Below are positions 1 to 64,000 of a stretch of 64,000 nt of DNA, piece after piece. This DNA is from an uncultured Planctomycetia bacterium (GTDB lineage Bacteria; Omnitrophota; Gorgyraeia; Tantalellales; Tantalellaceae). Numbering within the stretch: position 1 is the stretch's first letter; each line of letters starts with the position of its first letter. Location of the stretch: assembly GCA_964565425.1 (NCBI GenBank), contig CAZMEZ010000003.1, forward strand, positions 18,991 through 82,990. Direction: 5' to 3'. The translations under genes and the position numbers were made by a program. The notes under the pieces were generated by a model that was not told where the DNA came from, made no database searches, and saw only the letters and a list, made by a program, of their open reading frames with translations.

Positions 1-2
1 AT

Positions 3-155
3 TCGAATATTCCCGGAAAAGAGGTCATACAGCGCATAAAGGAAGAATTCAAGTCGGAGGAAGCGGCGCATCTTGCTTCGTTCATCGAGGACAGCAAGAG
101 AGGCATATGCAGGTACAGGTATAACAGGGAAGAGTATTTTGAGGAAGCGCAATAA
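3..155 (+). CDS. 3' end of an unidentified CDS (partial; ...SNIPGKEVIQRIKEEFKSEEAAHLASFIEDSKRGICRYRYNREEYFEEAQ*)
   Basis: Open frame 3 from the window edge to TAA at 153-155; no recognisable family. Confidence 0.3.
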   Translation, partial: SNIPGKEVIQRIKEEFKSEEAAHLASFIEDSKRGICRYRYNREEYFEEAQ

Positions 156-189
156 CTGAAAACCGGATCATGCAAAAAAGGAGGAGATA

Positions 190-540
190 ATGGCGAAGAA
201 AACGGGTCAAAAAGTGGACTTCAACAAATTGCTGAAGCAATACGAGCCGGCCATGAAAAAGGCGGGCGAACAGCTCTCTAAAGCCGTGAGGTCGGCTGAA
301 AAGGATATCGCCAAGATGTACAGGCTGGCAGAGACCCACGTGGAGATACAGATGGGTAACCTGAAGAAGGAAAAACTGTATTACGAGATAGGGAAAGACG
401 TCGCTTCCAGGATAGATAAAGGCGGCTTGACCGAGGTCGATCTTGATAAATACAGGAAGAGACTGGGCAAGATAGAATCCGAGGTCTCGAAAAAGAGGAA
501 ATCGTTGTCGAAAGCCGGGAAAACGGCGAAGAAAAAATAA
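190..540 (+). CDS. Lysine-rich coiled-coil hypothetical protein (116 aa, histone-H1-like K-rich C-tail)
   Basis: ORF with strong RBS AAAGGAGGAGATAatg; low-complexity K-rich C-terminus; no confident family assignment. Confidence 0.55.
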   Translation: MAKKTGQKVDFNKLLKQYEPAMKKAGEQLSKAVRSAEKDIAKMYRLAETHVEIQMGNLKKEKLYYEIGKDVASRIDKGGLTEVDLDKYRKRLGKIESEVSKKRKSLSKAGKTAKKK

Positions 541-566
541 AAACCCAAAAATCAAAGGGGTGCAGG

Positions 567-1619
567 ATGCTCAAAAAGATCATTATCGTTACGATCGCCA
601 TTATGATGGCGGGGATGCCGCAGGCGGTTCAAGCCGCGGACTTCTTCGGATTTAAAGGTTTCGAAAATCCCAAGGCGAGGGAATACAAGATCAAGCGGCT
701 GGTCTCTAAGCTATACGACAAGCGGACGGTCGTGGACGCCCAAAGGAACCTTACCAGCTACGGTAACGAGGTTACGCCGTATCTTTTGCCGGTTCTCGAG
801 GAAAGGGATAATGAAACGGCCAAGGTCGCGGCGCTTAACGTCATAGCCAATATCGGGGATGCTTCGGCGGAGGACGCGGTAGTGAAACTGCTCAGGGACA
901 GGGATGACAGGGTGAGGCAGCAAGCGGCGAGGACGCTTAGCGCCATGGGCGTGAAGAACGATTACGCGATCAAGGCGCTCAAGGAGCAGCTTGAAGACTA
1001 TAACCCGAATGTAAGGTATAACGCGATAAGAGCGCTCTCCAAGATGGCCCCCAAAGAGGATGCCAACCTGTTCATAGAGGCCCTTGGTGATTATGATTCC
1101 AGGATACGCATGTTCGCCGTGCTGGCGCTGGGAAGGCTCGAGGTAAGGGAAGCCGTGCCGTATTTGGCGCAGATGGTCCGTGATCCCGATCCCAACGTGC
1201 GCATGGCTGTCGTCATCGCGCTCTCGAAACTGGGGACGCAGGATTGTCTTGAACCGCTCGTTGCAATGATGAGGGATCCCGACCTGAACGTGAGGATGCT
1301 GGCGGTTGAAAAGATAGGCCACTCGACCCTGAGGGGAGCGGACGAGCCGCTCGTCCGCGTAGCCGGCAGCCGGGACCCGAGAGTGGCGAGCATGGCCCTG
1401 GTCGCGCTCAGCAACCGGAAAAGTCCCCTGGCCCTGGAAACGGCCAGGAAACATATCGATGACGAGCATCTGGACGTTAAGCTCACTTCCATTGAGGTCA
1501 TCGGCAAGATGGGCGACAGGAACGACCTGTCGCTTTTAAGGTCGCTCACGCAGGCGGAATCCAGCAAGGTCAGAAAAACGGCGAAGGAAGCTCTTGCGGA
1601 GGTAAAATCAAGGACATGA
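567..1619 (+). CDS. Secreted HEAT-repeat (PBS-lyase-like) protein
   Basis: N-terminal signal peptide (MLKKIIIVTIAIMMAGMPQAVQA); multiple ~30-aa repeats with D/N-P-x-V-R motifs (DPDPNVRMAVVIAL, DPDLNVRMLAV, NPNVRYNAIRAL) typical of HEAT/PBS-lyase repeats. Confidence 0.7.
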   Translation: MLKKIIIVTIAIMMAGMPQAVQAADFFGFKGFENPKAREYKIKRLVSKLYDKRTVVDAQRNLTSYGNEVTPYLLPVLEERDNETAKVAALNVIANIGDASAEDAVVKLLRDRDDRVRQQAARTLSAMGVKNDYAIKALKEQLEDYNPNVRYNAIRALSKMAPKEDANLFIEALGDYDSRIRMFAVLALGRLEVREAVPYLAQMVRDPDPNVRMAVVIALSKLGTQDCLEPLVAMMRDPDLNVRMLAVEKIGHSTLRGADEPLVRVAGSRDPRVASMALVALSNRKSPLALETARKHIDDEHLDVKLTSIEVIGKMGDRNDLSLLRSLTQAESSKVRKTAKEALAEVKSRT

Positions 1620-2743
1620 GCGCGGATGACGCTCATACGAGATCAAAAAGATACTCGGCGATAAAGACAGGGATCTTCGTGGCGGACCTTTTATTCTCAC
1701 TGGCCGCCCTCGTAGTTTTCCAGGCCTTCCTGTCACGTCCGGTTTCCGGGCTTGCCTTCGAAACTTACCGGAATTTTTACGCCGCGTGTTTTATCTACGC
1801 TTCTATTTTTCTCGCCTTCATGTATGCGGTATCTTTCCCGCTCAAGATCACCGGGTCGTTTTTTGTCGAACGCGCTTTCGGTCTTTCCAGGCAATCCTTT
1901 CTTGCGTGGCTCCGGGATGAGATGAAATCCATCCTGCTGTCGTTCCTGCTTTACATGTCCTGTATACAGGTCTTTTATCTGATCCTCAGGAACTTTCCCT
2001 CAACCTGGTGGCTTATTGCATCGGCCGGTTGGATCCTCTTTACGGTAGTGATGGCCAGGTTCCTGCCGATCTTGCTTATACCCCTCTTCTTTAAATATTC
2101 GCCGATACGGGACAGGGGGCTTAAGGAAAGGATAATGACGCTCGCGGAAAAGTCAGGAATAAAGCTGGTGGACGTCTGCCAGATAGATCTCAGCCGGAAG
2201 ACGGCGAAGGCCAACGCCGCTCTGGTCGGGCTTGGAGGGACCAGGAAAGTAATACTTGCCGACACATTGATCGAGAAGTTTGCTCCCGAAGAGATAGAAA
2301 GCGTTGTGGCGCACGAGTTCGCGCATTTCAAGTACCGGCATATATGGCAGCTTCTGTTTTTCTCCGCGGCTGTGACGCTGCTGGGATTTTTCGCGCTTTA
2401 TCGTGTTTCGGGAGCGATAGTATCCCTGACCGGTTCCGGGGGTTTGTCCGACCTTTACATTTTTCCCGCACTTATCCTTTCGGCGGCGGTCTTTGGCCTG
2501 GCGGTTTTACCCTTTCAGAACCTGTTTTCACGCGTTCTGGAACGGCAGTCCGACAGATTCGCTGTTGAGACCACGGGTTCTCCCCCGGCATTCATCGCGG
2601 TAATGAAAAAACTGGCTTCAATGAACCTGGCGGATACCGAACCGTCCGCGGTGAAAAAGATATTCCTGTACGATCATCCGCCCGTAGGAGAGAGGATACG
2701 GATGGGGGAGGAATACGAGAGAAGGATGAAGGTTGAAGGATAA
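1616..2743 (+). CDS. Integral-membrane M48-family Zn metalloprotease (Ste24/CAAX-protease-like)
   Basis: Multiple TM helices followed by the HExxH motif (VAHEFAHFKYRH) and a C-terminal soluble domain; ATGA overlap with the upstream HEAT-repeat gene. Confidence 0.7.
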   Translation: MSADDAHTRSKRYSAIKTGIFVADLLFSLAALVVFQAFLSRPVSGLAFETYRNFYAACFIYASIFLAFMYAVSFPLKITGSFFVERAFGLSRQSFLAWLRDEMKSILLSFLLYMSCIQVFYLILRNFPSTWWLIASAGWILFTVVMARFLPILLIPLFFKYSPIRDRGLKERIMTLAEKSGIKLVDVCQIDLSRKTAKANAALVGLGGTRKVILADTLIEKFAPEEIESVVAHEFAHFKYRHIWQLLFFSAAVTLLGFFALYRVSGAIVSLTGSGGLSDLYIFPALILSAAVFGLAVLPFQNLFSRVLERQSDRFAVETTGSPPAFIAVMKKLASMNLADTEPSAVKKIFLYDHPPVGERIRMGEEYERRMKVEG

Positions 2744-2745
2744 AG

Positions 2746-2836
2746 AAGTCACAAAGTCAAAAAGTCATAAAGTCGTAAGGCCTATGTTTATTTAAACGGT
2801 CCCTTTGTGACCTTGTGACTTTTGGACTTTATGACT
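2746..2836. repeat. Imperfect inverted repeat built from 8-nt words (GTCACAAA/GTCAAAAA/GTCATAAA ... TTTGTGAC/TTGTGACT/TTATGACT)
   Basis: Read directly from the sequence; sits between the M48 protease stop and the glycosylase start. Confidence 0.8.
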
Positions 2837-2866
2837 TATTCTAACTGGTTACTGCTAACTTTGGAC

Positions 2867-3532
2867 ATGGCGTCTAAACGGGAAAAGATAAAGAGGATCT
2901 ATGATCTCCTGAACGAACACTTCGGCGATCTCGGCTGGTGGCCGGCTGAATCTCCTTTCGAAGTAATAGTGGGCGCCGTGTTGACACAGAATACATCATG
3001 GGCGAACGTGGAGAAGGCCATAAAACGGCTCAAGGATGAAGGCTTGATGAGGCCTTCAAAAATGGCGGAAGCGGATACCGGCGTCTTGTCCCGCGCCATT
3101 CGGCCCGCGGGATATTTCCGGGTCAAGGCGCGCCGCCTTAAAGAGATGAGCCGTTTCATAATGAAAGAGTGCGGAGGAAAACTTGACAGGCTGGGGCGTG
3201 AAGACATATTATGTCTGAGGGAAAGGCTTCTCGGTGTAAATGGGGTGGGCCCCGAAACGGCGGATTCAATACTGGTCTACGCGCTGGGGAAACCTGTTTT
3301 CGTGGTCGATGCATACACGAAACGGGTCTTTTCCCGACACGGCATCACCGGGGAGGACGCGAGCTACGCGGATATCCAACGCATGGTGCATGATAATGTC
3401 CCGCTTAAAGTAAGAACGATGAACCAGTTCCATGCGCTCTTGGTGGAGACCGGCAAAAGGTATTGCAGGAAGAGATCGCCCAAATGCGGGGAATGCCCGC
3501 TCGGCGGCCTTAAGAGAAATAATTGCTTATAG
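2867..3532 (+). CDS. HhH-GPD superfamily base-excision DNA glycosylase (endonuclease III-like, C-terminal 4Cys Fe-S cluster)
   Basis: Helix-hairpin-helix plus Gly/Pro-rich loop with Asp (LLGVNGVGPETADSILVYALGKPVFVVDAYTKRV); C-terminal C-x6-C-x2-C-x9-C. The track ORF starts at a TTG at 2822 inside the upstream hairpin repeat, so in-frame ATG 2867 (MASKREK) is preferred. Confidence 0.7.
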   Translation: MASKREKIKRIYDLLNEHFGDLGWWPAESPFEVIVGAVLTQNTSWANVEKAIKRLKDEGLMRPSKMAEADTGVLSRAIRPAGYFRVKARRLKEMSRFIMKECGGKLDRLGREDILCLRERLLGVNGVGPETADSILVYALGKPVFVVDAYTKRVFSRHGITGEDASYADIQRMVHDNVPLKVRTMNQFHALLVETGKRYCRKRSPKCGECPLGGLKRNNCL

Positions 3533-3574
3533 CTTAAAGCTTACGGCTTAAAGCTGAAAAAAAGGGGGTGAAAC

Positions 3575-3865
3575 ATGATCTTTGGATTTTTCAGGAAGAA
3601 AAAGGAGCCGGAGGAAGGGGACCGTATCGGGAATGTAGTCCACTATTTTCCACATGTAAAAGCTGCCGTGATAGTTGTCGACAAGGGCAGTCTTGTCATC
3701 GGCGACCAGATACGGATCAAGGGACATACCACGGATTTTCAGCAGAAGATCGAGTCGATGCAGATAGAGCATGAATCCGTAGAAAAGGTCTCGAAGGGGC
3801 AGGAAGTGGCCATAAAGGTAAAAAAGAAAGCAAGAAAAACCGATAAGGTGTATCTTGTGAAATGA
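3575..3865 (+). CDS. Small translation-protein beta-barrel (EF-Tu domain-2-like) hypothetical protein
   Basis: 96 aa; pattern GxVxHYFPHVKAAVIVVDKGSLVIGDQIRIKG...QxIxSMQIEHESVEKVSKGQEVAIKV resembles the EF-Tu/IF2 domain II barrel; ATGA overlap with suhB. Confidence 0.45.
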   Translation: MIFGFFRKKKEPEEGDRIGNVVHYFPHVKAAVIVVDKGSLVIGDQIRIKGHTTDFQQKIESMQIEHESVEKVSKGQEVAIKVKKKARKTDKVYLVK

Positions 3866-4689
3866 GGTCGATGGAAGATATTCCGAGAATAAAGGAAGTA
3901 GCGGAGCAAATCGCCCGTGAGGCCGGGGATTACGTCCTGGGGCGCATGGGGCATCTCGAGGAGGTTGCCCGCAAAAGCGGCATGCATGACCTGGTGACGG
4001 ACGTGGACAAGACGTCCGAAAAGATGATCATAGACAGGATAAACCGGGAATTTCCCTCCCACTCGGTGCTGGCGGAGGAAAGCGGCGGACAGGCGCCGGG
4101 GGGAGTCATTAGCTGGATAGTCGACCCGCTTGACGGCACGACAAATTACACCCATTCATACCCCGTGTTTTGCGTTTCAATAGGGGTGCTTATCGACGGT
4201 CTCGTAAGGGTAGGCGTGATATATGATCCCTCGAGGGGAGAGACCTTCATCGCGGAAGAAGGGAAGGGCGCGCACCTCAACGGGCAAAAGATAAAAGTCG
4301 CCCCCTGTGGCGTTCTTTCCGACTCGCTTCTCGCGACAGGTTTCGCGTATGACCTCGAATGCAAGATAGCGAACCTTGAATATTTCAGGGTCATGCTTGA
4401 GAGCGCCCAGGCGGTTCGGCGCGCAGGGTCAGCGGCTCTGGACCTTTGTTACGTGGCCTGCGGAAGGTTTGACGGTTTCTGGGAGATGTGCCTGAACCCG
4501 TGGGATACCGCAGCCGGGCAACTCATGGTCCGGGAAGCGGGCGGAAGAGTGACCGGGCTTGACGGCGGTCCTTTCGATATCTTCAATAAAGGTATGATCG
4601 TTGCCACGAATGGAAATATTCATGACGAATTACTCGGTCGCTTAAATATCCGGCGATCCGAAGATAACCAAAAATACCCAACCGGATAA
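3862..4689 (+). CDS. suhB: Inositol monophosphatase family protein (SuhB-like)
   Basis: Canonical IMPase motifs WIVDPLDGTTNYTHSYPVFCVSIG and AGSAALDLCYVACGRFDGFWEMCLNPWDTAAG. Confidence 0.85.
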   Translation: MRSMEDIPRIKEVAEQIAREAGDYVLGRMGHLEEVARKSGMHDLVTDVDKTSEKMIIDRINREFPSHSVLAEESGGQAPGGVISWIVDPLDGTTNYTHSYPVFCVSIGVLIDGLVRVGVIYDPSRGETFIAEEGKGAHLNGQKIKVAPCGVLSDSLLATGFAYDLECKIANLEYFRVMLESAQAVRRAGSAALDLCYVACGRFDGFWEMCLNPWDTAAGQLMVREAGGRVTGLDGGPFDIFNKGMIVATNGNIHDELLGRLNIRRSEDNQKYPTG

Positions 4690-4812
4690 CCGCAATTAAA
4701 CGGCAACACCCCGCAAGTTAGTATATCAAAAGCCAGAAAATCACTTCAAAGCTTATTCAACTCAGCAGGAAAGACCACTTTTATACAAAAAATTAGTATT
4801 TAAAAAAGTTAG

Positions 4813-4841
4813 TTGACATTAGGCTTTATAGTGTGTAAAAT
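4813..4841 (+). promoter_or_regulatory. Near-consensus sigma70 promoter (TTGACA-17-TAAAAT)
   Basis: In the AT-rich spacer ~50 nt upstream of ORF 4892. Confidence 0.5.
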
Positions 4842-4891
4842 TGTAAATGTATTAAAAGCAAGATGAAATTACACAGCATGGGGGTTTAGGG

Positions 4892-5263
4892 ATGAAATAC
4901 AGGACCATTATCGAGTTGATCTGTGAGGCGTCCGACAAGGATGAGGCCTTCAATATCGCCGGAGAGTACCTGAAAGGCGAGGTGGATTTCGGCGTTGAAA
5001 TGGGCTGCAAAACGGCTTCATTGTGGGCACACCGGGCAAAGAAGTGCGTCGCTTACACCATAGCGGTCTTTTTCGTATTCTCCGCATTGATCGTAAGGGT
5101 AACACCGCTGGGAGGGGACGAGAAGATACGCGATTCGGTGCGTCCGGGGATCGGGAACACGTACACCATAATGCCCGAATTGAAGACCAAACACCGGTCG
5201 GATTTCCGGAAGGACTGGGAGAAGAAAAAACAGGAAGCGATCCTTGAATTTCTGAAGCATTAA
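4892..5263 (+). CDS. Hypothetical small membrane protein
   Basis: 123 aa with one central TM helix; near-consensus promoter upstream and hairpin terminator downstream. Confidence 0.45.
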   Translation: MKYRTIIELICEASDKDEAFNIAGEYLKGEVDFGVEMGCKTASLWAHRAKKCVAYTIAVFFVFSALIVRVTPLGGDEKIRDSVRPGIGNTYTIMPELKTKHRSDFRKDWEKKKQEAILEFLKH

Positions 5264-5293
5264 GATCTGACAAGATCCGGGTAGGGGATAAAA

Positions 5294-5328
5294 GGGGAGA
5301 GGCCGATAAGGTTTCTCCCCTTTATTTT
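5294..5328 (+). terminator. Intrinsic terminator after ORF 4892-5263
   Basis: GGGGAGA...UCUCCCC stem followed by UUUAUUUU. Confidence 0.6.
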
Positions 5329-5445
5329 GGGCCCAAGCGGCAGATAGAGTTGTCAATTACTAATATATTATGTATACTATCAACAGGTTATACAGTTAGG
5401 GGAAGTTCGGTATTTTCGTGGCATATTATATTTAAGGTTGGGTCC

Positions 5446-5874
5446 GTGGAAGAGAAAAGCGAAAAAAAACACAGGATACTCGTCGTTGATGATCAGGTCG
5501 GCATCGTGTCCTTTTTGTATGATTTCTTCATGATAAAAGGGTACGACGTGCTTCAGGCGACTAGCGCTAAAAAGGCGATCGGTCTTGTCGATAAAGAGAG
5601 ACCGGAGCTGGTACTGCTTGATATCAGGCTCGGTTGGGGCAAGAACGGCATAGAGACACTGAAGGATATAAAAGAGATAGCACCCGCCACGCGCGTAATA
5701 ATGATGACAAGCGTAGCCGACGAGGACGTGATAGAGGAAGCTTTCAGCCTTGGGGCCGATGATTACATAATAAAACCCTTCAGCCTAAAATATCTCGAGA
5801 AAGTCGTAATGCTGAAGGTCCTTAACCTGGAGATCGAACGGCTTGGAGAAGGCAAAGGTGAAGGTTCACAGTAA
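5446..5874 (+). CDS. Stand-alone response-regulator receiver domain (CheY-like)
   Basis: HRILVVDDQ...LLDIRLGWGKNGIETL...IMMTSVADEDVIEEAFSLGADDYIIKPFSL shows the phospho-acceptor Asp and receiver fold; start placed at in-frame GTG 5446 (uncertain). Confidence 0.65.
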   Translation: MEEKSEKKHRILVVDDQVGIVSFLYDFFMIKGYDVLQATSAKKAIGLVDKERPELVLLDIRLGWGKNGIETLKDIKEIAPATRVIMMTSVADEDVIEEAFSLGADDYIIKPFSLKYLEKVVMLKVLNLEIERLGEGKGEGSQ

Positions 5875-5875
5875 G

Positions 5876-6367
5876 ATGGTGTTCAAGGGACGCCTTCTCA
5901 AGGTATTCAAATCACGAAAGACCCTGCCTAACGGAAGAAAAGCCGACATCGAAGAGGTCGAACATCCGGGAGCCGCGCTTATCATTCCCTTTTTAAGAGG
6001 AAAGATCGTCTTCATACGACAGTACCGCCCGGTAATCGGCAAGTATATCTGGGAGTTGCCTGCGGGAACGCTTGATGAGGGGGAAACCCCGTACGCTTGC
6101 GCGAAGAGGGAAGTCGTCGAGGAAACGGGTTACGGGGTCAGGAATCTGCGAAAGCTGGGATATATATACACGACACCGGGTTTTTGCAACGAAAAGATAC
6201 ACATATTCAGGGCTGATTGCGAGACGAAAAATTCGACGAACCGGGAATGTGACGAGATAATGGATGTGGCGGTCCTGGATAGGCGGAGGATAAGGCAACT
6301 TTTCGCGTCCGGCAAGATAAACGATTCAAAGACGATCGCCGCGCTTAGTTTTGCGGGCATTATATAA
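5876..6367 (+). CDS. NUDIX hydrolase (ADP-ribose pyrophosphatase-like)
   Basis: Nudix box GTLDEGETPYACAKREVVEETGY; ATG 2 nt after the receiver gene stop. Confidence 0.8.
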   Translation: MVFKGRLLKVFKSRKTLPNGRKADIEEVEHPGAALIIPFLRGKIVFIRQYRPVIGKYIWELPAGTLDEGETPYACAKREVVEETGYGVRNLRKLGYIYTTPGFCNEKIHIFRADCETKNSTNRECDEIMDVAVLDRRRIRQLFASGKINDSKTIAALSFAGII

Positions 6368-6456
6368 GCACATGCACGCTATGCCGGTATCCTAATTTGC
6401 TTGACATTCGTATTTATATCGGATATACTTCAGGGCAAAGGTCAAAGGGGGTGGAA

Positions 6457-6774
6457 ATGAAACGATTTTTAATATTCTTATTTATATTCGCGTTGTTGTT
6501 TAATGTGAACGCTTTTGCATCGACGAACAAACCGCTTAAAAACCTCGGGCAAGGGCTTGATGACATGTTCTACGGAAGCGTTGAGGTCCCCGACAGCATA
6601 GATGAAACAGGCACCAAAGGTTCCCCCGCTTATGCTAGCTGTACCGGGAAGACCAATGACGATATGGGCAGAGGGATAGCCAGGTTCGTAGGAGGCCTCT
6701 GGCGCGTAGCCACTTTCTGGTATCCGGAAGAAGACGCTTCCGCGTCGGTTCCGGTGTCCAGATCGGCCAAGTAA
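6457..6774 (+). CDS. Small secreted hypothetical protein
   Basis: RBS AAAGGGGGTGG before ATG 6457; signal peptide MKRFLIFLFIFALLFNVNAFA; followed by a strong intrinsic terminator. Confidence 0.5.
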   Translation: MKRFLIFLFIFALLFNVNAFASTNKPLKNLGQGLDDMFYGSVEVPDSIDETGTKGSPAYASCTGKTNDDMGRGIARFVGGLWRVATFWYPEEDASASVPVSRSAK

Positions 6775-6796
6775 GAGCGCTTTTAACTCTCAAAAA

Positions 6797-6829
6797 ACCC
6801 CGTTCAATAAAACTGAACGGGGTTTTTTT
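6797..6829. terminator. Bidirectional intrinsic terminator
   Basis: AAAAAA-CCCCGUUCA-AUAAAAC-UGAACGGGG-UUUUUUU between convergent genes. Confidence 0.85.
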
Positions 6830-6898
6830 GTTTAATGATTTGGTTATTGATTGGTTCGGCGGTTAGTGAGGACATTCTAAATAACCAGGAACCAGTAA

Positions 6899-7441
6899 TC
6901 AATAACTATTCCAACTCAGCACTTCGCTCCTGTCCTTGAGGGTCTTTTCCTGCGGGTCTTTTCCCCCCGGATACCCCATGGCGATAACGAGCTCGATCTT
7001 TTTGCCTCGCGGGACGGAGAGTATCTTACGCAACCTGTTTTCGCCGAACCATCCCAGTATACAGGTGCCGATTCCGAGTTCCTCGGCCCTCAGGACGAGA
7101 TGGGCGCAGGCGATACCTATGTCGATCTTCCGAAAGTCGGTTTTCCGGAGTTTGCCGCCCGCCCAGGCGGGGAACTTCATGTTTTCCGCGATCACTATGA
7201 TGAAAGCGGCGGCACCGAGCGCGAACGAATTCATTCTATATGTCCCGGAAAGAAAGCCTTCCGACAGTTCTTTTTTTTGTTCGGGGCCATCGACGATGAT
7301 GAATTTCCATGGCTGGGAATTGCAGGCGGAAGGGGCGTAAAGCGCGGCTTCTACGCATGACTCGAGGTCTTTACGGCTTATCGTCCGCTCGTCGTAAAAG
7401 CGGATGCTCCTTCTTTTTTTCGCGAGGTCCAGCAGCGACAT
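6899..7441 (-). CDS. Nitroreductase family protein
   Basis: N-terminal RRSIRFYDERTISRKDLESCVEAALYAPSACNSQPWKFIIVD is typical of FMN nitroreductases. Confidence 0.8.
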   Translation of the reverse strand: MSLLDLAKKRRSIRFYDERTISRKDLESCVEAALYAPSACNSQPWKFIIVDGPEQKKELSEGFLSGTYRMNSFALGAAAFIIVIAENMKFPAWAGGKLRKTDFRKIDIGIACAHLVLRAEELGIGTCILGWFGENRLRKILSVPRGKKIELVIAMGYPGGKDPQEKTLKDRSEVLSWNSY

Positions 7442-7492
7442 GACGTTCTCCTGTGCTTGTTAACATCGGTCGATTCGATTATAATATAACAC

Positions 7493-8365
7493 ATGAAAGA
7501 CACCCGCGCTATAAGCATTTCTCTTATACTTCTTCTTATCGGGTTGCAAGGCTGCGCGAATACCGGCACAGTGAAACGGATGCGTCCCTCCGCCGGTATC
7601 TCGGAAGAAAAAGCCGTGAAAGAGATATCCGCAAAGGGCCGTTTTCACAGGAACAAGAGGCTGGTTTACCTGATAGCGTGGAACAACATCCCGGTCGGAC
7701 GTATAATTACCGAGGTCGGCGACGTAGAGAGATACGGCGAGTATGACGTTTTCGTTATCAGGTTGGTGACCGAATCGAATAAATTTCTGTCCAAAATATA
7801 CCGGGTCGAGGACACCTATACATCTTACGTGGACGCTGACGCCATCACGAGCAGGCGCTACGAAGCGGACAGGAAAGAGGGGAACTACAGAAAACATGTT
7901 ATAGTTGAGTACGACTTTGGCAAGCAGGAGGCGACGTACACCAATCTGACGGACGGGTCGGTAAAAAAATGCGTGATCAAAAAAGACGTCCAGGACCCGT
8001 TGAGCGCTATGTGCTATTTCATGACCCTGCCCATAAGGATCGGAGAGAAACTGGGCTTAACGATCAATCTGAACGAGAAGAATTACGATCTCTTCGCCAG
8101 GGTGGAGGATATAGAAGTTGTAACATTGGCGGGTATCGGGACTTTTCCGGCGTTCAGGATACGGCCGTACGCGGAATTGAAAGGCGCGCGCGTAAAAAAA
8201 GGAAGAGGGTGGATGTATTTTTCGGCGGATGCGGACCGGTATCCCCTGTACGGGGTGGTCCGCATACCTTTCGGCCGGGTTACCGCCACGTTGAGGTCGA
8301 TAGAAGATATTCAAGGCGCAAGGCGGTGTCCGTCATCAGATAGGCGCAAGGCTCAAGGAGAGTGA
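7493..8365 (+). CDS. Lipoprotein, DUF3108-like
   Basis: Lipobox LLIGLQGC after a signal peptide; the last ~17 codons lie inside a dispersed repeat element, so the true C-terminus/stop is uncertain. Confidence 0.55.
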   Translation: MKDTRAISISLILLLIGLQGCANTGTVKRMRPSAGISEEKAVKEISAKGRFHRNKRLVYLIAWNNIPVGRIITEVGDVERYGEYDVFVIRLVTESNKFLSKIYRVEDTYTSYVDADAITSRRYEADRKEGNYRKHVIVEYDFGKQEATYTNLTDGSVKKCVIKKDVQDPLSAMCYFMTLPIRIGEKLGLTINLNEKNYDLFARVEDIEVVTLAGIGTFPAFRIRPYAELKGARVKKGRGWMYFSADADRYPLYGVVRIPFGRVTATLRSIEDIQGARRCPSSDRRKAQGE

Positions 8366-8790
8366 TAACTAATACGTAATAGGTTAAGGCTAGAGGCTCG
8401 AGGCGAGAGGCTAGAGGACGGGGGAAGCAATTTCGATGTTGGTAAGTGCGTAAGTTACCAGTTACCAGAAACCAGTTGCCGGAAGAGTGGTTCGAGGTTC
8501 GCGGAGTGTTCGCATAGCGCATAGCGTGCGGGGCGGTTTCTTCTGTCATTGCGAGGATGCCCTGAAAGGGCAGACGCGGCAATCCCTGATTTCAGCTGTA
8601 CGCTGTAAGTTTTAAGCTATAAGATCGTTATAACCCTTTCCAGCTTTAGCGGGCATCTTAAAGCTGATTTTGAATTTTTAATTATATTTTTAAATTTTAT
8701 CTTTTAACTTTTAAATTTTAACCGGCGTCCCGACCGCCCTGGTAACTGGTAACTGCTAACTTACCCAAAACCCACAGGGCACGGAATAAA
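8313..8790. repeat. Composite intergenic repeat element made of drifting 7-nt words (copy A)
   Basis: Shares the modules GCGCAAGGCGGTGTCnGTCATCAGA, TAATACGTAATA, GAGTGTTCGCATAGCGCAT and AGCTTAAAGCT with the element at 41186-41447. Also contains TAACTGGTAACTGCTAAC, which is shared with 2841-2860. Confidence 0.75.
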
Positions 8791-9597
8791 ATGCTCAAAA
8801 GAAAGAAACTTATATTCACGGCGTTCATAATGCTGGCTCCTTTCCTGTCGGGATGGATCTTCACCGTCAACCAGGCCACGGACGAGGAAGAAATGATCTT
8901 TATCCCCCCGGCCAAAGAAAGGAGCATGGGAAGAAAACTGCATAAGAAGATCCTCGATAAGTTCGACCTGCCGGTGGACCCGCTAATGCAGGAAAGGGTC
9001 TCGCGTATAGGTGAAAAACTTGCCCGGGCCGGCGACAGGAAAGACATAGTATACCGTTTTACCGTGCTTGATAATGAAAAGGACAATTGCTTTAACGCTT
9101 TCGCCGCGCCGGGTGGTTATATTTATATATTTGACGATCTGGCGGAAGCCGTAGAGACCGACGATAACATCGCCGCGGTCCTCGCCCATGAGATGGGCCA
9201 CATTGAAGCAAAGCACGCCGTCAAGAGGATGCAGGGTAACGTCGCTATCGCGGCTCTTATGCTGGTAAGCGCGCAGATGAAAAGCGAGAAGGGCACGCGC
9301 GGGAAGGCGGCATGCGCCATCACCGAGCTCATGGGCGCTTATTCGCGTCAGGATGAGAAGCAGGCGGATGAGCTCTCGGTAAAATATCTCAAGGACGCCG
9401 GGTACGACCCGCGGGCCGCCGTGAAAGTGATAGAAAAGCTTAAAGCGCTGCGTAAGAAAGCGCCCCGCGCGCGGTATTCCTATTACAGGAGCCATCCTTA
9501 TCTTTCGGAGAGGGCGTCATATCTTGAAAAATACGCGAGGGGACATGCGAGCTTCGATTCATATATCAATCTTGTGACGGATAAGGGCGGGATGTGA
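8791..9597 (+). CDS. Secreted M48-family metallopeptidase
   Basis: Signal peptide; HExxH (AVLAHEMGHIEAKHAVKRM). Confidence 0.75.
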   Translation: MLKRKKLIFTAFIMLAPFLSGWIFTVNQATDEEEMIFIPPAKERSMGRKLHKKILDKFDLPVDPLMQERVSRIGEKLARAGDRKDIVYRFTVLDNEKDNCFNAFAAPGGYIYIFDDLAEAVETDDNIAAVLAHEMGHIEAKHAVKRMQGNVAIAALMLVSAQMKSEKGTRGKAACAITELMGAYSRQDEKQADELSVKYLKDAGYDPRAAVKVIEKLKALRKKAPRARYSYYRSHPYLSERASYLEKYARGHASFDSYINLVTDKGGM

Positions 9598-9672
9598 GGC
9601 GGTCTTTACGTTTGGGTCTTTTTCATTTATAATACAACAAACCATTTGTTTCCGGGGAAGAGGAGGTGCGGG

Positions 9673-10149
9673 GTGAAAAAAATAGCGATAGTATATTATT
9701 CCAGGACCGGGAATACCGAGGCCATGGCCCGCCTGGTGGAGGAAGGGGCGAAGACCGAGCCGGACGTGCAGGCAGATACAGTGAACGTCGATTCGTTCCC
9801 GGCAAAGAAGGCGCTGGAATACGACGGCTTGATAGTCGGCTCTCCGACGTATTACGGTTCAATGGCATATCAGGTAAAGAAATTTTTCGACGATTCCGTG
9901 GCTTTTCACGGCAAACTTTCGGGCAAGGTGGGAGCCGCTTTTTCTTCGGCGGCGAATATCGGCGGCGGCAACGAAACGACGATAGCGGGCATATTGAACG
10001 CGATGCTGGTACACGGGATGATAATCCGCGGCGACCACAACGGTGATCATTACGGCCCCGTGTCGATAGGGGCCCCCGATGAACGTGTCGAGAAGCAATG
10101 CCGTTTACTCGGCAAAAAAGTGGCAGCGATGGCGAAGAAACTGACGTAA
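9673..10149 (+). CDS. Flavodoxin-like fold FMN reductase/flavodoxin family protein
   Basis: KKIAIVYYSRTGNTEAMA...GSPTYYGSMA flavodoxin signature; RBS AGGAGG 7 nt before GTG 9673. Confidence 0.75.
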   Translation: MKKIAIVYYSRTGNTEAMARLVEEGAKTEPDVQADTVNVDSFPAKKALEYDGLIVGSPTYYGSMAYQVKKFFDDSVAFHGKLSGKVGAAFSSAANIGGGNETTIAGILNAMLVHGMIIRGDHNGDHYGPVSIGAPDERVEKQCRLLGKKVAAMAKKLT

Positions 10150-10203
10150 CATATCCGCGGGCCGCAGATCACAGGCATCGGATTTCAACGGAAAGGAAGA
10201 ACA

Positions 10204-11526
10204 TTGAGCAAGACATTTGTTCTTGATACCAACGTTATATTGCATAACCCCAATTCGATAATCTCGTTCAGCGACAACACCGTTCTTCTCCCGATAGAGG
10301 TGCTCGAAGAGCTGGACAGGTTCAAGAGGGACCACGACGAAAAGGGGCGTAACGCCAGGATCGCCATAAGGATGCTTGACGAGATGCGCAAGAGAGGCGA
10401 ACCCGGCGAAGGTTACCCCATGGATAACGGCGGGGTGTTGAAGATCTCGACGGGCCTGGATTACGATATCCTGGCCGAAGTGGGGTTATCAAAAGACCTG
10501 ACGGATAACAGGATCCTGCTTACTGCCCATATGTTGAAAGCCAAAGGCGAGAACGTTATTTTCGTTTCCAAGGACATCAACGCGAGGATCAAGGCCGACG
10601 CGCTGGGCGTACCGAGCGTGGATTTTGAGAAACACAAGGTTGATTTCGAGCATCTCTACGGCGGATGGCACGCGGTAGAAGTGGCGAGGAGCGAAATAGA
10701 CGCCTTTTACAAGGAAAAGAAGTTCCCGGTCAAGAAGGACGAGTTTTATCCGAACGAGTTCGCTCTTCTGGTGGACAAGGAAGACCCCAAACATACGGCT
10801 ATAGGGCGGTATAAGGAGGAATTCGGGATACTGATGCCGCTCATATTCAACAAAACCCATGTAATGTCCATACGGCCGCGTAACAAAGAACAGGCGATGG
10901 CTATTGAGCTTCTTTTGAATAACGATATAAGTCTTGTGACCCTGATGGGGCCCGCCGGAACGGGGAAGACGCTTTTGGCGATCGCGGCCGGTCTTCAGAA
11001 GGCGGTCAAGGATAAATCCTATACCGGGCTTCTTATATCGAGGCCGGTCATGCCGCTGGGCAGGGATATCGGATATCTTCCGGGGACCAAGGAGGAAAAG
11101 CTCGAGAGCTGGATGGGGCCGATATACGACAACCTTGAGTACATATTCAACGCCGAAAAAAAAGACAAGGACTCGAAGGTTAATGTCAAGACGCAGATCG
11201 AGAAATACATAAAAGAGGAGATAATAGAGCTTGAAGCCATGACTTTCATGAGAGGGCGAAGTATACCCAGTCGCTTCATAATAATCGACGAAGCGCAAAA
11301 CCTCACTCCGCATGAGGTAAAAACGGTCATAAGCCGCGCGGGCAATTACACAAAAATGGTCCTTACGGGTGATCCTTACCAGATAGACAACCCGTATCTC
11401 GATTCGTCCAGCAACGGTTTGGCGTATTGCGTCGATAAAATGAAAGGGCAGAAGGCTTTCGGCCATGTGACTTTCGCTAAGAGCGAGAGGAGTTCTCTGG
11501 CTTCGCTGGCCGCTGAACTGTTATAG
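10204..11526 (+). CDS. PhoH-like ATPase with N-terminal PIN domain (YlaK-type)
   Basis: N-terminal PIN (FVLDTNVILHNP); Walker A LMGPAGTGKTLLAIAAG; PhoH C-terminal region; TTG start with RBS GGAAAGGAAG. Confidence 0.85.
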   Translation: MSKTFVLDTNVILHNPNSIISFSDNTVLLPIEVLEELDRFKRDHDEKGRNARIAIRMLDEMRKRGEPGEGYPMDNGGVLKISTGLDYDILAEVGLSKDLTDNRILLTAHMLKAKGENVIFVSKDINARIKADALGVPSVDFEKHKVDFEHLYGGWHAVEVARSEIDAFYKEKKFPVKKDEFYPNEFALLVDKEDPKHTAIGRYKEEFGILMPLIFNKTHVMSIRPRNKEQAMAIELLLNNDISLVTLMGPAGTGKTLLAIAAGLQKAVKDKSYTGLLISRPVMPLGRDIGYLPGTKEEKLESWMGPIYDNLEYIFNAEKKDKDSKVNVKTQIEKYIKEEIIELEAMTFMRGRSIPSRFIIIDEAQNLTPHEVKTVISRAGNYTKMVLTGDPYQIDNPYLDSSSNGLAYCVDKMKGQKAFGHVTFAKSERSSLASLAAELL

Positions 11527-11534
11527 ATGACGGT

Positions 11535-11701
11535 ATGAACATAAACATACGCTACATAAAAGAGACCGATGTTTTCGAGGTACAGGCCGTCGAAAAAAAA
11601 CTGCGATCACATTTTCTGCTGTCGCGAGCGGAGCTGAACAAGCTGAGGACGATGCTCGAAAAGGCCCTGCTCGACAGCAAGAGCCCCAAAGGTAAAAAAT
11701 A
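11535..11701 (+). CDS. Possible 55-aa ORF (MNINIRYIKETDVFEVQAVEKKLRSHFLLSRAELNKLRTMLEKALLDSKSPKGKK)
   Basis: Unannotated short ORF in the spacer after the PhoH-PIN gene; no RBS; speculative. Confidence 0.2.
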
Positions 11702-11739
11702 AGGATGAACGAACGGGGCAGGCCGGGTTTTTAGAGGGG

Positions 11740-12234
11740 ATGCTTATGTGTAAAATACGTAACATCAAAAAAAAATTGATCGCTCTGTTATGTTTCCTTA
11801 TTCCGGGCCTTTTTTTGGCGGGGCCGGGTTTTGCCGCCGGGAAGGACCGGGGCACCCGCACCCGCGAGAAAAAAGTCAAATGGGTCAAAACAAAAACAGG
11901 GCTTAACAGCCTTATCCAGCTCTCCAAGGACCGCAATACGATGGAGAAAGAATACGCGCAGGAGACCCGGAACTATGAGAAGCTCAGGGATGCCGTCGAA
12001 GGGGAGTATCTGAAGGAAGGCATGCCGGTCGCCGCGGTCGAAAGAAAGTTCGGGAAGCCCGTAGTAGCGTTTCCCGGAGAGGGCGGCGGCACGACAAATC
12101 GGGTTTATAAGCCCGGGGACGAGTCTTTCCTGGACGGAGGCAAAAAGATATACCTTATCTTTGATGACAATGGCAGCCTGGTCAAATGGCAGAACATAGA
12201 TAAGGCAGGGGCGGAACCGGGAGCCGGGGAATAG
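11740..12234 (+). CDS. Secreted hypothetical protein
   Basis: Signal peptide (LIALLCFLIPGLFLAGPGFAAG); no recognisable domain. Confidence 0.5.
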   Translation: MLMCKIRNIKKKLIALLCFLIPGLFLAGPGFAAGKDRGTRTREKKVKWVKTKTGLNSLIQLSKDRNTMEKEYAQETRNYEKLRDAVEGEYLKEGMPVAAVERKFGKPVVAFPGEGGGTTNRVYKPGDESFLDGGKKIYLIFDDNGSLVKWQNIDKAGAEPGAGE

Positions 12235-12242
12235 CATGGCGG

Positions 12243-13334
12243 TTATTCCGCCATTGCGTAGGTATGGCCTTTATCGTATCCCTTATAATGCGCTTCCAGT
12301 ATCTCCTGGGCCGGCTTGTTCTGCGGCGTGAACTGACGATTATAAGTTCCTCCCGCGTAGACGTTAGTATCCCATTTCCACCAATAGACGCCCGCGAGCC
12401 AGCGTTCACCCCAGACCGTTTCGAAAAAAGCCCTGTAGCATTTGGCCTGCATTTCGGGGTCGGCGTTGCCTTCCAGTCCGTTCTGCCAGGGCATGTAAGG
12501 GGCGTGGGAAGCGCTCGGATATCCTATTTCGGTGAAGATTATAGGCTTATTTATTTTCTTTTGCCATATTTCCAGGTCTGACTTCCATTTTTCCCAGCCT
12601 TTTTTAAGGTCGTCAACGGTCGGGTCGGATTTGTAGGTCAGAGGGAAATAGGCATCGATCCCGACGTAGTCAAGCTCGTCCCAGAATCTTATGTTCTTGA
12701 AGTTGTCCCAGTTCGCCGCGTAAACGAGCTTTCCCGGATATATTTTACGGACCTTGGCTATCAGTTCTCTCCATTCGGCTTCCTTTTGCGTGGTAAAGGA
12801 GAGTTCGGTACCGATGCAAAAAAGTTCAACGTCGAGATCTCTGGCCAAACGCGCATATTTCAATATGAATTTGCCGTACGCGTCGAACCATTTCTTCCAG
12901 TCGTTTTCGCATGCGAAACCTATGTCCGCGCGCCAATATGTGCCGTCATATTTGTCAATGAGGTCGATATGCGGTTTCAGCGCGACTTTAATGCCGAGTT
13001 TATGGGCCGTTATGATGACGTGACGCAGGCTTCTCGAGCTTGGGCTCTTGTCCGTGGCTTTTATTTCTGTCGAATTATATTTTTCCTGATAATGGGTCGC
13101 GCATACCGAGATATATTCAACGCCGAGGGAGGCGAGTTTTTTAAGGGATTCATCGGAAAATTCAGAGGCAAAACGGTCCTTGTCCCAGGTAACGTAGCAT
13201 ACCCCCTTTTGCAACGGCAAAAATGCGGTTTCGGAATGAAGATCGCAGGGGGGGAATAGGAGCGACATAATTAAAACCGTTGCCAACAAGACGCTCGATA
13301 TACCGTTCTGTTCCTTATCACGGCGCATTGACAT
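12243..13334 (-). CDS. Secreted TIM-barrel glycoside hydrolase (GH5/GH113-like)
   Basis: Signal peptide after MSMRRDKEQ; candidate catalytic glutamates in CIGTELS (acid/base) and IIFTEIGYPS (nucleophile). Start placed at ATG 13334 with RBS GGAGG 6 nt upstream, because the longer track start at 13433 runs into the leader terminator. Confidence 0.65.
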   Translation of the reverse strand: MSMRRDKEQNGISSVLLATVLIMSLLFPPCDLHSETAFLPLQKGVCYVTWDKDRFASEFSDESLKKLASLGVEYISVCATHYQEKYNSTEIKATDKSPSSRSLRHVIITAHKLGIKVALKPHIDLIDKYDGTYWRADIGFACENDWKKWFDAYGKFILKYARLARDLDVELFCIGTELSFTTQKEAEWRELIAKVRKIYPGKLVYAANWDNFKNIRFWDELDYVGIDAYFPLTYKSDPTVDDLKKGWEKWKSDLEIWQKKINKPIIFTEIGYPSASHAPYMPWQNGLEGNADPEMQAKCYRAFFETVWGERWLAGVYWWKWDTNVYAGGTYNRQFTPQNKPAQEILEAHYKGYDKGHTYAMAE

Positions 13335-13345
13335 TTTATCCTCCG

Positions 13346-13394
13346 GAAAAATAAAAAACCCTATTCGATAAAGGTCGCTCCATATCGAATAGGG
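13346..13394 (-). terminator. Intrinsic terminator 13 nt upstream of the hydrolase RBS (putative riboswitch expression platform)
   Basis: On the minus strand, an 11-bp perfect stem CCCUAUUCGAU...AUCGAAUAGGG is followed by UUUUUUAUUUUU. Confidence 0.6.
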
Positions 13395-13435
13395 CTGCAA
13401 GAATCCGGCAATAAATGCCAACATACATTGCATAA

Positions 13436-13532
13436 ATTCGGCGGTCCGACTGCCATGCCCATCGTGAACGAAGAGGGGTTAGGCTCGTGACTTTGCAGTC
13501 CTATTCTTTCGAATAGTTTGCCCCGTTAGAGA
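13436..13532 (-). ncRNA. c-di-GMP-I (GEMM) riboswitch-like aptamer in the 5' leader of the glycoside hydrolase gene
   Basis: The minus-strand RNA reads ...CUAACGGGGCAAACUAUUCGAAAGAAUAGGACUGCAAAGUCACGAGCCUAACCCCUCUUCGUUCACG... This matches the Vibrio Vc2 GEMM core (GGGCAAACCAUUCGAAAGAGUGGGACGCAAAGCCUCCGGCCUAAACC): a GAAA-capped hairpin, the GGAC(U)GCAAAG junction, and a second hairpin with a CCUAA receptor-like loop. Confidence 0.6.
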
Positions 13533-13759
13533 TAGTGTCCCTAACGTGGCAAGCCCCATTGTCCTTAACCCCGATAGAAAAGATTTTCTAACGGGGTATA
13601 ACGGGGTTTGCCTTTATCGATCATGCGAAAATCAGGGTTTAAAAGAACTTTCTCGCCTACAATATCGATTTTAATGATAGAAAAATAAAAAGCAAGATAC
13701 TAACATTTAACTTTTTTATATTTAACGCCTAAATATATATAAACAATATGATATTTTGT

Positions 13760-13788
13760 TTGTCTTGGCTCCCCAATTTCATTATAAT
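13760..13788 (+). promoter_or_regulatory. Candidate sigma70 promoter for greA (TTGTCT-17-TATAAT)
   Basis: Hexamers with 17-nt spacing, ~70 nt upstream of the greA start, in an AT-rich divergent region. Confidence 0.4.
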
Positions 13789-13856
13789 TAGTAGGAAATT
13801 AATTTGCATCTGGTATGGAAATGCCTTGATATTTAACGCTTGGAGGGGAAGGCAGA

Positions 13857-14333
13857 ATGGCGAAGGGAAAGATATCATTGACGCGGGCGGGCCGCGATAA
13901 GATCGTTAAGGAATTGGAAGAGTTGAAAGGCGAAAAAAGGCGCGAGATCGCGAAACAGCTGGCCGAGGCCAGGGCGCATGGTGATCTCAGCGAGAACGCC
14001 GAATACGACGCCGCTAAAGAGGCGCAGGCAATGAATGAAAAGCGTATCGCAGAATTGGAAGAGACACTGATGCGCGCGCGGATAATAGATGAAGACTCCG
14101 TCCCCAAGGACCAGGCTCTGCTTGGCGCGACCGTCCGGGTAAAGGACCTCAGAGGAGGGCAGGAATTCGATTATATCCTCGTGTCGGAGGAGGAGGCGGA
14201 TTTTGAAAATGATAAGATATCCATAACGTCTCCGGTGGGGGGCGCTCTCTTAGGCCACAAGGTTGGAGATGTTGTCGAGATAGCGGTTCCGGCGGGGGCG
14301 CTGGAGTATGAGATAGTTAAGATAAGCAGGTGA
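13857..14333 (+). CDS. greA: Transcription elongation factor GreA
   Basis: N-terminal coiled-coil with conserved acidic tip (AHGDLSENAEYDAAKEAQ) and C-terminal FKBP-like domain. Confidence 0.9.
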   Translation: MAKGKISLTRAGRDKIVKELEELKGEKRREIAKQLAEARAHGDLSENAEYDAAKEAQAMNEKRIAELEETLMRARIIDEDSVPKDQALLGATVRVKDLRGGQEFDYILVSEEEADFENDKISITSPVGGALLGHKVGDVVEIAVPAGALEYEIVKISR

Positions 14334-14357
14334 CGGGTGACGAGTGACGGGAGAGGC

Positions 14358-14921
14358 ATGAGGAGAGAGATAGATCTGGCCTTGGCGACGAGGATTATAA
14401 ATCATGGGCCGGTAGTTATGGTTACCTCGCAGTTCGACGGGAAAACGGATATCACGCCTGTAGCGTGGACCATGCCCGTTCAAAAGAAGCCCCCCGTAAT
14501 AGTCCTGGAGATAAGCGAGGGGCATTTTATCTTTGAGTGTATCATTAAAACGGGGGATTTCGCCGTGAACGTTCCCCCTAAATCCCTTGCGGGGGATATA
14601 GTTAAATGCGGGAGCGTTTCCGGAAGGGACGCGGATAAATTCAGCACGTCCGGGTTTAACGCGGAGCCGTCCAAGAAAATAGCGTCGCCTTCGATAAAAG
14701 AAGCGATGGCGGTACTTGAGTGCGAATTGATAAGGGACGAGCATCTTCTTAAGGAATATAACATGGTCCTGGGCGAGGTAAAGTACGCCGAAGCCGATGG
14801 GGAAGCTTTTAGCGAACACTGGCTTTTCGAACGGGAGGATCTCATGACCGTCCATCATCTGGGAGACAGGACATTCGCCTTTCCGGGCGGCGTGATAGAC
14901 CTCAGAAAAGATAAAATTTAA
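14358..14921 (+). CDS. Flavin reductase-like (FMN-binding split-barrel) domain protein
   Basis: GPVVMVTSQFDGKTDITPVAWTMPV...GDFAVNVP motif; start taken at ATG 14358 (the track GTG 14337 lies in a gtgacgg stutter). Confidence 0.7.
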   Translation: MRREIDLALATRIINHGPVVMVTSQFDGKTDITPVAWTMPVQKKPPVIVLEISEGHFIFECIIKTGDFAVNVPPKSLAGDIVKCGSVSGRDADKFSTSGFNAEPSKKIASPSIKEAMAVLECELIRDEHLLKEYNMVLGEVKYAEADGEAFSEHWLFEREDLMTVHHLGDRTFAFPGGVIDLRKDKI

Positions 14922-14961
14922 AATATAAAAGTAAAAAAAGAATTAAAATCCGGGAATTGTT

Positions 14962-15987
14962 ATGTGGAAGAAACTGATAATCGCGGTATTGCTGGTCATG
15001 GTCGTGTGGTCGTTCCTTCCGCTCATACCGTTCTGGTTCATGGAGGGGGCGGGTCTGGATGAAAATAACAGGGCCGGTGTAGAAAAGCTGACAAATAATA
15101 AAGGCTCGTATTTTTCCTTCATAGTGTTCGGGGACAACCATTCGGGCTTGATATTCAACGACGCCGCGACCCTCAAGGAGATATGGCACATGAACAGGGA
15201 GGACCGGTTCAGGAAGGTGCCGATAGATTTCGTGCTTAGCGTGGGCGACATAACTCTTGACGGGAAAAGATCGCATTTTGTAGCCTTCAAGAAGATGCAG
15301 GAATTGATCAAATTCCCGCTGATAACCGCTATAGGCAACCACGATGACAGGAAGCTTTTTGAGGAGTTTTGCGGCGATAAGGAATTTTCTTTCGTCAACA
15401 GGAATTCCTATTTCATCATTGTTGATAACGAGGAAGGCGCGCTGAGCGAATCACAGTTCAATTGGCTGGAGGAAAAGCTCAAGGAGGGGGAGGGATACGA
15501 CCACATTTTCATAGCCCTGCATAAACCGCCGTTCGATCCTTGCCAGCAGGAGTGGTATAACGAAGATAACAGCCCCTGGGCTTACAGGTTCCGGAAGCTT
15601 TGCGGCGAATACGGCGTCGACATGGTATTTTCCGGACATAAACACATGTTCAAGCGGGAAGAGTTTGACGGTGTCGAGAATATAGTGACCGGTGGCGGTG
15701 GAATGCTTATAGAGATACCGGAAGCGGATGGCGGTTATCTTCATTACGTGAGGGTGATGGTCAACAACGATTACGTTACTTACGAGGTAAGGAGGATATC
15801 ACCGCCTTTTTGGGAATATCTGACTTATTATTTCTGGAAAGAGGCGATATATTGGGTTCGTAACTTTTACGGTTCGGGATATGTTTTCGGACGGAACACC
15901 AGAATAGAGCCGCTTAGGGTGTCGGACCTTAACGACCGGGAATATTGGATCTGGCCGGCTAAAAGGGGAGCGGGCAAAGGACAATAG
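14962..15987 (+). CDS. Membrane-anchored calcineurin-like metallophosphoesterase
   Basis: N-terminal TM; phosphoesterase motifs GDNH, GDITLDG, GNHD, GHKH. Confidence 0.8.
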   Translation: MWKKLIIAVLLVMVVWSFLPLIPFWFMEGAGLDENNRAGVEKLTNNKGSYFSFIVFGDNHSGLIFNDAATLKEIWHMNREDRFRKVPIDFVLSVGDITLDGKRSHFVAFKKMQELIKFPLITAIGNHDDRKLFEEFCGDKEFSFVNRNSYFIIVDNEEGALSESQFNWLEEKLKEGEGYDHIFIALHKPPFDPCQQEWYNEDNSPWAYRFRKLCGEYGVDMVFSGHKHMFKREEFDGVENIVTGGGGMLIEIPEADGGYLHYVRVMVNNDYVTYEVRRISPPFWEYLTYYFWKEAIYWVRNFYGSGYVFGRNTRIEPLRVSDLNDREYWIWPAKRGAGKGQ

Positions 15988-16020
15988 ACGAATTCGACAG
16001 CGGACAAAGCCAGAAAAAAT

Positions 16021-16050
16021 AGCCCGGGACGCAAGCCCGGGCTATTTTTT
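16021..16050 (+). terminator. Rho-independent terminator
   Basis: AGCCCGGG-ACGCAA-CCCGGGCU followed by a T-run. Confidence 0.8.
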
Positions 16051-16059
16051 ACAAAAATA

Positions 16060-16088
16060 TTGACAATGCGAACAAATTATGGTATTCT
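16060..16088 (+). promoter_or_regulatory. Candidate sigma70 promoter for the Rrf2/met-cys operon (TTGACA-17-TATTCT)
   Basis: Consensus -35 and a good -10 with 17-nt spacing, ~30 nt upstream of the Rrf2 start. Confidence 0.5.
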
Positions 16089-16118
16089 ACTATTTGTCTA
16101 TAGGGAAATAGGAGAATT

Positions 16119-17880
<1,762 letters not shown>

Positions 17881-17883
<3 letters not shown>

Positions 17884-17960
17884 ATTGTGAATAGTGAATT
17901 GTGAATAGTGAGTTGTGGGCCGAACAATGCGATTAACGACTTACGATTCACCATTCACGT
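17881..17960. repeat. GTGAATT/GTGAATA heptamer-stutter inverted repeat (family F1)
   Basis: gtgaattgtgaatagtgaattgtgaatagtgagttgtgg ... cgacttacgattcaccattcacg; homologous to 49091-49161. Confidence 0.8.
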
Positions 17961-17973
17961 TTTTGAAGGAGGC

Positions 17974-18906
17974 ATGATGATATACGATGACATTACTCAG
18001 ACGGTAGGGAATACCCCGCTGATCCGTTTGTCTAAGATAGATAGCGGCCTTCCGGGCAACATATTCGCCAAAGCGGAGTTCTTCAACCCCCTGGGGAGCG
18101 TCAAGGACAGGATAGGCCTCGCCATGATAGAGGCAGCCGAAAAGGAAGGCAAGCTGAAAAAAGGTTCCATCATCATTGAGCCCACCAGCGGCAATACCGG
18201 CATAGCGCTTGCTTTTATCTCGGCAGCCAAGGGGTACAAACTCGTGCTTACCATGCCTGATACCATGAGCGCGGAGAGACGTGCGCTCCTGAGGATATTC
18301 GGCGCCGAGGTAGTGCTTACTCCCGGGGAAAAAGGCATGAAAGGGGCTGTTGATAAAGCCGAAGAGATGGTATCGAAAACGCCGGGCGCGTTCATGCCGC
18401 AGCAGTTCGAGAACCCCGCTAATCCCGGGATCCACCAAAAGACCACGGCGCAGGAGATATGGAACGATACCGACGGGAAAGTCGGCGTATTTGTTGCCGG
18501 CATAGGGACGGGCGGCACCATAACGGGTGTCGGCGAGGTCCTTAAAGGCAGAAAACCCGGTGTCAAGATCATCGGTGTGGAACCCAGGGATTCGGCGATC
18601 CTTTCCGGCGGCCAGCCCGGGCCGCATAAGATACAGGGGATCGGCGCGGGTTTCATTCCTAAGGTCTTGAAAAAAGAACTGTTAGATGAGATAATAACGA
18701 TTCATGACGACGTTGCCGGGGAGATGTCGCGGCGGCTGGCGAAGGAAGAAGGCCTGCTTGTCGGCATATCGGCCGGCGCCAACGTTGCCGCGAGCGTAAA
18801 GGTGGCGTCCAGGGAAGAGAACAAGAATAAGAATATCGTGACCGTGTTATGTGATACCGGTGAAAGATATTTAAGCACTTGGCTTTTCGAGGAATTCCTG
18901 GATTGA
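17974..18906 (+). CDS. cysK: Cysteine synthase A (O-acetylserine sulfhydrylase)
   Basis: GNTPLIRL...SVKDRIGL...[12 protein letters not shown] motifs; RBS GAAGGAGG before ATG 17974 (the track start at 17908 lies in a hairpin repeat). Confidence 0.9.
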
Positions 18907-18931
18907 CCGGGGTAAGCAAGCCAGAGGGAAT

Positions 18932-20086
18932 ATGACCGAAAAAACCAGAAAAAGCAAAAAACAGTACGTGGAGACGAAATACTATAACATGCCCGAGGGC
19001 GAGAAGTTTGTCCTGGAAAGCGGCGTAAAACTCGGTGAGCTTAAGGTAGCGTATGAGGCGTACGGCGAGCTGAACAAGCAAAAAGACAACGCGGTCCTTA
19101 TATGTCACGCCCTTTCCGGTGACGCGCACGCGGCGGGTTATCACCACGGTGATACTAAACCCGGCTGGTGGGATGAGATGATAGGCCCCGGTAAGGCTTT
19201 TGACACGGAAAAGTATTTCGTGATCTGCTCGAACGTGATCGGCGGATGCAAGGGGTCGAGCGGACCCAATTCGATCAACCCTCTTACGGGCGAACCGTAT
19301 GGGCTCAGTTTCCCGATAGTGTCCGTAAGGGACATGGTGAACGCACAGAAAAAGCTTTTGGACCACCTCGGCATAGAAAGGATTCTTTCCGTATGCGGCG
19401 GTTCGATGGGCGGCATGCAGGCCCTTCAGTGGGTCGTTACGCATCCTGAAAGCGTAGTATCCTGCATGCCGATCGCCACGGCCTATAAGCATTCAGCCCA
19501 GCAGATAGCCTTCGACGAAGTCGGCAGGCAGGCCATAATGGCCGACCCCGCATGGAACGGCGGCGACTATTATGATAAGGGGCATCCATCCGCGGGTCTC
19601 GCGGTAGCCAGGATGATAGGCCATATTACGTACATGAGCGATAAGTCCATGGAGGACAAGTTCGGCCGGGTGCTGAAGAAGGAGAAGCTTGGTTTTGAAT
19701 TCACTACGGAATTTGAGGTCGAAGGTTACCTGAGGTACAGGGGGGACAGTTTCGTAAAGAGATTTGACGCCAACTCGTATCTCTATATCACCAAGGCTAT
19801 GGATTATTTCGACCTCCTGAAAGACCAGAAACCGCACCAGATCTTCAAGGGCGTAAAAGCGCGTTTTCTTGTTATAGCGTTCAGCTCAGACTGGCTTTAT
19901 CCGTCTTACCAGTCCAAGGAGATAGTCAAGGCGCTGAAGATGAACGGGATCGACGTTACGTACTGTGAGATAAGCTCGGATTGCGGCCATGATGCCTTCC
20001 TTCTCGAGCTGGAAGAGGAATCGAAACTGATAAGGCATTTTCTGGATAACACGCACAAGAAACTGGAGAGAAAAGGTGACAAGTAA
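18932..20086 (+). CDS. metX: Homoserine O-acetyltransferase
   Basis: Alpha/beta hydrolase motifs [15 protein letters not shown] and [12 protein letters not shown]. Confidence 0.9.
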
Positions 20087-20681
20087 AAGAAAAGAGGATC
20101 TCAGGCTGGATCACAAGGTCATCGGCGATATGGTCGAGACCGGTTCGATGGTGCTTGATATGGGTTGCGGCGACGGGGATCTCCTGGAATATCTCGTGCT
20201 CCAAAAGGACGTAAAAGGCAACGGCGTGGAGATTAGCGAGGAAGCCATATATAAGTGCGTGGAAAAGGGCCTGAGCGTTTCCCAGGGGGATATAGATTCC
20301 GGACTCAAGGAGTACCCTGATAACCTGTTCGATTACATAATATTCAACCAGACGATGCAGCAGGTGCACAGGCCCAAGGAAGCCATAATAGAGGCCTTAA
20401 GGATAGGTAAAAAGGTCATAATAGGGTTCCCGAATTTCTGTTACTGGACGGCCAGGCTGCAGATATTTTTCACGGGCCATGTGCCCGTAACCCCGTCCCT
20501 GCCGTATTCCTGGTACGATACCCCGAACCTTCATTTTCTCAGCATCACGGATTTCAAGGATTTTTGCAGGGATTCGGATGTGGTGGTGGAGAAAAGCGTG
20601 TTTCTTTCCGACAATGGCATGGTGAAGATCATGCCTAACCTTTTTGCCCTTAACGCTGTTTTTCAGATATCGAAGAAATAG
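20076..20681 (+). CDS. metW: Methionine biosynthesis protein MetW
   Basis: ~200 aa SAM-MTase-like protein ([12 protein letters not shown]) overlapping metX by 11 nt, as in typical metXW pairs. Confidence 0.85.
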
Positions 20682-20773
20682 TGATGTGTGATGGGTAATG
20701 TGTGATGAGTCGCAGGTTGTGTGCGCATAACGCCATAGAATAACCCATCACCCCTCACTCGTCACCCATCACT
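20682..20773. repeat. GTGATGG/CCATCAC heptamer-stutter inverted repeat
   Basis: gtgatgtgtgatgggtaatgtgtgatgagtcg ... acccatcacccctcactcgtcacccatcac, directly after the metW stop. Confidence 0.8.
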
Positions 20774-20784
20774 TAAATATTATC

Positions 20785-23700
20785 ATGGACACCTTTCAGG
20801 AACATTACGATCGCTTGAACGACGAACAGCTGGAAGCCGTCGATATTATCGATGGCCCGCTTCTGGTCCTTGCCGGCCCCGGAACGGGCAAGACACAACT
20901 TCTTTCCGTGCGGGCCGCGAACATGATAAATAAAGGAAAAGCGGAACCCGAGAACATACTCATACTTACTTTCACCAATGCGGCGGCAAGGGCAATGAGG
21001 GAGCGCCTCGCCCGGATAATAGGCCACGAAGGCTATAATATTGAAGTGGAGACATTTCACAGCTTTGCCAATTCCATCATCCTGGAGTCGGAAAGCGCGA
21101 TAAAGTACGTAAAGGACAAGATAGATATAACCGACCTGGAAAAGGTCAGGTCGCTGCAGTATATCCTCGATAACGTGAAGGGCATGGAGCCCCTTAAGCC
21201 CTTCGGTGCGCCTTACATGCATCTGGTGGAGATCGGCAACAGGATAAGCGAGCTCAAGAACGAAGGCATTTCCCCGGGTGAATTGAAAAATCATTTGAAA
21301 GACCTCGTCCCCGACGGCATTAATATCGAGGAAAAGCACATCCCGCGCCTGAAAGCGCTTTCGCTGGCCTATGAAAAATACGAGAGACTTAAAAACGAGG
21401 AGTCTTCGGTGCTTTTCGACGAAAGGGGCCGCAAAGATTTCGACGACATGATACTTATAGCTCTTGACGCCCTGCGCAAGGATGCCGACCTGCGCGTTTC
21501 CATGAGAGAACAGTATAAGTACGTAATGGTGGACGAGTACCAGGACACTAACGGAGCGCAGCTCCAGCTGTTATTCTCGATACTCGATCCGGAACGCCCG
21601 AACCTGTGCTGCGTGGGGGACGATGATCAGTCTATCTACCGTTTTCAGGGGGCCACGCTCTCGAACTTCCGCGTTCTTAAAGAGACATTTCCCGGCCTTA
21701 AAACGGTTCTCCTGAAAGATAATTACCGGTCAACGGACGGGATAATAGATCTTTCAAAACAGATCATATCCCAGCTTCCCAATGAGGAAAGGGTCGCGGA
21801 AAAGATCCTCGATCCCCGCCGCGATTACAAGGAAAAGAAGATACAGTTCCTGGAGTTCATGACGGAGGAAGAAGAGCTGGCATTCATGATCGCAGAGATA
21901 AGGAAACAGGCCGGAACTATAAAGAAAGACAGTTCGCTTGATGAGGGCACGAGAGATAAACCCTACAATAGCATGGCGGTTCTTGTCAGAAAACGGGACC
22001 AAAGGCAGAAGGTGATAGAGGCGTTCCTCAAGGCGGGCATACCGTACGCGTCCGACGGGAAAGAAGATATACGCATGGAGAAGCGCGTTCGCCAGATGTT
22101 GGACGTCCTGGAACTGGCTCATGTCGACCTGGAGAACAATGAAAGGAAATCCCTGGCCTTGTACAAGTTGCTGACCTCGGATTATACCGGGGCATCCCAG
22201 AGCGACGTGCTGAAACTCATAGGCCGGGTAAACGCAAAAAAGAGAGTTTTCAGGGGCAAGGATCTGGAAAAGTTCAGATCCGTGAATCTTTTCAGCGAGT
22301 TTTTTGCCGTCTTCCCCGTAAGCGGTGAAACTCCGCCTTCGGAAGAGGGGTCGAGGAAGCTCAGGGCGACAAAGGATATGGCGCTTGATGACCCGCTTGC
22401 CCTGCACAGGGCTGCCTGGGCCTTGAACAGGGTCCTTAAAGACGCCCGCGCGAATCCCATACACGATATACTGATGCGTTACATCGAGGATACCGGGCTT
22501 TACAGGTTCATACTTGAAAGCTACGAGGACAATCAGGTCGTCAGGGTGAGGGATCTAAGGGCCCTGGTCTCTTTTATCAACATGATAAAAGAGTCCAGCC
22601 TTTCCAGTCCGTCCCTTAGGCTGGATGATCTGATGCAAGAGCTGGAACTGAGGGAGGTCCACGGTATGCCCATAAACGGTGAACTGGCGACGCTTAGCCA
22701 GGACGGCGTGAGGATATATACGGCGCACAGCGCGAAAGGCCTCGAGTTCCATACGGTCTTTTTGCCTTTTTGTCTCGAGCAGAAGAGTTGGCCGGTCCGC
22801 AGCAAAGGCGACGTGGTGCCGTTGCCGCCGGATATATACAAGAGCAAGGAAAAGGTCGATGAAAAAAAGAAGCTTAAGCTGCTGAATCTTTACGATGAAT
22901 TGCGGCTTTTTTACGTTGCTTCCACCCGCGCGAAAGCGAACCTGATCTATACCGCTACACCCGGAGAAAAGGTCATAATCAGCCGTTTCCTGAGCCACGT
23001 TGATCTGAACCCGGGATCCGGCTCGCCTTCATCGGAGGAAGATTTTCTTTCGGGTCTATTGAGGGATACCCGCGAGAGGGACGCTTTGCAGGAAGTTTCC
23101 GGCATACTGAAGGATATTGTAAAGGATCTTACCCTGAACCCGACAAGCCTCAACAACTACATAACCTGCAGGAGGAAATTCCTGTACGATAATGTGCTGA
23201 TGCTGCCGGGCAGAAAGAACCAGAACCTGGTGTTCGGGAACTGCGCCCACAAGGCCTTGGAGGAGGTTTACAAGTATTTCATGGATAAAAAGAAATTCCC
23301 GCATTTTTCCTTTTTCAAAAAAGCCTTCCTGTCCGAGCTGGAATACCAGGGGGTGAGTGATAACATCAAGAAAGGTTGCGCGGTAAAACTGGATGACCTC
23401 GATGGCTGGTACACGAAAATGTCCAGATCTCCCGTGATGCCTCTGGACCTCGAGAACAAACTTGAAATATCCATACCCTGCGGACCGGTTTTCAGGGGCA
23501 CTTTCGATAAGATAGAGAGGGAGGAAGAAGGGGCGATAAAGGTCATAGATTATAAAACCGGGAAGCCCGATAAGCACGTCAAAGCGATATTCAACTGTAA
23601 GGATCTGTCGAGATACGAGTGCGACGATTATTACCGGCAACTCATAGCCTACAAGATGCTGTACGAAAAAGCCTTGCAGGGGAGAAGGAAGGAGAGGGTG

Positions 23701-23940
23701 ACAAAAGGCGTGCTGCAGTTCCTTGAACCTGTGGCCGAAACGGTCAAAAAATACGGATTGGAAAAAGGCACTTACAGGGAAGAGACGGTAGAACTTACCG
23801 AGGACATGGTGGGTGAGCTGGAAAGAGTCATCATAAAGTGCTGGAAAGATATACAGGGGCTGAAGTTTGACAAGTTGTCCGAGAGGGACGATAGGGAGAG
23901 ATGCAGGATCTGCCAGTATGATTCTATTTGCTGGGGGTGA
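20785..23940 (+). CDS. UvrD/PcrA-like SF1 helicase fused to a C-terminal PD-(D/E)xK Cas4/AddB-type nuclease with a Cys4 Fe-S motif
   Basis: N-terminus EQLEAVDIIDGPLLVLAGPGTGKTQLL (UvrD Q/Walker A motifs). C-terminus carries the nuclease motifs VIDYKTGKP...YRQLIAYKML, one upstream Cys, and CRICQYDSICWG (C-x2-C-x5-C). Confidence 0.8.
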   Translation: MDTFQEHYDRLNDEQLEAVDIIDGPLLVLAGPGTGKTQLLSVRAANMINKGKAEPENILILTFTNAAARAMRERLARIIGHEGYNIEVETFHSFANSIILESESAIKYVKDKIDITDLEKVRSLQYILDNVKGMEPLKPFGAPYMHLVEIGNRISELKNEGISPGELKNHLKDLVPDGINIEEKHIPRLKALSLAYEKYERLKNEESSVLFDERGRKDFDDMILIALDALRKDADLRVSMREQYKYVMVDEYQDTNGAQLQLLFSILDPERPNLCCVGDDDQSIYRFQGATLSNFRVLKETFPGLKTVLLKDNYRSTDGIIDLSKQIISQLPNEERVAEKILDPRRDYKEKKIQFLEFMTEEEELAFMIAEIRKQAGTIKKDSSLDEGTRDKPYNSMAVLVRKRDQRQKVIEAFLKAGIPYASDGKEDIRMEKRVRQMLDVLELAHVDLENNERKSLALYKLLTSDYTGASQSDVLKLIGRVNAKKRVFRGKDLEKFRSVNLFSEFFAVFPVSGETPPSEEGSRKLRATKDMALDDPLALHRAAWALNRVLKDARANPIHDILMRYIEDTGLYRFILESYEDNQVVRVRDLRALVSFINMIKESSLSSPSLRLDDLMQELELREVHGMPINGELATLSQDGVRIYTAHSAKGLEFHTVFLPFCLEQKSWPVRSKGDVVPLPPDIYKSKEKVDEKKKLKLLNLYDELRLFYVASTRAKANLIYTATPGEKVIISRFLSHVDLNPGSGSPSSEEDFLSGLLRDTRERDALQEVSGILKDIVKDLTLNPTSLNNYITCRRKFLYDNVLMLPGRKNQNLVFGNCAHKALEEVYKYFMDKKKFPHFSFFKKAFLSELEYQGVSDNIKKGCAVKLDDLDGWYTKMSRSPVMPLDLENKLEISIPCGPVFRGTFDKIEREEEGAIKVIDYKTGKPDKHVKAIFNCKDLSRYECDDYYRQLIAYKMLYEKALQGRRKERVTKGVLQFLEPVAETVKKYGLEKGTYREETVELTEDMVGELERVIIKCWKDIQGLKFDKLSERDDRERCRICQYDSICWG

Positions 23941-24175
23941 TGTTCAAGGCTAAAGGCGAAAGAGAGCGCCAGCGCGCCAGGTAAAATATCAAAAATCAAA
24001 AAGCAAAGTTCAAATATATAGATCAAAATCCAAGATACTTATTTTTGCTTTTTGATATGAATTGTTGAATTTTAACCCGCATTACTATCACGTAATCTGC
24101 GATCATCTGTGTTTAACGAACAACGATAAACGAATAACGCACAACGCACTGCGATAATACGATAAAAAGGAGCCA
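23941..24175. repeat. Spacer with an ATCAAAA stutter inverted repeat and a CGAACAACGATAAACGAATAACGCACAACG stutter
   Basis: atcaaaaatcaaaaagcaaag...tttgctttttgat followed by cgaacaacgataaacgaataacgcacaacgcac. Confidence 0.7.
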
Positions 24176-24180
24176 TAGCC

Positions 24181-25200
24181 ATGGATAAAAAATTCGTAAA
24201 GGAGCTGAAGGTCAACGAGCTGGTTGATTCGGCGTTCAAGCTGGAGAAAAAGGAGCTGAAACTGACGAAATACGACAAGCCGTATCTCCATCTCGGTCTA
24301 TCCGATAAGACGGGAAAGATAGAAGCCCGCCTGTGGGACGACGCCGAAAAGTTCAATGAAGCGGTGGAATCCGGCGATGTTGTGAGGGTGAAGGGGACCG
24401 TCGATAAGTACCGTGAAGAAAAGCAGCTCAAGATAGATTTCATCGAAAAAGCCGACGATCGCTCTTACAGGTACGAGGATATGGTGCGTGTCGCGGAGAA
24501 CAGGGATAAGCTGTTAAGCGATGCCCTGGGGTATCTGAACAGCATAAAGAACCCGTGGCTCAAGACCCTGAAAGACGGTCTGGCCGGGGATGAAAGTTTC
24601 ATGGAGAGGTTCAAGGACGGCCTGGGGGGCAAGATGTGGCATAACGCGTATATCGGCGGACTTCTTGAGCACACGTACGAGGTAATGTATATCGTGGACA
24701 GGATGTGCGTTATCTATCCCGAGGCGGACAGGGACATGACCCTGTTCGGGGCTTTTATACACGATATCGGAAAGGTATATGAGCTTGACCCGGTCAAGGT
24801 TGAATATACCGTCGAAGGCGGGCTTGTAGGGCATATCGTGATAGGGCATAAGATGCTCATGGAGAAGATAGCCGGTATCGCCGACTTTCCCGAGGATCTC
24901 CGTATCCGTCTTGAACACATCATACTCAGCCACCACGGTGAATACGAGCAGCAGTCGCCGGTGCTGCCCAAGACTCTGGAAGCCACGATCATATATCACT
25001 CGGATGAGCTGGTATCGCAGGCGAACGCGATAAAGGAGATACAGAAGAGCCAGGCGGAGGAAGGCAGGGTATGGAGCCATTTCGTAGGGATCAAGAACAG
25101 GAAGTACTACATAAGGGACTCCAGCGAAGAGGACTGGACCCGTCCGCGGAAGAATACGGAAAAACGGGATAAAGCCAAAGATGATCTTTTTGGGTCGTAA
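24181..25200 (+). CDS. yhaM: YhaM-like 3'-5' exoribonuclease (OB-fold + HD domain)
   Basis: N-terminal OB-fold; HD motif LEHTYEVMYIV...GAFIHDIGKV...LSHHGEYE. Confidence 0.75.
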   Translation: MDKKFVKELKVNELVDSAFKLEKKELKLTKYDKPYLHLGLSDKTGKIEARLWDDAEKFNEAVESGDVVRVKGTVDKYREEKQLKIDFIEKADDRSYRYEDMVRVAENRDKLLSDALGYLNSIKNPWLKTLKDGLAGDESFMERFKDGLGGKMWHNAYIGGLLEHTYEVMYIVDRMCVIYPEADRDMTLFGAFIHDIGKVYELDPVKVEYTVEGGLVGHIVIGHKMLMEKIAGIADFPEDLRIRLEHIILSHHGEYEQQSPVLPKTLEATIIYHSDELVSQANAIKEIQKSQAEEGRVWSHFVGIKNRKYYIRDSSEEDWTRPRKNTEKRDKAKDDLFGS

Positions 25201-25213
25201 GCGGGAGTGAACG

Positions 25214-25612
25214 GTGAGAGATGACAAGCGGGCGGCGATGGGCATGAACGCGAAAGATTTCGAGAAGCTGGTGATAAGAGCGCTTGAAAATTTACCCGGA
25301 AAATTCAAAGATAGCCTGGAAAATGTAGATGTCGTGATCGAGGACGAGCCCGCCCCGGAGCAGGCGAAGGCCGTTGATGTCTCACACAGACGAATGGTCC
25401 TGGGGCTATATCAAGGGGTGCCCTTGTTGCGCCGCAGCCATTATTACGGTCTCGTGATGCCCGATAAGATATCGATCTTCAGGAAGAACATCGAGAGGGT
25501 CTGTAATACGGAAGAGGAAATAGTGCGTCTGGTGACCCACACCGTCCAGCACGAGCTTGCACATCACTTCGGCATATCCGACCGGAGGCTCAAGGATCTC
25601 GGTATATATTGA
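25214..25612 (+). CDS. Zincin-like minimal metallopeptidase (COG3824 family)
   Basis: C-terminal HExxHH (VQHELAHHFG) in a ~130 aa protein. Confidence 0.7.
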   Translation: MRDDKRAAMGMNAKDFEKLVIRALENLPGKFKDSLENVDVVIEDEPAPEQAKAVDVSHRRMVLGLYQGVPLLRRSHYYGLVMPDKISIFRKNIERVCNTEEEIVRLVTHTVQHELAHHFGISDRRLKDLGIY

Positions 25613-25647
25613 AACAGCGTTCAGCGGTCAGCGGACAGGATAAAAAA

Positions 25648-25676
25648 AGACGGCCTGTACAGGCCGTCTTTTTTTA
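25648..25676. terminator. Bidirectional intrinsic terminator between convergent genes
   Basis: A-run, then AGACGGCCU-GUAC-AGGCCGUCU, then T-run. Confidence 0.85.
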
Positions 25677-25696
25677 TCTGCGCCAAGCGTTTGGCT

Positions 25697-26686
25697 CTAT
25701 TCTTTACTCGGGTAGATCCTGACGTTATCTATATATATCGGTCCCGAGTAGGCAGGTTTATTCGATTCCACCCTTACCGCTATTTTGCGGATGTCCGCCT
25801 TGAATTCCTTGCTTACCGTGGTTCTCCTCCAGGTGGCGCTGTCGCCCTCGGATATATCGGCGGATATCGTGGTCCATTCGCCGGGTTTCATACGCGCGGT
25901 CCGCGTCATTTCCGTCCAGCGCCAATCTTCGCCGATGGTCAATATGATCTTTGCCCGCAACCCTACCGGGGCTTCCGGGGGCAGATAAATATCCACGGAG
26001 ATCGTGTCATAGCCCGTGAGGTTCAGGAAATGCTGTATCTCGACAATAGCCGCGGACCATTTGTCACCGGGAAATTCGGCGTAGATCCCCAGGCTTCCCG
26101 AACCGTTACTTGAGGCGCCTTCCACGGGTTCCATGGTACGGGCCACGTGGTCGGCCTTATCGTAAGTCCAGGAGGGTATTTCCCAGCCATTATCGTTGGT
26201 CTCAAAGTCGTAAAGCAGTTTTCCTCCTGACGCGGCGTTGGTGGCTACCGGGACATCGTACTTGTTCCAGTCATTAAAGAGCTTTTCCCGCACTTCTGGT
26301 TCCTTCTGGGGTGTCCTTGCTTCACGGATCTCGGGCTTTTTCGCCGAAACTAAATTTTCAGCGGGTAATGTAAATATTTTTTTTGCGGGTTTCGGGTCGA
26401 GAGAAATAGCGTATTTTTGCGACAGGAAATATCCCGCGGACAGAATTGCGCCCACCAAGACGACAGAAACCGCAAGCAGAACCTTGCGACCTACCGGTCG
26501 GGAAGGGCGCTTTTCCGGTTTTTTCCCCGCCGGTTTCTTTTGTCCCTCTTGGGGTTTGGCGCTCTTTTTAGCCTTTTCCTCCGGCTGTTCTTTCTTATCG
26601 CCGGTTTCAGGCTTTTCCGCCACGTTTCCGAAATATGCCCTGGAAAGCTCCAGATCTATTTTGTCCTGGATTTGCCGGTTGTTCAT
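25697..26686 (-). CDS. Type-II membrane-anchored protein with an extracytoplasmic beta-sandwich (CBM-like) domain
   Basis: K/P/E-rich N-terminal tail, a single TM (VLLAVSVVLVGAILSAGYFL), then a ~180 aa domain ending ...GPIYIDNVRIYP, typical of carbohydrate-binding beta-sandwich modules. Confidence 0.6.
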   Translation of the reverse strand: MNNRQIQDKIDLELSRAYFGNVAEKPETGDKKEQPEEKAKKSAKPQEGQKKPAGKKPEKRPSRPVGRKVLLAVSVVLVGAILSAGYFLSQKYAISLDPKPAKKIFTLPAENLVSAKKPEIREARTPQKEPEVREKLFNDWNKYDVPVATNAASGGKLLYDFETNDNGWEIPSWTYDKADHVARTMEPVEGASSNGSGSLGIYAEFPGDKWSAAIVEIQHFLNLTGYDTISVDIYLPPEAPVGLRAKIILTIGEDWRWTEMTRTARMKPGEWTTISADISEGDSATWRRTTVSKEFKADIRKIAVRVESNKPAYSGPIYIDNVRIYPSKE

Positions 26687-26965
26687 ATTTATTATTCTAA
26701 CACATTTGCTGTAAAATGGCTACAATAATCTACTTTTGAGGGTTTGTATCAATATTTTTTTAGAAATATCTTATTTTCCCCAAAAATATCTCCCCCCCTC
26801 AAGGGTATGACCATTTTGACATATGGCGGCAAGGGGGAACATTATATTTATTTTTTATTACCGCCTATTTACAACATAATAATAATATGTTATACTTTAT
26901 GCCAAATAGCACAAAATATAAGGCAATACGACCTTTAATACCACAAAATATATGGGGGGCGGGAT

Positions 26966-28012
26966 ATGAAAATAATCTCTGTAGCTAATCAAAAAGGCGG
27001 TTGTGGTAAGACAACGCTTGCAGTTAATGTGGCGGCCGCTCTCGCACGGATGGGCAATAAGACTCTCTTGATCGACCTGGACCCGCAGGCGCACGCGACT
27101 TTCGCTCTTGGTTACCTGAAAAAACATTCTGAAAGGAAGACTTCTTATGATATTTTCCGCGCCCGTTTCGACAATGTTGACGCTCCGCTGGAAGAGATAG
27201 TCATAACGGACAGGGAAAGACTGTCTTTTATCCCGGCGAACATGATGCTGAGCGCCGCTGAAATAAACCTCGGCAGCGTTAACGGGGCAGCAGCCATACT
27301 GCATAAGACCCTGCAGGACCCGTTTTTCGCCGAATATGACTACGTGATCGTGGACTCGCCGCCGAGTTTCGGTTTTCTTACGCTCAATTCCATGTATGCG
27401 GCTGACATGATAATAGTGCCGGTGGACCTGAGTTATTTTTCCTTCAACGGCATAAACAGTATTTACAGGGTGACCGGTCTGCTCAATAAGGAAACCGCAA
27501 GGACCCCTTCGGTGTTCTTCGTGATCAACATATATGACAAGCGTTCCAAATTCGCAAAGCAATTCGATAACGATGCGGGTAAAAAGCTCGGCCCGTATCT
27601 TCTCCCGACGAAGATACGCGCGAGTGTACGCCTCAGGGAAACGGCCAGGGAGGGGAAGACGATATTCGAGTATGATCCGAAGAGCCCCGTGGCCCTTGAT
27701 TTTTATAACCTGACAAGCGATATCCTGGCAGCCAATAACAGGGAGATAAAAGAGGTCGTAAAAGAGTTCGCGCTCTATGCGCCGGATGCGGGATCCGTGT
27801 ATGTTCTGGGTGATTTCAACAGCTGGCAGAAGGCCGACAGCAGCAGGCTGAGCAAGCTCGAGAACGGCCACTGGTCGGCCCACTTCACGCTGCCCAGCGG
27901 ACGCACCTATCGCTATAAGTTCCTGGTGGATGAAGAATGGACGCACGACCCGGAAAATTCCGCGCTGGAAAGGAACGCTTTCGGCACCGCCGATTCTATT
28001 CTGAAGCTGTAA
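26966..28012 (+). CDS. ParA/Soj-type P-loop ATPase fused to a C-terminal CBM48 (AMPK-beta glycogen-binding-like) domain
   Basis: Deviant Walker A KGGCGKT in MKIISVANQKGGCGKTTLAVNVAAALA...LLIDLDPQ. The C-terminal ~85 aa (VYVLGDFNSWQKADSS...GHWSAHFTLPSGRTYRYKFLVDEEWTHDPENSALERNAFGTADSILKL) follows the CBM48/AMPK1_CBM consensus almost residue-for-residue. Confidence 0.85.
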   Translation: MKIISVANQKGGCGKTTLAVNVAAALARMGNKTLLIDLDPQAHATFALGYLKKHSERKTSYDIFRARFDNVDAPLEEIVITDRERLSFIPANMMLSAAEINLGSVNGAAAILHKTLQDPFFAEYDYVIVDSPPSFGFLTLNSMYAADMIIVPVDLSYFSFNGINSIYRVTGLLNKETARTPSVFFVINIYDKRSKFAKQFDNDAGKKLGPYLLPTKIRASVRLRETAREGKTIFEYDPKSPVALDFYNLTSDILAANNREIKEVVKEFALYAPDAGSVYVLGDFNSWQKADSSRLSKLENGHWSAHFTLPSGRTYRYKFLVDEEWTHDPENSALERNAFGTADSILKL

Positions 28013-28030
28013 TCCGTATTTTGTGACGCA

Positions 28031-28072
28031 GAGAGCAACGGGGAGGGAGTCCTTGCCGTTGCTCTCTTTTTT
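28031..28072 (+). terminator. Intrinsic terminator after the ParA-CBM48 gene
   Basis: GAGAGCAACGG...CCGUUGCUCUC followed by UUUUUU. It lies inside the over-extended N-terminus of the arfB track ORF. Confidence 0.7.
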
Positions 28073-28121
28073 ATCGGGTCCGCACAAAAGATCCTCGAAG
28101 GGGGCTTTAAAATACCGTTTG

Positions 28122-28559
28122 ATGAGTGGTAAAAATATGACAGGTTACAGAATAACCCCGAAAAAAGAAGAGGCCCTGAAGGAAAAGATGCGGCTTTACG
28201 GGGTGAGGGAAAGGGACCTCGCGGAGACCTTCATAAGAGCGGGTGGCCGTGGAGGTCAACACGTCAATAAGGTATCCACCTGTGTTTATCTGAAGCATAT
28301 ACCCAGCGGCATTGAGGTAAAGTGCGCCAGGGAACGTTCACAGAAGGCCAACCGTTTTATTGCCCGGAAAATACTTATAGAAAAGATCGAGAAGATGGCG
28401 CGTGAAAAGGCCGCCGCGGAAAAGCACCGGAGGGAAAAGCTGCGCAGGCAAAAACGCGGAAGGTCCAGAAAAGGCAAGGAAAAGATGCTTGTGGAAAAAA
28501 GGAAGCGGTCCAAAAAAAAGGCCCTTCGCGGAAAGGTCCGTCACGGGGCGGAGGACTGA
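28122..28559 (+). CDS. arfB: Peptidyl-tRNA hydrolase ArfB (alternative ribosome-rescue factor, RF-1 GGQ domain)
   Basis: GGRGGQHVNKVSTCVYLKH GGQ motif plus a basic C-terminal tail; start at in-frame ATG 28122 or 28137 downstream of the terminator. Confidence 0.8.
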   Translation: MSGKNMTGYRITPKKEEALKEKMRLYGVRERDLAETFIRAGGRGGQHVNKVSTCVYLKHIPSGIEVKCARERSQKANRFIARKILIEKIEKMAREKAAAEKHRREKLRRQKRGRSRKGKEKMLVEKRKRSKKKALRGKVRHGAED

Positions 28560-28804
28560 TGAAGAAATTGAAGCTCGACCTTCACGATATTTGGAACAAG
28601 CATGGCCAGATAGAAAAAGCCCTTAACGATATTCTGCGGGAAGCCAGGGATAAGAAGGTAAAGATGGTCGAGATAATACCGGGTAAAGGTTCGGGGCAGC
28701 TCAAAAAACGCGTCCTTAAATTCCTCGAGAGGCACAGGGAACTGTACGACAGGGTGGAGAAAGATTCCAAGAACTGGGGAAGATTGTTCGTAAGGCTGAA
28801 ATGA
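28559..28804 (+). CDS. Smr-domain protein (SmrB-like small nuclease)
   Basis: LDLHD...IIPGKGSG...LKKRVLKFL matches the Smr consensus (DLHG...HGKG); ATGA coupled to arfB. Confidence 0.75.
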   Translation: MKKLKLDLHDIWNKHGQIEKALNDILREARDKKVKMVEIIPGKGSGQLKKRVLKFLERHRELYDRVEKDSKNWGRLFVRLK

Positions 28805-28945
28805 CAAGACCCAAATGTCAAAATAAAACGCAAATCCAAAATACGGGTAAAAGATCCCCGTTTATCGTTTGGGATTTGCCATTTGAGATTGATTTGTCAT
28901 TCGGATCTTGAAATTCGGGATTAAACGCATCGATAATATGGCTAT
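28805..28945. repeat. CCAAAT/ATTTGG word-stutter inverted repeat
   Basis: cccaaatgtcaaaataaaacgcaaatccaaa ... tttgggatttgccatttgagattgatttgtcatt. Confidence 0.7.
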
Positions 28946-28948
28946 GAT

Positions 28949-30511
28949 ATGGCTAAAAGAATAAGGGATTCATGGGGCTCAAGGATAGGCGTCATAATGG
29001 CCGTTGCCGGTTCGGCGGTAGGCCTGGGAAATTTCCTTCGTTTTCCGGTGCAGGCGGCCAGGAACGGCGGCGGTGCGTTCATGATACCCTATTTCATAGC
29101 GCTTCTTCTGGTCGGTATACCTCTCATGCTTGTCGAGTGGGCTATCGGGCGTTACGGCGGCGGATTCGAGCATTCCACCGCACCCGGGGTATTCCACAGT
29201 TTATGGGAGAAGAACCGATTCATCAAGTATTTCGGCGTGATCGGCATATTCGGACCCCTCGTTATAATGATCTACTACACGTACATAGAATCATGGACTC
29301 TTGCTTATAGCTTTTTCGCGCTTGTCCAGAAATACGCCGGGATAACGGACCAGATATCGATGGAGGCGTTCCTTAGGGGTTTCCAGGGGCTGGAGAGAAA
29401 CCAGTATTTTTCGAGTATCGGCACGGCTTATGTGTTCTTCCTGATAACTTTCATCATAAATATGATAGTGCTGGGACACGGAATAAAGGGCGGCATCGAG
29501 CGTTTTTGCAAATTCGCCATGCCCACTCTTTTTATTTTCGGTATAATACTCACGATCCGCGTGCTTACGCTCGGAAGCCCGGACGCGGCCAGGCCCGACT
29601 GGAACATTGTTAATGGTCTCGGCTACCTGTGGAACCCCGACCTGTCGCAGCTCAAGAGCGCCAGGATATGGCTGGCGGCAACGGGACAGATATTCTTCAC
29701 CCTGAGCGTGGGAATGGGAGTTATATTGACATACGCCAGTTACCTGAAAAAAGGTGACGATGTTGCCCTGTCGGGGCTTACGGCGGTAAGCATGAACGAA
29801 TCGGCGGAAGTGCTGCTTGGTGGCAGCATAATAATACCGGCGGCATTTGCCTTCTTCGGGCCGATGGCAATAAGCTCGATAGCCGGTTCAGGGGCCTTCA
29901 ACCTGGGTTTTGTGACAATGCCGCTCATACTGCAGAAAATGCCTTTCCCGGAAGTGTTCGGTTTCCTGTGGTTCGGCCTTCTTTTTCTTGCGGGAGTTAC
30001 TTCCTCGGTCTCCATGGCACAGCCGGCGATCGCCTTTCTTGAAGACGAATTCGACATAGACAGGCGAAAAGCCGTTTTGAGCTTCGGGGCGATCACTTTT
30101 CTTCTCTGCAACTGCGCTATATTTTTTCTCGGCAGGGGCGTTGTCGATGAGCTTGATTTCTGGGGAGGCACGTTCTGTCTTGTGCTCTTCGCCACCGTAG
30201 AGGTCATACTTTTCGGGTGGATATTCGGCATAAATAAGGCGTGGGAAGAGGTGCATCACGGAGCCGACCTCAGGATTCCGGGCATATACAAGCACATCAT
30301 AAAGTACGTGACCCCGCTCTTTCTTATCATCGTGTTATGTGCCTGGTTCTTCCAGGAATGGCTGCCGATAATACGGATGGACGGTGTGCCCGACGCCAAC
30401 AGGAATTACATAATGGGCACGCGTGTCGGGCTATGGCTGATCTTCCTGACCCTGGCCGTCATGGTCAAGATAGCATGGAGGAAGAGGCGGGCGAAGAGGG
30501 GGAGGGCATGA
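28949..30511 (+). CDS. Neurotransmitter:sodium symporter (NSS/SNF) family transporter
   Basis: GSAVGLGNFLRFP...GGGAFMIPYFI N-terminal signature; ~12 TM segments. Confidence 0.9.
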   Translation: MAKRIRDSWGSRIGVIMAVAGSAVGLGNFLRFPVQAARNGGGAFMIPYFIALLLVGIPLMLVEWAIGRYGGGFEHSTAPGVFHSLWEKNRFIKYFGVIGIFGPLVIMIYYTYIESWTLAYSFFALVQKYAGITDQISMEAFLRGFQGLERNQYFSSIGTAYVFFLITFIINMIVLGHGIKGGIERFCKFAMPTLFIFGIILTIRVLTLGSPDAARPDWNIVNGLGYLWNPDLSQLKSARIWLAATGQIFFTLSVGMGVILTYASYLKKGDDVALSGLTAVSMNESAEVLLGGSIIIPAAFAFFGPMAISSIAGSGAFNLGFVTMPLILQKMPFPEVFGFLWFGLLFLAGVTSSVSMAQPAIAFLEDEFDIDRRKAVLSFGAITFLLCNCAIFFLGRGVVDELDFWGGTFCLVLFATVEVILFGWIFGINKAWEEVHHGADLRIPGIYKHIIKYVTPLFLIIVLCAWFFQEWLPIIRMDGVPDANRNYIMGTRVGLWLIFLTLAVMVKIAWRKRRAKRGRA

Positions 30512-30612
30512 GCTTTTACGGCTGGTTTTTCATGATGGTATCCTGGTCATTGATCGGCGCCCTTGTCGTTTTTTGTTTCGTTAAGATATTCCGGAAAAAA
30601 ACCGTAGATTAA
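30508..30612 (+). CDS. Possible 34-aa single-TM companion protein of the NSS transporter (MSFYGWFFMMVSWSLIGALVVFCFVKIFRKKTVD)
   Basis: ATGA overlap with the transporter stop; hydrophobic helix plus basic tail; followed by a hairpin terminator. Confidence 0.35.
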   Translation: MSFYGWFFMMVSWSLIGALVVFCFVKIFRKKTVD

Positions 30613-30616
30613 GTCT

Positions 30617-30667
30617 GTCCCGGGGAAATTGGTTTTTACGTTTTTCACCGGGGACTGCCGTTTTTTC
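30617..30667 (+). terminator. Hairpin terminator after the NSS operon
   Basis: GUCCCGGGG...CCGGGGAC stem with a long loop, followed by UGCCGUUUUUU. Confidence 0.45.
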
Positions 30668-30802
30668 TCAAAAGATCGCCCTCGCCAGTTAATATTAAGA
30701 TTGTTTTTGCTTTTTACGGGATAATGATATATTATTGTTACAGAGGTATTACAATAATAATAATATATTCTTGTTCATTTGCGCAAAAACAAGGAGGCGC
30801 TA

Positions 30803-31036
30803 ATGGAAAAAGATGTATTTGTATTCGAGAAGAACAAATACCAGGATGTAAAGGTTCGCATATCCGAGTATCAGGGCAATGACGTCATTGATATGCGGAT
30901 ATGGACACAGCCTCCTCAGGGCGAAGAAAAGGTTCCCACGGGAAAAGGGATAAACATAAATGTGAGACTTTTCCCGAAGCTCAAGGAAGCCGTCGAAAAA
31001 CTCGAAAAAGAGCTTAAAGATAGTAACATGATCTGA
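30803..31036 (+). CDS. PC4/YdbC-like ssDNA-binding protein
   Basis: 77 aa; KNKYQDVKVRISEYQGNDVIDMRIW...PTGKGININ pattern of bacterial PC4-like proteins; RBS AAGGAGG. Confidence 0.55.
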   Translation: MEKDVFVFEKNKYQDVKVRISEYQGNDVIDMRIWTQPPQGEEKVPTGKGININVRLFPKLKEAVEKLEKELKDSNMI

Positions 31037-31101
31037 CATCCCCGCGGGACATCAGATCGTTCCTCCCCGGAAAATAGGCGACCCGAAGGATCGGGTCGCG
31101 C

Positions 31102-31566
31102 GTGGCAGGCGATGCTGATATGACTGGAGAGATCCCCAAAGAAAAAAGGCGATACATCAGGCACCTTCTCGTGAATCCCCTTGAATTCAAGGTCGAAGAG
31201 GGGGGTCAATACGAAAAGACAAGAACGGTCGACGTGAGCGAGGGCGGACTCATGTTCCTCGCGAAAACCAAAGTGGAGAACGGCGCGTTCATACAGCTCC
31301 AGATGCCGCTGTATGACAAGGTTTTCAAGATAAAGGCGAAGGTCGTGCATACCGAGAAAGACGAGGGCTCCGGACTTTTAAGAGTGGGTGTCGCTTTTGT
31401 CAATTATGCCGACGCATTCAAGGTAAAACTCATCGAACAGATCTATCTTATTGAGGAATACCGCGTCCTCAGGTCGCTCCAGACCGGGAAAGAAATGACC
31501 CTCCAGGACGCTTCCAAGGAATGGATCAAGCGTTATTCCGAACGCTTCGAAAAACTCTACTGGTAG
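31102..31566 (+). CDS. PilZ-domain protein (putative c-di-GMP receptor)
   Basis: RRYIRH (RxxxR) followed by DVSEGG (D-x-S-x-GG) PilZ signature. Confidence 0.65.
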   Translation: MAGDADMTGEIPKEKRRYIRHLLVNPLEFKVEEGGQYEKTRTVDVSEGGLMFLAKTKVENGAFIQLQMPLYDKVFKIKAKVVHTEKDEGSGLLRVGVAFVNYADAFKVKLIEQIYLIEEYRVLRSLQTGKEMTLQDASKEWIKRYSERFEKLYW

Positions 31567-31636
31567 TTCTTCCAAATATCAGACTCCAGACAGACTCAAG
31601 GATTAAAACACAAGGTCTTTGTTCGGATTTTGTGTC

Positions 31637-31690
31637 ATGTTTTATGATTGCATCACATAACACGTGACGCATAACACAATACTTCATCAC
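31637..31690. repeat. GTGTCAT/ATAACAC stutter (family F2 copy)
   Basis: tgtgtcatgttttatgattgcatcacataacacgtgacgcataacacaatac. Confidence 0.6.
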
Positions 31691-31809
31691 TCATCGCTGG
31701 ACTAATCATTTCACGCTTCTGAATTTCCCCCAATATCCGGTATATTTTTTAAAAACAGGGGGTATATGCTGTGGACTTTCTAAAATTATTTAAAAAGTGA
31801 ATTTGACCG

Positions 31810-31838
31810 TTGACAATATATGTGGAGTGGGGTATACT
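31810..31838 (+). promoter_or_regulatory. Near-consensus sigma70 promoter of the dcw cluster (TTGACA-17-TATACT)
   Basis: Consensus -35 and -10 with 17-nt spacing, 35 nt upstream of the mraZ start. Confidence 0.6.
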
Positions 31839-31847
31839 TTGATTCAA

Positions 31848-31872
31848 GTGGAATGAAGTGGAGGGAAGTGGA
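31848..31872 (+). promoter_or_regulatory. Three GTGGA direct repeats at exactly 10-bp spacing (candidate MraZ operator)
   Basis: GTGGAatgaaGTGGAgggaaGTGGA ends 1 nt before the mraZ GTG start, and a fourth GTGGA lies in the promoter spacer. MraZ proteins bind spaced direct repeats of G-rich pentamers. Confidence 0.45.
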
Positions 31873-32313
31873 GTGTTTTACGGAGAATATTCACATAGGC
31901 TCGATAAAAAGAACCGCCTGATCATCCCGGCGGATTTCCGCGGGATCATCACGGACAAGGGGATCGAAGCGTTTTATCTGAACCGCGGACTGGACGAATG
32001 TCTTTTCATGTTCCCCGAGAGCGAATGGAAGACGCAGGAAGCCAAGTTCAAGGAGATGTCGTTCACAAAAAGAGAAGTAAGAAAGTTCAGCCGCATGTTC
32101 TTTGCCGGTGCCGTTGAGGTAGCGCCCGACAAGCAATGGAGGATACTGATACCCGATTATCTGAAGGAATACGCTAAGCTGAAAAGGAACATAATCATAA
32201 TAGGTGTTTCCAGTCGCATCGAGATCTGGGACAAGGACAAATGGGAAGAGTTCTACAGGTCCTCGAAAGAAAATTATGAGGAGATAGCCGAAAGGCTTAT
32301 AACCGACATATAA
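31873..32313 (+). CDS. mraZ: Transcriptional regulator MraZ
   Basis: Two SpoVT/AbrB-like halves with the DxxxR motifs (LDKKNRLIIPADFR; KQWRILIPDYLK); GTG 31873 with RBS GGAGG gives the N-terminus MFYGEY. Confidence 0.9.
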   Translation: MFYGEYSHRLDKKNRLIIPADFRGIITDKGIEAFYLNRGLDECLFMFPESEWKTQEAKFKEMSFTKREVRKFSRMFFAGAVEVAPDKQWRILIPDYLKEYAKLKRNIIIIGVSSRIEIWDKDKWEEFYRSSKENYEEIAERLITDI

Positions 32314-32335
32314 CGGTTGAAACCGGGGGGTCAAT

Positions 32336-32527
32336 ATGTATAGGAGATACGCGCTGAAGTTCAACAAGAAACAGGTAGAGTTCATAAATTGCATCAATAT
32401 GGTCGAAAGGATCAGGAAGGCAAGAGCCCTTCCTGAGGGGATCGCGCATCTCGGCGTCAAGCAATATGCCGTCTCTTCGACGGGTCTGGGAAAAAAGACC
32501 TATTTTACGGTAAGGGATTGTGAATAA
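32336..32527 (+). CDS. Hypothetical 63-aa ORF in the mraZ-rsmH spacer
   Basis: ORF only; RBS-like GGGGGG upstream; no family. Confidence 0.25.
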   Translation: MYRRYALKFNKKQVEFINCINMVERIRKARALPEGIAHLGVKQYAVSSTGLGKKTYFTVRDCE

Positions 32528-32797
32528 GAACGTGATGGCGGGTATAGCGCGCCGGAGCGGGCGCGGCATTCAAATTTAAAGGGTGGAGGTCCGCCATGAG
32601 GAAATACCTGCAGGCATGTGAGATCGGCGGTTCGATATACGGGAAACACCGTGAGATCCCCCAAAAAAGGGTTTCCGGAACGCGCCGGAATAGCAGAGAA
32701 GGAGCCGTAGCGTCTTATCACGCGTTTTATAAAAGCCAAGTCGACGCCTTGTACAAGGTTTTCAGGCGCGACGGCTGAATGAGGAAAGGATATCCCC

Positions 32798-33682
32798 TTG
32801 CATCTTCCGGTTCTTTTGAACGAGGTGATAGAGAACCTTAAACTTGAGGCGGGAGATGTGATCCTCGACGGGACTTTGGGTGGCGGAGGACATTCGTTCG
32901 AGATCCTCCGGCGGATAGTTCCGGGAGGAAGGTTGATCGGGGTAGACAGGGACCCGGAAGCGGTCGAGAGGGCGCGAAAGGCCCTCGAAAGCTATGCCGG
33001 GAACACAGAACTGATCAATGATAATTTCCGCGCCATCGATCTGATATTGAAAAAGGCAGGGGAAGAAAGGATCGACGGCGCGCTATTCGACCTGGGGATA
33101 TCCTCTTTTCAGATCGACGAAGGCGAAAGGGGTTTCAGTTTTTTGCGGGACGGCCCTTTGGATATGAGATTCGATGCCGGCGGGGAGATCTCGGCAAGGG
33201 ATGTCGTGAACGGTTTCGGGGAAGAAGAGATAGCCGATATTATAAGGGACTACGGAGAGGAAAGACACGCCAAACTTGTGGCCAGAGCCATTTGCTCCGA
33301 GAGGAAGCGAAAAAGGATAGATACCACCGGCGACCTTGTTGATGTTATACACAGGGCGGTAGGCAGGAAATATACCCGGCAGCGCATACATCCGGCGGCC
33401 AGAACGTTCCAGGCGCTGAGGATCTTTGTCAACGACGAGCTTGGGTCGGTAGAGAATGGTATAAGGAAAACGATAACATATCTAAATCCGGGGGCCAGGA
33501 TATGCGTTATCTCTTTCCATTCTCTTGAGGACAGGATCGTAAAGAATATTTACAGGGCAGAGGCGGGAGCAGGCACCCTGGCGATAATAAATAAAAAGCC
33601 GATACGCCCCGGCGGGGATGAAGTGCGGAAGAACCCGAGATCGAGAAGCGCAAAGCTTCGGGTGGCAGAAAGGGTAAAATGA
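32798..33682 (+). CDS. rsmH: 16S rRNA (cytosine1402-N4)-methyltransferase RsmH (MraW)
   Basis: HLPVLLNEV...ILDGTLGGGGHS and the FQIDE/SFHSLEDR motifs; TTG start with RBS. Confidence 0.9.
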   Translation: MHLPVLLNEVIENLKLEAGDVILDGTLGGGGHSFEILRRIVPGGRLIGVDRDPEAVERARKALESYAGNTELINDNFRAIDLILKKAGEERIDGALFDLGISSFQIDEGERGFSFLRDGPLDMRFDAGGEISARDVVNGFGEEEIADIIRDYGEERHAKLVARAICSERKRKRIDTTGDLVDVIHRAVGRKYTRQRIHPAARTFQALRIFVNDELGSVENGIRKTITYLNPGARICVISFHSLEDRIVKNIYRAEAGAGTLAIINKKPIRPGGDEVRKNPRSRSAKLRVAERVK

Positions 33683-34041
33683 TATTGTACAGGTGGATAT
33701 TAACGGGGATATTGATAACGGTAATGGCGGGCGGCTATGTCCACCAAAAGGTCGAGATCGTGAAGGCGGGATATGCCATTCAGAAAAGCAGGAAGCACCT
33801 CTCGTATCTCGTTGACCAGAATTCCAAGTTGACGTATAATCTATCCAAGCTCGAATCTCCCAGAAATCTGCTTACCTCGATGGACGGAGAGCAAGTGAAA
33901 TTCGCCAACCACAGGGTGAAACGTCCGGAAAGCTTCCAGATCGCCCAGGCCGATCTTGATGATGGCGGTGCCAACAGTGGTTTTGTCGGCAGGATCCTAG
34001 ATCTCTTTACCGTGAGCGCCGAAGCAAGACCCCGTAAATAA
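33679..34041 (+). CDS. ftsL: Cell division protein FtsL
   Basis: Small bitopic protein (TM plus coiled coil) between rsmH and ftsI; ATGA overlap. Confidence 0.7.
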   Translation: MILYRWILTGILITVMAGGYVHQKVEIVKAGYAIQKSRKHLSYLVDQNSKLTYNLSKLESPRNLLTSMDGEQVKFANHRVKRPESFQIAQADLDDGGANSGFVGRILDLFTVSAEARPRK

Positions 34042-34053
34042 CGCGTGTAACTT

Positions 34054-35763
34054 TTGAGAGGCACAATGTCAAGAGCGCGCCAGTATTCGGTGTTTTTCTT
34101 TTTTATCATTCTCCTTGTGCTCCTTTTCTACCGGCTTTTCTACCTCCAGGTCCTGAATTACGAGAGATTTTCCTCAATAGCGTCGGGCCAGCATAACAAG
34201 GTGCTCAAGATAGAGCCCCGAAGAGGCACTATTTACGACAGGTACATGGAGCCGCTTGCGATCAACCTTGACGTCCCCAGCGTTTACTGTGACCCCAGGA
34301 GCGTCAGGGACAAAGAACGTACCGCGGACACATTGGCCGGGATCCTCGGCATTGACAGGGACGGTCTTCTGGAGAAGCTTAACAAGGATAAGGCTTTCGT
34401 CTGGGCAAAGCGCAAAATAGACGCGGACACTGCCGGGAAGATCAAGAAAGCCGACCTGGAGGGCGTGTTCTTCATGACCGAAAGCAGAAGGAACTATCCC
34501 AGTGACAACCTGGCGGCACACGTCATAGGTTTTGTGGGCGTGGATAACGTCGGCCTTGAGGGGATAGAGACCGAATATGACGAGAAGCTGAAAGGCAAGT
34601 TCGGCTGGAGGCATCTTGTCAGGGACGCGAAACGAAGAACGGTTCTTTATAATGATAAAGATTCGATCCCGGCACAGAACGGATATAATATCGTACTCAC
34701 TATCGACGGGGTGATACAGTGCATAGTTGAGGAAGAGATCCGTGAAATGGCCAGAAGGCATAACGCCGCGAGCGCTTCGATCATCGTCATGGACCCCGGT
34801 ACGGGGGAGATCCTGGCTATGGCGAACTACCCGGATTACGATCTCAATTCATTTTCGGAGGCGCCGAGAGAGGTAATGAAGAACACGTCGATCTCAAACG
34901 TGTATGAGCCCGGGAGCGTATTCAAGATAGTAACCGCCTGCGCCGCTCTGAACGAAAGGGTGGTGGGGCTGGAAGACATGTTCGATTGCGAAAAAGGTGA
35001 ATATAGCGTGGGAGGCAGGGTTCTGCATGATTTTCACAGGTACGGGAACCTGCCCTTCGCCGATATTATCGCAAAGTCCAGTAATATAGGGGTCGTAAAG
35101 GTGGCCCAGATGCTCGGGGAGGAAAGGCTGTTCGCTTACATGCAGATGTTCGGTTTCGGAGAGAAGACGGGGATCGATCTTCCGGGGGAAGTGAACGGCA
35201 TAACAAGACCGCCGACCGAGTGGTCGCGCAGCGATATTTCCACGATACCCATAGGGCAAGGAGTCGCCGTAACGCCGCTTCAGATGATATGCGCCGTCAA
35301 TGTGATCGCGAACGGCGGATATCTCATGAAACCGCATGTTGTCGACAGAATAACCACCTGGGAAGGGGAGACATGCAAGGAATTCAGGCCAGGCCTGAAG
35401 CGCCGCGTGCTGAACAAGGAAACATCCGAAAGGATGAAGGAGGCGATGGCCCGCGTGGTTACGGACGGGACGGGAAAGCGCGCGGAATCGAAGCTTTACG
35501 AAGTATGCGGTAAAACCGGAACCGCGCAGATGGTGAAGCCGGGAGGCGGGTATTATGACGATAAATATTACGCGACCTTTGTAGGTTTCGCGCCGAGAGA
35601 GCGACCCGTTATAAGTGTTATAGTGGCCGCCAGGGATCCCCATCCCGTTCATTTCGGCGGGACCGTGGCCGGCCCTGTTTTCAAAAAGATAACGGAAAGG
35701 GCTCTGCAATATCTGGGATCCAATAGCAAAAAAGCCAAAAGAGCGGAAACTTTTTATGAGTGA
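34054..35763 (+). CDS. ftsI: Peptidoglycan D,D-transpeptidase FtsI (class B PBP3)
   Basis: N-terminal TM, PBP dimerisation domain, and transpeptidase motifs SVFK, SSN and KTGTA. Confidence 0.85.
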   Translation: MRGTMSRARQYSVFFFFIILLVLLFYRLFYLQVLNYERFSSIASGQHNKVLKIEPRRGTIYDRYMEPLAINLDVPSVYCDPRSVRDKERTADTLAGILGIDRDGLLEKLNKDKAFVWAKRKIDADTAGKIKKADLEGVFFMTESRRNYPSDNLAAHVIGFVGVDNVGLEGIETEYDEKLKGKFGWRHLVRDAKRRTVLYNDKDSIPAQNGYNIVLTIDGVIQCIVEEEIREMARRHNAASASIIVMDPGTGEILAMANYPDYDLNSFSEAPREVMKNTSISNVYEPGSVFKIVTACAALNERVVGLEDMFDCEKGEYSVGGRVLHDFHRYGNLPFADIIAKSSNIGVVKVAQMLGEERLFAYMQMFGFGEKTGIDLPGEVNGITRPPTEWSRSDISTIPIGQGVAVTPLQMICAVNVIANGGYLMKPHVVDRITTWEGETCKEFRPGLKRRVLNKETSERMKEAMARVVTDGTGKRAESKLYEVCGKTGTAQMVKPGGGYYDDKYYATFVGFAPRERPVISVIVAARDPHPVHFGGTVAGPVFKKITERALQYLGSNSKKAKRAETFYE

Positions 35764-37213
35764 AACGCTTGATCGTTTAATGGAAAAGGGCTTGTTGAGC
35801 GGGGCAAACGTCAGGACCGATTCCCGCCAGGTAAGACGTGGTGATGTTTTCGTGGCCGTGAAAGGGGCTGAACAGGACGGACATGGATACATAAAGGAGG
35901 CGTTCGGCAAGGGGGCGTCTTACGTTTTGTGTCAGAGACGGGTGGATGGATTAGCGGGAGACGAGGTCGAAAGGACCGTGGTGGTGCCGGATACCCGGGA
36001 AGCGATCGCAAAAATAGCGAAAAAGGTATTCGATGATCCTTCGGGTTCGCTCATGGTTTACGGCGTGACCGGCACGAACGGTAAAACGACCACGGTTTTC
36101 TTGATAGACGGTATCCTGAATAACGCCGGCAGGCCGAGCGGCCTGGTCAGCACCGTTTTTGCCAAGACCTCCGGAAAAGACCTGGTACGCTCGACAATGA
36201 CAACCCCTGACGCGATCAGTTTGAACCGCATGCTTGCGGAGATGGTCAAAAACGGCAAAAAGGCCGCGGTCATAGAGATGTCCAGCCACGCCCTCGACCA
36301 GAAAAGGACATGGGGGATAATGCTCGAGAGCGCGGTTTTTACCAATATCACCCCGGAACACCTCGATTATCACGGTGATATGGCGACCTATCTGATCGAT
36401 AAATCAAAGATATTCAATAACCTTAAACCCGGAGGCGCTCCGGTGCTTAACGCCGACGACCCTATGGTCGCGGGGATCATGGAAACCATGAAGTTCTCCA
36501 GGGTCGTTACTTTCGGGATAAAGGAGAAAGATGCCGATGTGAGGGCGGAGGGCGTAGAATTGTCCTCCGAAGGAACGGGGTTCGATCTCGTTGTAAGCGG
36601 GGAGGGCTCCGTTCATATCCGGACAGTGTTCATAGGCGAGCACAATATTTACAACATGCTGGCGGCTTCGGCGGCCCTTTTGAACGACGGGATCGGGTTG
36701 GATGGGATCAAGCTGGGGTTGGAGGCCGCCAGGCCCGTGCCGGGACGTTTGGACGCGGTGGCATCAGCGGCACCTTTCCGTGTGTTCGTGGATTACGCGC
36801 ATACGCCCAATGCCCTGGAGAACGTTCTTCGCTGCACGCGTTTTCTAGCGAAGAACCGCCTGATATGCGTCTTCGGCTGCGGAGGCGACAGGGACAGGAC
36901 GAAAAGGCCGGTCATGGGGAAGATAGCTGCCGATATATGCGACAGGGTGATATTGACAAGCGACAACCCAAGGACGGAGGATCCGGGTAGCATACTTCGA
37001 CAGATCGAAAAGGGTGTGCTTAATAAGAGCAACTATAGTATAATACCACAAAGACGCGAAGCCATAAGAGAGGCCCTGAAAGCCGCTAAAGACGGGGATA
37101 TCGTGGTGATAGCCGGCAAAGGGCACGAGGATTATCAGATAGTCGGGGACAAGGTCCTTCATTTTGACGACAAGGAAGTAGCCGGAGAAATACTCAGGGA
37201 CATGGGATATTAA
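35756..37213 (+). CDS. murE: UDP-N-acetylmuramoyl-L-alanyl-D-glutamate--2,6-diaminopimelate ligase
   Basis: Mur ligase P-loop GVTGTNGKTTT; DNPR motif; position in the cluster. Confidence 0.9.
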   Translation: MSETLDRLMEKGLLSGANVRTDSRQVRRGDVFVAVKGAEQDGHGYIKEAFGKGASYVLCQRRVDGLAGDEVERTVVVPDTREAIAKIAKKVFDDPSGSLMVYGVTGTNGKTTTVFLIDGILNNAGRPSGLVSTVFAKTSGKDLVRSTMTTPDAISLNRMLAEMVKNGKKAAVIEMSSHALDQKRTWGIMLESAVFTNITPEHLDYHGDMATYLIDKSKIFNNLKPGGAPVLNADDPMVAGIMETMKFSRVVTFGIKEKDADVRAEGVELSSEGTGFDLVVSGEGSVHIRTVFIGEHNIYNMLAASAALLNDGIGLDGIKLGLEAARPVPGRLDAVASAAPFRVFVDYAHTPNALENVLRCTRFLAKNRLICVFGCGGDRDRTKRPVMGKIAADICDRVILTSDNPRTEDPGSILRQIEKGVLNKSNYSIIPQRREAIREALKAAKDGDIVVIAGKGHEDYQIVGDKVLHFDDKEVAGEILRDMGY

Positions 37214-38640
37214 TGCAAGCGGCAGGCCGGGAACTTGAGGCTGCAGATCAAAATATAAGTAAGATGGTACATATAACACCGAAAGATATCGCGAAGATAA
37301 CCGGAGGAAGACTGGTCTCAGGAAAGGAAGGCGTCCCCGTAACCGGGTTCTCGATAGATTCGAGAACGATATCTCCGGGGGATATATTTATAGCCGTAAA
37401 GGGAAGGCATTTCGACGGGCATGATTTTATCGGGGAAGCCCTGAGAAAGGGCGCGTCCGGTTTGCTTTTGCGGAAGGATCCGGGAAAAAGTATCCGGGGG
37501 AAAGCGTCGCATGTCATATCGGTGGACGATACCCGGGAAGCGATGGGCGCTATAGCGTCCTGGATAAGAAAGCGGGTGGATATACCCGTTGTTTGCATAA
37601 CGGGGACGAATGGTAAAACAACGGTCAAAGACCTGCTCTCGCACGCGCTTGCTTCCCGTTACAAGGTGCTGAGCAGCAGAAGATCTTACAACAACATCAT
37701 CGGCCTCAGTCTTACGCTTTTCGATCTTGACCCCTCGCATGAAGTGGCGGTACTTGAATTGGGGACCAACCACCCGGGAGAGATACCGAAACTCGCCGGT
37801 ATAGCCGGACCGAATATCGCCGTAATAACAAATATCGGAGACGGTCATCTGGAGGCGTTCGAGGACAGGAAGGGGGTCTTCGTGGAAAAGATCAGTTTGT
37901 TGGAATTCCTGCCCGAGGAGGGCATGGTCTTTCTCAATAAGGACGACAGCTTGTTGTCAAGGTCATCGGTCAGGGGCGTTACCCGGAAATTTTACGGTAT
38001 TTCGCGCGGATCGGATTTTCTTATCTCGCATATCTCCAGGAAGGAGAACGGATATGAGTTTAGCCTCAACGGCGAAAGGTATTTTACTCCCCTGGAGGGG
38101 GAGCATAATGTACATAACGCGGCGGTATCGGCGGCGGTAGCGGGATATTTCGGGATGTCTCCGGAGGAGATACGGGTAAGCTTTAAGACCGTTTCCCCGC
38201 CCGCGATGCGGGTGGAGAAGGTCAAGGTCGAAGAGATAACGTTCATAAATGATTCATACAACGCCAATCCGGATTCGTTCGAGCGCGCTCTTGATGTGCT
38301 CGAGTCGGTTTCCGGGAGTTGTGTTAAGGGGGTTGTTGCCGGGGACATGATGGAGCTCGGCGGAAGATCCGACGAGTTTCACAGGATGATCGGCAGAAGT
38401 ATCCGGGAAAGGGGCATCGATTTCCTGATAACACTGGGCGATAGGGCATGGCACATGGCCGAAGGGGCTCTTGATTCAGGCATGGTTGCGTCGAAAGTGA
38501 TGCGCGCCCATACCCATGAGGATGCCGCGGAAATTGTCCGGAAAATGGCCGGGCCCGGGACAGTGGTGTTGCTGAAAGGCTCAAGAGAAGCAAGAATGGA
38601 GGAAGTGCTCAAGTGTTTTACCATCTTTTGTACCCATTAA
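37213..38640 (+). CDS. murF: UDP-MurNAc-tripeptide--D-alanyl-D-alanine ligase
   Basis: ITGTNGKTTVKDL Mur ligase motif; position in the cluster. Confidence 0.9.
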   Translation: MQAAGRELEAADQNISKMVHITPKDIAKITGGRLVSGKEGVPVTGFSIDSRTISPGDIFIAVKGRHFDGHDFIGEALRKGASGLLLRKDPGKSIRGKASHVISVDDTREAMGAIASWIRKRVDIPVVCITGTNGKTTVKDLLSHALASRYKVLSSRRSYNNIIGLSLTLFDLDPSHEVAVLELGTNHPGEIPKLAGIAGPNIAVITNIGDGHLEAFEDRKGVFVEKISLLEFLPEEGMVFLNKDDSLLSRSSVRGVTRKFYGISRGSDFLISHISRKENGYEFSLNGERYFTPLEGEHNVHNAAVSAAVAGYFGMSPEEIRVSFKTVSPPAMRVEKVKVEEITFINDSYNANPDSFERALDVLESVSGSCVKGVVAGDMMELGGRSDEFHRMIGRSIRERGIDFLITLGDRAWHMAEGALDSGMVASKVMRAHTHEDAAEIVRKMAGPGTVVLLKGSREARMEEVLKCFTIFCTH

Positions 38641-39701
38641 AGGAGTACTGGTTCGGGTTTAACGTTTTTCGTTACATAACGTTCAGGGCCAGCATGGCGG
38701 CCGTGATGTCGTTCGTTGTCTGTCTGATATTGGGGCCGTTCATCGTAAAGTTGCTGAAGAGCCTGGACGCCGGCCTGTACGTGTGGAAAAAGCACGCCGA
38801 CAGCCTGTATGACATCCATAAGCACAAAGAGGGAACGCCTACAATGGGGGGGCTTTTGATAATCGTGGCGGTTCTCGTTTCGTCGCTTTTATGGTGCCGC
38901 CTGGATAACGACTACGTGTTATTGGCGCTGGGCGGTATGGTATGGCTCGGCGTGATCGGCTTCATGGACGACATTATCAAAATACGGACCAAGAGCGCCA
39001 TGGGGATACGGGCCATGACAAAGCTTGGCGGACAGGTGCTGCTTGCTCTGATAGTGGGCCTTTTCGTGATAAACAATAAAGCCATAGGGGCTGACCTGTA
39101 TCTTCCGTTCGTAAAGAACGCGGTTGTCAACCTCGGTGTTTTTTATGTGCTTTTTGTGCTGCTCGTGATAGTGGGGACAAGTAACGCCGTAAATCTCACC
39201 GATGGTCTTGACGGGCTGGCTATAGGTTGTGTGGTGTTCATTACGCTTACATACGCGGTCATTAGCTACGTTACGGGCAATGCGGTGATAAGCCGCTATC
39301 TCCAGGTTTTTTATCTTCCCGGTTCGGGCGAACTTACCGTTTTTTGCGCGGCGCTTACCGGGGCCGCGCTCGGTTTCCTTTGGTTCAATAGCCATCCCGC
39401 CACCATCTTCATGGGGGATACCGGGTCTTTGGCGCTGGGTGGAGCGATCGCTATCGTAAGCGTGCTTATCAAGAAAGAAATACTTCTTTTGCTGGCCGGG
39501 GGAGTGCTCGTGGTCGAAGCGCTTTCGGTGATACTCCAGGTAGCGTCGTTCAAGTTAAGAAAAAAGCGCCTTTTTCTTATGTCGCCCATACATCATCATT
39601 TCCAGATCAAAGGGATGTACGAGTCGAAGATCACGGTGCGTTTTTGGATAATCGCGGCGATCCTCGCGCTCCTCAGTATGACCACGTTGAAGGTGAGGTA
39701 A
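38613..39701 (+). CDS. mraY: Phospho-N-acetylmuramoyl-pentapeptide transferase
   Basis: N-terminus YWFGFNVFRYITFRA; NAVNLTDGLDGLA and DTGSLALGG motifs. Confidence 0.9.
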   Translation: MFYHLLYPLKEYWFGFNVFRYITFRASMAAVMSFVVCLILGPFIVKLLKSLDAGLYVWKKHADSLYDIHKHKEGTPTMGGLLIIVAVLVSSLLWCRLDNDYVLLALGGMVWLGVIGFMDDIIKIRTKSAMGIRAMTKLGGQVLLALIVGLFVINNKAIGADLYLPFVKNAVVNLGVFYVLFVLLVIVGTSNAVNLTDGLDGLAIGCVVFITLTYAVISYVTGNAVISRYLQVFYLPGSGELTVFCAALTGAALGFLWFNSHPATIFMGDTGSLALGGAIAIVSVLIKKEILLLLAGGVLVVEALSVILQVASFKLRKKRLFLMSPIHHHFQIKGMYESKITVRFWIIAAILALLSMTTLKVR

Positions 39702-39847
39702 GCCCGGGGATTGATGGGTGGGTTTCGTCGATCGTCGTTCGAATCTCGGGCCATCGATTAAGTAATATAAAGTGTACACGAAATCCGGACCCCGGACAAC
39801 GAACGACGGTTTACGGTTCACGAACATGTATCCAAATTCAGTTCACT
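39702..39847. repeat. CGTCGAT/CGAACGA stutter spacer between mraY and murD (family F3)
   Basis: gtttcgtcgatcgtcgttcgaatctcgg ... gacaacgaacgacggtttacggttcacgaac. Confidence 0.7.
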
Positions 39848-41185
39848 ATGTTTAACGTCAAAGACAAAAAAGTCCTCGTTGTCGGTCTTGGCGCGAGCGG
39901 ATACGCGGCTGCGGAACTGTCGGCCCGCAAGGGAGCGGTTGTCGGGATAACCGAAAGTTCCGACAACAAGGAAGTTCGAGAAAGGCTCAGCAGGTTGTCG
40001 CGCTATCACCCGCGATACGAGATAGGGCGCCATACCGAGGAATTTTGCGGCTCTGCCGATCTTGTCGTTACGAGTCCGGGTATCGACCCCGGGGTTCTGC
40101 CGCTGAAGGTCGCGCGGAAAGAGGGGAAAGAGATAATAGGGGAACTGGAATTGGCTTACAGGTTCTGTGAGGCCCCGATAATAGCAGTTACGGGTACGAA
40201 CGGTAAAAGCACCACCACGGAGCTTATCGGGAATATAATATCCCGTTCCGGCAGACATGTCGTGGTTTGCGGCAATATAGGGAACCCTTTGAGCGGGGAA
40301 GTCAATCGCCTCAAGAAAGACAGTATTGCGGTGGTAGAGGTGAGTTCGTTTCAGATGGAGACCGTGAAGGAGTTCAGGCCGCATATCGGCGTGCTTCTGA
40401 ACGTCGCGGAGGATCATTACGAGCGACATGGCGACTTTGAAACGTACAAAGCCGAGAAGTTCAGGATGTTCGGCAACCAGTCCGAAAGTGATTGGGCCGT
40501 GCTGCATTCGGATCTCAAGGGCGATCCGATAGCGCGCCGGATAAGGGCACAGAAGATCTTCTTCGGAGGTCCGGGCTCGGAGGCATCCGTTGAAGGCGGA
40601 CGTGTCATCATGGATATAGGAGGCGCGGGCAGGGTAGTGATAGAGGAAAAAGATATACCGATCAGGGGTGTCCATAACATGGAGAATGTCGCGTGCGCCA
40701 TCCTTGTTTCGAGGATCATGGGAGTCGAAGACCGGCACGCGCATGAAGGCGTTGCGAACTTCAAGGGCCTGAGTCACAGGTTCGAAAGGGTGACCGAACT
40801 GGGCGGGGTCGAATTCATTGACGATTCAAAAGCGACCAACATTGACGCGACAAGACGCGCGCTTGAGTCGATCGACAGAAAGGTGGTCTTAATAGCCGGC
40901 GGGAGAGATAAGGGCGGAGACTATGAGGCAATATTCGACCTGGTAAAAGAGAAGGTGAAGGCCATGGTCGTAATAGGCGAAGCGAGCGAAAAGATAAAGA
41001 GCGCTTTTTCCGGAGCCGTAACCGTTGTATCCGCCGGGGACATGTCTGAAGCGGTGAAGATGTCGATGCGGGAGGCAAGCGAAGGAGAAGCGGTCCTTCT
41101 TTCTCCGATGTGCTCAAGTTTCGATATGTTCACGGATTACAAGCACCGGGGCAGGGTGTTCAGGGAAGAAGTAGAGAGGCTGTAG
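39848..41185 (+). CDS. murD: UDP-N-acetylmuramoylalanine--D-glutamate ligase
   Basis: KKVLVVGLGASG Rossmann motif and AVTGTNGKSTT; start at ATG 39848 (the track ORF is extended upstream through a repeat region). Confidence 0.9.
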   Translation: MFNVKDKKVLVVGLGASGYAAAELSARKGAVVGITESSDNKEVRERLSRLSRYHPRYEIGRHTEEFCGSADLVVTSPGIDPGVLPLKVARKEGKEIIGELELAYRFCEAPIIAVTGTNGKSTTTELIGNIISRSGRHVVVCGNIGNPLSGEVNRLKKDSIAVVEVSSFQMETVKEFRPHIGVLLNVAEDHYERHGDFETYKAEKFRMFGNQSESDWAVLHSDLKGDPIARRIRAQKIFFGGPGSEASVEGGRVIMDIGGAGRVVIEEKDIPIRGVHNMENVACAILVSRIMGVEDRHAHEGVANFKGLSHRFERVTELGGVEFIDDSKATNIDATRRALESIDRKVVLIAGGRDKGGDYEAIFDLVKEKVKAMVVIGEASEKIKSAFSGAVTVVSAGDMSEAVKMSMREASEGEAVLLSPMCSSFDMFTDYKHRGRVFREEVERL

Positions 41186-41447
41186 GCGCAAGGCGGTGTC
41201 AGTCATCAGACATCAGCGTGGAGCTGGGCGAGGAGTGTTCGCATAGCGCATGGCGCAAAGGGCATAGCGGGTTAAGTGATAAGTAATACGTAATATGTGA
41301 TACGTGGTGTAGGGGGCGCGGGAGCTGTATCTTGTATCTAGTATCTGGTTGACGTGTTTCTTGACGAACAACGAAAAACGAGCGACGAACAACGACTTTG
41401 CCCGATCTATCGGGCACTTATAGCTTAAAGCTTACATCTGACGAAAA
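41186..41447. repeat. Composite intergenic repeat element (copy B), homologous in a mosaic way to 8313-8790
   Basis: Begins GCGCAAGGCGGTGTCAGTCATCAGA right after the murD stop. Contains GAGTGTTCGCATAGCGCATGGCG, GTGATAAGTAATACGTAATATGTGATACG, GACGAACAACGAAAAACGAGCGACGAACAACGAC and CTTATAGCTTAAAGCTTA. Confidence 0.75.
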
Positions 41448-42557
41448 ATGAGCAAAGACGCAAAGATCGTTTTTATAGTGACGTGCGTGCTATTGATGCT
41501 GGGGACCGTCATGATATATTCTTCCAGCGGCGTTTACGCGCATGGGAACTACGGGGACAGTCTGTATTTTGCAAAAAGACACCTCGCTTATCTGGCGGCG
41601 GGGCTGATCGCCGCCGTGGTATGCATGGCCGCGCCTATAAGAGGCATAAATGATTCCGCCAGGATAATAATGATCATTTCCGTTGTCATTCTCGTGGCGG
41701 TCCTGGTGCCCGGCATAGGCAAACAGGTAGCCGGAGCGCGCAGGTGGATGCGTTTTTTCGGCGCGGGTTTTCAGCCTTCCGAGATCGCGAAGCTTGGTCT
41801 TATAATCTACCTGGCGGATCTGACCTCTCGCAAGAGGTATCTGGTCCAGGATTTCAGGCGAGGATTCCTGCCGCCGCTGGTGGTCACCGGATTTGTCAGC
41901 GGCCTTATTCTTGTTGAACCCGATATGGGGACATCGGTTGCCGTGCTGTTCATCGGACTTGCGATGATGTTCATATCCGGCTCCAGGATCTCTCACCTGG
42001 CTCTTATTACGGGAGGAACACTGCCCGTCCTGGCCATTGCCGCGATCTGCGAGCCATACCGGATGAAACGCCTGTTGACGTTCTCCGATCCCTGGAAAGA
42101 CGCCAGGGGGGCCGGATTCCAGCTGGTCCAGTCTTTCATAGCGCTGGGGTCTGGCGGACTCCTGGGCGTGGGCCTGGGCGCGTCAAAACAGAAACTTTTT
42201 TATCTGCCCGAATCGCATACGGATTTTATTTTTTCGATAATTGGAGAAGAGCTGGGATTCCTTGGGGCGGCGTCGGTCCTTATGCTCTTTGCCGCCATTA
42301 TATGGTTTTCCCTCAGGATATCTTTCAAGGTGAAGGACCTTTTTGCCTCACGCCTTGTTTTCGGCATAACCGTCATGATAGCTTTCGAGGTTCTTGTTAA
42401 TATAGGGGTTTCCACCGGGGTGCTGCCCACAAAGGGTTTGCCTTTACCGTTCATAAGTTATGGGGGGACCTCGCTTGTCTGTCACATGGCGGCGATGGGG
42501 CTGGTGTTCAATATGTCGAGGGAAGTTGAGGATGAGACCGTGAACCGTAATCCGTAA
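41448..42557 (+). CDS. ftsW: SEDS-family peptidoglycan glycosyltransferase FtsW
   Basis: 10-TM FtsW/RodA family (PSEIAKLGLIIYLA; GGTSLV); position between murD and murG. Confidence 0.85.
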   Translation: MSKDAKIVFIVTCVLLMLGTVMIYSSSGVYAHGNYGDSLYFAKRHLAYLAAGLIAAVVCMAAPIRGINDSARIIMIISVVILVAVLVPGIGKQVAGARRWMRFFGAGFQPSEIAKLGLIIYLADLTSRKRYLVQDFRRGFLPPLVVTGFVSGLILVEPDMGTSVAVLFIGLAMMFISGSRISHLALITGGTLPVLAIAAICEPYRMKRLLTFSDPWKDARGAGFQLVQSFIALGSGGLLGVGLGASKQKLFYLPESHTDFIFSIIGEELGFLGAASVLMLFAAIIWFSLRISFKVKDLFASRLVFGITVMIAFEVLVNIGVSTGVLPTKGLPLPFISYGGTSLVCHMAAMGLVFNMSREVEDETVNRNP

Positions 42558-42609
42558 ACCGTGACCCGTTGGTTGGATCACTATTCACGGATCACGGTAT
42601 AAAAATACT
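42558..42609. repeat. CCGTGAA/CCGTAAT/CCGTAAA/CCGTGAC heptamer stutter with an inverted partner (ftsW-murG spacer)
   Basis: aaccgtgaaccgtaatccgtaaaccgtgacccg ... cacggatcacgg. Confidence 0.7.
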
Positions 42610-43713
42610 ATGAATATAAAAGTTATCCTAGCTGCAGGCGGTTCGGGAGGGCATATCTTCCCGTCGGTTGCCCTGGCCGCGGAGCTCGAAAAAGCGGGTA
42701 TTCGCGAAATAACTTTTATTTCCAGCAAAAGAAAGCTGGACAGGAATCTGCTCAAAGGCGCAAGGCACAGATGTTTTTTTCTTTCCGTGAATCCTATGCC
42801 CCTGAGGTTCCATCCCTTACGTTACCTGGTTTTCGTCTGGAATCTTTTTGTCGACGCGTTGGCTTCAGTGTATCTGATGATAAAGCTGAAACCGGATGTC
42901 GTTGTGGGTTTCGGGGGATATTCATCGGGGACTATAGTCGCTGTCGCGAAAACTTTTAGAGTGCCGGTACTTATCCATGAACAGAACCTGGTGCCCGGTC
43001 GCGCTAACAAGATGTTAAGCCTGATGGCCGACCGGATCGCGGTGAGTTTCAGGGATTCCTTGAAGTATTTTCCCGGGGCGGAGGGCAAGGTCGTCTATTC
43101 AGGGAATCCGCTCAGGACCGAAATCCTTTCGAATGACAGGGGGGGGGGCGCGAACCGCATAGGCATATCACCGGAAAAGAAGACCATCCTGGTGATGGGA
43201 GGGAGCCAGGGGTCTTCTTTTTTGAACGGGACGGCCTCGGAAGCCGCTAAAAGGATAAGCATGAAAATGGGGGGCGCGGTCCAGTTCATTCACCTTACCG
43301 GCAGGAAGGACTTCGATCGGGTGCGGGAGTTTTACAGGACCAACGGCATTCCCGGAAAGGTGTTTTCCTTCCTTGAAAGGATAGACGACGCGTATGCCGC
43401 CAGCGATATCGCAATAAGCAGGGCAGGCGCGGCGGCTGTTTTCGAGCTGGCGTATTACTCCAAGCCTATGATATTGGTGCCGTATCCCAGCATTAAGAAC
43501 AACCAAAGGTTTAACGCCGAGTTCTTTTCGAAAGCCGGAGCCGCGATATGCCGTGAAGAAAAGGATCTTGTGCCCGATTCTCTCGCTCTGGAGATCATGA
43601 GGATATTGAACGACGCCGAGGTCCGCGGACGCATGTCAAAAGCCGCGGGGATATTAAGCGAGCCCGGGGCCGGTAGAAAACTGGCCGAAGAAGTGATAAA
43701 ATTAGCTTTATAA
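42610..43713 (+). CDS. murG: Undecaprenyldiphospho-MurNAc-pentapeptide beta-N-acetylglucosaminyltransferase
   Basis: ILAAGGSGGHIFPSVALAAEL N-terminal motif; GT28 fold. Confidence 0.9.
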   Translation: MNIKVILAAGGSGGHIFPSVALAAELEKAGIREITFISSKRKLDRNLLKGARHRCFFLSVNPMPLRFHPLRYLVFVWNLFVDALASVYLMIKLKPDVVVGFGGYSSGTIVAVAKTFRVPVLIHEQNLVPGRANKMLSLMADRIAVSFRDSLKYFPGAEGKVVYSGNPLRTEILSNDRGGGANRIGISPEKKTILVMGGSQGSSFLNGTASEAAKRISMKMGGAVQFIHLTGRKDFDRVREFYRTNGIPGKVFSFLERIDDAYAASDIAISRAGAAAVFELAYYSKPMILVPYPSIKNNQRFNAEFFSKAGAAICREEKDLVPDSLALEIMRILNDAEVRGRMSKAAGILSEPGAGRKLAEEVIKLAL

Positions 43714-43772
43714 GTCGTGGCAACACGCGGGCCTTTACAGCTTATAACTTAAAACTTACAACTTACAGCTTG
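43714..43772. repeat. AGCTTAT/AACTTAA/AACTTAC stutter (family F4, murG-murC spacer)
   Basis: cagcttataacttaaaacttacaacttacagcttg. Confidence 0.7.
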
Positions 43773-45149
43773 ATGATGAACAAGATACACTTTATAGGAA
43801 TAGGCGGTATCGGGATGAGCGGCTTGGCCGACATATTGCTCTCCAGGGGGCAGGAAGTGTCGGGGTCGGATCTCAGGCTGAACTATCTTACGGAACGTCT
43901 AAGTAAAAAGGGGGCGACCATATGCGGTGGGCACTGCGGTGATAATGTTCCCGCAGGAGCGGATTGCGTGGTAAGAACGGCCTGCATAAAGGACGATAAC
44001 CCGGAACTGTTGAGGGCCGGGGAACTGGGTATAAAGGTTATAACGAGGAGCGAGCTGCTGAAAATTTTGATAGACGAATCCCGCGTATCGGTTTCTGTTA
44101 CAGGCACGCACGGCAAGACCACGACGAGCGGCCTTGTCGCACACATAGCTGAAAAATGCGGCAAGTCACCCACCTCTGTCATAGGCGGCGAGCTCGAGAG
44201 TATCGGCGGTAACGCCAAATACGGCCAAAGCGGGGTTATGATAGCCGAGCTTGACGAAAGCGACGGGTTCTTCAGGAACGTGGGTTGCAGCTATGGTATC
44301 GTTACCAATATCGAGAGGGAACACATGGAATATTACGGTTCCATGGAGAGCCTGCTGGAAGCTTACGGCGAGTTCATCTCACGTATCTCTCCGGACGGGA
44401 TCTTTTTTTACAATGGTGAAGACAGATCGCTCGTCTCGCTGGCGGGCAGGACGAAAGCCAGAAAATCGGATTTCGGTATCGATGGACATTTCAGGGTTAC
44501 CTGCTCCAACTATGTCTGCAGAAAGTCTATAGAGTTCGATCTGGCCGTGCGGGGCAGGATATACGGCAGGGTAAAGAGCCCGCTCATAGGGCGTCATAAC
44601 CTGATGAATATCCTGGCGGCCATCAGCGTGTGCCTGGAACTCGGGATAGATTTCAAAGATATTGCCTCTGCCTTGGAAACGTTCCATGGCGCAGGGAGAC
44701 GGTTCGACAGGATAGCGAGGATAGGCGATATTGAGGTCGTAGAGGATTATGCCCATCACCCGACAGAGCTCATGGCGGTGATACGCGCCGCTAAGAATTA
44801 CGGCGAAGGAAGGGTGATCTCCATATTCCAGCCTCACCGCTATTCGAGGACGAACGATCTTGCCGATGGTTTTGTCCGGTGCTTTAACGATTCCGATGTG
44901 CTGATATTGACGGATGTGTATTCCGCGGACGAGAAGCCGGTCGAGGGCGTGAAGATAAGGGATATATACGACAGGATCGATCGCAGCAAGTTCGAAATGC
45001 TCGATTTCGTAAAGAAAGAAGAGATACCCGATCTCGTGTCCAGGATCGTGCGGGATAAGGACCTGGTGCTGGTGCTGGGCGCGGGCGATATCCGGGAGAT
45101 ATCGGCGCCCCTTATCGAGATGATAGAAAAGAGACAAGGGCATGGATGA
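43773..45149 (+). CDS. murC: UDP-N-acetylmuramate--L-alanine ligase
   Basis: IHFIGIGGIGMSGLA and GTHGKTTT motifs. Confidence 0.9.
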   Translation: MMNKIHFIGIGGIGMSGLADILLSRGQEVSGSDLRLNYLTERLSKKGATICGGHCGDNVPAGADCVVRTACIKDDNPELLRAGELGIKVITRSELLKILIDESRVSVSVTGTHGKTTTSGLVAHIAEKCGKSPTSVIGGELESIGGNAKYGQSGVMIAELDESDGFFRNVGCSYGIVTNIEREHMEYYGSMESLLEAYGEFISRISPDGIFFYNGEDRSLVSLAGRTKARKSDFGIDGHFRVTCSNYVCRKSIEFDLAVRGRIYGRVKSPLIGRHNLMNILAAISVCLELGIDFKDIASALETFHGAGRRFDRIARIGDIEVVEDYAHHPTELMAVIRAAKNYGEGRVISIFQPHRYSRTNDLADGFVRCFNDSDVLILTDVYSADEKPVEGVKIRDIYDRIDRSKFEMLDFVKKEEIPDLVSRIVRDKDLVLVLGAGDIREISAPLIEMIEKRQGHG

Positions 45150-46056
45150 AAAGGCGACACGCGATAAATTAGCGGAAATATGCCGGGAAGACGGATGCCG
45201 CCTTTTTTTAGGGGAATCTCTTTCCGGGCGCAGCGCTATACGCATCGGAGGGCAGGCGCTGGCATGGGTGGAGATCCCTTCGGTCGATAAATTTCTGAAC
45301 GCAAGGAAGATCCTTGAAAGAGACGGGGATCGCCATATCGTGGTCGGTAATTGCAGCAACATGCTTTTCCCGGACGGGTACCTGACGGCGGTGCTGATAA
45401 AATTGCGGGGAGGTATTTTTTCGGGGATCCGTTTTGAAGACAACAGGGTGGTCGCCGGCGCAGGGGTCGCGCTCGGTAGTTTGGTGTACGAATCCTGCGC
45501 GAAGGGGCTTGCCGGCCTTGAAGGGCTTGTGGGGATACCCGCCAGTGTCGGCGGGGCCGTTGTGAACAATGCTTCGTACCTCTCGGGGATAAGCGATCGC
45601 CTCGTGAGGGTTCGTATTGTTGACGAGAATTTCAGGGATATTTGGATAAAGAAAGAGAATATCAGTTTCGCCTACCGGGGTTCTTCCCTGAGGGGTAAGA
45701 CCGTTATAGAGGCCATGTTCGAGCTCGAAAAGGCCGACATCGATGGCCTGAAAAGGGATCTAAGGAGCAATTTTATCGAAAAGATGAAGAAACAGCCGCT
45801 TGAAAAGAAGACCCTGGGATGCGTTTTCAAAAATGCCCCCGACGGTTGCTCCGCTGGAGAGGTGATCGACAAAGCGGGGATGAAAGGCGCTCGCGTTGGC
45901 GGGGCCAGGGTTTCCGGGAAACATGCGAATTTTATAATCAACGACGGCGGCGCGAGATCCTCAGACGTAACAGCCCTGATAGATGTGGTAAAGCGTAAGG
46001 TCTTCGAGAAGTTCTCGATAACGCTGGAGCCGGAGATAGAGATAATAAAAGATTAA
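45142..46056 (+). CDS. murB: UDP-N-acetylenolpyruvoylglucosamine reductase
   Basis: FAD-binding PCMH domain plus MurB C-terminal domain; position in the cluster. Confidence 0.85.
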   Translation: MDEKATRDKLAEICREDGCRLFLGESLSGRSAIRIGGQALAWVEIPSVDKFLNARKILERDGDRHIVVGNCSNMLFPDGYLTAVLIKLRGGIFSGIRFEDNRVVAGAGVALGSLVYESCAKGLAGLEGLVGIPASVGGAVVNNASYLSGISDRLVRVRIVDENFRDIWIKKENISFAYRGSSLRGKTVIEAMFELEKADIDGLKRDLRSNFIEKMKKQPLEKKTLGCVFKNAPDGCSAGEVIDKAGMKGARVGGARVSGKHANFIINDGGARSSDVTALIDVVKRKVFEKFSITLEPEIEIIKD

Positions 46057-46059
46057 AGG

Positions 46060-46152
46060 TCAAAAAGCAAAGAGCAAAGATCGGAGATCGAAGATCGAAG
46101 ATCGAAGATCAAAGAGCAAAGAGCAAAGATCGAAGAGCGAGGATCAAAGATA
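46060..46152. repeat. Tandem 8-mer array AGCAAAGA x2, GATCGAAG x3 perfect, then variants (murB-ddl spacer)
   Basis: aagcaaagagcaaagatcggagatcgaagatcgaagatcgaagatcaaagagcaaagagcaaagatcgaagagcgaggatcaaagataagg; contains seven GATC sites in ~90 nt. Confidence 0.85.
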
Positions 46153-46159
46153 AGGTTAC

Positions 46160-47098
46160 ATGGATAAGCTGATAGAAGTATTGCGTAAATTCAGGATCGG
46201 CGTGCTCGCGGGGGGCGAATCCAGCGAAAGGGAGATCAGCCTCAAGAGCGGCAAAGCGGTCTTTGAGGCCCTGCGGAAGGCCGGACTGGATCCCTTATTC
46301 CTGGATGTGAACGAAAAAGACTTTTCTTCCGTTATCGAAAAGTCCGGGATAGACGCGGCCTTTATCGCTCTTCACGGCAGGTTCGGAGAAGACGGAACCG
46401 TCCAGAGGATGCTCCAAAAACGGAACATACCTTATACGGGCTCCGGCCCGGATGCCTCGGCTCTCGCTCTGGATAAAATGGCCTCCAAAGAACAGTTTAT
46501 CGCTCGCGGCCTTAACGTGCCCGAGTACATCGTAGTATACCGGGGCGAGGATATATCGGAACTTGACGTGTGGTTCCCTTGCGTGGTCAAACCAAGATTC
46601 GAGGGGTCGAGTATCGGGCTCTCCGTTGTGTCTTCGGAAACGAAGCTCCATCAGGCGATAGATAATGCGTTCATGTTCGGGGAAGAGGTGATAGTGGAGA
46701 GGTTCGTTCCCGGGAGGGAAATAACCGTAGGCATACTGGACGAAAAAGCCTTACCCGTTGTCGAAATAGTGGCGCATGAAGGTGTATACGATTTTGACGC
46801 GAAATATCGATCGGACTCCACCGAGTATGTCGTTCCCGCAAAGCTTGACGAGAGCGATAGCCGGTTCGCGCAGGAAACGGCCCTGGAGGCGCATAAGGCG
46901 CTCGGGTGTAAAGGCTTTTCAAGGGTGGACATGAGGCTGTCGGATAACCATGAAATATTCGTGCTGGAGGTGAACACGATACCCGGGCTTACCGAGAGGA
47001 GTCTCCTGCCGATGGCGGCAAAGGCCGCGGGGCTGGACTTTCCGGGATTATGTGTTAAGATGCTTCTCGTGGCTTTCGAGAAAAGAAAGACAAAATAG
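46160..47098 (+). CDS. ddl: D-alanine--D-alanine ligase
   Basis: ATP-grasp fold with Ddl motifs (IALHGRFGEDGTVQ; EVNTIPG). Confidence 0.9.
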   Translation: MDKLIEVLRKFRIGVLAGGESSEREISLKSGKAVFEALRKAGLDPLFLDVNEKDFSSVIEKSGIDAAFIALHGRFGEDGTVQRMLQKRNIPYTGSGPDASALALDKMASKEQFIARGLNVPEYIVVYRGEDISELDVWFPCVVKPRFEGSSIGLSVVSSETKLHQAIDNAFMFGEEVIVERFVPGREITVGILDEKALPVVEIVAHEGVYDFDAKYRSDSTEYVVPAKLDESDSRFAQETALEAHKALGCKGFSRVDMRLSDNHEIFVLEVNTIPGLTERSLLPMAAKAAGLDFPGLCVKMLLVAFEKRKTK

Positions 47099-47144
47099 TG
47101 TTTTACGGGAACGTTGATGTGTTCTATTTTTTGAGGAGGGACAG

Positions 47145-47942
47145 GTGGCGAGAAAAAGAAGCTCCAGAAAAAAAGGGAAAAAACCCGCGAGGACCGCGCC
47201 GTCATACGGCAGGTCTTTTTTGGGGAAACCCGTTCTCGGGATCCTGATAATCGTTGCTTTGCTGGGAGGGGCTGTTTACGGGATGCGGTATTTTTTTCTA
47301 AATAGCGATTTTTTTACCATAAGGGAGATATCGGTCAACAAGGACCGGGATTATTCCTTTCGCAAAGGAGAAAAGAAACTGGAGAACATATATCTCGGGC
47401 GCAATATATTCTCAGTTGACCCCAGGCAGGTGCGGACGATAGTGCAGGATGATTACCCGCAGTTGAAGAAAGTCGAGGTGCGGAGGAATTTTCCCGGTGT
47501 GCTGGAAGTAGACATAGTTTCGAGGAGGCCGGCAGCGGTCATAGATTCCGGGGGCGGCATCATAATAGATTCCGAGGCGGTCGTTCTTGCTGTCGGGGAG
47601 AGGTCCGATGATCTGGTAAAGATCAAGGGAATAAGCTTTTTCCTCAATGCCCCCTCCCGGGGCGAGAAGATAGACAACCGCGCACTTGAAACAGCCATGC
47701 TTCTTTTGGACGCGTTTCGCGAGCGGATGGGGCCGTATATGGAAAAAATTGAGTATCTTGACATCTCCGACAGGAACAATATCGTGGTCAACATCTACGG
47801 GGCCGAGGTCAAGATGGGGCAGGAAGATTTTGCGCGGAAAATATACCAGCTGAAGAACATCATGAACGATTCGAATATAAACATGAAAGACATAAAGTAC
47901 ATCGATCTTCGTTTCGAAGACGCGATAATAGCTCCGAAGTGA
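47145..47942 (+). CDS. ftsQ: Cell division protein FtsQ (POTRA domain)
   Basis: Basic N-terminal tail, single TM, then POTRA-like domain; position between ddl and ftsA. Confidence 0.75.
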   Translation: MARKRSSRKKGKKPARTAPSYGRSFLGKPVLGILIIVALLGGAVYGMRYFFLNSDFFTIREISVNKDRDYSFRKGEKKLENIYLGRNIFSVDPRQVRTIVQDDYPQLKKVEVRRNFPGVLEVDIVSRRPAAVIDSGGGIIIDSEAVVLAVGERSDDLVKIKGISFFLNAPSRGEKIDNRALETAMLLLDAFRERMGPYMEKIEYLDISDRNNIVVNIYGAEVKMGQEDFARKIYQLKNIMNDSNINMKDIKYIDLRFEDAIIAPK

Positions 47943-47951
47943 TAAAGTAAA

Positions 47952-48021
47952 GTGTTATGTGTCACGTGTCATGTGTCGTGTCACGTGATCATAACACATG
48001 ACGCTTAACACATAACACACC
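47952..48021. repeat. GTGTTAT/GTGTCAC ... ATAACAC inverted repeat (family F2, ftsQ-ftsA spacer)
   Basis: gtgttatgtgtcacgtgtcatgtgtcgtgtcacgtgatcataacacatgacgcttaacacataacacacc. Confidence 0.8.
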
Positions 48022-48028
48022 TGAAAAC

Positions 48029-49081
48029 ATGAGCAGATACTTTGCCGCTCTGGATGCGGGCAGCAGTGAAATAACGGCGGTAGCCGCAAAATGGAACAAA
48101 AACGGTGATTATTCGATCGAGGGTTTTTGCCGCTCGTCCTCCAGGGGGTTCAGCAAAGGTCTGGTCACGGATACCGCCCTGGCGATCGATTCGGTGGCCG
48201 GGGTGATGGACAAGCTTAAGGAAAAGACCGGCAAAAAAGTGCATGAACTGTACGCCGGCGTAAGCTCTACCTCTGTAGGCATCACCCCTTCCTCCGGGGT
48301 GCTTCTTCTTTCCAGGTACGGCAGGGAGGTAACCGAAACGGATATAAAAAAGTGCCTGGGGGCGGCTTCGATAATAAAGACCCCGATCGACAAGGAGCCC
48401 CTGCACAGTATAGTCCAGCGATTTTCCGTGGACGGGGAGAAAGAGATAAGGAATCCGCTTAACCTCGAAGGCGTGAAGCTGGAAGCGGAGGTCAACATAT
48501 TGACCATAAATTCCTCCGCTTTGAACAATATGGCAAAGTGTATTTCGCAAGCGGGATATTTTCCCGAGGGTTTCATTTTTTCGGGACTTGCGTCTTCTTG
48601 CCGGGTCCTGACCGATGACGACAAGAAGATCAATACATGCCTCTTGGACATAAACAGGGACCTGACGGAAGGCATGATCTTTTGTCGCGGACATTTAGCA
48701 TGGTGCAAGGTCTTTCCCGTCGGGACTGCCGACCTCGTTGAAGGAAGCGGTTCGGTCAACATGGACAACCTGGAAAAACTGGCTTCCCGCGTTATATCCC
48801 TCCAGGGGTGGAACAACGTGCGTTCCATGGTCGTGATAGGCGAAGGAGGACTTACGCACGACCTTGTTGAGTCGCTCGAGAGGTCCTTTCCTGTTCCGGT
48901 AAGGGCGGGGACCTGTATAGCCCGGCCTTTTGAAGACCTTCCTCCCGAAAGGATAGGGTACATAGGGAGCCTTGGTATACTTGACTACCTTCAGGAAGAG
49001 AATAAAGGACGGATGCGGTCCGGGAACGTCCTGAAGAGGGGTTTCCATCGCGTTCTGAGTTTTATGGATCGGTACTTCTAG
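48029..49081 (+). CDS. ftsA: Cell division protein FtsA (actin-like ATPase)
   Basis: YFAALDAGSSEITAV phosphate-1 motif and an actin-like fold; C-terminal amphipathic helix (LKRGFHRVLSFMDRYF); shorter than typical FtsA at 350 aa. Confidence 0.8.
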   Translation: MSRYFAALDAGSSEITAVAAKWNKNGDYSIEGFCRSSSRGFSKGLVTDTALAIDSVAGVMDKLKEKTGKKVHELYAGVSSTSVGITPSSGVLLLSRYGREVTETDIKKCLGAASIIKTPIDKEPLHSIVQRFSVDGEKEIRNPLNLEGVKLEAEVNILTINSSALNNMAKCISQAGYFPEGFIFSGLASSCRVLTDDDKKINTCLLDINRDLTEGMIFCRGHLAWCKVFPVGTADLVEGSGSVNMDNLEKLASRVISLQGWNNVRSMVVIGEGGLTHDLVESLERSFPVPVRAGTCIARPFEDLPPERIGYIGSLGILDYLQEENKGRMRSGNVLKRGFHRVLSFMDRYF

Positions 49082-49090
49082 ACATAAAAC

Positions 49091-49161
49091 CGTGAATTGT
49101 GAGTTGTGAATCGTAAATCGTGGTTTGATAACGACTCACGACTTACGATTCACGATTCACG
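49091..49161. repeat. GTGAATT stutter inverted repeat (family F1 copy, after ftsA)
   Basis: gtgaattgtgagttgtgaatcgtaaatcgtgg ... cgactcacgacttacgattcacgattcacg. Confidence 0.8.
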
Positions 49162-49242
49162 TATCATACCACCCCCAGCCTGTCACACTTCCATTGACAT
49201 ACCAGCTAAATTATGATAATTTTAACCATTACAATGACAGGT

Positions 49243-49323
49243 TTTAGGTGTTAGGTTCTAGGTTTTGGGCGTTATTCGCACAGTTGAGACCTAGAACCTG
49301 AAACCTAGAACCTTGAACCTAAA
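49243..49323. repeat. GGTTCTAGG/CCTAGAACC inverted repeat upstream of proC
   Basis: aggtgttaggttctaggttttgggcgtt...gagacctagaacctgaaacctagaaccttgaacct. Confidence 0.8.
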
Positions 49324-49334
49324 AAGGGATCATT

Positions 49335-50132
49335 ATGGGTAACTTCACCGTAGGCATAATAGGGTGCGGTAACATGGGAAGCGCCATAGTCAGGGGAATG
49401 GTCGAGAAGAAGGTTCTCGGCGGCGATTCTATCTTCTTATACGACAAAGATATACAAAAGTCTGAGACACTGGCGGGAAAGACCGGCTGCGCCCTTGGGG
49501 AGCTCTCCCGTATGGTGAGGGGCTCGGATCTTCTCATAATAGCCGTTAAACCGCAGGATTCGGAGGCGCTTTTTCGGGAGATAGCTTCCGACATCGCAGA
49601 TCAGACGGTAGTTTCCGTCATGGCAGGGGTAAGCATAGAGGTCATTACCGGAAGGCTGGGGAAAGTCCCCGTGGTAAGGGCAATGCCCAACATGGCGGCC
49701 GTTGTTTCCGAAGGGGTCACGTGCATAGCGCGTAATGACCTGGTAAAGAGAATGGAAGAGGTGAAAAACATTTTCACCGGCATCGGCAGTGTCGTTGAAA
49801 TAGAGGAAAAATTCATGGATGCCGTAACGGCCCTTTCGGGAAGCGGTCCGGCCTATCTGTTCTACCTGGCCGGATCCATGATCGAAGCCGCCGTTGAGAT
49901 GGGGATCGATGAGCGAAAGGCGGAGATGCTGGTAAAGCAGACACTTTACGGCGCGTCATGCCTTTTGCGCGGGGCGGACGAGAATCCGGAAAAGCTTATC
50001 GAGAAAGTAGCGTCAAGGGGCGGTACCACGGAAGCGGCGCTCGGGGTTTTCAAGGAAGACGATCTTAAGGGGATAATCAAGACGGCCATCAAAAAGGCCA
50101 GAGAACGTTCAGGGGAACTGTCGAAGGGGTGA
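49335..50132 (+). CDS. proC: Pyrroline-5-carboxylate reductase
   Basis: VGIIGCGNMGSAI Rossmann motif and ProC C-terminal dimerisation domain. Confidence 0.9.
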   Translation: MGNFTVGIIGCGNMGSAIVRGMVEKKVLGGDSIFLYDKDIQKSETLAGKTGCALGELSRMVRGSDLLIIAVKPQDSEALFREIASDIADQTVVSVMAGVSIEVITGRLGKVPVVRAMPNMAAVVSEGVTCIARNDLVKRMEEVKNIFTGIGSVVEIEEKFMDAVTALSGSGPAYLFYLAGSMIEAAVEMGIDERKAEMLVKQTLYGASCLLRGADENPEKLIEKVASRGGTTEAALGVFKEDDLKGIIKTAIKKARERSGELSKG

Positions 50133-50431
50133 TCATGTTCATTTTCGCCGAATTTTTGCGAAGTCTCGCTTTGCTCGTTTCGCTTGTGTTCAATGTCGTG
50201 TTCTTTCTTCTTGTCATCCGGATAATTCTTTCCTGGGTCAACCCCGATCCATATAACGAGATAGTGCAGATCATTTACAGGGTGACGGAGCCGATACTGG
50301 CGCCGTTCCGCAGGTTGCCACTGCAGGCGGGCGGGATAGATTTTTCGCCGATAATCGCGTTTATCCTCTTGAGTGTCCTGCGTAATTTGATGGTGAACAT
50401 ACTTTATCAGATAGCTTATCGTCTGGGATAA
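50129..50431 (+). CDS. yggT: YggT/YlmG-family membrane protein
   Basis: ~100 aa, 2-TM YggT family signature (LVIRIILSWVNPDPYN); ATGA overlap with proC. Confidence 0.8.
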   Translation: MIMFIFAEFLRSLALLVSLVFNVVFFLLVIRIILSWVNPDPYNEIVQIIYRVTEPILAPFRRLPLQAGGIDFSPIIAFILLSVLRNLMVNILYQIAYRLG

Positions 50432-50494
50432 AAGTGGTGAACGGGTAACGCCCAAGACATGTCACGCGTCACCCGTCACCCGTCACTTTTTTAT
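50432..50494. repeat. GTCACCC stutter hairpin plus T-run (yggT-yggU spacer)
   Basis: ggtgaacgggtaacgcccaagacatgtcacgcgtcacccgtcacccgtcactttttt. Confidence 0.7.
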
Positions 50495-50728
50495 ATGAGA
50501 ATAGAGATCAAGGTCTTTCCCAAATCTTCGAGAGAGCAGTTCGTTGAAAAGGACGGGAAGTTGAAGGCTTACGTGAAGGCCCCGCCGGATAAGGGCAAGG
50601 CCAATAAGGCCCTGATAGAGCTTATAGCAAAGGCATATAAGGTAAAAAAGAGCGAGGTGAAGATAATCGCGGGAGAGACGGGCAGGAACAAGGTGGTAGA
50701 GGTATCCGGGACGCGGGGGAAGCGATAA
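50495..50728 (+). CDS. yggU: DUF167/YggU-family protein
   Basis: IKVFPKSSREQF...GKANKALIELIAKAYKVKKSEVKIIAGETGRNKVVEV matches the UPF0235 family; start at ATG 50495 (the track start lies in a repeat). Confidence 0.7.
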   Translation: MRIEIKVFPKSSREQFVEKDGKLKAYVKAPPDKGKANKALIELIAKAYKVKKSEVKIIAGETGRNKVVEVSGTRGKR

Positions 50729-50875
50729 GTGATAGGTGATACTTCCGTTGTTCGTCGATCGTCGTTCGAAATTCGGCACTACCGGCACTCATTACAAAGC
50801 ACAACGCGATATTCGAACCCCGAACTACGGACGACGAACTTGTGCCTTAAGCACGGATAACAAAAGGACAAAATC
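50729..50875. repeat. GTTCGTCG/CGAACTACGGACGACGAAC inverted stutter (family F3)
   Basis: gttgttcgtcgatcgtcgttcgaaattcgg ... cgaaccccgaactacggacgacgaacttgtgcc. Confidence 0.7.
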
Positions 50876-51739
50876 ATGGGAAGGATAGGCATAATAGGCG
50901 GAAGCGCTCTTTATCAAATCGAGGGGCTGGATGTTACGGAGACAAAGGAGGTCTCTACGCCTTTCGGCGAGCCTTCGGACGAACTGGTCATCGGGAAATT
51001 GGCGGGAAAAGAAGTAGCGTTTCTCCCCAGGCACCAGAGGACCCATAGCCTGCTCCCCACGGAAATAAACTACAGGGCGAACATATTCGCCATGAAACTT
51101 ATGGGTGTCGACAGGATAATATCCATTTCGGCCGTCGGCAGTCTTAAGGAAGAAGTAAAGCCGCTGGATGTGCTCCTTGTGGACCAGTTCATAGACAGGA
51201 CCAACCAGGGCCGGTCCACGACCTTTTTCGGCGATGGTTTCGTGGCGCACGTGGCTTTCGCTCAGCCGGTATGTTCCGAGATGAAGGATATTATCTATAA
51301 AAGCAACCGCGCGCTTGATATCAAGATACACGACGGAGGGACGTATATCAACATGGAAGGCCCCGCTTTTTCCACGAAGGCCGAGTCATATCTTTACAAG
51401 AGCTGGGGCGCCGATGTGATAGGAATGACAAACATACAGGAAGCGCGCCTTTCAAGGGAAGCCGGTATTTGCTATTCCACGATCGCTATGATAACGGATT
51501 ACGATTGCTGGCATCTAAGCCCGGAAGTCGAGACGGTATCGGTCGATGTTGTCCTGGAGAATCTCAACAAAAATGCCGATATGGCCAAAAAGATGCTGGT
51601 GAATACGATAAAGAGCCTTCCGGAGAAAAGGTCATGTGGTTGCGGCGAAGCGCTTCGCAACGCTATCGTTACCAGGAGGGAAGCCGTTCCGAAGGAGACG
51701 CTTGAGAGATTAAAGCCGATAATAGAGGGGTTTATTTGA
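50876..51739 (+). CDS. mtnP: S-methyl-5'-thioadenosine phosphorylase
   Basis: PNP/MTAP family (IGIIGGSALY; FLPRHQRTHSLLPTEINYRANI; GMTN). Confidence 0.85.
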   Translation: MGRIGIIGGSALYQIEGLDVTETKEVSTPFGEPSDELVIGKLAGKEVAFLPRHQRTHSLLPTEINYRANIFAMKLMGVDRIISISAVGSLKEEVKPLDVLLVDQFIDRTNQGRSTTFFGDGFVAHVAFAQPVCSEMKDIIYKSNRALDIKIHDGGTYINMEGPAFSTKAESYLYKSWGADVIGMTNIQEARLSREAGICYSTIAMITDYDCWHLSPEVETVSVDVVLENLNKNADMAKKMLVNTIKSLPEKRSCGCGEALRNAIVTRREAVPKETLERLKPIIEGFI

Positions 51740-51792
51740 TCGGCGTTCGTCGTTAGTCGTTCGCAGTTCGCAGTTCGCAGAACGGGAATGAT
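51740..51792. repeat. GTTCGTC/GTTCGCA stutter (mtnP-ileS spacer, family F3)
   Basis: ggcgttcgtcgttagtcgttcgcagttcgcagttcgcagaacgg. Confidence 0.75.
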
Positions 51793-54624
51793 ATGAGTAA
51801 AGAGAAGACTAAAAATTATAAGGATACTTTGAACCTGCCGAAGACCGCTTTCCCCATGAAGGCCAGTCTTCCCCGGAAGGAACCCGAGGTCCTCAAAAGA
51901 TGGCAGCAGGAAGACATCTACGGGAAAATAATGGACGGGCGCAAAGACGCCGACAAAACCTTCATACTGCATGACGGGCCTCCATATGCCAACGGTCACA
52001 TACACATGGGCCATGTCCTTAACAAAATGCTCAAGGACATCTGCGTCAAGTACTTTACCATGAAAGGTTTCAGGTCCCCGTTCATACCGGGATGGGACTG
52101 CCACGGCCTTCCGGTCGAGCATCAGCTTTTCAAGGAGCTGGAAATATCGAAGCACGATATCGATCAGGTCAAGTTCCGCAAGAAGGCGTACGATTATGCC
52201 ATGAAGTTCGTGGGCATACAGGCGGCGGAGTTCCAGCGGCTGGGTATTTTCGGTGACTGGGAGAAGCCTTATCTGACGCTTGCCAGGGATTACGAAGCCG
52301 ATATACTTTCCGCACTTGCCGATCTTTACAAGAAGGGTTATATATACAAGGACCTGAAGCCGGTCAACTGGTGTAAGGATTGCGAGACCGCCCTGGCGGA
52401 AGCCGAGGTGGAATACGAAGAAAGGACGTCCCCCTCGATATACGTAAAGTTCAGGTCCGGGCAAAAGATAGACGATAAACCGGCATTTTTCGTGATATGG
52501 ACCACTACGCCATGGACACTTCTGGCGAATGCGGCCGTGGCGCTTCATCCTTCGTTTAATTACGCGCAGGTAAAAACAGGCGGCGAGATCTGGATAATGG
52601 ACGAGGACAGGGTTGGAGCCGTGATGAAAGAATCCGGTGTCGAGGGCTATGAGATACAGGGCAGGAAGACCGGCGAAGAAATGATAGATGAGCACAAGGC
52701 GGTAAGGCATCCCTTCATCGACCGCGAATCGGTGCTGGTCCCGGCCGAATATGTTACAAAAGAGGACGGAACGGGGTGTGTCCATACCGCGCCGGGGCAC
52801 GGACAGGAAGATTACGTAACGGGCAAGAAATTCAACCTGCCCGTTATAATGCCGGTCGATGACAGAGGCAGGTTCACCAAAGAAGCAGGCGAGTTCGCCG
52901 GTCTTGATGTCATGAAGGCAAATAAGGAGATAATCGGCAAAATGCGCGCGGATGGGACACTCATATGGGCGGGGGAGGTCACTCATTCGTATCCGCATTG
53001 CTGGCGCTGCAGGCAGCCGATCATATTTCGCGCGACGGAACAATGGTTCATGGATATAGATCATGACGGGCTGCGGGAAAAAATGACCGGGACGATCGCG
53101 AACGAAGTCGAATGGATCCCGGCAATGGGAATGGAACGCATAGGGGCGATGGTGAAGATGCGTCCCGATTGGTGCCTTTCGCGTCAGAGGTACTGGGGGG
53201 TTCCCATACCCTCTTTCAGGTGCGCGTCATGCGGCGAATCCGTTACGAGCGCGGAAACAATAAAGAAAATCGCGGAACTGACCAGGCGGGAAGGCTCCGA
53301 TGTCTGGTTCGAAAAAAGCGCCGAGGACCTTATGGGCTCCGACCTTTCCTGCAAATGCGGTAAGAAGGAATTTCGGAAGGAGAGCGACATACTCGATGTG
53401 TGGTTCGACTCCGGGGTAAGTCATAAGGCCGTTCTCGAAGCGAGGGAGGAGCTTGGATTCCCGGCGGATCTGTATCTCGAGGGGTCCGACCAGCACAGGG
53501 GGTGGTTTCAGGCGGCGCTGATAACCGCGATGGCCATAAAAGGGGAATCTCCTTACCGAAAGGTTCTTACTCACGGGTTCGTGGTGGACGGCGAGGGCAA
53601 AAAGATGTCGAAGTCCGTGGGCAACGTAATAAGCCCCGAGGATGTGATGAAAAAGTATGGCGCCGACATACTAAGGTTATGGGTGGCATCAAGCGATTAC
53701 GTCGGGGACATAAAACTTTCGACGGAAATACTGGAGCGCCTGGCCGACGGCTACAGGAAGATACGCAATACTTTCCGTTTTTTTCTCAGCAATCTTTACG
53801 ATTTTGATCCGGCGGGCGACGCGGTCGATCCCGCGGCAATGTCCGAAACGGACAGGTGGATGCTTTCCGCGCTGCACGGCCTGGTCAGAGATGTCACCGG
53901 ATATTACGATAACTGGGAGTTCCACAAGGTCTACAGGGCGGTATATAATTTCTGCGTGTACGAGGTCAGCGCTTTTTATCTTGACGTCATGAAAGACTTG
54001 TTGTATATACTCTCTCCGGGCGATCCCGCCAGGAGGTCGGCGCAGACCGTCATGTTCAGGATGCTGCACGCGCTTGTCCGCATGGTGGCGCCGATACTTT
54101 CATTTACCGCCGAAGAAGTATGGGGATACATGGAATTCGACGGTAAAGAGGACAGTGTCCACATGTCGAACTGGCCCGATGCCGATAAAGAGATGCGAGG
54201 GTGGGGGGATCCCGCCCTGGATGCGAAATGGAAGAAGATACTCGGGATGCGGGACGGGGTAATGAAGGTCCTCGAGAGGAGGCGGGAAGAGGGGGTTATA
54301 GGCAGCTCCCTCGAGGCAGCCGTGACCCTGTGTTCCGATAACGTTGACCTGCTGGATTTCATAAACGAGAACATCGAACTCTTGCCGGCGCTTTTCAAGA
54401 TATCAAAGGCCACGGCATCGGGGGAACCCGTTAAGGACGCGGAAGAGATACCGGGCTTTCCGGTCAAGGTGGCCGTGACCCGCGCAAGCGGCGCCAAGTG
54501 CCAGAGATGCTGGAATTACAGCGAGACCGTGGGTGAGCGGAAAGATTCCCCCGATCTTTGCGAACGATGTTATAATATAACCTCGGAAAGGAGCAATAAT
54601 GGTAAAAAAGAAGACAACGGGTAA
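51793..54624 (+). CDS. ileS: Isoleucine--tRNA ligase
   Basis: Class I HMGH and KMSKS motifs, editing domain, and C-terminal Zn-finger cysteines. Confidence 0.95.
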   Translation: MSKEKTKNYKDTLNLPKTAFPMKASLPRKEPEVLKRWQQEDIYGKIMDGRKDADKTFILHDGPPYANGHIHMGHVLNKMLKDICVKYFTMKGFRSPFIPGWDCHGLPVEHQLFKELEISKHDIDQVKFRKKAYDYAMKFVGIQAAEFQRLGIFGDWEKPYLTLARDYEADILSALADLYKKGYIYKDLKPVNWCKDCETALAEAEVEYEERTSPSIYVKFRSGQKIDDKPAFFVIWTTTPWTLLANAAVALHPSFNYAQVKTGGEIWIMDEDRVGAVMKESGVEGYEIQGRKTGEEMIDEHKAVRHPFIDRESVLVPAEYVTKEDGTGCVHTAPGHGQEDYVTGKKFNLPVIMPVDDRGRFTKEAGEFAGLDVMKANKEIIGKMRADGTLIWAGEVTHSYPHCWRCRQPIIFRATEQWFMDIDHDGLREKMTGTIANEVEWIPAMGMERIGAMVKMRPDWCLSRQRYWGVPIPSFRCASCGESVTSAETIKKIAELTRREGSDVWFEKSAEDLMGSDLSCKCGKKEFRKESDILDVWFDSGVSHKAVLEAREELGFPADLYLEGSDQHRGWFQAALITAMAIKGESPYRKVLTHGFVVDGEGKKMSKSVGNVISPEDVMKKYGADILRLWVASSDYVGDIKLSTEILERLADGYRKIRNTFRFFLSNLYDFDPAGDAVDPAAMSETDRWMLSALHGLVRDVTGYYDNWEFHKVYRAVYNFCVYEVSAFYLDVMKDLLYILSPGDPARRSAQTVMFRMLHALVRMVAPILSFTAEEVWGYMEFDGKEDSVHMSNWPDADKEMRGWGDPALDAKWKKILGMRDGVMKVLERRREEGVIGSSLEAAVTLCSDNVDLLDFINENIELLPALFKISKATASGEPVKDAEEIPGFPVKVAVTRASGAKCQRCWNYSETVGERKDSPDLCERCYNITSERSNNGKKEDNG

Positions 54625-55012
54625 AAAGTCTTTTGTAAAAAAGGACTTGGAATCCATAAGAAAACAACTGGTAAAGGAAAAAGCCAAGATACTCGAGGAC
54701 ATAATAAGCCTCCAGGGCGATTCGGTTAAGAAGTCACTTAAGGACGCTTCCGGCGATCTTTCAGGTTATACTTTCCATATGGCTGACATGGCCACGGACC
54801 TCTACGACCGCGAATTTTCGCTGGAGCTGTCGGAAGGCGAAAGGGAGAGGTTGTTCGCCCTCGATGAAGCCATAAGACGTATAGATGAAGGAACGTATGG
54901 GAAGTGTTCCAGCTGCGGTCGCGCCATCTCAAAACAGCGCCTTAAAGTCATGCCGCAGGCGGAACTCTGTATCAAATGCCAGGAAAAGAAAGAAAGATCC
55001 GGGGGGAGATAG
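54599..55012 (+). CDS. DksA/TraR-family C4-type zinc-finger protein
   Basis: C-terminal CSSCGRAISKQRLKVMPQAELCIKCQ four-Cys finger after a coiled coil. Confidence 0.75.
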   Translation: MVKKKTTGKKSFVKKDLESIRKQLVKEKAKILEDIISLQGDSVKKSLKDASGDLSGYTFHMADMATDLYDREFSLELSEGERERLFALDEAIRRIDEGTYGKCSSCGRAISKQRLKVMPQAELCIKCQEKKERSGGR

Positions 55013-55461
55013 TTCTTATCTACTCCGTTTCCGCTCTTGTGTTCCTGCTGGACCAGGTATCGAAACATTTCGTAAGAACGATGTTCCAGCAGGGCAGCAG
55101 CATCCCCGTCATCGATGATCTGTTCCACATCACTTTAGTGTACAACACCGGAGCCGCTTTCGGCATGCTCAAAGCCTGGCCATATCTTTTCGTTGCCGTT
55201 TCCGTTCTGGCGGTGGCGATCATAAACTACATGTTTCTCAAAAAACGGCACGTCCTTAAACCGGGAGAAAAAGCCGCTCTCTGCTTTATAATGGCGGGGA
55301 CGCTGGGCAACCTTGCGGACAGGATCCGATTGGGATGCGTTGTGGATTTCATCGACCTGAGGGTGTGGCCGGTCTTTAATGTCGCGGATAGCTTCATCAC
55401 GATAGGCGCCGTGATGCTGGGCTGGTCCATCTTCATGGGGATCAGGAGGCGTAATGCATAG
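54976..55461 (+). CDS. lspA: Lipoprotein signal peptidase II
   Basis: LLDQVSKHFV, NTGAAFG and FNVADS motifs of peptidase A8. Confidence 0.85.
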   Translation: MPGKERKIRGEIVLIYSVSALVFLLDQVSKHFVRTMFQQGSSIPVIDDLFHITLVYNTGAAFGMLKAWPYLFVAVSVLAVAIINYMFLKKRHVLKPGEKAALCFIMAGTLGNLADRIRLGCVVDFIDLRVWPVFNVADSFITIGAVMLGWSIFMGIRRRNA

Positions 55462-56215
55462 AATAATCGGGCAGATAGGGCCCTTTACGTTGTATTCCTA
55501 CGGCTTGATGGTCGCCATCGGTTTTCTTTTGTCTACCGTTCTTATTCTCAGGGATTCCGGCAAGTTCAATCTTTCGAGGGATGATGTTTTTGACTGCCTT
55601 ATAGCGGTTTTGGCGGGCGGTATCGCCGGCGGGCGCCTTTTGTTCGTTTTCATAAATTACAGGTACTATCTGGAAAATCCCTTGAGGATCTTCGCTATTT
55701 ACGAGGGCGGGCTGGCCATACAGGGAGCCCTGGCAGGCGCGGTCCTGAGCGGTGCCATAGTTGCCCTGGTCAAGGGGATGCCATTCTGGAGGACCAGCGA
55801 TCTCATCGCGCCTTACGCGGCGCTCGGACAGGCGGTGGGACGGATAGGGTGTTTCTTGAACGGGTGCTGTTATGGCACGGTGACGGAAAACGGGATAGGG
55901 GTCACATTCCCCGGTGAATCCTTTATGAGGGTGCCGATCCAGGTGTATTCCAGCCTTTTTCTCGTTCTCGTCTTTATTACCCTGATATCTCTGAGAGAGA
56001 AGCGCCCTTTTGACGGAGCCCTGTTCTCCATTTATCTTGTCCTGTATTCGTTCTTCAGATTTTTCGCCGATTATTTTCGCGGGGACGACTTGACCGCTTT
56101 CGGGGGCGGGTTAACGCTTTCACAGGTCATCAGCGCATTCACGTTCGCCTCCGGCGTTATCATTTTCCTGACGCTGGCGGTCCTCAAGGGAATGGGCGAA
56201 ACCGCAAAAAGGTGA
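55454..56215 (+). CDS. lgt: Prolipoprotein diacylglyceryl transferase
   Basis: Lgt signature GRIGCFLNGCCYG; multi-TM. Confidence 0.9.
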   Translation: MHRIIGQIGPFTLYSYGLMVAIGFLLSTVLILRDSGKFNLSRDDVFDCLIAVLAGGIAGGRLLFVFINYRYYLENPLRIFAIYEGGLAIQGALAGAVLSGAIVALVKGMPFWRTSDLIAPYAALGQAVGRIGCFLNGCCYGTVTENGIGVTFPGESFMRVPIQVYSSLFLVLVFITLISLREKRPFDGALFSIYLVLYSFFRFFADYFRGDDLTAFGGGLTLSQVISAFTFASGVIIFLTLAVLKGMGETAKR

Positions 56216-56221
56216 TCCGCT

Positions 56222-57139
56222 ATGGAGGAGATCAAGCTCAAGATAGATCCGGAAGAGGCCGGCGCCAGAATAGACAAGTGTGTCGCGGATAAGCTCGGGG
56301 AAGATTACTCCCGGACATACGTGAGATTCCTTATAGACCGGGGGTTTCTTCTCGTTAACGGGAAGAAGGAAAAGCCCAGGTATATCGCCAGGGCCGGCGA
56401 CGAGGTTGTTCTTTCTCTGGCGCCGCTCCCCAGGGACGAAGCATTGAAACCGGAAGACATGCCTCTGGACGTAGTTTACGAGGACGAACACATCGCGGTC
56501 ATTAACAAGCCCGCGGGCATGGTGGTCCATCCGGCCGCGGGCAACTGGAGCGGAACCCTTGTTAACGCGCTTCTTTTCCATTGCGGCAAGCTCGCGGACA
56601 GCGACGATGAGACGCGTCCGGGGGTCGTGCACCGCCTTGATAAGGATACCTCCGGCATTATCGTTGTCGCCAAGAACAGCAGGGCCATGCGGTCGCTTGG
56701 CAAGCAGTTCCAGAACAGGAAGGTGAAGAAAAAATACGTTGCTCTTGTCAAAGGACGCGTTGAAATGGATAATGGTGTTATAGACGCCCCTGTAGGCAGA
56801 CACCCCGCGAACAGACAAAAAATGGCCGTGAACACGGAGGGCGCCAGAGAAGCCAGGACCGTCTATCATGTAATAAAGAGATACGGGAACTTTACGCATC
56901 TCGAGGTCTATCCGGAAACGGGCAGGATGCATCAGATAAGGGTGCATCTGGATCACATCGGTTATCCGGTCCTGGGCGACAGTGTATACGGCAGGGATGC
57001 CAGGTTTGGCCGCCAGGCGCTGCACGCCGAGATGATAGGTTTTACGCATCCGGATTCCGGCAAGTACATGGAATTCCGCGCGCCCCTGCCGGAGGATATG
57101 CGGAAGTTCTTAGCGGAAGCGGAGAAGGGCAAGAAATAG
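56222..57139 (+). CDS. rluD: RluA-family 23S rRNA pseudouridine synthase (RluD-like)
   Basis: S4-like N-terminus plus catalytic HRLDKDTSG motif. Confidence 0.85.
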   Translation: MEEIKLKIDPEEAGARIDKCVADKLGEDYSRTYVRFLIDRGFLLVNGKKEKPRYIARAGDEVVLSLAPLPRDEALKPEDMPLDVVYEDEHIAVINKPAGMVVHPAAGNWSGTLVNALLFHCGKLADSDDETRPGVVHRLDKDTSGIIVVAKNSRAMRSLGKQFQNRKVKKKYVALVKGRVEMDNGVIDAPVGRHPANRQKMAVNTEGAREARTVYHVIKRYGNFTHLEVYPETGRMHQIRVHLDHIGYPVLGDSVYGRDARFGRQALHAEMIGFTHPDSGKYMEFRAPLPEDMRKFLAEAEKGKK

Positions 57140-57141
57140 GA

Positions 57142-57216
57142 TGTCGTGTTATGTGTAAAGTGTCATGTGTCATGAAGGGTGCCGACACATTACACATTAC
57201 ACGTGACACATAACAC
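57142..57216. repeat. GTGTTAT/GTGTCAT ... ACATTAC/ATAACAC inverted repeat (family F2, rluD-aroA spacer)
   Basis: tgtcgtgttatgtgtaaagtgtcatgtgtcatg...gacacattacacattacacgtgacacataacac. Confidence 0.8.
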
Positions 57217-57226
57217 AGGGAAAAAC

Positions 57227-58519
57227 ATGGACTGGAAGATAAGCAAAGCCGATTCGGGACTCAGGGGCGTATTGGAAGTGCCGCCCGACAAGAGTATTTC
57301 GCACAGGGCCGTGATGTTCGCTTCCATATCCACCGGGGAATGCAGCATAGCGAATTTTCTTTTCGGCGAGGACTGCGTGAGTACACTCAACGCCTTTCGG
57401 GCAATGGGAGTGGAAATAGCGAAAGAAGGTAAGGGCCTGGCGGTAAAGGGAAGAGGCCTTAAGGGTTTACGCGAGCCGCAGTCCGAGCTTTATCTCGGGA
57501 ATTCCGGGACGACGATGCGTATTATATCCGGGATACTCGCCGGACAGGATTTTACGGCGGTTCTTACCGGCGATGAGTCCCTTTCAAAGCGTCCGATGCG
57601 GCGTATCATGGATCCGCTCAGGATGATGGGGGCAAGCGTAGAATCCATTAATGGAGGGGACCACGCCCCGTTAAAAATAACGGGAGCAAGAGGCTCTCTA
57701 AAGGCTATCGATTGTGTCCTGCCCATGGCCAGTGCCCAGGTGAAGTCGTGTGTGCTGGCAGCCGGTCTTTACGCCGACGGTACGACAAAGGTCACCGAGC
57801 CATTTCAGTCGAGGGACCATACCGAACGTATGCTTGAACTCTTCTCGGCGGATATCAAAAAAGGGGGTCTTGGCACGGAGATCAGTGGGCTGAAGGAACT
57901 TGTTCCCAGGGACATCGTAGTTCCCGGTGATATTTCCAGTGCCGCGTTCTTTATTGTCGCAGCCCTGGTAGTAAAAGGGTCTAAGCTGGTTTTGCGCAAC
58001 GTCGGGCTGAACCCGACGCGGACGGGAATGATCGACGTACTTAAGAGGATGGGGGCGAAAATAAACATTCTTGACCGCTGCAACGGTGTCGAGCCCAAAG
58101 GAGACATAGAGGTCAGGTATTCCGATCTCAGGGGCACGGTCGTGGAAGAAAAAGAGATCCCTCTTTTGATAGACGAGATCCCGGTCCTCGCGGTAGCCGC
58201 GTCCGTAGCCGAAGGGGAGACGGTCATGAGGGGCATAAAAGAGCTTAAGGTCAAAGAGACGGACCGTGTAAAGGCCGTTAAAGACAACCTTTCCCTGATG
58301 GGTGTGAAAACGGGGGAAGAAGGCGACAGTCTTAAGATCAAGGGAACGGCCGCTGCCTTGAGCGCCTCGGAAGTGAATAGCTACGGTGACCACCGAATCG
58401 CCATGAGCATGGCGATAGCCGCGCTGGTGTCCGACGGAACGTGTCTTGTCCGGGATACAAGTTGCGCGGAAACATCCTACCCCGCTTTTTTGCGAGATAT
58501 GGGGAAAATATCGAAGTAA
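57227..58519 (+). CDS. aroA: 3-phosphoshikimate 1-carboxyvinyltransferase (EPSP synthase)
   Basis: SKSISHRAVMFASI and LGNSGTTMR motifs; start at ATG 57227 (the track ORF is extended through an upstream hairpin repeat). Confidence 0.9.
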   Translation: MDWKISKADSGLRGVLEVPPDKSISHRAVMFASISTGECSIANFLFGEDCVSTLNAFRAMGVEIAKEGKGLAVKGRGLKGLREPQSELYLGNSGTTMRIISGILAGQDFTAVLTGDESLSKRPMRRIMDPLRMMGASVESINGGDHAPLKITGARGSLKAIDCVLPMASAQVKSCVLAAGLYADGTTKVTEPFQSRDHTERMLELFSADIKKGGLGTEISGLKELVPRDIVVPGDISSAAFFIVAALVVKGSKLVLRNVGLNPTRTGMIDVLKRMGAKINILDRCNGVEPKGDIEVRYSDLRGTVVEEKEIPLLIDEIPVLAVAASVAEGETVMRGIKELKVKETDRVKAVKDNLSLMGVKTGEEGDSLKIKGTAAALSASEVNSYGDHRIAMSMAIAALVSDGTCLVRDTSCAETSYPAFLRDMGKISK

Positions 58520-58624
58520 ACCGTTTCGAACGGCGGTCTTGCGACATTTTTAGTATATACTCAAAACCTGCGCGGTCTCTCCCTGTAAGCCCCGCCATCC
58601 AGATTATATAACACATAAAAAAAT

Positions 58625-58653
58625 TTGACTTTGCATAAGTTATCTGGTAGTAT
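58625..58653 (+). promoter_or_regulatory. Candidate sigma70 promoter for the mre operon (TTGACT-17-TAGTAT)
   Basis: Hexamers at 17-nt spacing in the AT-rich spacer, ~70 nt upstream of mreB. Confidence 0.5.
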
Positions 58654-58724
58654 TTTTACAAACCATAAAAAGTTGGCTCATAACCCGTTATCAGCAAATG
58701 TATTACAGGGGGTAGAAATATATT

Positions 58725-59783
58725 ATGCAACATTACCTGCAAAGATTCTTCGATAATGTCGTAGGCCTATTCTCCAGTGACATGGGGATAGATCTCGGGA
58801 CCGCCTCCACTCTTGTCTATCTCAAGAATGAGGGCATAGTACTTTGTGAGCCGTCCGTTGTAGCTATCGAGGCCGGGACATCCAATGTTCTTGCCGTAGG
58901 GGAAGAGGCCAAGCGGATGCTCGGAAGGACCCCGGGCAACATCGTGGCTATAAGGCCCATGAGGGATGGTGTTATAGCCGACTTTGAGATAACCGAAGCC
59001 ATGCTAAGATATTTCATCAAAAAGGTGCACAACTCCCGCAGGCTTGTCCGGCCCCGGATCGTGATAGCCGTTCCTTCCGGCATAACCGAAGTGGAAAAAC
59101 GCGCGGTAAAGGATTCCGCCCTTCACGCCGGAGCGCGGGAAGTGTATATGATCGAGGAACCGGTAGCCGCTTCGATAGGTGTCGGCTTGCCCATACAGGA
59201 GCCGTCGGGGAACATGATAATAGACATAGGCGGAGGCACGACAGAGATGGCCGTTATCTCGCTGGCAGGGGTCGTATTTTCCAAGTCCATCAGGATCGGT
59301 GGGGATGAAATGGACGAGGCGATAATAAACTATCTCAAGAGGACCTATAATCTCATGATCGGCGAAAGGACCGCCGAAGAGATCAAGATAAGGATCGGTT
59401 CCGGCTACCCCATGGAAGAAGAGATGACGATGGATGTGAGAGGGCGCGATCTCGTGGCCGGTCTTCCGAAAATGATAACCATAACGAGCGAAGAGATACG
59501 CGAGGCTCTTTCAGAACCTATCGCGCAAATAGTCGAAGCCGTGAGGATCACGCTTGAAAGGACCCCCCCGGAGCTTTCCGCCGACCTCATAGAGAAGGGT
59601 CTGATACTGGCGGGCGGAGGAGCTCTCTTGAGGGGCTTGGATAAACTTATCTCCGAAGAGACGAGTCTTCCGGTCCATCTGGCGGATGACCCGCTGACGG
59701 CCGTAGCTCTGGGTACGGGAAAAGTGCTGAGCGAGATGAGGTATCTCAAGCGGCTCACGGTGGCTCCGAAACTCCATAAATAA
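58725..59783 (+). CDS. mreB: Rod shape-determining protein MreB
   Basis: Actin-like motifs [23 protein letters not shown] and [12 protein letters not shown]. Confidence 0.9.
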
Positions 59784-59791
59784 GTCTCGAT

Positions 59792-60568
59792 GTGCTTACG
59801 TTTTTCAAAAACCAAAAGACCTGGATATCGCTGCTATCCATCCTTATCGCGGCGTTTCTTCTTTTATTCTTACCATCGTTTTCCGCGGGCGTAAAACGCC
59901 TTTCTTCCAATATCCTGCTGGTCCCCGTGAAAGTGTCGAACGGCATCGGCGACCATTTCCGTTCGAAGAGAGAACTCCTTAACGAGAATGAATCCCTCAA
60001 AAAGCGCGGGGGAGAACTCTCGCTTGAGATGCAAAGGTTCGGGGAATTGAAGGGGGAGAATCAGCGTCTTCGCGATCTCCTGCACTTTAAAAGGTCAGTA
60101 GGGGTCGATACCATTTCGGCCGAGGTCATAGCGAGAGATCCCAACGACTGGGCCGGCTCTTTCGTGATAGACAAAGGGGTCGATGACGGGTTGAAGAAGG
60201 ACATGGCGGTATGTTCATCGAAAGGGTTGTTGGGGAAGGTCGTCGATCCACATAAGAGCACGAGTCTGGTGATGCTCATAACCCATCCGGGGTTCAAGAC
60301 GGGCGGCATGCTCAGAGATTCTCGCATCAACGGTATCGTTGTGGGAGAAGGGAAGGGTACCGTGAAGATGCTTTATATTCCCGTGGACGCCGAAGTTAAA
60401 GCGGGAGAAACGGTCATAACATCCGGATTCAGCCGTATATTCCCGAAAGGAATAGTTATCGGTGAAGTGGTTTCCGTGGATCGGAGCAAGACCGGATTAT
60501 ATAAGTATGCGACCATAAAACCTTCGGCGGATTCGTTCACTCAGGAAGAAGTGCTTTGCATTAAGTAA
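59792..60568 (+). CDS. mreC: Rod shape-determining protein MreC
   Basis: N-terminal TM, coiled coil (LKKRGGELSLEMQRFGELKGENQRLRDLL), C-terminal beta domain; position after mreB. Confidence 0.8.
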   Translation: MLTFFKNQKTWISLLSILIAAFLLLFLPSFSAGVKRLSSNILLVPVKVSNGIGDHFRSKRELLNENESLKKRGGELSLEMQRFGELKGENQRLRDLLHFKRSVGVDTISAEVIARDPNDWAGSFVIDKGVDDGLKKDMAVCSSKGLLGKVVDPHKSTSLVMLITHPGFKTGGMLRDSRINGIVVGEGKGTVKMLYIPVDAEVKAGETVITSGFSRIFPKGIVIGEVVSVDRSKTGLYKYATIKPSADSFTQEEVLCIK

Positions 60569-60654
60569 AAGAGCGCGAAACAAGATATCGGGTTCCGCAG
60601 TGCGGACAAATCACAATAAACGGATCCGGCGATCAGCGCCCGCACCCCACACAT

Positions 60655-60704
60655 GTTTGTAATTTGTGATTTGTTCGTAATTTGTGATTTGTGATTTGTG
60701 ATTT
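60655..60704. repeat. Tandem ATTTGTG heptamer array (mreC-mreD spacer)
   Basis: gtaatttgtgatttgttcgtaatttgtgatttgtgatttgtgatttc. Confidence 0.85.
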
Positions 60705-60719
60705 CAAATAAGGTCCCTC

Positions 60720-61202
60720 ATGAAACAACGCGCGATCCTCTATATTCTTCTGTTCGCTTTTTTCTTCCTGCAGGTTTCTTTCATGGGAAGGGTGAATTGG
60801 TTCCCCGACCTGGTCCTTCTGATCGTGATCTTTACGGGCATGTTCCGCGGAAGCGCTGAAGGCGGGCTCATGGGTCTTGCGGCGGGATTTCTCAGGGGAT
60901 GTTTTTCTGTTAACACCTTTGTCCTGGACCTGTTCTTATTTCCGGTGGTCGGCCTGGTCTCGTCCGTTATGCCACGGTTATTTTACCGTCAGAACGCGGC
61001 TGCGCAGGTCTTTGTCGTCCTGCTGGCGTTACTCGCGGTCGTAAATGCCCACGCACTCTACATGAACTCCGTGTGGGGGAATGATGTCAGCCTTCCCGCT
61101 GTTATATTCAACAGCAGGGGAGTATTCGCCGGGACGCTGATCGCCGCCCCCTTGCTTTTTGCTTTTCTTAAAAGGATATTGCATGTGGAGGACGAGGTAT
61201 AG
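60720..61202 (+). CDS. mreD: Rod shape-determining protein MreD
   Basis: ~160 aa polytopic membrane protein between mreC and the PBP2 gene. Confidence 0.6.
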   Translation: MKQRAILYILLFAFFFLQVSFMGRVNWFPDLVLLIVIFTGMFRGSAEGGLMGLAAGFLRGCFSVNTFVLDLFLFPVVGLVSSVMPRLFYRQNAAAQVFVVLLALLAVVNAHALYMNSVWGNDVSLPAVIFNSRGVFAGTLIAAPLLFAFLKRILHVEDEV

Positions 61203-61276
61203 GTGCGCGGTTCGTGGTATACGGTTAGCGGTTTACGGTATTCGAACGACGAACGACGAGCGACGAACGACGAAAA
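61203..61276. repeat. GGTTTACGG / CGAACGA tandem stutter (mreD-mrdA spacer, family F3)
   Basis: ggttcgtggtatacggttagcggtttacggtattcgaacgacgaacgacgagcgacgaacgacg. Confidence 0.8.
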
Positions 61277-62998
61277 ATGAGAACACGGGTATACGCATCG
61301 ATCTTAACCGTTTTTCTGGCGATCCTGCTGGCCGGGCTGGCCTTTATCCAGATATGCATGCACCAGGAATACAAGGTCATGTCGGAGGAGAACAGGCTGA
61401 AGGTAGTTCCCCTGATGGCGCCGAGAGGGACGATACTCGACAGGAACGGGAACGCCATGGTAAAGGATGTCCTGAGCTTCGATGTTTCCGTGATCTACAG
61501 CCAGGTCAAGGAGGTAGATTCTCTTTCCGGGATACTTAGCTCGGTCCTTGCCGTCCCGAAAGATAAGATAGTCGAATACATTAAAGGCTGCCGTTACAGG
61601 CCTTATTCTCCGACGGTTATCCTTACTGATATCGGGACCGAGAATGCCATCCAGCTGGAGGAGCTGGCGATGGACAATCCGGGGCTCTTGATAGAAGTGT
61701 CAGCGAGGCGGGAGTATCTTTACGACGGGACAGCGTCCAATCTTGTGGGATACCTGGGGCTGATAAACCGTTCGGAATTCGAGAGACTCAAGCATTACGG
61801 GTACAGGGTGGACGACCTGGTCGGAAGAGACGGCGTTGAAAAATACTATGACGATTACCTCAGGGGAAAGCACGGCGGTAAACAGGTTGAGGTCGATCAC
61901 AGGGGAAGGGAGGTAAAGGTCCTGGGTTTTCGCGAACCGTTGCCCGGGAAGGACCTCTATCTTAACATCGACCTGGAACTGCAGCGATATTGCGATAGTC
62001 TTCTGGAAGGAAAAAAGGGCGCCATCGTTGTCATGGACCCGCGAAGCGGCGAAGTTCTGGCCATGGCTTCTTCACCGGGATATGATCCTGAGATATTCAT
62101 AGACAGAAAAAAGAGATCCGAGATAGCCGCGATCCTTAAGGATGAACGGTATCCGCTTTTGAACAGGGCCATTACGGGAGCGTATCCGCCGGGGTCGGTA
62201 TTCAAGCTGGTGGTCGCCACCGCGGGGCTCGAGACCAGGACGATAACTCCCCATACCATGTTCGGCTGCGACGGCAGTCTGAGCCTGGGAAGAAGGACCT
62301 TTCATTGCTGGAAAAAGGATGGTCACGGCCTCCAGGATCTCGCGGAAGGTATAAAGAATTCCTGCAATGTGTATTTTTGGAGACTCGGGGGACTTCTGGG
62401 GGTGGATAATATCGCCGAATACGGGGAAGTGTTCGGTATCGGAGAACGAACCGGCATAGATCTTCCCGGGGAGAACCGGGGGCTTTTGCCGACACGCGAA
62501 TGGAAAAAGAAATACCTCAAGGAATCCTGGTACAAAGGCGAGACGCTGAACTATTCCGTAGGGCAGGGTTATATTTTGTGTTCCCCGCTGCAGGTCGCCC
62601 GCATGGTGAGTGTATTTGCCAGCGGGGGGTATCTCGTAAGACCTTACGTGGCGGGTAAAGTTGAAGGCGTGTCCCTTAACGCCCCCCAGCGGGAGAGGGT
62701 GGATGTCTCGGAAGAATCCCTGGAGGTGGTCAGGGAGGGGATGAAAAAGGTCGTGAACGATAGCGACGGTACGGGAAGGAAAGCGAGATTGGATGAAGTG
62801 GTAGTTGCGGGCAAGACGGGAACGGCTCAGACGTCCAGGGGCATGAGCCACGGGTGGTTCGGGGGGTTTGCGCCGTACGAGGACGCCAGGCTTACGGTAG
62901 TGGTATTTGATGAATACGGCGGCAAGGGCGGCTATTACGCGGCGGGTACCGCGGGAAAGATCTTCAAAAAAGCTCATGAAATGGGACTTCTGGGATAA
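61277..62998 (+). CDS. mrdA: Peptidoglycan D,D-transpeptidase MrdA (PBP2)
   Basis: Class B PBP with SVFK, SCN and KTGTAQ motifs, adjacent to the mre genes and rodA. Confidence 0.85.
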   Translation: MRTRVYASILTVFLAILLAGLAFIQICMHQEYKVMSEENRLKVVPLMAPRGTILDRNGNAMVKDVLSFDVSVIYSQVKEVDSLSGILSSVLAVPKDKIVEYIKGCRYRPYSPTVILTDIGTENAIQLEELAMDNPGLLIEVSARREYLYDGTASNLVGYLGLINRSEFERLKHYGYRVDDLVGRDGVEKYYDDYLRGKHGGKQVEVDHRGREVKVLGFREPLPGKDLYLNIDLELQRYCDSLLEGKKGAIVVMDPRSGEVLAMASSPGYDPEIFIDRKKRSEIAAILKDERYPLLNRAITGAYPPGSVFKLVVATAGLETRTITPHTMFGCDGSLSLGRRTFHCWKKDGHGLQDLAEGIKNSCNVYFWRLGGLLGVDNIAEYGEVFGIGERTGIDLPGENRGLLPTREWKKKYLKESWYKGETLNYSVGQGYILCSPLQVARMVSVFASGGYLVRPYVAGKVEGVSLNAPQRERVDVSEESLEVVREGMKKVVNDSDGTGRKARLDEVVVAGKTGTAQTSRGMSHGWFGGFAPYEDARLTVVVFDEYGGKGGYYAAGTAGKIFKKAHEMGLLG

Positions 62999-63016
62999 AA
63001 AGGGAAGACGGATATC

Positions 63017-64000
63017 ATGTTAACTTCCGGCAGAGGCAGGACTGACAGGGTTTTATTCCTGGTCACGCTGCTTATATCTTTTTTCGGGATCATTTTCGTT
63101 TATAGCGCGACCCGGGATTGGCAGAGTGCGGGCGGGGAGTTGAACGCGTACGTGATAAAGCAGGGAGTATGGATGATAGTCGGACTAATCACCGCTATTA
63201 TGCTGGCCGACATGGATTATCTCAGGGCGATGGATTTTTCTTATCTGGTATACGGCCTGAATCTCGCGGCTCTCGTGTTCCTTCTCATGTTCGGCGGCGA
63301 ACGGTTCGGGGCTAGAAGATGGATCGACCTGGGACCCGTATCGATACAACCCTCTGAGTTCGTGAAGATCACCGTGATCATAGCGCTGGCGACTTTCCTG
63401 GGAGAGAGGCGCGAGAAAACCGGGAGTCTGGGCAACTTTGCCGGCGCTGTTATACTTATTTTGCCGGCCGCTTTACTTATATTCCTGCAGCCGGATCTCG
63501 GCACGGCGTTCGTGCTCGTTCCCATACTTTTTTCAATGCTTTTCATTTGCGGCGAAAACCTGAGATACATAATCGGCAGCATGGTTTTGGGGCTGTTGAG
63601 TATGCCTTTGTTCTGGGGATTGCTCAAGGATTACCAAAAAGAAAGACTGCTCGTTTTCATAAATCCCGATATCGACCCCCTGGGCGCGGGATACACGATA
63701 ATACAGTCGAGGATCGCCATAGGATCGGGCGGACTTTTCGGCAAGGGCTGGTTGCACGGCACGCAAAGCCATCTTAAATTTCTGCCTGAAAAACATACCG
63801 ATTTCATCTTTTCGGTGATAGGTGAAGAATGGGGCTTTATGGGAGCCCTGGTGCTGGTGGCGCTTTACCTTATCATGATAGCCAGGGGCATAAGGATAAT
63901 GGCGAACGCGGACGATGTTTACGGCAGGGCCATAGCGGCGGGGATCGTAACTCTTCTGGCTTTCCAGGTGTTCGTGAACATATCTATGACCATAGGGATG
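63017..64000 (+). CDS. rodA: SEDS-family peptidoglycan glycosyltransferase RodA (3'-partial, runs off the window)
   Basis: FtsW/RodA family motifs (QPSEFVKI; EKHTDFIFSVIGEEWGF); ATG 63017 after the mrdA stop. Confidence 0.85.
   Translation, partial: MLTSGRGRTDRVLFLVTLLISFFGIIFVYSATRDWQSAGGELNAYVIKQGVWMIVGLITAIMLADMDYLRAMDFSYLVYGLNLAALVFLLMFGGERFGARRWIDLGPVSIQPSEFVKITVIIALATFLGERREKTGSLGNFAGAVILILPAALLIFLQPDLGTAFVLVPILFSMLFICGENLRYIIGSMVLGLLSMPLFWGLLKDYQKERLLVFINPDIDPLGAGYTIIQSRIAIGSGGLFGKGWLHGTQSHLKFLPEKHTDFIFSVIGEEWGFMGALVLVALYLIMIARGIRIMANADDVYGRAIAAGIVTLLAFQVFVNISMTIGM

Follow-up and report, generated by a model that had tools for sequence, protein, structure and literature searches.

Imperfect tandem heptanucleotide repeats at gene junctions of an Omnitrophota genome

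In cyanobacteria, genomes rich in heptanucleotide repeats have been on record since 1990, Beggiatoaceae and Xanthomonas having followed later, and the origin and role of these repeats are unsettled (PMC4679880; Nostoc recF/recO preprint). The 64,000-nt stretch of an Omnitrophota contig analysed here (the window) contains two long spacers, one following a DUF3108 lipoprotein gene (spacer A, 8313-8790) and the other lying between murD and ftsW (spacer B, 41186-41447), which drew attention by their common sequence. We consider it probable that a lineage-specific system of imperfect tandem 7-nt interspersed repeats has colonised the gene junctions and that these two spacers represent its largest patches. 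Spread by unit slippage together with copy-and-paste, like that of cyanobacterial STRR and small dispersed repeats, is the best reading of the data.

Like STRR and long SSR, the arrays in the window are built of tandem 7-nt units belonging to several unit families per genome, and they are dispersed, nearly all intergenic, often located within operons and sporadic by phylogeny. The same signal restricted to period 7 was found in Moorena loci. The window differs in the host phylum, which is Omnitrophota, and in its arrays, which are short, strongly degenerate and in many cases arranged as inverted pairs forming hairpins. Period-7 excess, non-coding dispersal and whole-unit change, the features of the heptanucleotide STRR/long-SSR class, were all found. 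None of the cyanobacterial and Xanthomonas units CCCCAGT, TTGGTCA, CAACAGT, GGGAATC, GGGGACT and TTTTGAA occurs in tandem in the window, so that the assignment is to the class and not to a named STRR family.

Direct repeats of TAACTGA are present in marine Beggiatoaceae, cyanobacteria and some Bacteroidetes in sets of 2-6 copies a few nucleotides before starts, and in Beggiatoaceae one heptamer dominates while related heptamers are rare (MacGregor 2015, PMC4679880). The window resembles this system in having lineage-sporadic intergenic direct repeats of heptamers, including TAACTGG-TAACTGC-TAACT (8743-8762) 28 nt upstream of one start and TAACTGG-TTACTGC-TAACT (2842-2861) 7 nt upstream of the ATG of another gene, but it has dozens of units in both orientations. 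Exact TAACTGA tandems were not found in the window; TAACTG occurs at three intergenic positions within two arrays. An earlier, sequence-only reading of this DNA had placed a 19-nt piece of spacer A also at 2841-2860. The piece does recur, but as a 20-mer at 2842-2861 which matches 8743-8762 at 19/20 positions.

REP, BIME and REPIN of Proteobacteria are short palindromic junction repeats within operons (PMC3116915, PMC2817692). Similarly to the window repeats, they combine both orientations in mosaic clusters, are co-transcribed (as may be presumed for the window, since its repeats lie inside housekeeping operons), are lineage-specific and form intercistronic hairpins. In contrast, REP is a single conserved palindrome of 20-40 nt with no internal 7-nt periodicity, and it is tied to the gene of the RAYT (IS200/IS605-like) transposase, none of which was found among the window proteins scanned. 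MITEs of the Correia/NEMIS, ERIC and BOX types are intergenic, co-transcribed and hairpin-forming, BOX being modular with a variable module copy number. They have defined terminal inverted repeats and a fixed full-length consensus, and Correia has a TA target duplication, whereas terminal inverted repeats, a TA target duplication and a fixed consensus were not found in the window. The small dispersed repeats (SDR) of Nostoc, which Elhai and co-workers reportedly described in 2008, are said to be dispersed elements of 21-27 nt, often nested in tandem heptamers, whose recent mobility was inferred from presence/absence. Three modules common to spacers A and B (M1-M3) have a comparable size of 21-27 nt, M1 lying in phase inside a CAAGGCG array.

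The periodicity in the window is specific to 7 nt. There are 31 strict arrays at period 7 and 0-2 at periods 5, 6 and 8-11; a looser threshold gave 54 against 3-18 at other periods, and about 45 period-7 rows were reported by TRF. The lag-7 match rate in non-coding DNA is 0.376, and it declines with each further multiple (0.335 at lag 14, 0.302 at lag 21, 0.275 at lag 28) towards a baseline near 0.265. Arrays cover 13.4% of non-coding but only 0.11% of coding bases and are present in 21 out of 37 spacers with a length of 30 nt or more, with a median gap of 5 nt past the stop codon and 12 nt ahead of the next start. They have 3-5 units (15 at most). The units, of which there are dozens, are strongly degenerate: 4-5 nt form a constant core, whereas 2-3 positions vary. 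The statements on dispersal made below are based on block-level BLAST matches and not on heptamer clustering. Clustering of consensus heptamers (at most one mismatch, rotations and both strands considered) proved to be too permissive, with 57 edges against a random mean of 29. The individual sites are listed in Table 1.

Table 1 Repeat features of the window (z, folding z-score; L numbers, loci of relatives)
Feature	Position	Strand	Remark
Inserted long hairpin (AAGTCAnn / TTTGTGAC arms, period 8) with TAACTGGTTACTGCTAACTT module	2744-2868	+	z -5.7
GCTTAAA-family array after HhH-GPD	3522-3559	+	position kept in sister L001
Spacer A, mosaic of period-7 arrays and non-periodic inserts	8313-8790	+	orthologous spacer of L001, 48 nt
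Repeat-derived C-terminal tail of DUF3108 lipoprotein, 17 codons and stop	8313-8365	+	tail not in 15 aligned orthologues
Module 1, copy A (AGGCGCAAGGCGGTGTCCGTCATCAGA)	8314-8340	+	27 nt, 96% to 41184-41210
Module 3, copy A (AGTGATAACTAATACGTAATA)	8361-8381	+	21 nt, 95% to 41275-41295
Left arm of inner inverted pair (GTAAGTTACCAGTTACCAG)	8448-8467	+	read in sequence; TRF array AGTTACC; fuzzy match; partner 8743-8763
Module 2, copy A (GGAGTGTTCGCATAGCGCATAGCG)	8503-8526	+	24 nt, 96% to 41232-41255
Non-periodic hairpin CATTGCGAGG...GCAATC inside spacer A	8547-8584	+	read in sequence
Module 4 family (CTTATAGCTTAAAGCTTAC...) in spacer A, inverted	8590-8623	-	reverse-complement matches 3526-3559, 43741-43770, 41417-41436
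CTGG-TAACTGG-TAACTGC-TAACT array, right arm of inner inverted pair	8739-8762	+	ends 28 nt before M48 peptidase start; TRF CTGGTAA
GTGAATT / ACGATTC hairpin	17875-17958	+	z -3.7
GTGATGT / CCATCAC hairpin	20682-20772	+	z -3.3
AACGAAC array	24113-24149	+	family shared with 41364-41395
TTCGTCG array in 146-nt mraY/murD spacer	39724-39749	+	spacer of L019, 8 nt
Spacer B (murD/ftsW), M1-M4 with TGTATCT and ACGAACA arrays	41184-41447	+	starts within murD stop codon
ACCGTGA / TCACGG hairpin	42537-42605	+	first units form 7 extra C-terminal codons of FtsW
CTTAnAA array, murG/murC	43735-43771	+	conserved in sister L024
AAAGATC array, 15 units, murB/ddl	46048-46151	+	4 units in sister
GTGTnAT / ACAC hairpin, ftsQ/ftsA	47952-48018	+	z -6.0
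Two hairpins, GTGAATT/ACGATTC (49087-49161) and AGGTTTT/AACCT (49239-49324)	49087-49324	+	z -7.2 and -7.4
GTCACCC array, yggT/PF1765-like gene	50461-50486	+	14-nt indel vs sister
AAGTGAT array and inverted TTCGTCG/CGAACnA pair, PF1765-like gene/PNP	50720-50839	+	92% to sister; 7-nt and 33-nt indels
TCGTCGT/TCGCAGT array, PNP/ileS	51740-51780	+	-
Second GTGTnAT / ACAC hairpin, rluD/aroA	57146-57216	+	z -4.2; 91% to sister
TTTGTGA array, mreC/next gene	60656-60704	+	family also in sister L024 at ftsW/murG
CGGTTnG and CGAACGA arrays	61203-61274	+	end 2 nt before PBP2 start codon

Many arrays are inverted pairs which form hairpins of 25-35 bp with a mismatch at about every seventh base, and these mismatches coincide with the variable position of the heptamer. 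The hairpins have folding z-scores between -2.3 and -7.4. Several copies exist of hairpin elements about 70 nt long, the families having 2-3 copies per lineage in the DNA examined, and their arms consist of heptamer arrays, unlike the palindrome of REP. Each hairpin family holds one orientation relative to genes. The array families occur both ways. The energies of sense and antisense folding, compared as a test at the RNA level, were similar, neither strand being favoured. When five copies of the GTGTnAT hairpin were examined for covariation, one compensatory pair was found (term +0.84); the paired core positions are invariant, which makes this test uninformative. The two hairpins at 49087-49324 flank a 60-nt core which is 90% conserved in the sister. 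The arrays at 61203-61274 and the ftsW start have the 13-mer GACGAAAAATGAG in common. Spacers A and B fold no better than shuffled sequences (z -0.8 and -0.4), neither of them matched an Rfam covariance model at E-values up to 1, and Pfam gave no match for the antisense ORFs 8280-8582 and 41199-41417. The sole Rfam match above the gathering score in the window is a c-di-GMP-I riboswitch, which is unrelated.

The four near-identical modules of 20-27 nt which had been noticed in both spacers are real copies. With up to one mismatch allowed, A and B match over as much as 25 nt (27 nt including the flank), well above chance, since 100 dinucleotide shuffles gave a mean of 11.1 and a maximum of 15. 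The 7-mer stutter of which the modules were said to consist is genuine as well (CAAGGCG CAAGGCG GTGTCCG TCATCAG ATAGGCG CAAGGCT CAAGGAG), and both spacers are mosaics of such stutters. The modules run M1-M3-M2-M4rc in A and M1-M2-M3-M4 in B, so that the order indeed differs between the two spacers. On the other hand, the forward AGCTTAAAGCT quoted for copy A is absent from it; M4 occurs there only as the reverse complement, in which 8604-8623 matches 41417-41436 (20 nt, 95%). Reverse-complement matches of M4 were also found at 3526-3559 (34 nt, 88%) and 43741-43770 (30 nt, 90%), and further parts of A and B match the junctions at 3526, 43741, 14906, 24116, 61243 and 50746. Within the 64-kb window, M1, M2 and M3 were found only at the two flagged loci, and they were absent from the sister loci. 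A scan with M1 of a genome collection of species representatives, to which the source genome does not belong, gave nine matches, none of them in Omnitrophota; the two Moorena matches look like a gene start on the opposite strand and appear to be due to chance. M1 was also absent in viral scans, which detected only unrelated perfect GTGTCAT microsatellites.

The sequence-only reading regarded the spacers as two copies of a larger composite element. In this sense, A and B could be decayed and rearranged copies of one MITE-type element that entered the lipoprotein gene and murD at their 3' ends, with which the four common modules, the exact opening of both spacers by M1 at the upstream gene end, the lack of spacer A in sister L001 and the inner inverted pair of spacer A (8448-8467 / 8743-8763, 19/20 positions) are consistent. 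However, only about 92 nt out of 478 and 262 nt are common to A and B, with the order changed and one module inverted; there are no common termini, and spacer B has no inverted pair. M4, the TAACTGG piece and other arrays of A and B recur separately at other junctions, among spacers commonly holding period-7 filler, and the sister filler is different at both junctions. A target-site duplication was seen at neither locus, and none was recognisable at the junctions compared with sister loci because whole spacers differ there. Terminal inverted repeats, target-site duplications and full-length copies, which characterise MITEs, were not found for A and B, nor do the two have a collinear body. We consider such an element improbable: 8313-8790 and 41186-41447 are better regarded as the largest patches of repeats spread genome-wide than as a discrete element in two copies.

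The suggestion that the last 17 codons of the lipoprotein gene are derived from the spacer was confirmed. The gene extends from 7493 to 8365, its conserved coding part stops at 8312, and the tail QGARRCPSSDRRKAQGE (8313-8362) is followed by the stop codon at 8363-8365. The closest relative, L001, has GAC ATA TAG and then a spacer of 48 nt at this place, whereas the window has GAT ATT CAA GGC... and 425 nt, the ancestral stop having been replaced. The comparison of orthologues proposed as a check detected the 17-residue tail in none of the 15 aligned proteins: 10 end in ...EDI/EEI and five have short unrelated tails, most of the 15 ending ...SIEDI. Most of the 112 matches are 271-273 aa long. 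The arrays of spacer A are CAAGGCG, AGGCTAG, AGTTACC, CGCATAG, AGCTGTA, ATTTTTA and CTGGTAA, and the motif GTCATTGCGAG of its non-periodic hairpin is also present in the sister locus L021 (1652-1662, minus strand).

Copy B had been placed 1 nt after the murD stop, but M1 actually begins within the stop codon (T/AG). MurD is two residues shorter than its L019 orthologue, and the murD/ftsW junction, 1 nt in L019 and L020, consists of 154 nt of different content in sister L024. Added up over 13 dcw-region junctions, the spacer length is 1261 nt in the window and 1293 nt in the sister, against 382 nt in L019. Cell-division genes of distant Omnitrophota overlap or are 1-28 nt apart, and relatives at about 55-85% protein identity have tight or overlapping junctions. 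The genes of the cell-division operon overlap in close outgroups, whereas 50-260 nt of heptamer filler are found at the same junctions in the window and the sister. The unit of the murB/ddl array resembles the last codons of murB, which are also present in outgroup L019. The insert at 2744-2868 lies between the gene of a large M48 protease and HhH-GPD, where the ancestral ATGA start/stop overlap is lost and a new ATG is present at 2869. The insertions reach into gene ends, the DUF3108 protein having gained 17 residues and FtsW 7, MurD having lost 2 and HhH-GPD having a new start codon.

The sister lineage, with a four-fold-site identity to the window of 0.735, shares array families with the window at many junctions. 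The window has 4.8 arrays per 10 kb, and the sister loci L021, L024 and L001 have 10, 4 and 2, respectively; more distant Omnitrophota have either no arrays (L012-L016, L018) or one each (L019, L020). Since the distant relatives have none or one and the sister has the same families, the system appears to have arisen in an ancestor common to both, as a recent acquisition of one lineage. Where arrays are orthologous in these two, their lengths differ by whole units, namely by 7, 14 and about 70 nt (see also murB/ddl in Table 1). In L001 the M48/HhH junction is crossed by an AAGGAT array, of which L016 already shows a hint. Modules of 20-31 nt, some of them non-periodic, are near-identical at non-orthologous junctions in both orientations, with 2-5 copies each in the DNA examined and a presence that differs by lineage. 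For instance, window 50809-50839 recurs in reverse complement at L021 1473-1503 (29/31), which is a different junction, a sister-specific hairpin module occupies three junctions, and the GTGTnAT hairpin is present at mraY/murD in the sister only. Many junctions have been replaced wholesale between the window and the sister, identity there being at the neutral level (0.74-0.79). The rluD/aroA hairpin (0.91, P = 4e-5) and the PF1765/PNP spacer (0.92, P = 5e-9) exceed the 0.735 of four-fold sites, both comparisons concerning short, low-complexity sequences in two lineages. The excess over the synonymous rate at these two places points to a possible co-option of some copies.

A role in cis would mean that the arrays are tandem sites for binders with a footprint of about 7 nt (cold-shock, S1-type or nucleoid protein), spread and maintained by selection as a regulatory network, an idea which was also proposed for other heptamer repeats, among them TAACTGA of Beggiatoaceae (MacGregor 2015, PMC4679880; Nostoc recF/recO preprint). 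The median distance of 12 nt before start codons, the two junction elements which are conserved better than four-fold sites and the single orientation of each hairpin family relative to genes are in agreement with it. Nevertheless, there are dozens of units and no single motif, the same families occur in both orientations, wholesale swaps at a neutral level separate the sister lineages at many junctions, relatives have no arrays at the same essential operons, and a binding protein has been identified in no heptamer-repeat system (Nostoc recF/recO preprint); we regard this explanation as unlikely. Pure slippage in situ, with each array arising independently at its junction and the likeness between junctions being convergent, is very improbable. 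Although arrays vary by whole units between lineages, two of them were seeded by local gene-end sequence and heptanucleotide repeats are the most abundant class of long SSR according to Mrazek et al. 2007 as quoted in PMC4679880, near-identical non-array blocks of 21-31 nt are present at unrelated junctions (module 1, the sister hairpin module, ATATTCGAACCCCGAAC...), hairpin elements of about 70 nt exist in several copies, and the shared non-periodic blocks are absent from outgroups. Pure slippage in situ is therefore already contradicted by the shared non-periodic modules. Low-complexity repeats are prone to misassembly and the source is a metagenomic contig, but the flanking genes are intact and collinear, and independent assemblies (L001/L002, L021/L022/L023, L024/L025) from at least four samples contain orthologues of the arrays and hairpins, which makes an assembly or chimaera artefact hardly credible.

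In the preferred reading, a lineage-specific system spreading by slippage and copying, arrays would be born from local seeds and would lengthen or shorten by slipped-strand mispairing in 7-nt steps. Blocks would then be copied between junctions, possibly by a trans-acting mobilising function, or else through similar arrays undergoing ectopic recombination or template switching. Selection would purge insertions within genes, and therefore only the copies at junctions would survive. If the repeats act at all, they may do so as intercistronic RNA hairpins or spacers which replace the ancestral start/stop coupling, and such action would touch mRNA processing, stability or translation initiation. 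A mobilising enzyme or transposase was not found among the window proteins by Pfam or synteny, the annotated genes being all housekeeping, and neither were target-site duplications and defined element ends found in the window. It is conceivable, but quite improbable, that generic polymerase slippage is not the source of the strict 7-nt period, the burst in one sub-lineage and the copied blocks of 20-30 nt, and that a dedicated machine obtained by horizontal transfer is. Such a machine could be a transposase or integrase leaving 7-bp duplications on insertion and excision, or a polymerase or primase stuttering by 7 nt. If this were true, it might also account for the equally sporadic genomes with heptamer repeats among cyanobacteria, Beggiatoaceae and some Bacteroidetes.

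The lineage offers an unusually clean comparison of the states before and after, with coupled genes in the outgroup and heptamer-filled junctions here. This contrast makes it possible to test which genes were gained with the repeats, how the loss of start/stop coupling is tolerated and whether the conserved hairpins are RNA processing sites. For annotation, neither called gene ends nor long TTG/GTG starts can be relied on in such genomes, examples here being DUF3108, FtsW, MurD, HhH-GPD and AroA. The closest relative of FtsW has 96% identity, and querying metagenomes with FtsW gave three loci, the best of them with 69% identity.

The spacer between the DUF3108 lipoprotein and M48 peptidase genes (spacer A, 8313-8790) and that between murD and ftsW (spacer B, 41184-41447) were read directly, and all spacers were compared with each other by short-word BLAST. 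As the sequence-only reading had described, A and B have near-identical modules in common, i.e. four blocks of 20-27 nt with 95-96% identity (Table), and their order differs: A has M1-M3-M2-M4rc, B has M1-M2-M3-M4. Two details had to be corrected: A carries M4 only inverted, and M1 of B starts within the murD stop codon instead of 1 nt past it. The additional piece noticed near 2841-2860 was placed at 2842-2861, with 19 of 20 positions identical to 8743-8762. The longest A/B match with at most one mismatch was 25 nt within the limits originally drawn for the two spacers (27 nt with the flank), whereas 100 dinucleotide shuffles gave a mean of 11.1 and a maximum of 15. The four blocks, the shuffles and the match of 2842-2861 show that the sharing is genuine and far beyond chance.

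Table. Positions of shared modules, repeat structures, affected genes and sister loci
Feature	Window position	Position in spacer B	Remarks
M1	8314-8340 (spacer A)	41184-41210	27 nt, 96%
M3	8361-8381 (spacer A)	41275-41295	21 nt, 95%
M2	8503-8526 (spacer A)	41232-41255	24 nt, 96%
M4	8604-8623 (spacer A, reverse complement)	41417-41436	20 nt, 95%
DUF3108 lipoprotein gene	7493-8365		Pfam E = 4e-27; LQGC lipobox
Non-periodic hairpin	8547-8584		CATTGCGAGG...GCAATC; inside spacer A
Over-extended ORF start, murD	39644-39847		
Over-extended ORF start, aroA	57179-57226		
Over-extended ORF start, HhH-GPD	2822-2868		
Over-extended ORF start, PF1765-like	50459-50494		
Inverted array pair	2744-2868		
Inverted array pair	17875-17958		
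Inverted array pair	20682-20772		
Inverted array pair	42537-42605		
Inverted array pair	47952-48018		
Inverted array pair	49087-49161		
Inverted array pair	49239-49324		
Inverted array pair	57146-57216		
Sister locus L001	2169-13642		
Sister locus L024	31481-47773		
Sister locus L021	47628-58970		

The 7-mer stutter is not peculiar to A and B, since Tandem Repeats Finder and a custom scan detected 31 strict period-7 arrays, imperfect tandem repeats of 7-nt units, across the window; periods 5, 6, 8, 9, 10 and 11 yielded 0-2. Once gene ends had been refined by orthology, the arrays covered 13.4% of the non-coding vs. 0.11% of the coding bases. Among 37 spacers measuring at least 30 nt, 21 contain arrays, which begin a median of 5 nt past the stop codon and end a median of 12 nt short of the next start. 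The array-free spacers are mostly longer AT-rich ones, which may be promoter regions. The non-coding autocorrelation decayed from 0.376 at lag 7 through 0.335 (lag 14) and 0.302 (lag 21) to 0.275 (lag 28), which indicates that the arrays are short and their units drift. Typically, 4-5 core nucleotides are constant and 2-3 positions variable; the units differ among arrays (AGGCTAG, AGTTACC, CGCATAG, GTGAATT, GTGTCAT, CGAACGA, AAAGATC and others), and array families are found at several junctions in both orientations. Instead of being two copies of one larger composite element, as had been proposed, A and B are an instance of a genome-wide heptamer repeat system; the kind is known, the lineage is new for it.

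Many arrays are paired in inverted orientation (Table) and fold into hairpins of 25-35 bp (z from -2.3 to -7.4 vs. dinucleotide shuffles). Their mismatches are single and spaced by about seven bases, coinciding with the variable position of each unit. Covariation gave no information, since the paired positions of the core are invariant, and sense and antisense folding energies were alike, with no asymmetry pointing to an RNA-level role. Spacers A and B consist of direct arrays in series, and their folding is no more stable than that of shuffled sequences. The non-periodic hairpin inside A presumably resembles a small palindromic repeat common in genomes of uncultured bacteria. The motif GTCATTGCGAG has a further occurrence in the sister lineage, in L021 (1652-1662, minus strand), where the junction is not orthologous.

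The proposal that repeat sequence overwrote the end of the lipoprotein gene was right. The 112 DUF3108 homologues, mostly named Candidatus Omnitrophota, mostly have 271-273 residues. In an alignment with 15 homologues, the window protein alone runs on into QGARRCPSSDRRKAQGE; of the others, ten end in EDI/EEI and the remaining five in short tails of unrelated sequence. In the closest relative L001 (86% DNA identity, collinear), the gene ends with GAC ATA TAG vs. GAT ATT CAA GGC GCA AGG in the window, and the next gene follows after 48 nt and 425 nt, respectively. The TAG of L001 and the absence of the tail from all 15 homologues support replacement of the ancestral stop codon by spacer sequence. 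A repetitive extension of its own, GSTPGVATPGVATPGVEQVEQERQRRG, forms the C-terminus of the orthologue from Candidatus Makaraimicrobium thalassicum (P0020); tandem repeats may also have overwritten this gene end in a further Omnitrophota lineage. Downstream of A, the gene for the small M48 peptidase (8791-9597) was found only in the window and L001, and in the distant loci L015, L016 and L018 a flavodoxin gene directly follows the DUF3108 gene. Further downstream, a c-di-GMP-I riboswitch (RF01051, 13437-13532, minus strand, 62 bits, E = 9.5e-10) lies in the leader of a GH113-family glycoside hydrolase gene (12243-13433, minus strand).

Other gene ends were remodelled as well. FtsW gained seven residues from an ACCGTGA array and the PF1765-like protein apparently about five, while MurD lost two in the window and gained six in the sister. 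Where the large M48 protease and HhH-GPD genes ancestrally overlapped by ATGA, the window has ATAA, followed by a 125-nt insert and a new ATG. The longest-ORF TTG or GTG starts of murD, aroA, HhH-GPD and the PF1765-like gene traverse arrays; orthology sets the true starts at 39848 (murD) and about 50495 (PF1765-like), and the first downstream ATG was chosen for aroA (57227) and HhH-GPD (2869). Automatic annotation of the genome would over-extend genes. The same 13-mer, GACGAAAAATGAG, lies across the start codon of ftsW (13-mer at 41440-41452) and of the PBP2 gene (at 61269-61281), in both cases as the last part of a CGAACGA-type array; the arrays may provide the region of translation initiation.

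Judged by protein names, the window belongs to Omnitrophota. L001, L021 and L024 stand for a sister lineage, with 0.72-0.74 identity to the window at four-fold degenerate sites, and distant Omnitrophota (L012-L016, L018-L020) have approximately 55-85% protein identity in dcw-region genes. Strict period-7 arrays number 31 per 64 kb in the window, 10 per 11.5 kb in L021, 4 per 16.3 kb in L024 and 2 per 10.9 kb in L001, and 0 or 1 in each distant locus. In the outgroup loci L019 and L020, cell-division genes either overlap or are separated by 1-28 nt (1 nt between murD and ftsW). Across the 13 junctions compared, spacer length totals 382 nt for L019 (ftsA/proC 397 nt, the remainder about 0), 1293 nt for the sister and 1261 nt for the window. 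Since the outgroup junctions are near-empty and those of window and sister are filled, the filler was gained in their common ancestor, at junctions with almost no prior DNA. The series from outgroup through sister to window is a clean natural experiment of repeats invading compact operons; it demonstrates no new principle.

Between sister and window, whole-unit indels were found at yggT/PF1765 (14 nt) and PF1765/PNP (7 nt). The murB/ddl array has 4 units in the sister vs. 15 in the window, and its unit (GAGATCG/AAAGATC) matches the final codons of murB itself, which are present in the outgroup too. An AAGGAT array bridges the M48/HhH junction in L001, foreshadowed by a duplicated GAAGGAT in L016. 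Blocks also moved: L021 1473-1503, at ftsA/proC, is the reverse complement (29/31) of 50809-50839, at PF1765/PNP in the window. A sister-specific hairpin module, GTAGGGGTTYGATTTATCAAACCCGAAGTTG, lies at three junctions (L001 6015-6045; L024 9897-9927; L024 275-305, minus strand). The first two are exactly the junctions orthologous to A and B, so that both share filler within each lineage, but the filler is unlike; M1-M3 were absent from L001, L021 and L024. Wholesale replacement was seen at DUF3108/M48, murD/ftsW, ftsW/murG and the flanks of ftsA/proC, and a GTGTnAT hairpin at mraY/murD is present in the sister only. The 60-nt ftsA/proC core (49172-49231), which includes a TTGACA hexamer, is 90% identical in the sister, and its flanking hairpins are replaced. 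This core may be the proC operon promoter; a consensus scan of its plus strand called none. Identity exceeded that of four-fold sites (0.735) at the rluD/aroA hairpin (0.91, P = 4e-5) and the PF1765/PNP spacer (0.92, P = 5e-9), suggesting constraint on some elements; the other junctions compared were at the neutral level.

STRR, the heptanucleotide tandem repeats of heterocystous cyanobacteria, are used for fingerprinting. In Nostoc, Elhai and colleagues reportedly described in 2008 very small dispersed repeats, 21-27 nt long, that lie within heptamer arrays. GGGNATC repeats occur in Xanthomonas and Nostoc, and TAACTGA repeats precede start codons in Beggiatoaceae, cyanobacteria and some Bacteroidetes (MacGregor 2015, PMC4679880). 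The window system agrees with this class in every class-level feature, but matches none of the named units. Among palindromic repeats that form mosaics at gene junctions, REP/BIME are the classic case, and the window system would work like REP/BIME or MITE hairpins. Of the features that define these, a fixed palindrome, terminal repeats and a target duplication were not found, nor was a RAYT gene in the window. Our literature search returned no paper linking Omnitrophota with heptanucleotide repeats.

We observed period 7 only, restriction to junctions, lineage-specific gain, whole-unit indels, block copying and overwritten gene ends; the overall explanation that we favour with moderate confidence is a lineage-specific heptamer repeat system spreading by slippage and block copying. 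That A and B belong to such a system is much more certain, and any specific function is less so. Arrays would be born of local seeds and lengthen by slipped-strand mispairing in 7-nt steps, the explanation given by Mrazek et al., as summarised in PMC4679880, for heptamers, which belong to the long simple sequence repeats, being the most abundant class of these. Blocks would be dispersed by some copy-and-paste route, possibly a small non-autonomous mobile element, ectopic recombination or template switching between similar arrays, and purifying selection would spare only the junction copies. Lying inside the housekeeping operons dcw, mre and lsp-lgt-rluD-aroA, the repeats must be co-transcribed with them, and most likely would affect mRNA processing, stability or translation initiation as intercistronic hairpins or spacers; in the literature, heptanucleotide repeat function remains speculative.

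Among chance pattern matches, the Moorena (cyanobacterial) loci L003, L004, L009 and L011 gave a period-7-only signal, fitting the known cyanobacterial heptamer repeats and serving as a positive control. The viral contigs L026 and L027 carry perfect GTGTCAT/ACACATG microsatellites, also of period 7 only.

Follow-up and report, generated by a model that had tools for sequence, protein, structure and literature searches.

Class I c-di-GMP riboswitches of both polarities exist. Cd1, which lies upstream of flgB in Clostridioides difficile, is a c-di-GMP-I riboswitch of the terminator type and works as an OFF switch. The RF01051 family also includes members that sense cGAMP, and the cGAMP-selective GEMM-Ib members carry an A at position 20 instead of a G. 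High c-di-GMP usually marks a sessile, matrix-producing state. In the Vc2 riboswitch of Vibrio cholerae, the ligand is contacted by G20, A47, and C92, and another riboswitch of this class, Vc1, activates expression (PMC4744006). Bc1 of Bacillus thuringiensis is a c-di-GMP-I riboswitch with a long expression platform that exerts both transcriptional and translational control. It possesses two tandem terminators, and its dual regulation is incoherent (PMC11218506). An incomplete search of the literature found no paper on c-di-GMP riboswitches in Omnitrophota, and none on such riboswitches with mannanases or other glycoside hydrolases or on inserts at G20.

The stretch of DNA analysed here, referred to as the window, is 64 kb in length. 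It contains a monocistronic gene for a GH113 glycoside hydrolase on the minus strand, and this gene is preceded by a 5' leader of about 330 nt. The leader forms a c-di-GMP riboswitch of class I, and most likely this works as an OFF switch.

Aptamer class and its conservation ahead of GH113

The whole 64-kb window was scanned on both strands with cmscan. RF01051 (c-di-GMP-I) matched the minus strand at 13532-13437, scoring 62.1 bits (E 9.5e-10; gathering score 35), and the match spans model positions 1-87 of 87. This was the sole Rfam match in the window at gathering thresholds, and RF01786 was not reported anywhere in the 64 kb at these thresholds. A permissive Rfam scan of 13200-13900 added chance-level matches only (E of at least 0.8). 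The features assigned to the aptamer are as follows.

13437-13532, minus strand: RF01051 match (62.1 bits; covariation on 30 relatives), which contains the next four features
13521-13520 with 13496-13495, minus strand: G21C22 paired with G45C46
13516-13501, minus strand: P2, with its GAAA loop at 13510-13507
13492-13443, minus strand: P3
13494, 13441, 13498, and 13450, minus strand: A47, C92, C44, and G83, respectively
13618-13626, minus strand: P1 5' strand, GCAUGAUCG, paired with 13440-13430 when the whole leader is folded unconstrained to its minimum free energy (MFE), with a register that matches P1 of the relatives
13430-13440, minus strand: P1 3' strand, CGAAUUUAUGC, from the MFE fold and covariation
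13612-13617, minus strand: J1/2, AUAAAG, whose last base, 13612, is probably the G20 equivalent (CGAUAAAG hardly varies within the family)
13522-13611, minus strand: 90-nt insert at the G20/G21 junction (fold energy -40.5 kcal/mol, z -6.0)
13612-13600 with 13560-13548, minus strand: stem I of the insert, enclosing a hairpin at 13597-13568
13546-13524, minus strand: hairpin II of the insert

A tetraloop-receptor-like motif is present in P3, made up of GCCUAAC (13484-13478) and CAUGGC (13457-13452), and the GNRA tetraloop in P2 is GAAA. By alignment, the equivalents of the Vc2 ligand contacts are G13612 (or G13522, the final base of the insert), A13494, and C13441, and the interhelical pair is C13498-G13450. 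The columns for the ligand contacts and for C44 and G83 are invariant or nearly so in 30 relatives. The A20 that marks GEMM-Ib is not found, as both candidate positions, 13612 and 13522, are G, and this argues for c-di-GMP over cGAMP. Every feature of RF01051 membership that could be tested is present. Judged by its sequence, the leader is truly a riboswitch of c-di-GMP class I (GEMM-I), which is an element type already known, and it would be predicted to bind this ligand. The initial annotation had proposed the same class from a resemblance to Vc2. The aptamer sequence that it quoted is present at 13523-13475 on the minus strand, the GAAA tetraloop hairpin and the Vc2-like core that it described are there by alignment, and its own suggested test, the RF01051 score, came out at 62.1 bits and above the gathering score of 35.

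The gene behind the leader lies at 12243-13334 on the minus strand. It encodes a GH113 glycoside hydrolase of 363 amino acids with an N-terminal hydrophobic segment, and it was identified by Pfam PF22612 (230.6 bits, cutoff 27). The beta-1,4-mannanases 5ylh, 7dv7, and 3civ from the PDB match the protein with E values of 1.5e-37 to 1.9e-33. Both catalytic glutamate motifs align to 5ylh, GTE-L with GCE-M and FTE-IG with FVE-AG. The protein combines the profile match with both conserved glutamates and is a GH113 member; the initial annotation had called it GH5/GH113-like, and the GH5 half of that name can be dropped. Its substrate is possibly that of the beta-mannanase family, as suggested by these similarities. 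Judged by eye, the N-terminus, MSMRRDKEQNGISSVLLATVLIMSLLFPP..., resembles an export signal or membrane anchor. A longer open reading frame starting at 13433 was rejected. That start precedes the terminator, and the alignments with homologues begin at residue 1, encoded by the AUG at 13334.

The GH113 gene is by itself on the minus strand, with greA (13857-14333) oriented divergently on one side of it and an unannotated ORF oriented convergently on the other. Another gene that could relate to c-di-GMP is farther away:

31102-31566, plus strand: PilZ-domain ORF (PF07238, 52.5 bits)

This ORF had been put forward as a link between c-di-GMP and the hydrolase. The ORF is real, and the link to the locus did not stand. 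It is 18 kb off, among unrelated genes, just upstream of mraZ/mraW of a cell-division cluster. The PilZ ORF shows only that the organism probably uses c-di-GMP and gives no functional link to the GH113 locus. No GGDEF or EAL genes were seen among the 29 ORFs scanned. Elsewhere in the window, the ORF at 25697-26686 on the minus strand has weak matches to CBM27 and to a mannanase galactose-binding domain, which hints at a second mannan-related protein in the window.

Homologues of the GH113 protein, with 36-76% identity, were found at 34 loci in a species-representative genome collection. Nearly all of these are labelled Candidatus Omnitrophota or uncultured Planctomycetia. There are 23 further metagenome loci with homologues, and an identical protein is encoded on one short Logan contig. 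At 27 of the 31 genome loci that have upstream sequence, Rfam places an aptamer of the c-di-GMP-I clan 70-220 nt upstream of the GH113 start on the same strand; one of these 27 aptamers, in locus L024, is best assigned to the variant model RF03167. The riboswitch also stands ahead of GH113 homologues in 14 metagenome loci, and one more aptamer is cut by a contig end. The loci that have no riboswitch comprise one clade with the same promoter-like sequence (L021, L022, and L048) and distant or tandem paralogues. Since the riboswitch is kept ahead of GH113 across so many loci, the link between the two is an old and conserved trait of the lineage.

Covariation was assessed on 30 aptamers over P1, G21C22:G45C46, P2, and P3. 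In total, 91.5% of the cells pair, and 20 of the 29 pairs show double changes. None of 500 shuffles reached the observed covariation values, and slid partners gave 24-44%. In P1 of the relatives, changes on both sides are seen in six of the eight pairs. P1, P2, and P3 are all supported by covariation, and the fold of the aptamer is consistent with it.

The insert at the G20/G21 junction

The aptamers of the relatives mostly start with AUCAAACGAUAAAGGCAAAC, and their P1 is formed by its AUCAAACG together with CGAAUUUGAU after P3. In the window, UCUCUAACG lies directly upstream of GGCAAAC (13522-13516), and P1 formation is impossible there. The canonical GCAUGAUCGAUAAAG is found at 13626-13612, which is 90 nt further upstream. 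The 5' part of the aptamer, the P1 strand and CGAUAAAG at 13626-13612, is parted from GCAAAC (13521) by the insert, and the closing helix P1 forms only with the strand 13626-13618 upstream of the insert. Two related loci, L029 and L013, share this arrangement. The canonical GAUCGAUAAAG is offset by 90, 86, and 54 nt in the window, L029, and L013, respectively, and in all three CGAUAAAG is followed by an insert instead of GCAAAC.

The 86-nt insert of L029 comes after GAUAAAG and has the same architecture as that of the window. L013 carries a two-hairpin insert of 54 nt at the same site. All three inserts fold on their own as stem-loops from the first to the last nucleotide (z of -6.0, -9.4, and -3.8 for the window, L029, and L013). 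Stem I is made up of GCAAACCCC/GGGGCUUGC in the window and of ACGUCCCCCG/CGGGGGGCGU in L029. It pairs in both despite the compensatory differences, and therefore it is the helix that is conserved and not its sequence. With the inserts spliced out, the three aptamers align with the other 27, and all of the invariant columns are intact. An unconstrained MFE fold of 13662-13318 yields P1, stem I with its inner hairpin, hairpin II, P2, all of P3, the terminator, and the outer helix described below.

The true aptamer is located at about 13626-13430 and has a five-way instead of a three-way junction. The first 11 model positions of RF01051 sit on the 3' strand of hairpin II and not on the real J1/2. 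The alignment puts this strand in the place of J1/2 because the real 5' strand lies beyond the insert. The extent that was originally given for the element, 13346-13532, is too narrow. Outside it lie 13626-13612, most of the insert at 13611-13522 (79 nt out of 90), and the outer helix 3' strand as far as 13327. The aptamer start was misplaced as well, with the P1 5' strand lying about 90 nt upstream of it, beyond the insert.

The motif CGUUAG is common to both hairpins of the inserts in the window and L029. The insert of L013 has no sequence similarity to these two, and the two-hairpin shape alone is in common. No insert-bearing aptamers were matched when metagenome contigs were scanned with the pattern GATAARG-N65-95-GCAAACTATTYGAAAGAATAGG, and the 23 extra protein-anchored metagenome loci added none. 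In three other relatives (L007, L012, and L028), twin-hairpin inserts are found inside P2.

Several other explanations for the insert were tried and rejected. It does not appear to be a repeat or mobile element: CGTTAGRGA has 23 matches in the window vs 26 expected, and a BLAST search with the three inserts as queries returned nothing but the inserts themselves from the window and all loci. It is not a known RNA family, as it had no Rfam match in the permissive scan of 13200-13900. The upstream GGCAAAC (13612-13606) was considered as a duplicated piece of the aptamer. This sequence is the 5' strand of stem I, and L029 differs there yet still pairs.

It is conceivable, if doubtful, that the two-hairpin insert at G20/G21 in three genomes and the similar P2 inserts in three others define a functional subclass of c-di-GMP-I riboswitches with a five-way junction. 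In such a subclass the extra domain would not be a neutral expansion. Its role would be to adjust how terminator and antiterminator are balanced, or to add a second input such as a protein or RNA partner.

Expression platform and predicted mode of control

The features of the leader outside of the aptamer are as follows.

13668-13695, minus strand: promoter-like element with -35 TTGCTT (13695-13690), a 16-nt spacer, and -10 TAAAAT (13673-13668), from conservation
13642-13648, minus strand: conserved leader motif G(U/C)UCUUU, found in almost every related leader at 9-20 nt past the -10-like box
13404-13422, minus strand: 5' strand of the outer helix (anti-SD and anti-AUG), paired with 13347-13327 in the MFE fold
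13347-13396, minus strand: intrinsic terminator, with stem 13396-13383 paired with 13370-13357, a 12-nt loop, and U6AU5 to 13347, from sequence and the MFE fold
13387-13393, minus strand: B' of the terminator 5' arm, CCUAUUC, complementary to GAAUAGG of the P2 3' arm at 13506-13500 (-10.2 kcal/mol)
13367-13374, minus strand: A', CCUUUAUC, which runs from the terminator loop into the 3' arm and is complementary to GAUAAAGG at 13618-13611 (-10.7 kcal/mol)
13327-13347, minus strand: 3' strand of the outer helix, with the SD GGAGG (13345-13341) and the AUG (13334-13332), from the MFE fold

The sequence TCTTGCTTTTT...TATCATTAAA(A/C)T is kept upstream of the leader in most of the related loci, including those that have no riboswitch. 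This conservation suggests that 13668-13695 may serve as the promoter; the element was absent from the output of a consensus scan. Transcription would be expected to begin near 13661. For the G(U/C)UCUUU motif, no covarying partner was found in the related leaders. As partners for GUUCUUU, the SD and the loop plus 3' arm of P2 were considered and rejected, as no covariation was visible by eye across the loci.

The terminator stem contains 12 perfect Watson-Crick pairs, CCCUAUUCGAUA (13394-13383) with UAUCGAAUAGGG (13370-13359), and 14 pairs in the MFE fold. U6AU5 follows directly after the stem at 13358-13347. A stable stem with a G-C base and a U-tract ahead of the RBS predicts an intrinsic terminator, and a homologous hairpin with a U-tract is found in most of the relatives. 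A simple terminator scan missed the hairpin, since its loop limit was 3-8 nt and the actual loop is 12 nt. There are 13 nt from the stem to GGAGG and 42 nt from the end of the RF01051 match to the start of the hairpin. The hairpin with its U-tract had been noticed earlier and correctly placed 13 nt before the RBS; its stem was then counted as 11 pairs instead of 12, and its distance from the aptamer as about 50 nt.

In the MFE folds of all the relatives that were folded, the terminator is nested in a long helix that joins the segment after P1 to the region of the SD and start codon. The outer helix of the window takes in the whole AUG and three of the five GGAGG bases. Its cognate duplex has an energy of -20.1 kcal/mol vs -12.0 kcal/mol for non-cognate duplexes, and none of 200 shuffles was as good. 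Across the loci, the cognate mean is -23.9 kcal/mol vs -14.1 kcal/mol for non-cognate strands, and in 15 of 17 loci none of 200 shuffles was as good. The outer strands are highly divergent between loci and complementary within each. According to these folding models, the terminator is not a standalone attenuator and is nested in a helix predicted to hide the RBS and AUG. The attenuation platform that was first described is upheld in that a terminator is present in the leader. It was incomplete in that the terminator is nested in the SD/AUG helix and is linked to the aptamer by complementarity.

This complementarity is found at two places. In the window, A' is the best partner of the aptamer core strand and B' is the best partner of the P2 3' arm; for B:B', one of 200 shuffles was as good. 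In the family, the A strand is the core strand GAUAAAGGCAAA (G14 to A25), and A' is UUUGCCUUUAUC, which consists of the terminator loop and the first four bases of the 3' arm. A:A' is the best partner at the same place in about 25 of the 30 loci, with energies of -10 to -16.5 kcal/mol. On 25 loci, 84.7% of the cells pair, vs 35-52% with a slid partner. Compensatory changes of U:A to C:G occur in L009, L010, L019, and L050, and U16C is matched by an A-to-G change in four of five cases. L006 is missing one base in A and one in A'. Only two of the 12 A:A' pairs show double changes, and the register of A' was chosen with complementarity in view. The statistical support for A:A' is modest, and the covariation is thin because A is the near-invariant ligand-binding core. 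For B:B', the P2 3' arm GAAUAGGRC faces the terminator 5' arm GCCCUAUU, and the best partner lies in this position in about 24 of the 30 loci. Matched variants are found in L014 (GGAUGGGG with ACCCUAUCC) and in L026 (AAUAGGAA with UUCCUAU).

A:A' and B:B' are nested, and jointly they exclude the terminator. In the window, A:A' has 8 bp (13618-13611 with 13374-13367), B:B' has 7 bp, and the antiterminator spans about 240 nt. For transcripts of L003 and L004 that end after A', the antiterminator is the MFE structure; once the 3' arm is complete, its energy matches that of the aptamer-plus-terminator fold exactly or to within 0.1 kcal/mol. When the window transcript is cut after A', only A:A' (7 bp) appears in the MFE fold. 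Across 18 loci, the energy of the antiterminator minus that of the terminator, taken for transcripts that reach the end of the 3' arm, has a median of -1.2 kcal/mol. In the insert-bearing leaders the same difference is +3.3 kcal/mol for the window, +1.8 for L029, and +0.6 for L013. In the window, the complete terminator state is favoured by 2-3 kcal/mol without ligand. A shift of the insert-bearing leaders toward termination is expected if the insert interrupts the A:A' helix. It is possible that the insert may tune basal expression, as these modelled energies suggest.

The near-equal energies of the alternative folds point to an OFF switch, a direction that we infer from models that ignore tertiary structure, ligand energy, and folding kinetics. 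The initial annotation had named no direction of control. Without c-di-GMP, the 5' half of the aptamer would pair with the terminator loop and 5' arm (GAUAAAGG with 13374-13367, and 13506-13500 with 13393-13387). This antiterminator would let RNA polymerase read through. Its loop would also trap the anti-SD strand, and the SD could then be reached by that strand only through a pseudoknot. With c-di-GMP bound, the A and B strands would be locked in the aptamer and the 12-14-bp terminator would form. In any transcripts that were read through, the outer helix (13422-13404 with 13347-13327) would bury the SD and AUG. High c-di-GMP would repress the putatively exported mannanase-family enzyme at both transcription and translation, in the same direction.

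An ON switch built on the same aptamer, in which c-di-GMP prevents termination and sequestration and induces the hydrolase, is unlikely. Both polarities exist, and Vc1 activates expression (PMC4744006). In the full-length window leader, the terminator with the outer helix is the ground state by about 8 kcal/mol, and a default OFF state needs relief. Against induction, the MFE folds show no overlap of the terminator or outer helix with the aptamer. As neither overlaps the aptamer 3' side, the ligand cannot sequester a terminator strand. The sole conserved links, A:A' and B:B', compete with the aptamer and the terminator at once, which is the logic of an OFF switch.

It is improbable that the leader is a decaying or constitutive attenuator in which the insert has inactivated sensing and most transcripts are terminated. 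In favour of decay, the insert abuts both G20 and G21, and in the window only 8 bp are left of the helix between A' and the core strand. The three insert-bearing leaders favour the terminator by 3.3 (window), 1.8 (L029), and 0.6 kcal/mol (L013), vs a median of -1.2 overall. Tolerance of the insert by the aptamer seems plausible from the folds, and an insert beside G20 might impair binding. The window element could terminate largely constitutively, as modelled, because the terminator is favoured by about 3 kcal/mol and the antiterminator has only 8 + 7 bp over about 240 nt. On the other side, all invariant family columns are intact in the window once the insert is spliced out, and P1 is kept with its distant 5' strand. 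The insert closes end to end in all three genomes, and stem I is compensatory between the window and L029, which points to selection to keep the junction together. The OFF switch is favoured over decay.

Sensing of another cyclic dinucleotide, such as 3'3'-cGAMP in GEMM-Ib, or a second input (protein or other ligand) added through the insert is very improbable. In its favour, RF01051 includes cGAMP sensors, L024 is best matched by RF03167, and CGUUAG recurs in both hairpins of the window and L029 inserts, but at the contacts listed in PMC4744006 the G20 equivalent is G and the C92 equivalent is C, which is the signature of c-di-GMP, and the insert of L013 is dissimilar in sequence and the insert has no Rfam match.

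Comparison with known systems

The riboswitch belongs to an ordinary class, and its architecture is modestly unusual. What is non-standard is the junction insert along with the twin-hairpin inserts in P2 of relatives, the use of the aptamer 5' half as the antiterminator, and the placement of the terminator within a sequestering helix. The finding of the riboswitch does not overturn current understanding. It extends class I c-di-GMP riboswitches to Omnitrophota, a phylum that is mostly uncultured. The conserved target appears to be an exported mannanase-family enzyme, which provides a testable link between c-di-GMP and polysaccharide degradation. Repression of such an enzyme at high c-di-GMP would, speculatively, fit with matrix turnover, dispersal, or feeding at low c-di-GMP. 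The ligand-binding junction of a well-studied aptamer can carry an insert of 54-90 nt, and as a result homology searches mis-assign the 5' boundary of the aptamer. The terminator in an SD-sequestering helix, combined with an antiterminator made from the ligand-binding strand, could provide a clean natural system in which to study how transcription and translation are controlled together.

For the enzyme, the closest described proteins are AxMan113A (5ylh) and AaManA (3civ). These belong to the same Pfam family, the whole TIM barrel aligns, and both glutamate motifs are kept. The sequence similarity is distant, however, and the protein of the window differs in having an N-terminal hydrophobic leader.

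For the aptamer, Vc2 of V. cholerae (RF01051) is similar in its three-helix core, in the GAAA of P2, and in the CCUAA/(C/U)AUGG receptor in P3. The G20/A47/C92 contacts and the C44-G83 interhelical pair are also shared, by alignment (PMC4744006). In contrast to Vc2, G20 and G21 of the window aptamer are separated by the 90-nt insert, which puts the P1 5' strand about 90 nt away from the remainder of the aptamer. The window also has an extra nucleotide in GAC-U-GCAAAG, which is common in its clade, and both the host phylum and the regulated gene are different.

For the platform, Cd1 of C. difficile is alike in its ligand-promoted intrinsic termination in a 5' leader, as predicted for the window. 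It differs in that the window antiterminator would consist of the aptamer 5' half (J1/2 and the P2 3' arm) paired with the terminator loop and 5' arm, and in that the window terminator lies inside the SD- and AUG-sequestering helix. Bc1 resembles the predicted platform of the window in combining both layers of control over a long expression platform. Whereas Bc1 has two tandem terminators with incoherent regulation, the window has one terminator within one sequestering helix, and its two layers are predicted to act in the same direction.

Short sequence elements in and near the leader

Several short sequences are found in and just upstream of the riboswitch leader of the GH113 gene:

13642-13648, minus strand: G(U/C)UCUUU motif near the leader 5' end
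13640-13633, minus strand: AAACCCUG, early leader
13363-13356, minus strand: UAGGGUUU, spanning the last bases of the terminator 3' arm and the first Us
~13707-13727, minus strand: AT-rich element GTTAAAnATTAAATAG, a degenerate copy

The G(U/C)UCUUU motif is conserved at the equivalent place in most related loci, and its spacing from the -10-like box varies from 9 to 20 nt. It is similar to an anti-SD sequence. A covarying partner for it was sought among the related leaders and none was found. In many loci, including the upstream regions of L036, L038, L039, L040, and L029, the AT-rich element is conserved and precedes the -35-like TTGCTT by about 12 nt. It may act as an UP element or as a binding site for a regulator.

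AAACCCUG is complementary to UAGGGUUU, and the two are predicted to pair in constrained folds of truncated transcripts. Among the related loci, the complementarity is mirrored only in L029, and there weakly. It may be due to chance.

GH113 homologues that lack the riboswitch

In one clade of GH113 homologues (L021, L022, and L048, ~61% identity), the riboswitch is absent and the TCTTGCTTTCG...promoter-like sequence is retained; the region concerned lies about 300 nt ahead of the GH113 match. The leader has apparently been lost in this clade. Another related locus, L052, possesses a second GH113 homologue (1-808), whose end lies immediately before the matched homologue. The two genes are tandem paralogues, and the stretch between them contains no riboswitch.

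Other genes in the window

The ORF at 25697-26686 (minus strand) has weak matches to CBM27 (32.7 bits) and to a mannanase galactose-binding-like domain, and it may encode another protein related to mannan, the second in the window. At the gathering threshold, its upstream region gave no riboswitch hit. An unusual fusion is encoded at 26966-28012 (plus strand), a ParA/MinD-type ATPase with a CBM48/AMPK1_CBM-like glycogen-binding domain at its C-terminus. The PilZ ORF is followed by a division and cell-wall gene cluster (31858-49081, plus strand) that includes mraZ, mraW, ftsQ, and an ftsA-like gene. MreB and a PBP2-like gene are located at 58725-62998.

Variant aptamers in related loci

A twin-hairpin insert of a different kind, about 40-45 nt long, is present in three related riboswitches, within the P2 5' strand right before CGAAAG.

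Related riboswitches with an insert in P2 (coordinates of each locus)
L007, 2352-2432
L012, 2785-2915 (L040 is an identical case)
L028, 2740-2872 (L038 is an identical case)

Because the insert sits inside the P2 5' strand, a single pair closes the GAAA "tetraloop" in these three. Their Rfam scores (44-56 bits) are the lowest or near-lowest among the related loci.

The GH113-linked aptamer of L024 (2755-2848) has the variant model RF03167 (c-di-GMP-I-GGC) as its top match, scoring 66.9 bits where the gathering threshold is 59. Judged by eye, the A at the A47 position is still present in its GCAAAG.

Follow-up and report, generated by a model that had tools for sequence, protein, structure and literature searches.

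Degenerate heptanucleotide arrays in the intergenic spacers of an uncultured Omnitrophota bacterium

Intergenic heptamer repeats have been described in Xanthomonas (GGGAATC) and Nostoc (GGGGA(T/C)T) by Rehm et al. 2015 (PMC4692102). Those of Xanthomonas are found where neighbouring ORFs are aligned, at or overlapping the stop codon, and are rare between divergent ORFs; each genome holds 70-75 convergent inverted pairs (PMC4692102). Further examples are the STRR heptamers of cyanobacteria and the TAACTGA repeats of Beggiatoaceae (MacGregor 2015, PMC4679880), for which horizontal spread has been proposed (PMC4679880). Among the long repeats termed LSSRs, as the work of Mrazek et al. 2007 is summarised in PMC4679880 and PMC4692102, heptanucleotide units predominate and polymerase slippage is the proposed origin. 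Here we describe a 64-kb window (the whole stretch of DNA analysed) from the genome of an uncultured Omnitrophota bacterium, a dense new example of these poorly understood bacterial repeats.

Tandem repeats were detected with TRF and period-7 arrays were also called at a threshold of at least 11 of 14 lag-7 matches, with 50 block dinucleotide shuffles as control. Window ORFs were scanned with Pfam. The close-relative comparison used one genome, L068, an independent ENA assembly collinear with the window (86.8% nucleotide identity over 12.6 kb), and 4-fold sites (77% identity) served as the neutral yardstick.

Period and placement of the arrays

Across the whole window TRF reports 66 arrays, 37 of them with a period of 7. 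Self-identity in the gaps between genes reaches 0.353 at lag 7, against about 0.265 at neighbouring lags, with harmonics at lag 14 (0.321) and lag 21 (0.297), whereas the autocorrelation of coding DNA shows a period of 3 only. A comparison of intergenic with coding DNA was the check that a sequence-only reading of the window had set. At the calling threshold there are 39 period-7 arrays, compared with 2.1±1.2 (maximum 5) in the shuffles, which do not reproduce the periodicity, and with 1-6 arrays for each of lags 5, 6, 8, 9 and 10. The 'stutter' of short words that had been noticed is therefore real and more regular than shuffled sequence. The word length, given as 7-8 nt, holds for 7, but period 8 occurs essentially once, at 2746-2837.

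The arrays are degenerate, TRF matches between unit copies ranging from 73% to 100% and being typically about 80%. A 14-nt period outscores 7 in several of them, at 17880 (95% versus 83% matches), 49285, 42538 and 61208. Words such as GTGAATT, GTGTCAT, CGAACGA, AAAGATC and GCTTAAA lack G3 tracts, on which ground a G-quadruplex-type G-rich unit was rejected for the window. The longest array, AAAGATC x14.9 at 46048-46151, runs from stop codon to ribosome-binding site in the murB>ddl spacer and has no inverted partner. Other spacers hold several words. That at 8366-8790 is a 425-nt mosaic of five to six heptamer arrays (AGGCTAG, AGTTACC, CGCATAG, AGCTGTA, ATTTTTA and CTGGTAA) with an outer inverted pair formed by AGTTACC (8453) and its complement CTGGTAA (8739). 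The 262-nt murD>ftsW spacer (41186-41447) contains unpaired arrays of CGCATAG, GTAATAC, TGTATCT, ACGAACA and GCTTAAA, the last belonging to F4, one of four word families, F1-F4, that recur at distant loci; the spacer at 23941-24180 combines GCTAAAG, AAAAATC and the F3-like word TAACGAA.

Arrays cover 15.2% of non-coding bases but 0.28% of coding bases. Between 17881 and 61276 there are 41 junctions, 15 with essentially no spacer. Spacers of at least 40 nt number 26, and arrays are found in 16 of them at the strict threshold and in 18 when it is relaxed, so that their occurrence 'after almost every gene' had been overstated. By gene orientation they occupy 18 of 34 co-directional, both convergent and none of the three divergent spacers. 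Selection purges arrays from coding DNA and from the promoter-bearing spacers of divergent genes, and they therefore accumulate at co-directional junctions, reaching from the stop codon, with the last codons sometimes rewritten, to just short of the following ribosome-binding site. The first array begins at a median of +4 nt from the stop codon, within the few nucleotides originally noticed, and some arrays overlap the stop codon itself. Equally, arrays extend downstream until some 12 nt remain ahead of the following start codon and therefore fill the spacer. An array of GTTCGTC/GTTCGCA, the complement of the F3 word, fills the mtap>ileS spacer (51738-51785); TTACAAC x5.3 (F4) lies between murG and murC (43735-43773), CAGCGGT x3.4 starts from a stop codon (25613-25639) and GCTTAAA x5 (F4) overlaps the glycosylase stop codon (3520-3559).

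The arrays also affect the apparent ends of genes. Suspected spurious N-terminal extensions were confirmed for cysK, murD and aroA; that of cysK stems from the F1 hairpin at 17876-17962, and the murD ORF is extended over the F3 hairpin of the mraY>murD spacer (39718-39812). The late domain start of the glycosylase ORF is consistent with the same effect. At the other end of a gene, ACCGTAA x3.7 with its inverted partner (42536-42598) codes for the last FtsW residues and stop (...DETVNRNP*), a tail that differs from that of a 96% identical homologue.

Inverted arms and RNA folding

Clear inverted pairs account for 12 of the 39 arrays, with six strict inverted pairs, and the pairing of a left arm with a reverse-complement right arm is therefore not usual, contrary to what had been supposed. 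Among the hairpins are the period-8 element (AAGTCAAA x3.6 / CTTTGTGA x4.4) in the gap that separates the M48 peptidase gene from that of the HhH-GPD glycosylase (2744-2835; MFE -28.4, z -4.0), with a GAAGGAT x3.6 array over the stop codon upstream of it, and GTGATGT x3.9 / ACCCATC x4.3 in the spacer between metW and an AddA-like helicase gene (20678-20775; MFE -36.8, z -3.3). Others are the F2 hairpin of the ftsQ>ftsA spacer (47950-48022; MFE -35.8, z -7.2), AGGTTTT x4 / ACCTAAA x5.1 just before proC (49237-49326) and a hairpin accompanied by a TTTGTGA x7.4 array between mreC and mreD (60596-60709). Folding of the spacers gave a mixed outcome: 17 of 41 have z below -2, a level reached by 4 of 40 coding controls, but several array-rich spacers fold no better than shuffles (41186-41447, with z -0.3, 8366-8790, 43714-43775 and 61203-61276).

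This folding, together with the position of arrays at or over stop codons, would fit elements that function at the RNA or DNA level, whether as mRNA-stabilising or processing stem-loops, weak terminators or attenuators, translation modulators near the stop codon or heptamer-protein binding arrays. Some E. coli REPs reportedly modulate translation near stop codons. In Xanthomonas, most of the comparable repeats are transcribed (PMC4692102), and a role in translation has been suggested by MacGregor for TAACTGA repeats that precede start codons (PMC4679880). We nevertheless regard such a general function as quite improbable here. Besides the unstructured spacers, the sense strand has no folding advantage over the antisense strand (8 of 15, p=0.85), and the arrays match no Rfam covariance model at gathering score over the window. 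Canonical terminators with GC stem and U-tract are present separately from the arrays (5285-5325, 6797-6829, 16014-16050 and 25641-25677, the last following the CAGCGGT array). The heptamer hairpins themselves are long, mismatch-rich and mostly devoid of T-runs, with exceptions at 17962 and 50490; they were rejected as intrinsic terminators, having no compact G+C-rich stem with U-tract. The sole Rfam match in the window, at 13437-13532, is to a c-di-GMP-I riboswitch.

Dispersed families and turnover between relatives

The recurrence of F1-F4 at distant loci is well founded, since 13 spacer pairs have significant mutual similarity, compared with 0-1 in shuffles. Matches include F1 at 17936-17960 and 49138-49162 (96% over 25 nt), two of 100% over 20 nt (39724 with 50751 and 8503 with 41232) and the similarity of F2 copies at 47952 and 57192. 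The family hairpins are 55-95 nt long, with stems of 25-35 bp and a 7-nt internal periodicity. F1 is seen as GTGAATT x5.4 / ACGATTC at 17876-17962, where the metY-like TGA stop lies within the first unit, and 3' of ftsA at 49086-49162. F3 forms hairpins at 39718-39812 (TTCGTCGATCGTCGTTCGAA ... CGGACAACGAACGACGG) and, after an AAGTGAT array, at 50719-50842 (GTTGTTCGTCGATCGTCGTTCG ... CGAACCCCGAACTACGGACGACGAAC), and occurs as CGAACGA x4.6 beside CGGTTAG (period 14) in the mreD>PBP2 spacer (61208-61277). In both F1 and F3, arms of 20-25 nt are 96-100% identical despite differing loops. The three F2 copies of the window, a short degenerate one (GTGTCAT... / ...ATAACAC) at 31628-31682, that at 47950-48022 and one in the rluD>aroA spacer at 57144-57219 (within 57140-57226), have arms and loop sequence in common, and two have defined ends in the form of an 11-nt terminal inverted repeat, GTGTTATGTGT...ACACATAACAC.

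Such ends, loops and arms could belong to non-autonomous REP/REPIN-like or MITE-like mobile elements, with an enzyme encoded elsewhere, heptamers as its binding sites and slippage as a secondary effect. L068 also has three F2 copies, two of them at positions that lack one in the window, and no direct repeat flanks the five F2 copies whose sequences were read, as would be expected of HUH/RAYT-type insertion, which leaves no target-site duplication. This origin seems unlikely to us even so. Pfam identified no transposase or RAYT in the ORFs of the window that were scanned, and the family ends, read directly, lack the REP-type GTAG head (F2 starts GTGTTATG and F1 GTGAATT). Many specificities would be required to account for the dozens of unrelated words in this one genome and in its sister lineages. 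A large number of arrays stand alone, lacking an inverted partner, and unit-step changes happen in place.

Two whole-unit indels are clean in the comparison with the single relative L068, which has two fewer units at 50457-50490, in the GTCACCC x3.7 array of 50430-50492, and differs by one unit (7 nt) at 51740; other gaps fall in replaced, unalignable sequence. Some arrays are common to both genomes. The F1 hairpin 3' of ftsA is missing in L068, and the hairpin before proC is shared in part, with indels. An F2 hairpin stands there in place of the left arm and loop of the F3 hairpin at 50719-50842, and another replaces the middle of the mreD>PBP2 spacer. Polymorphism between related genomes, which the sequence-only reading had named as a check, takes the form, against this one relative, of unit indels and hairpin turnover.

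Most array spacers are only 27-64% identical to L068, compared with 77% at 4-fold sites, a divergence that again speaks against general function. The F2 hairpin at 57140-57226, however, is 92% identical to its L068 orthologue, which suggests that at least this copy is under constraint, so that a function is conceivable for some copies; its substitutions are not clearly compensatory in the alignment. At sister Omnitrophota loci (L069, L071, L072, L001 and L007) the genes are separated by -4 to +10 nt where the window has 50-262 nt, overlapping genes being kept, and array-bearing relatives (L006, L037 and L005) have unrelated words at equivalent junctions. Where sister lineages have overlapping or adjoining genes, the arrays have in this lineage forced the neighbours apart. 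The idea that the hairpins punctuate polycistronic mRNAs finds no support in the tests applied, in view of the lack of strand preference, the lineage-unrelated words, the fast spacer divergence, the many unpaired arrays and the separate terminators.

It might be feared that the stutter arose artificially, in assembly or because the sequence is synthetic or generated, as contigs of relatives terminate inside array-rich spacers and the window MTAP, the sole protein looked up by exact sequence, is absent from a 15-billion-protein collection. This is extremely improbable and can be taken as ruled out because independent assemblies carry the arrays: orthologous arrays are present in L068, and similar ones in a 5-Mb contig (L063) and in MAGs built with various assemblers. 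Third-position divergence is normal in coding regions. The heptamer anatomy also extends to Thermoanaerobaculia loci, there with near-perfect arrays.

We favour, with a probability of roughly 55%, the reading in which a lineage-specific repeat process at the DNA level has built the spacers from degenerate heptanucleotide arrays, as opposed to conserved RNA elements. A 7-nt unit would be amplified in situ by replication slippage, and its copies would decay and then re-duplicate one or two units at a time. The array of one palindrome arm may be mirrored onto the other by fold-back/template-switch synthesis or inverted duplication, giving long imperfect hairpins with mismatches recurring every 7 nt, and whole modules of 20-80 nt could be copied into other spacers to give the dispersed families F1-F4. 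The earlier suggestion of a DNA-level origin, by slippage or REP/MITE-like seeding, fits the unit indels, 14-nt repeats, hairpins of about 70 nt at non-orthologous sites and spacer-free sisters. Slippage alone leaves unexplained both the preference for 7 nt and the spread of modules to distant loci. The majority of copies are probably neutral or selfish, and a few may have acquired a role.

Resemblance to described repeats

REP/BIME (RAYT) elements and bacterial MITEs share with the window an intergenic, palindromic, dispersed and mosaic character and a location at co-directional genes near stop codons; as with REPs, target-site duplication is not evident. The window elements differ in having no GTAG head, in stems of 25-35 bp with 7-nt periodicity and in the many non-palindromic arrays, and the window showed neither a RAYT nor a transposase. 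F2 has the terminal inverted repeats and non-orthologous copies of a MITE but not the target-site duplication.

LSSRs, as far as the two summaries describe them, are likewise heptanucleotide, intergenic and sporadic in phylogenetic distribution. They are defined there as near-perfect, whereas the window has degenerate copies (73-95% alike), 14-nt higher-order structure, inverted arms and dispersed families. The STRR and TAACTGA repeats are also direct intergenic heptamers, many of them ending a few nucleotides before start codons, even inside essential operons, and the array at 8739, (TAACTGG)n, is a single base from the Beggiatoaceae word. In those genomes, however, there is just one word or a small number of them, and inverted pairs are nearly lacking (BOGUAY has a single indirect repeat), unlike the many words and frequent palindromes seen here.

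The heptamers of Xanthomonas and Nostoc are alike in their 7-nt tandem units (typically about four copies in the known system), co-directional enrichment, rarity in coding DNA and at divergent ORFs, overlap with stop codons, inverted pairs and length variation among related genomes. They use essentially one G-rich word, read as G-quadruplex-forming, whereas the window has dozens, mostly not G-rich and drifting within an array. It differs further in its mosaic modules, in the occupation of two thirds of its spacers and in belonging to a different host phylum.

Heptamer arrays in the gene spacers

Tandem Repeats Finder assigned period 7 to 37 of 66 arrays in the window, nearly all arrays being placed in gaps between long plus-strand ORFs. 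Self-identity within these gaps is 0.353 at lag 7 against around 0.265 at neighbouring lags, with values of 0.321 at lag 14 and 0.297 at lag 21, and 14-nt higher-order repeats are found within the period-7 tandem structure. Coding DNA carries a period-3 signal only. A fixed rule (at least 11 of 14 matches at lag 7) defines 39 arrays, compared with 2.1±1.2 (maximum 5) in 50 block-wise dinucleotide shuffles; applied at lags 5, 6, 8, 9 and 10 it yields between one and six. The shuffled spacers, named by the sequence-only reading as the control that could overturn it, thus fail to reproduce the periodicity and leave it standing. With the gene map corrected by homology, 15.2% of non-coding bases fall within arrays, as do 0.28% of coding bases.

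The same reading described words of 7-8 nt following almost every gene. Period 7 holds but period 8 is essentially restricted to one case (2746-2837), and the frequency proves to have been overstated: between 17881 and 61276, 15 of the 41 gene junctions are essentially without a spacer, while 26 have spacers of 40 nt or more. Period-7 arrays occur in 16 of these under the strict threshold and in 18 under the relaxed one, so that two thirds of real spacers bear them. Neither a motif common to all words nor a consistent GT-rich left arm is evident by eye. Since every array is made of a word of its own and copies can number 15, repeated transposon footprints and telomerase-like templated addition were both considered and dropped. 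One array, CTGGTAA x3.3 at 8739-8761, is equivalent to (TAACTGG)n, a single base away from the TAACTGA of Beggiatoaceae, cyanobacteria and some Bacteroidetes, a likeness that may be coincidental.

In the window, arrays begin at a median of +4 nt from the stop codon, which they often overlap, and extend to around 12 nt 5' of the next start codon. Only spacers between co-directional or convergent genes contain them; the three divergent ones are free of arrays. Specific targeting of stop codons was rejected since, allowing for the ribosome-binding site, arrays lie equally near the next start codon. The 484-nt mraZ-rsmH spacer (32314-32797) is array-free and holds two small ORFs of around 60 codons (32337-32528 and 32597-32779). 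Also array-free is the aroA-mreB spacer (58520-58724), probably the site of the mre promoter and 5' UTR; its length is kept in all relatives (177-205 nt) and it is 79% identical to that of L068, a close relative's contig. The plus strand holds nearly all genes and, over 1-64000, a single 1-kb bin lacks positive GC skew, consistent with a long leading-strand stretch. A small ORF at 30779-31036, matching the PC4/p15 single-stranded-DNA-binding transcriptional coactivator domain (PF02229, E=5e-10), adjoins a PilZ-domain gene (31102-31566).

The FtsW ORF runs into an array. Its product has the C-terminus ...SREVEDETVNRNP*, and P0121 (JGI 3300042731; compared by gene spacing and protein tail), a homologue with 96% identity, has ...SREVEEQ*, the last eight residues DETVNRNP (42531-42557) standing against the EQ ending of P0121. 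Since the final six codons and stop codon lie inside an ACCGTAA array, arrays can rewrite protein C-termini. In practice, arrays lengthen ORFs at the 5' end (cysK, murD, aroA) and change C-termini (FtsW). The contigs of two relatives stop inside array-rich spacers, L068 (1-455) upstream of proC and that of P0121 66 nt upstream of ftsW, which suggests that arrays break short-read assemblies.

Operon junctions in related genomes

In protein searches the window Ddl falls among Candidatus Omnitrophota (best species representative 69% identical). The exact MTAP sequence has no record in a large protein collection; L068, an independent ENA assembly, carries a 92% identical homologue and runs collinear with 49172-61749, a stretch of 12.6 kb over which the nucleotide sequences are 86.8% identical with spacers counted. 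Period-7 arrays occur in other Omnitrophota MAGs, at densities per 10 kb of 5.7 (L006), 2.9 (L005) and 2.4 (L037), and in Thermoanaerobaculia (Acidobacteriota) loci, one of them on a 5-Mb contig. The earlier worry that they might result from assembly or sequence generation is therefore excluded, and we give such an artefact a negligible probability.

The window and its relatives share one gene order from murE to PBP2. In five sister Omnitrophota loci (L069, L071, L072, L001 and L007) genes overlap or abut where the window has array-filled spacers, junction lengths being taken from database gene calls and our own boundary estimates. The murD-ftsW spacer is 262 nt in the window against 1, -4 and -8 in sisters; ftsW-murG is 52 nt against -4, murG-murC 56 nt against -4 to -14, and murB-ddl 103 nt against -4 to 8. 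Similarly, yggU-mtap is 152 nt where the sister genes overlap, mtap-ileS is 53 nt against 1-3, rluD-aroA 87 nt against 1, mreC-mreD 151 nt against -13 to 28, and mreD-PBP2 74 nt against 7-17. Array-bearing relatives resemble the window in the kinds of junction occupied, yet their words are unrelated: at murD-ftsW, L006 has AACTAAC/TGAGTTG and L037 GATGTCA/ATCTGAA. Among closely related Omnitrophota the same operons exist both inflated by arrays and fully compact. This is a natural comparison, and contrasting the gene content of the two kinds of lineage could identify the responsible activity.

Turnover is visible against L068, to which four-fold degenerate sites have 77% identity; array spacers mostly fall below that (0.27-0.64, indels counted). 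Some differences comprise whole units: at 50457-50490 window and relative differ by two GTCACCC units, and at 51740 by one unit of the array there. The hairpin at 49086-49162, of the dispersed F1 family (GTGAATT), is missing in L068, while L068 has F2 (GTGTCAT) hairpins in its yggU-mtap and mreD-PBP2 spacers where the window has F3 (CGAACGA-type) sequence. The exception is the F2 hairpin at 57140-57226, whose 92% identity to L068 indicates conservation clearly above the neutral level of 77%. Its seven differences follow no clear compensatory pattern, and its arms can pair in several 7-nt registers.

Inverted arms, dispersed modules and a probable mechanism

Left arms were said usually to be paired with a reverse-complement right arm. 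Such inverted pairs do occur, but clearly so in only 12 of the 39 arrays, namely 17876/17936, 20680/20740, 47950/47999, 49088/49128, 49239/49295 and 57151/57182. Folding likewise gave a mixed answer: z is below -2 in 17 of 41 spacers compared with 4 of 40 coding controls, yet some of the spacers richest in arrays (41186-41447, 8366-8790, 43714-43775 and 61203-61276) fold no better than shuffles. Pairing that acted in the sense RNA would be expected to stabilise the plus strand over its complement through G·U pairs; the plus strand is the more stable in 8 of 15 hairpins (mean difference +0.7 kcal/mol, Wilcoxon p=0.85), showing no sense preference. Rfam and tRNA scans match nothing in the arrays. 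The window's sole Rfam match is a full-length c-di-GMP-I riboswitch (RF01051, 62 bits) at 13437-13532 on the minus strand, upstream of a GH113 glycoside hydrolase gene (12243-13433). Canonical terminators with GC stem and U-tract are separate from the arrays (5285-5325, 6797-6829, 16014-16050 and 25641-25677), and a terminator-pattern scan of 1-20000 found no excess (24 against 22.3 in shuffles). The suggestion that the hairpins punctuate mRNAs is therefore not borne out: strands fold equally, Rfam is silent, many arrays are unpaired, words are unrelated between lineages and the spacers are absent from sisters. We regard a general RNA or DNA function as quite improbable, although individual copies with their own role are possible.

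The claimed recurrence of families F1-F4 is upheld, with 13 spacer pairs significantly similar in an all-against-all comparison and 0-1 in shuffles. F1 copies at 17936-17960 and 49138-49162 are 96% identical over 25 nt. F2 lies at 31654, 47952 and 57192. F3 copies at 39724 and 50751 are 100% identical over 20 nt, others lying at 41365, 61243 and 24116, and F4 (GCTTAAA/TTACAAC-type) occurs at 3533, 8594, 41424 and 43741. The spacer sequences at 8503 and 41232 share an additional module, identical over 20 nt. Six F2 copies, from window and relative, can be aligned across around 70 nt, part of the loop included, and an 11-nt terminal inverted repeat, GTGTTATGTGT...ACACATAACAC, bounds two of the window copies. 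A single metagenome scan with the F2 18-mer GTGATCATAACACATGAC gave eight unrelated chance matches and zero F2 elements. Dispersal and terminal inverted repeats are what an enzyme-mobilised REP/MITE-like element would display, but neither GTAG head, target-site duplications nor transposase was found in the window, and we consider such an element unlikely.

Period-7 tandems with 14-nt repeats, unit-step indels, inverted pairing, dispersed modules, rapid turnover and compartment restriction together favour, with a probability of roughly 0.55, a DNA-level and mostly neutral or selfish repeat process in this lineage. Units would be amplified by replication slippage, and the likeness of arms maintained by fold-back or template-switch copying, or by inverted duplication. 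Arm copying is suggested by nested A-B-loop-B'-A' heptamer palindromes in Thermoanaerobaculia (L044 6095-6300, L046 560-735), which separate slippage events on the two arms would not readily produce. Modules may reach other spacers by ectopic template switching or through a putative enzyme.

Near-perfect nested heptamer and octamer palindromes of Thermoanaerobaculia, for example GTTGTCG x4 ... GACAACC x4, reach an MFE of about -99 kcal/mol; further instances are at L046 4535-4675 and L063 3840-4050, 5835-5990, 8930-9075 and 9775-9965. Those of L063 begin 7-8 nt past, or overlap, apparent stop codons, one lying just upstream of ddl. The literature searched contained no description of such palindromes in Thermoanaerobaculia, and nothing relevant on Omnitrophota intergenic repeats.

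Comparison with known heptamer repeats

Intergenic heptamer repeats have been known since 1990 and were surveyed in 2007, their origin and the cause of the 7-nt unit being unexplained; Rehm et al. note that no detailed literature is devoted to them (PMC4692102). Related cases are the heptanucleotide long simple sequence repeats of Mrazek, with a slippage hypothesis for their origin, the cyanobacterial STRR heptamers, and the TAACTGA repeats of Beggiatoaceae, located just upstream of start codons (PMC4679880). Definitions of REP/RAYT and MITE elements fit the window elements only partly.

The closest described case is GGGAATC of Xanthomonas, found preferentially between aligned ORFs, seldom within coding DNA or where ORFs diverge, and near or overlapping stop codons, usually in around four units, with 70-75 convergent inverted pairs per genome and lengths differing among species (PMC4692102). 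All its positional features recur in the window. The Xanthomonas unit is G-rich and quadruplex-forming, unlike the window words, and since a similar anatomy is built here from many non-G-rich words, the G-quadruplex reading cannot be a general explanation. It is conceivable, though we doubt it, that heptamer-periodic palindromes are a distinct, actively propagating element class common to Omnitrophota, Thermoanaerobaculia and Xanthomonas, written at gene 3' ends by a specific enzyme or polymerase activity, remodelling operons and with some copies recruited as regulators. Remodelling would then comprise broken translational coupling, rewritten C-termini and new 5' UTRs, with the conserved F2 hairpin 5' of aroA as an example of recruitment.

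The arrays are a real, statistically strong and natural feature, of a known kind with an unexplained mechanism. New here are the degenerate mosaic built of many words, the very large share of spacers occupied, the presence in Omnitrophota and Thermoanaerobaculia and, from comparing loci, direct evidence that arrays have inflated formerly compact operon junctions.
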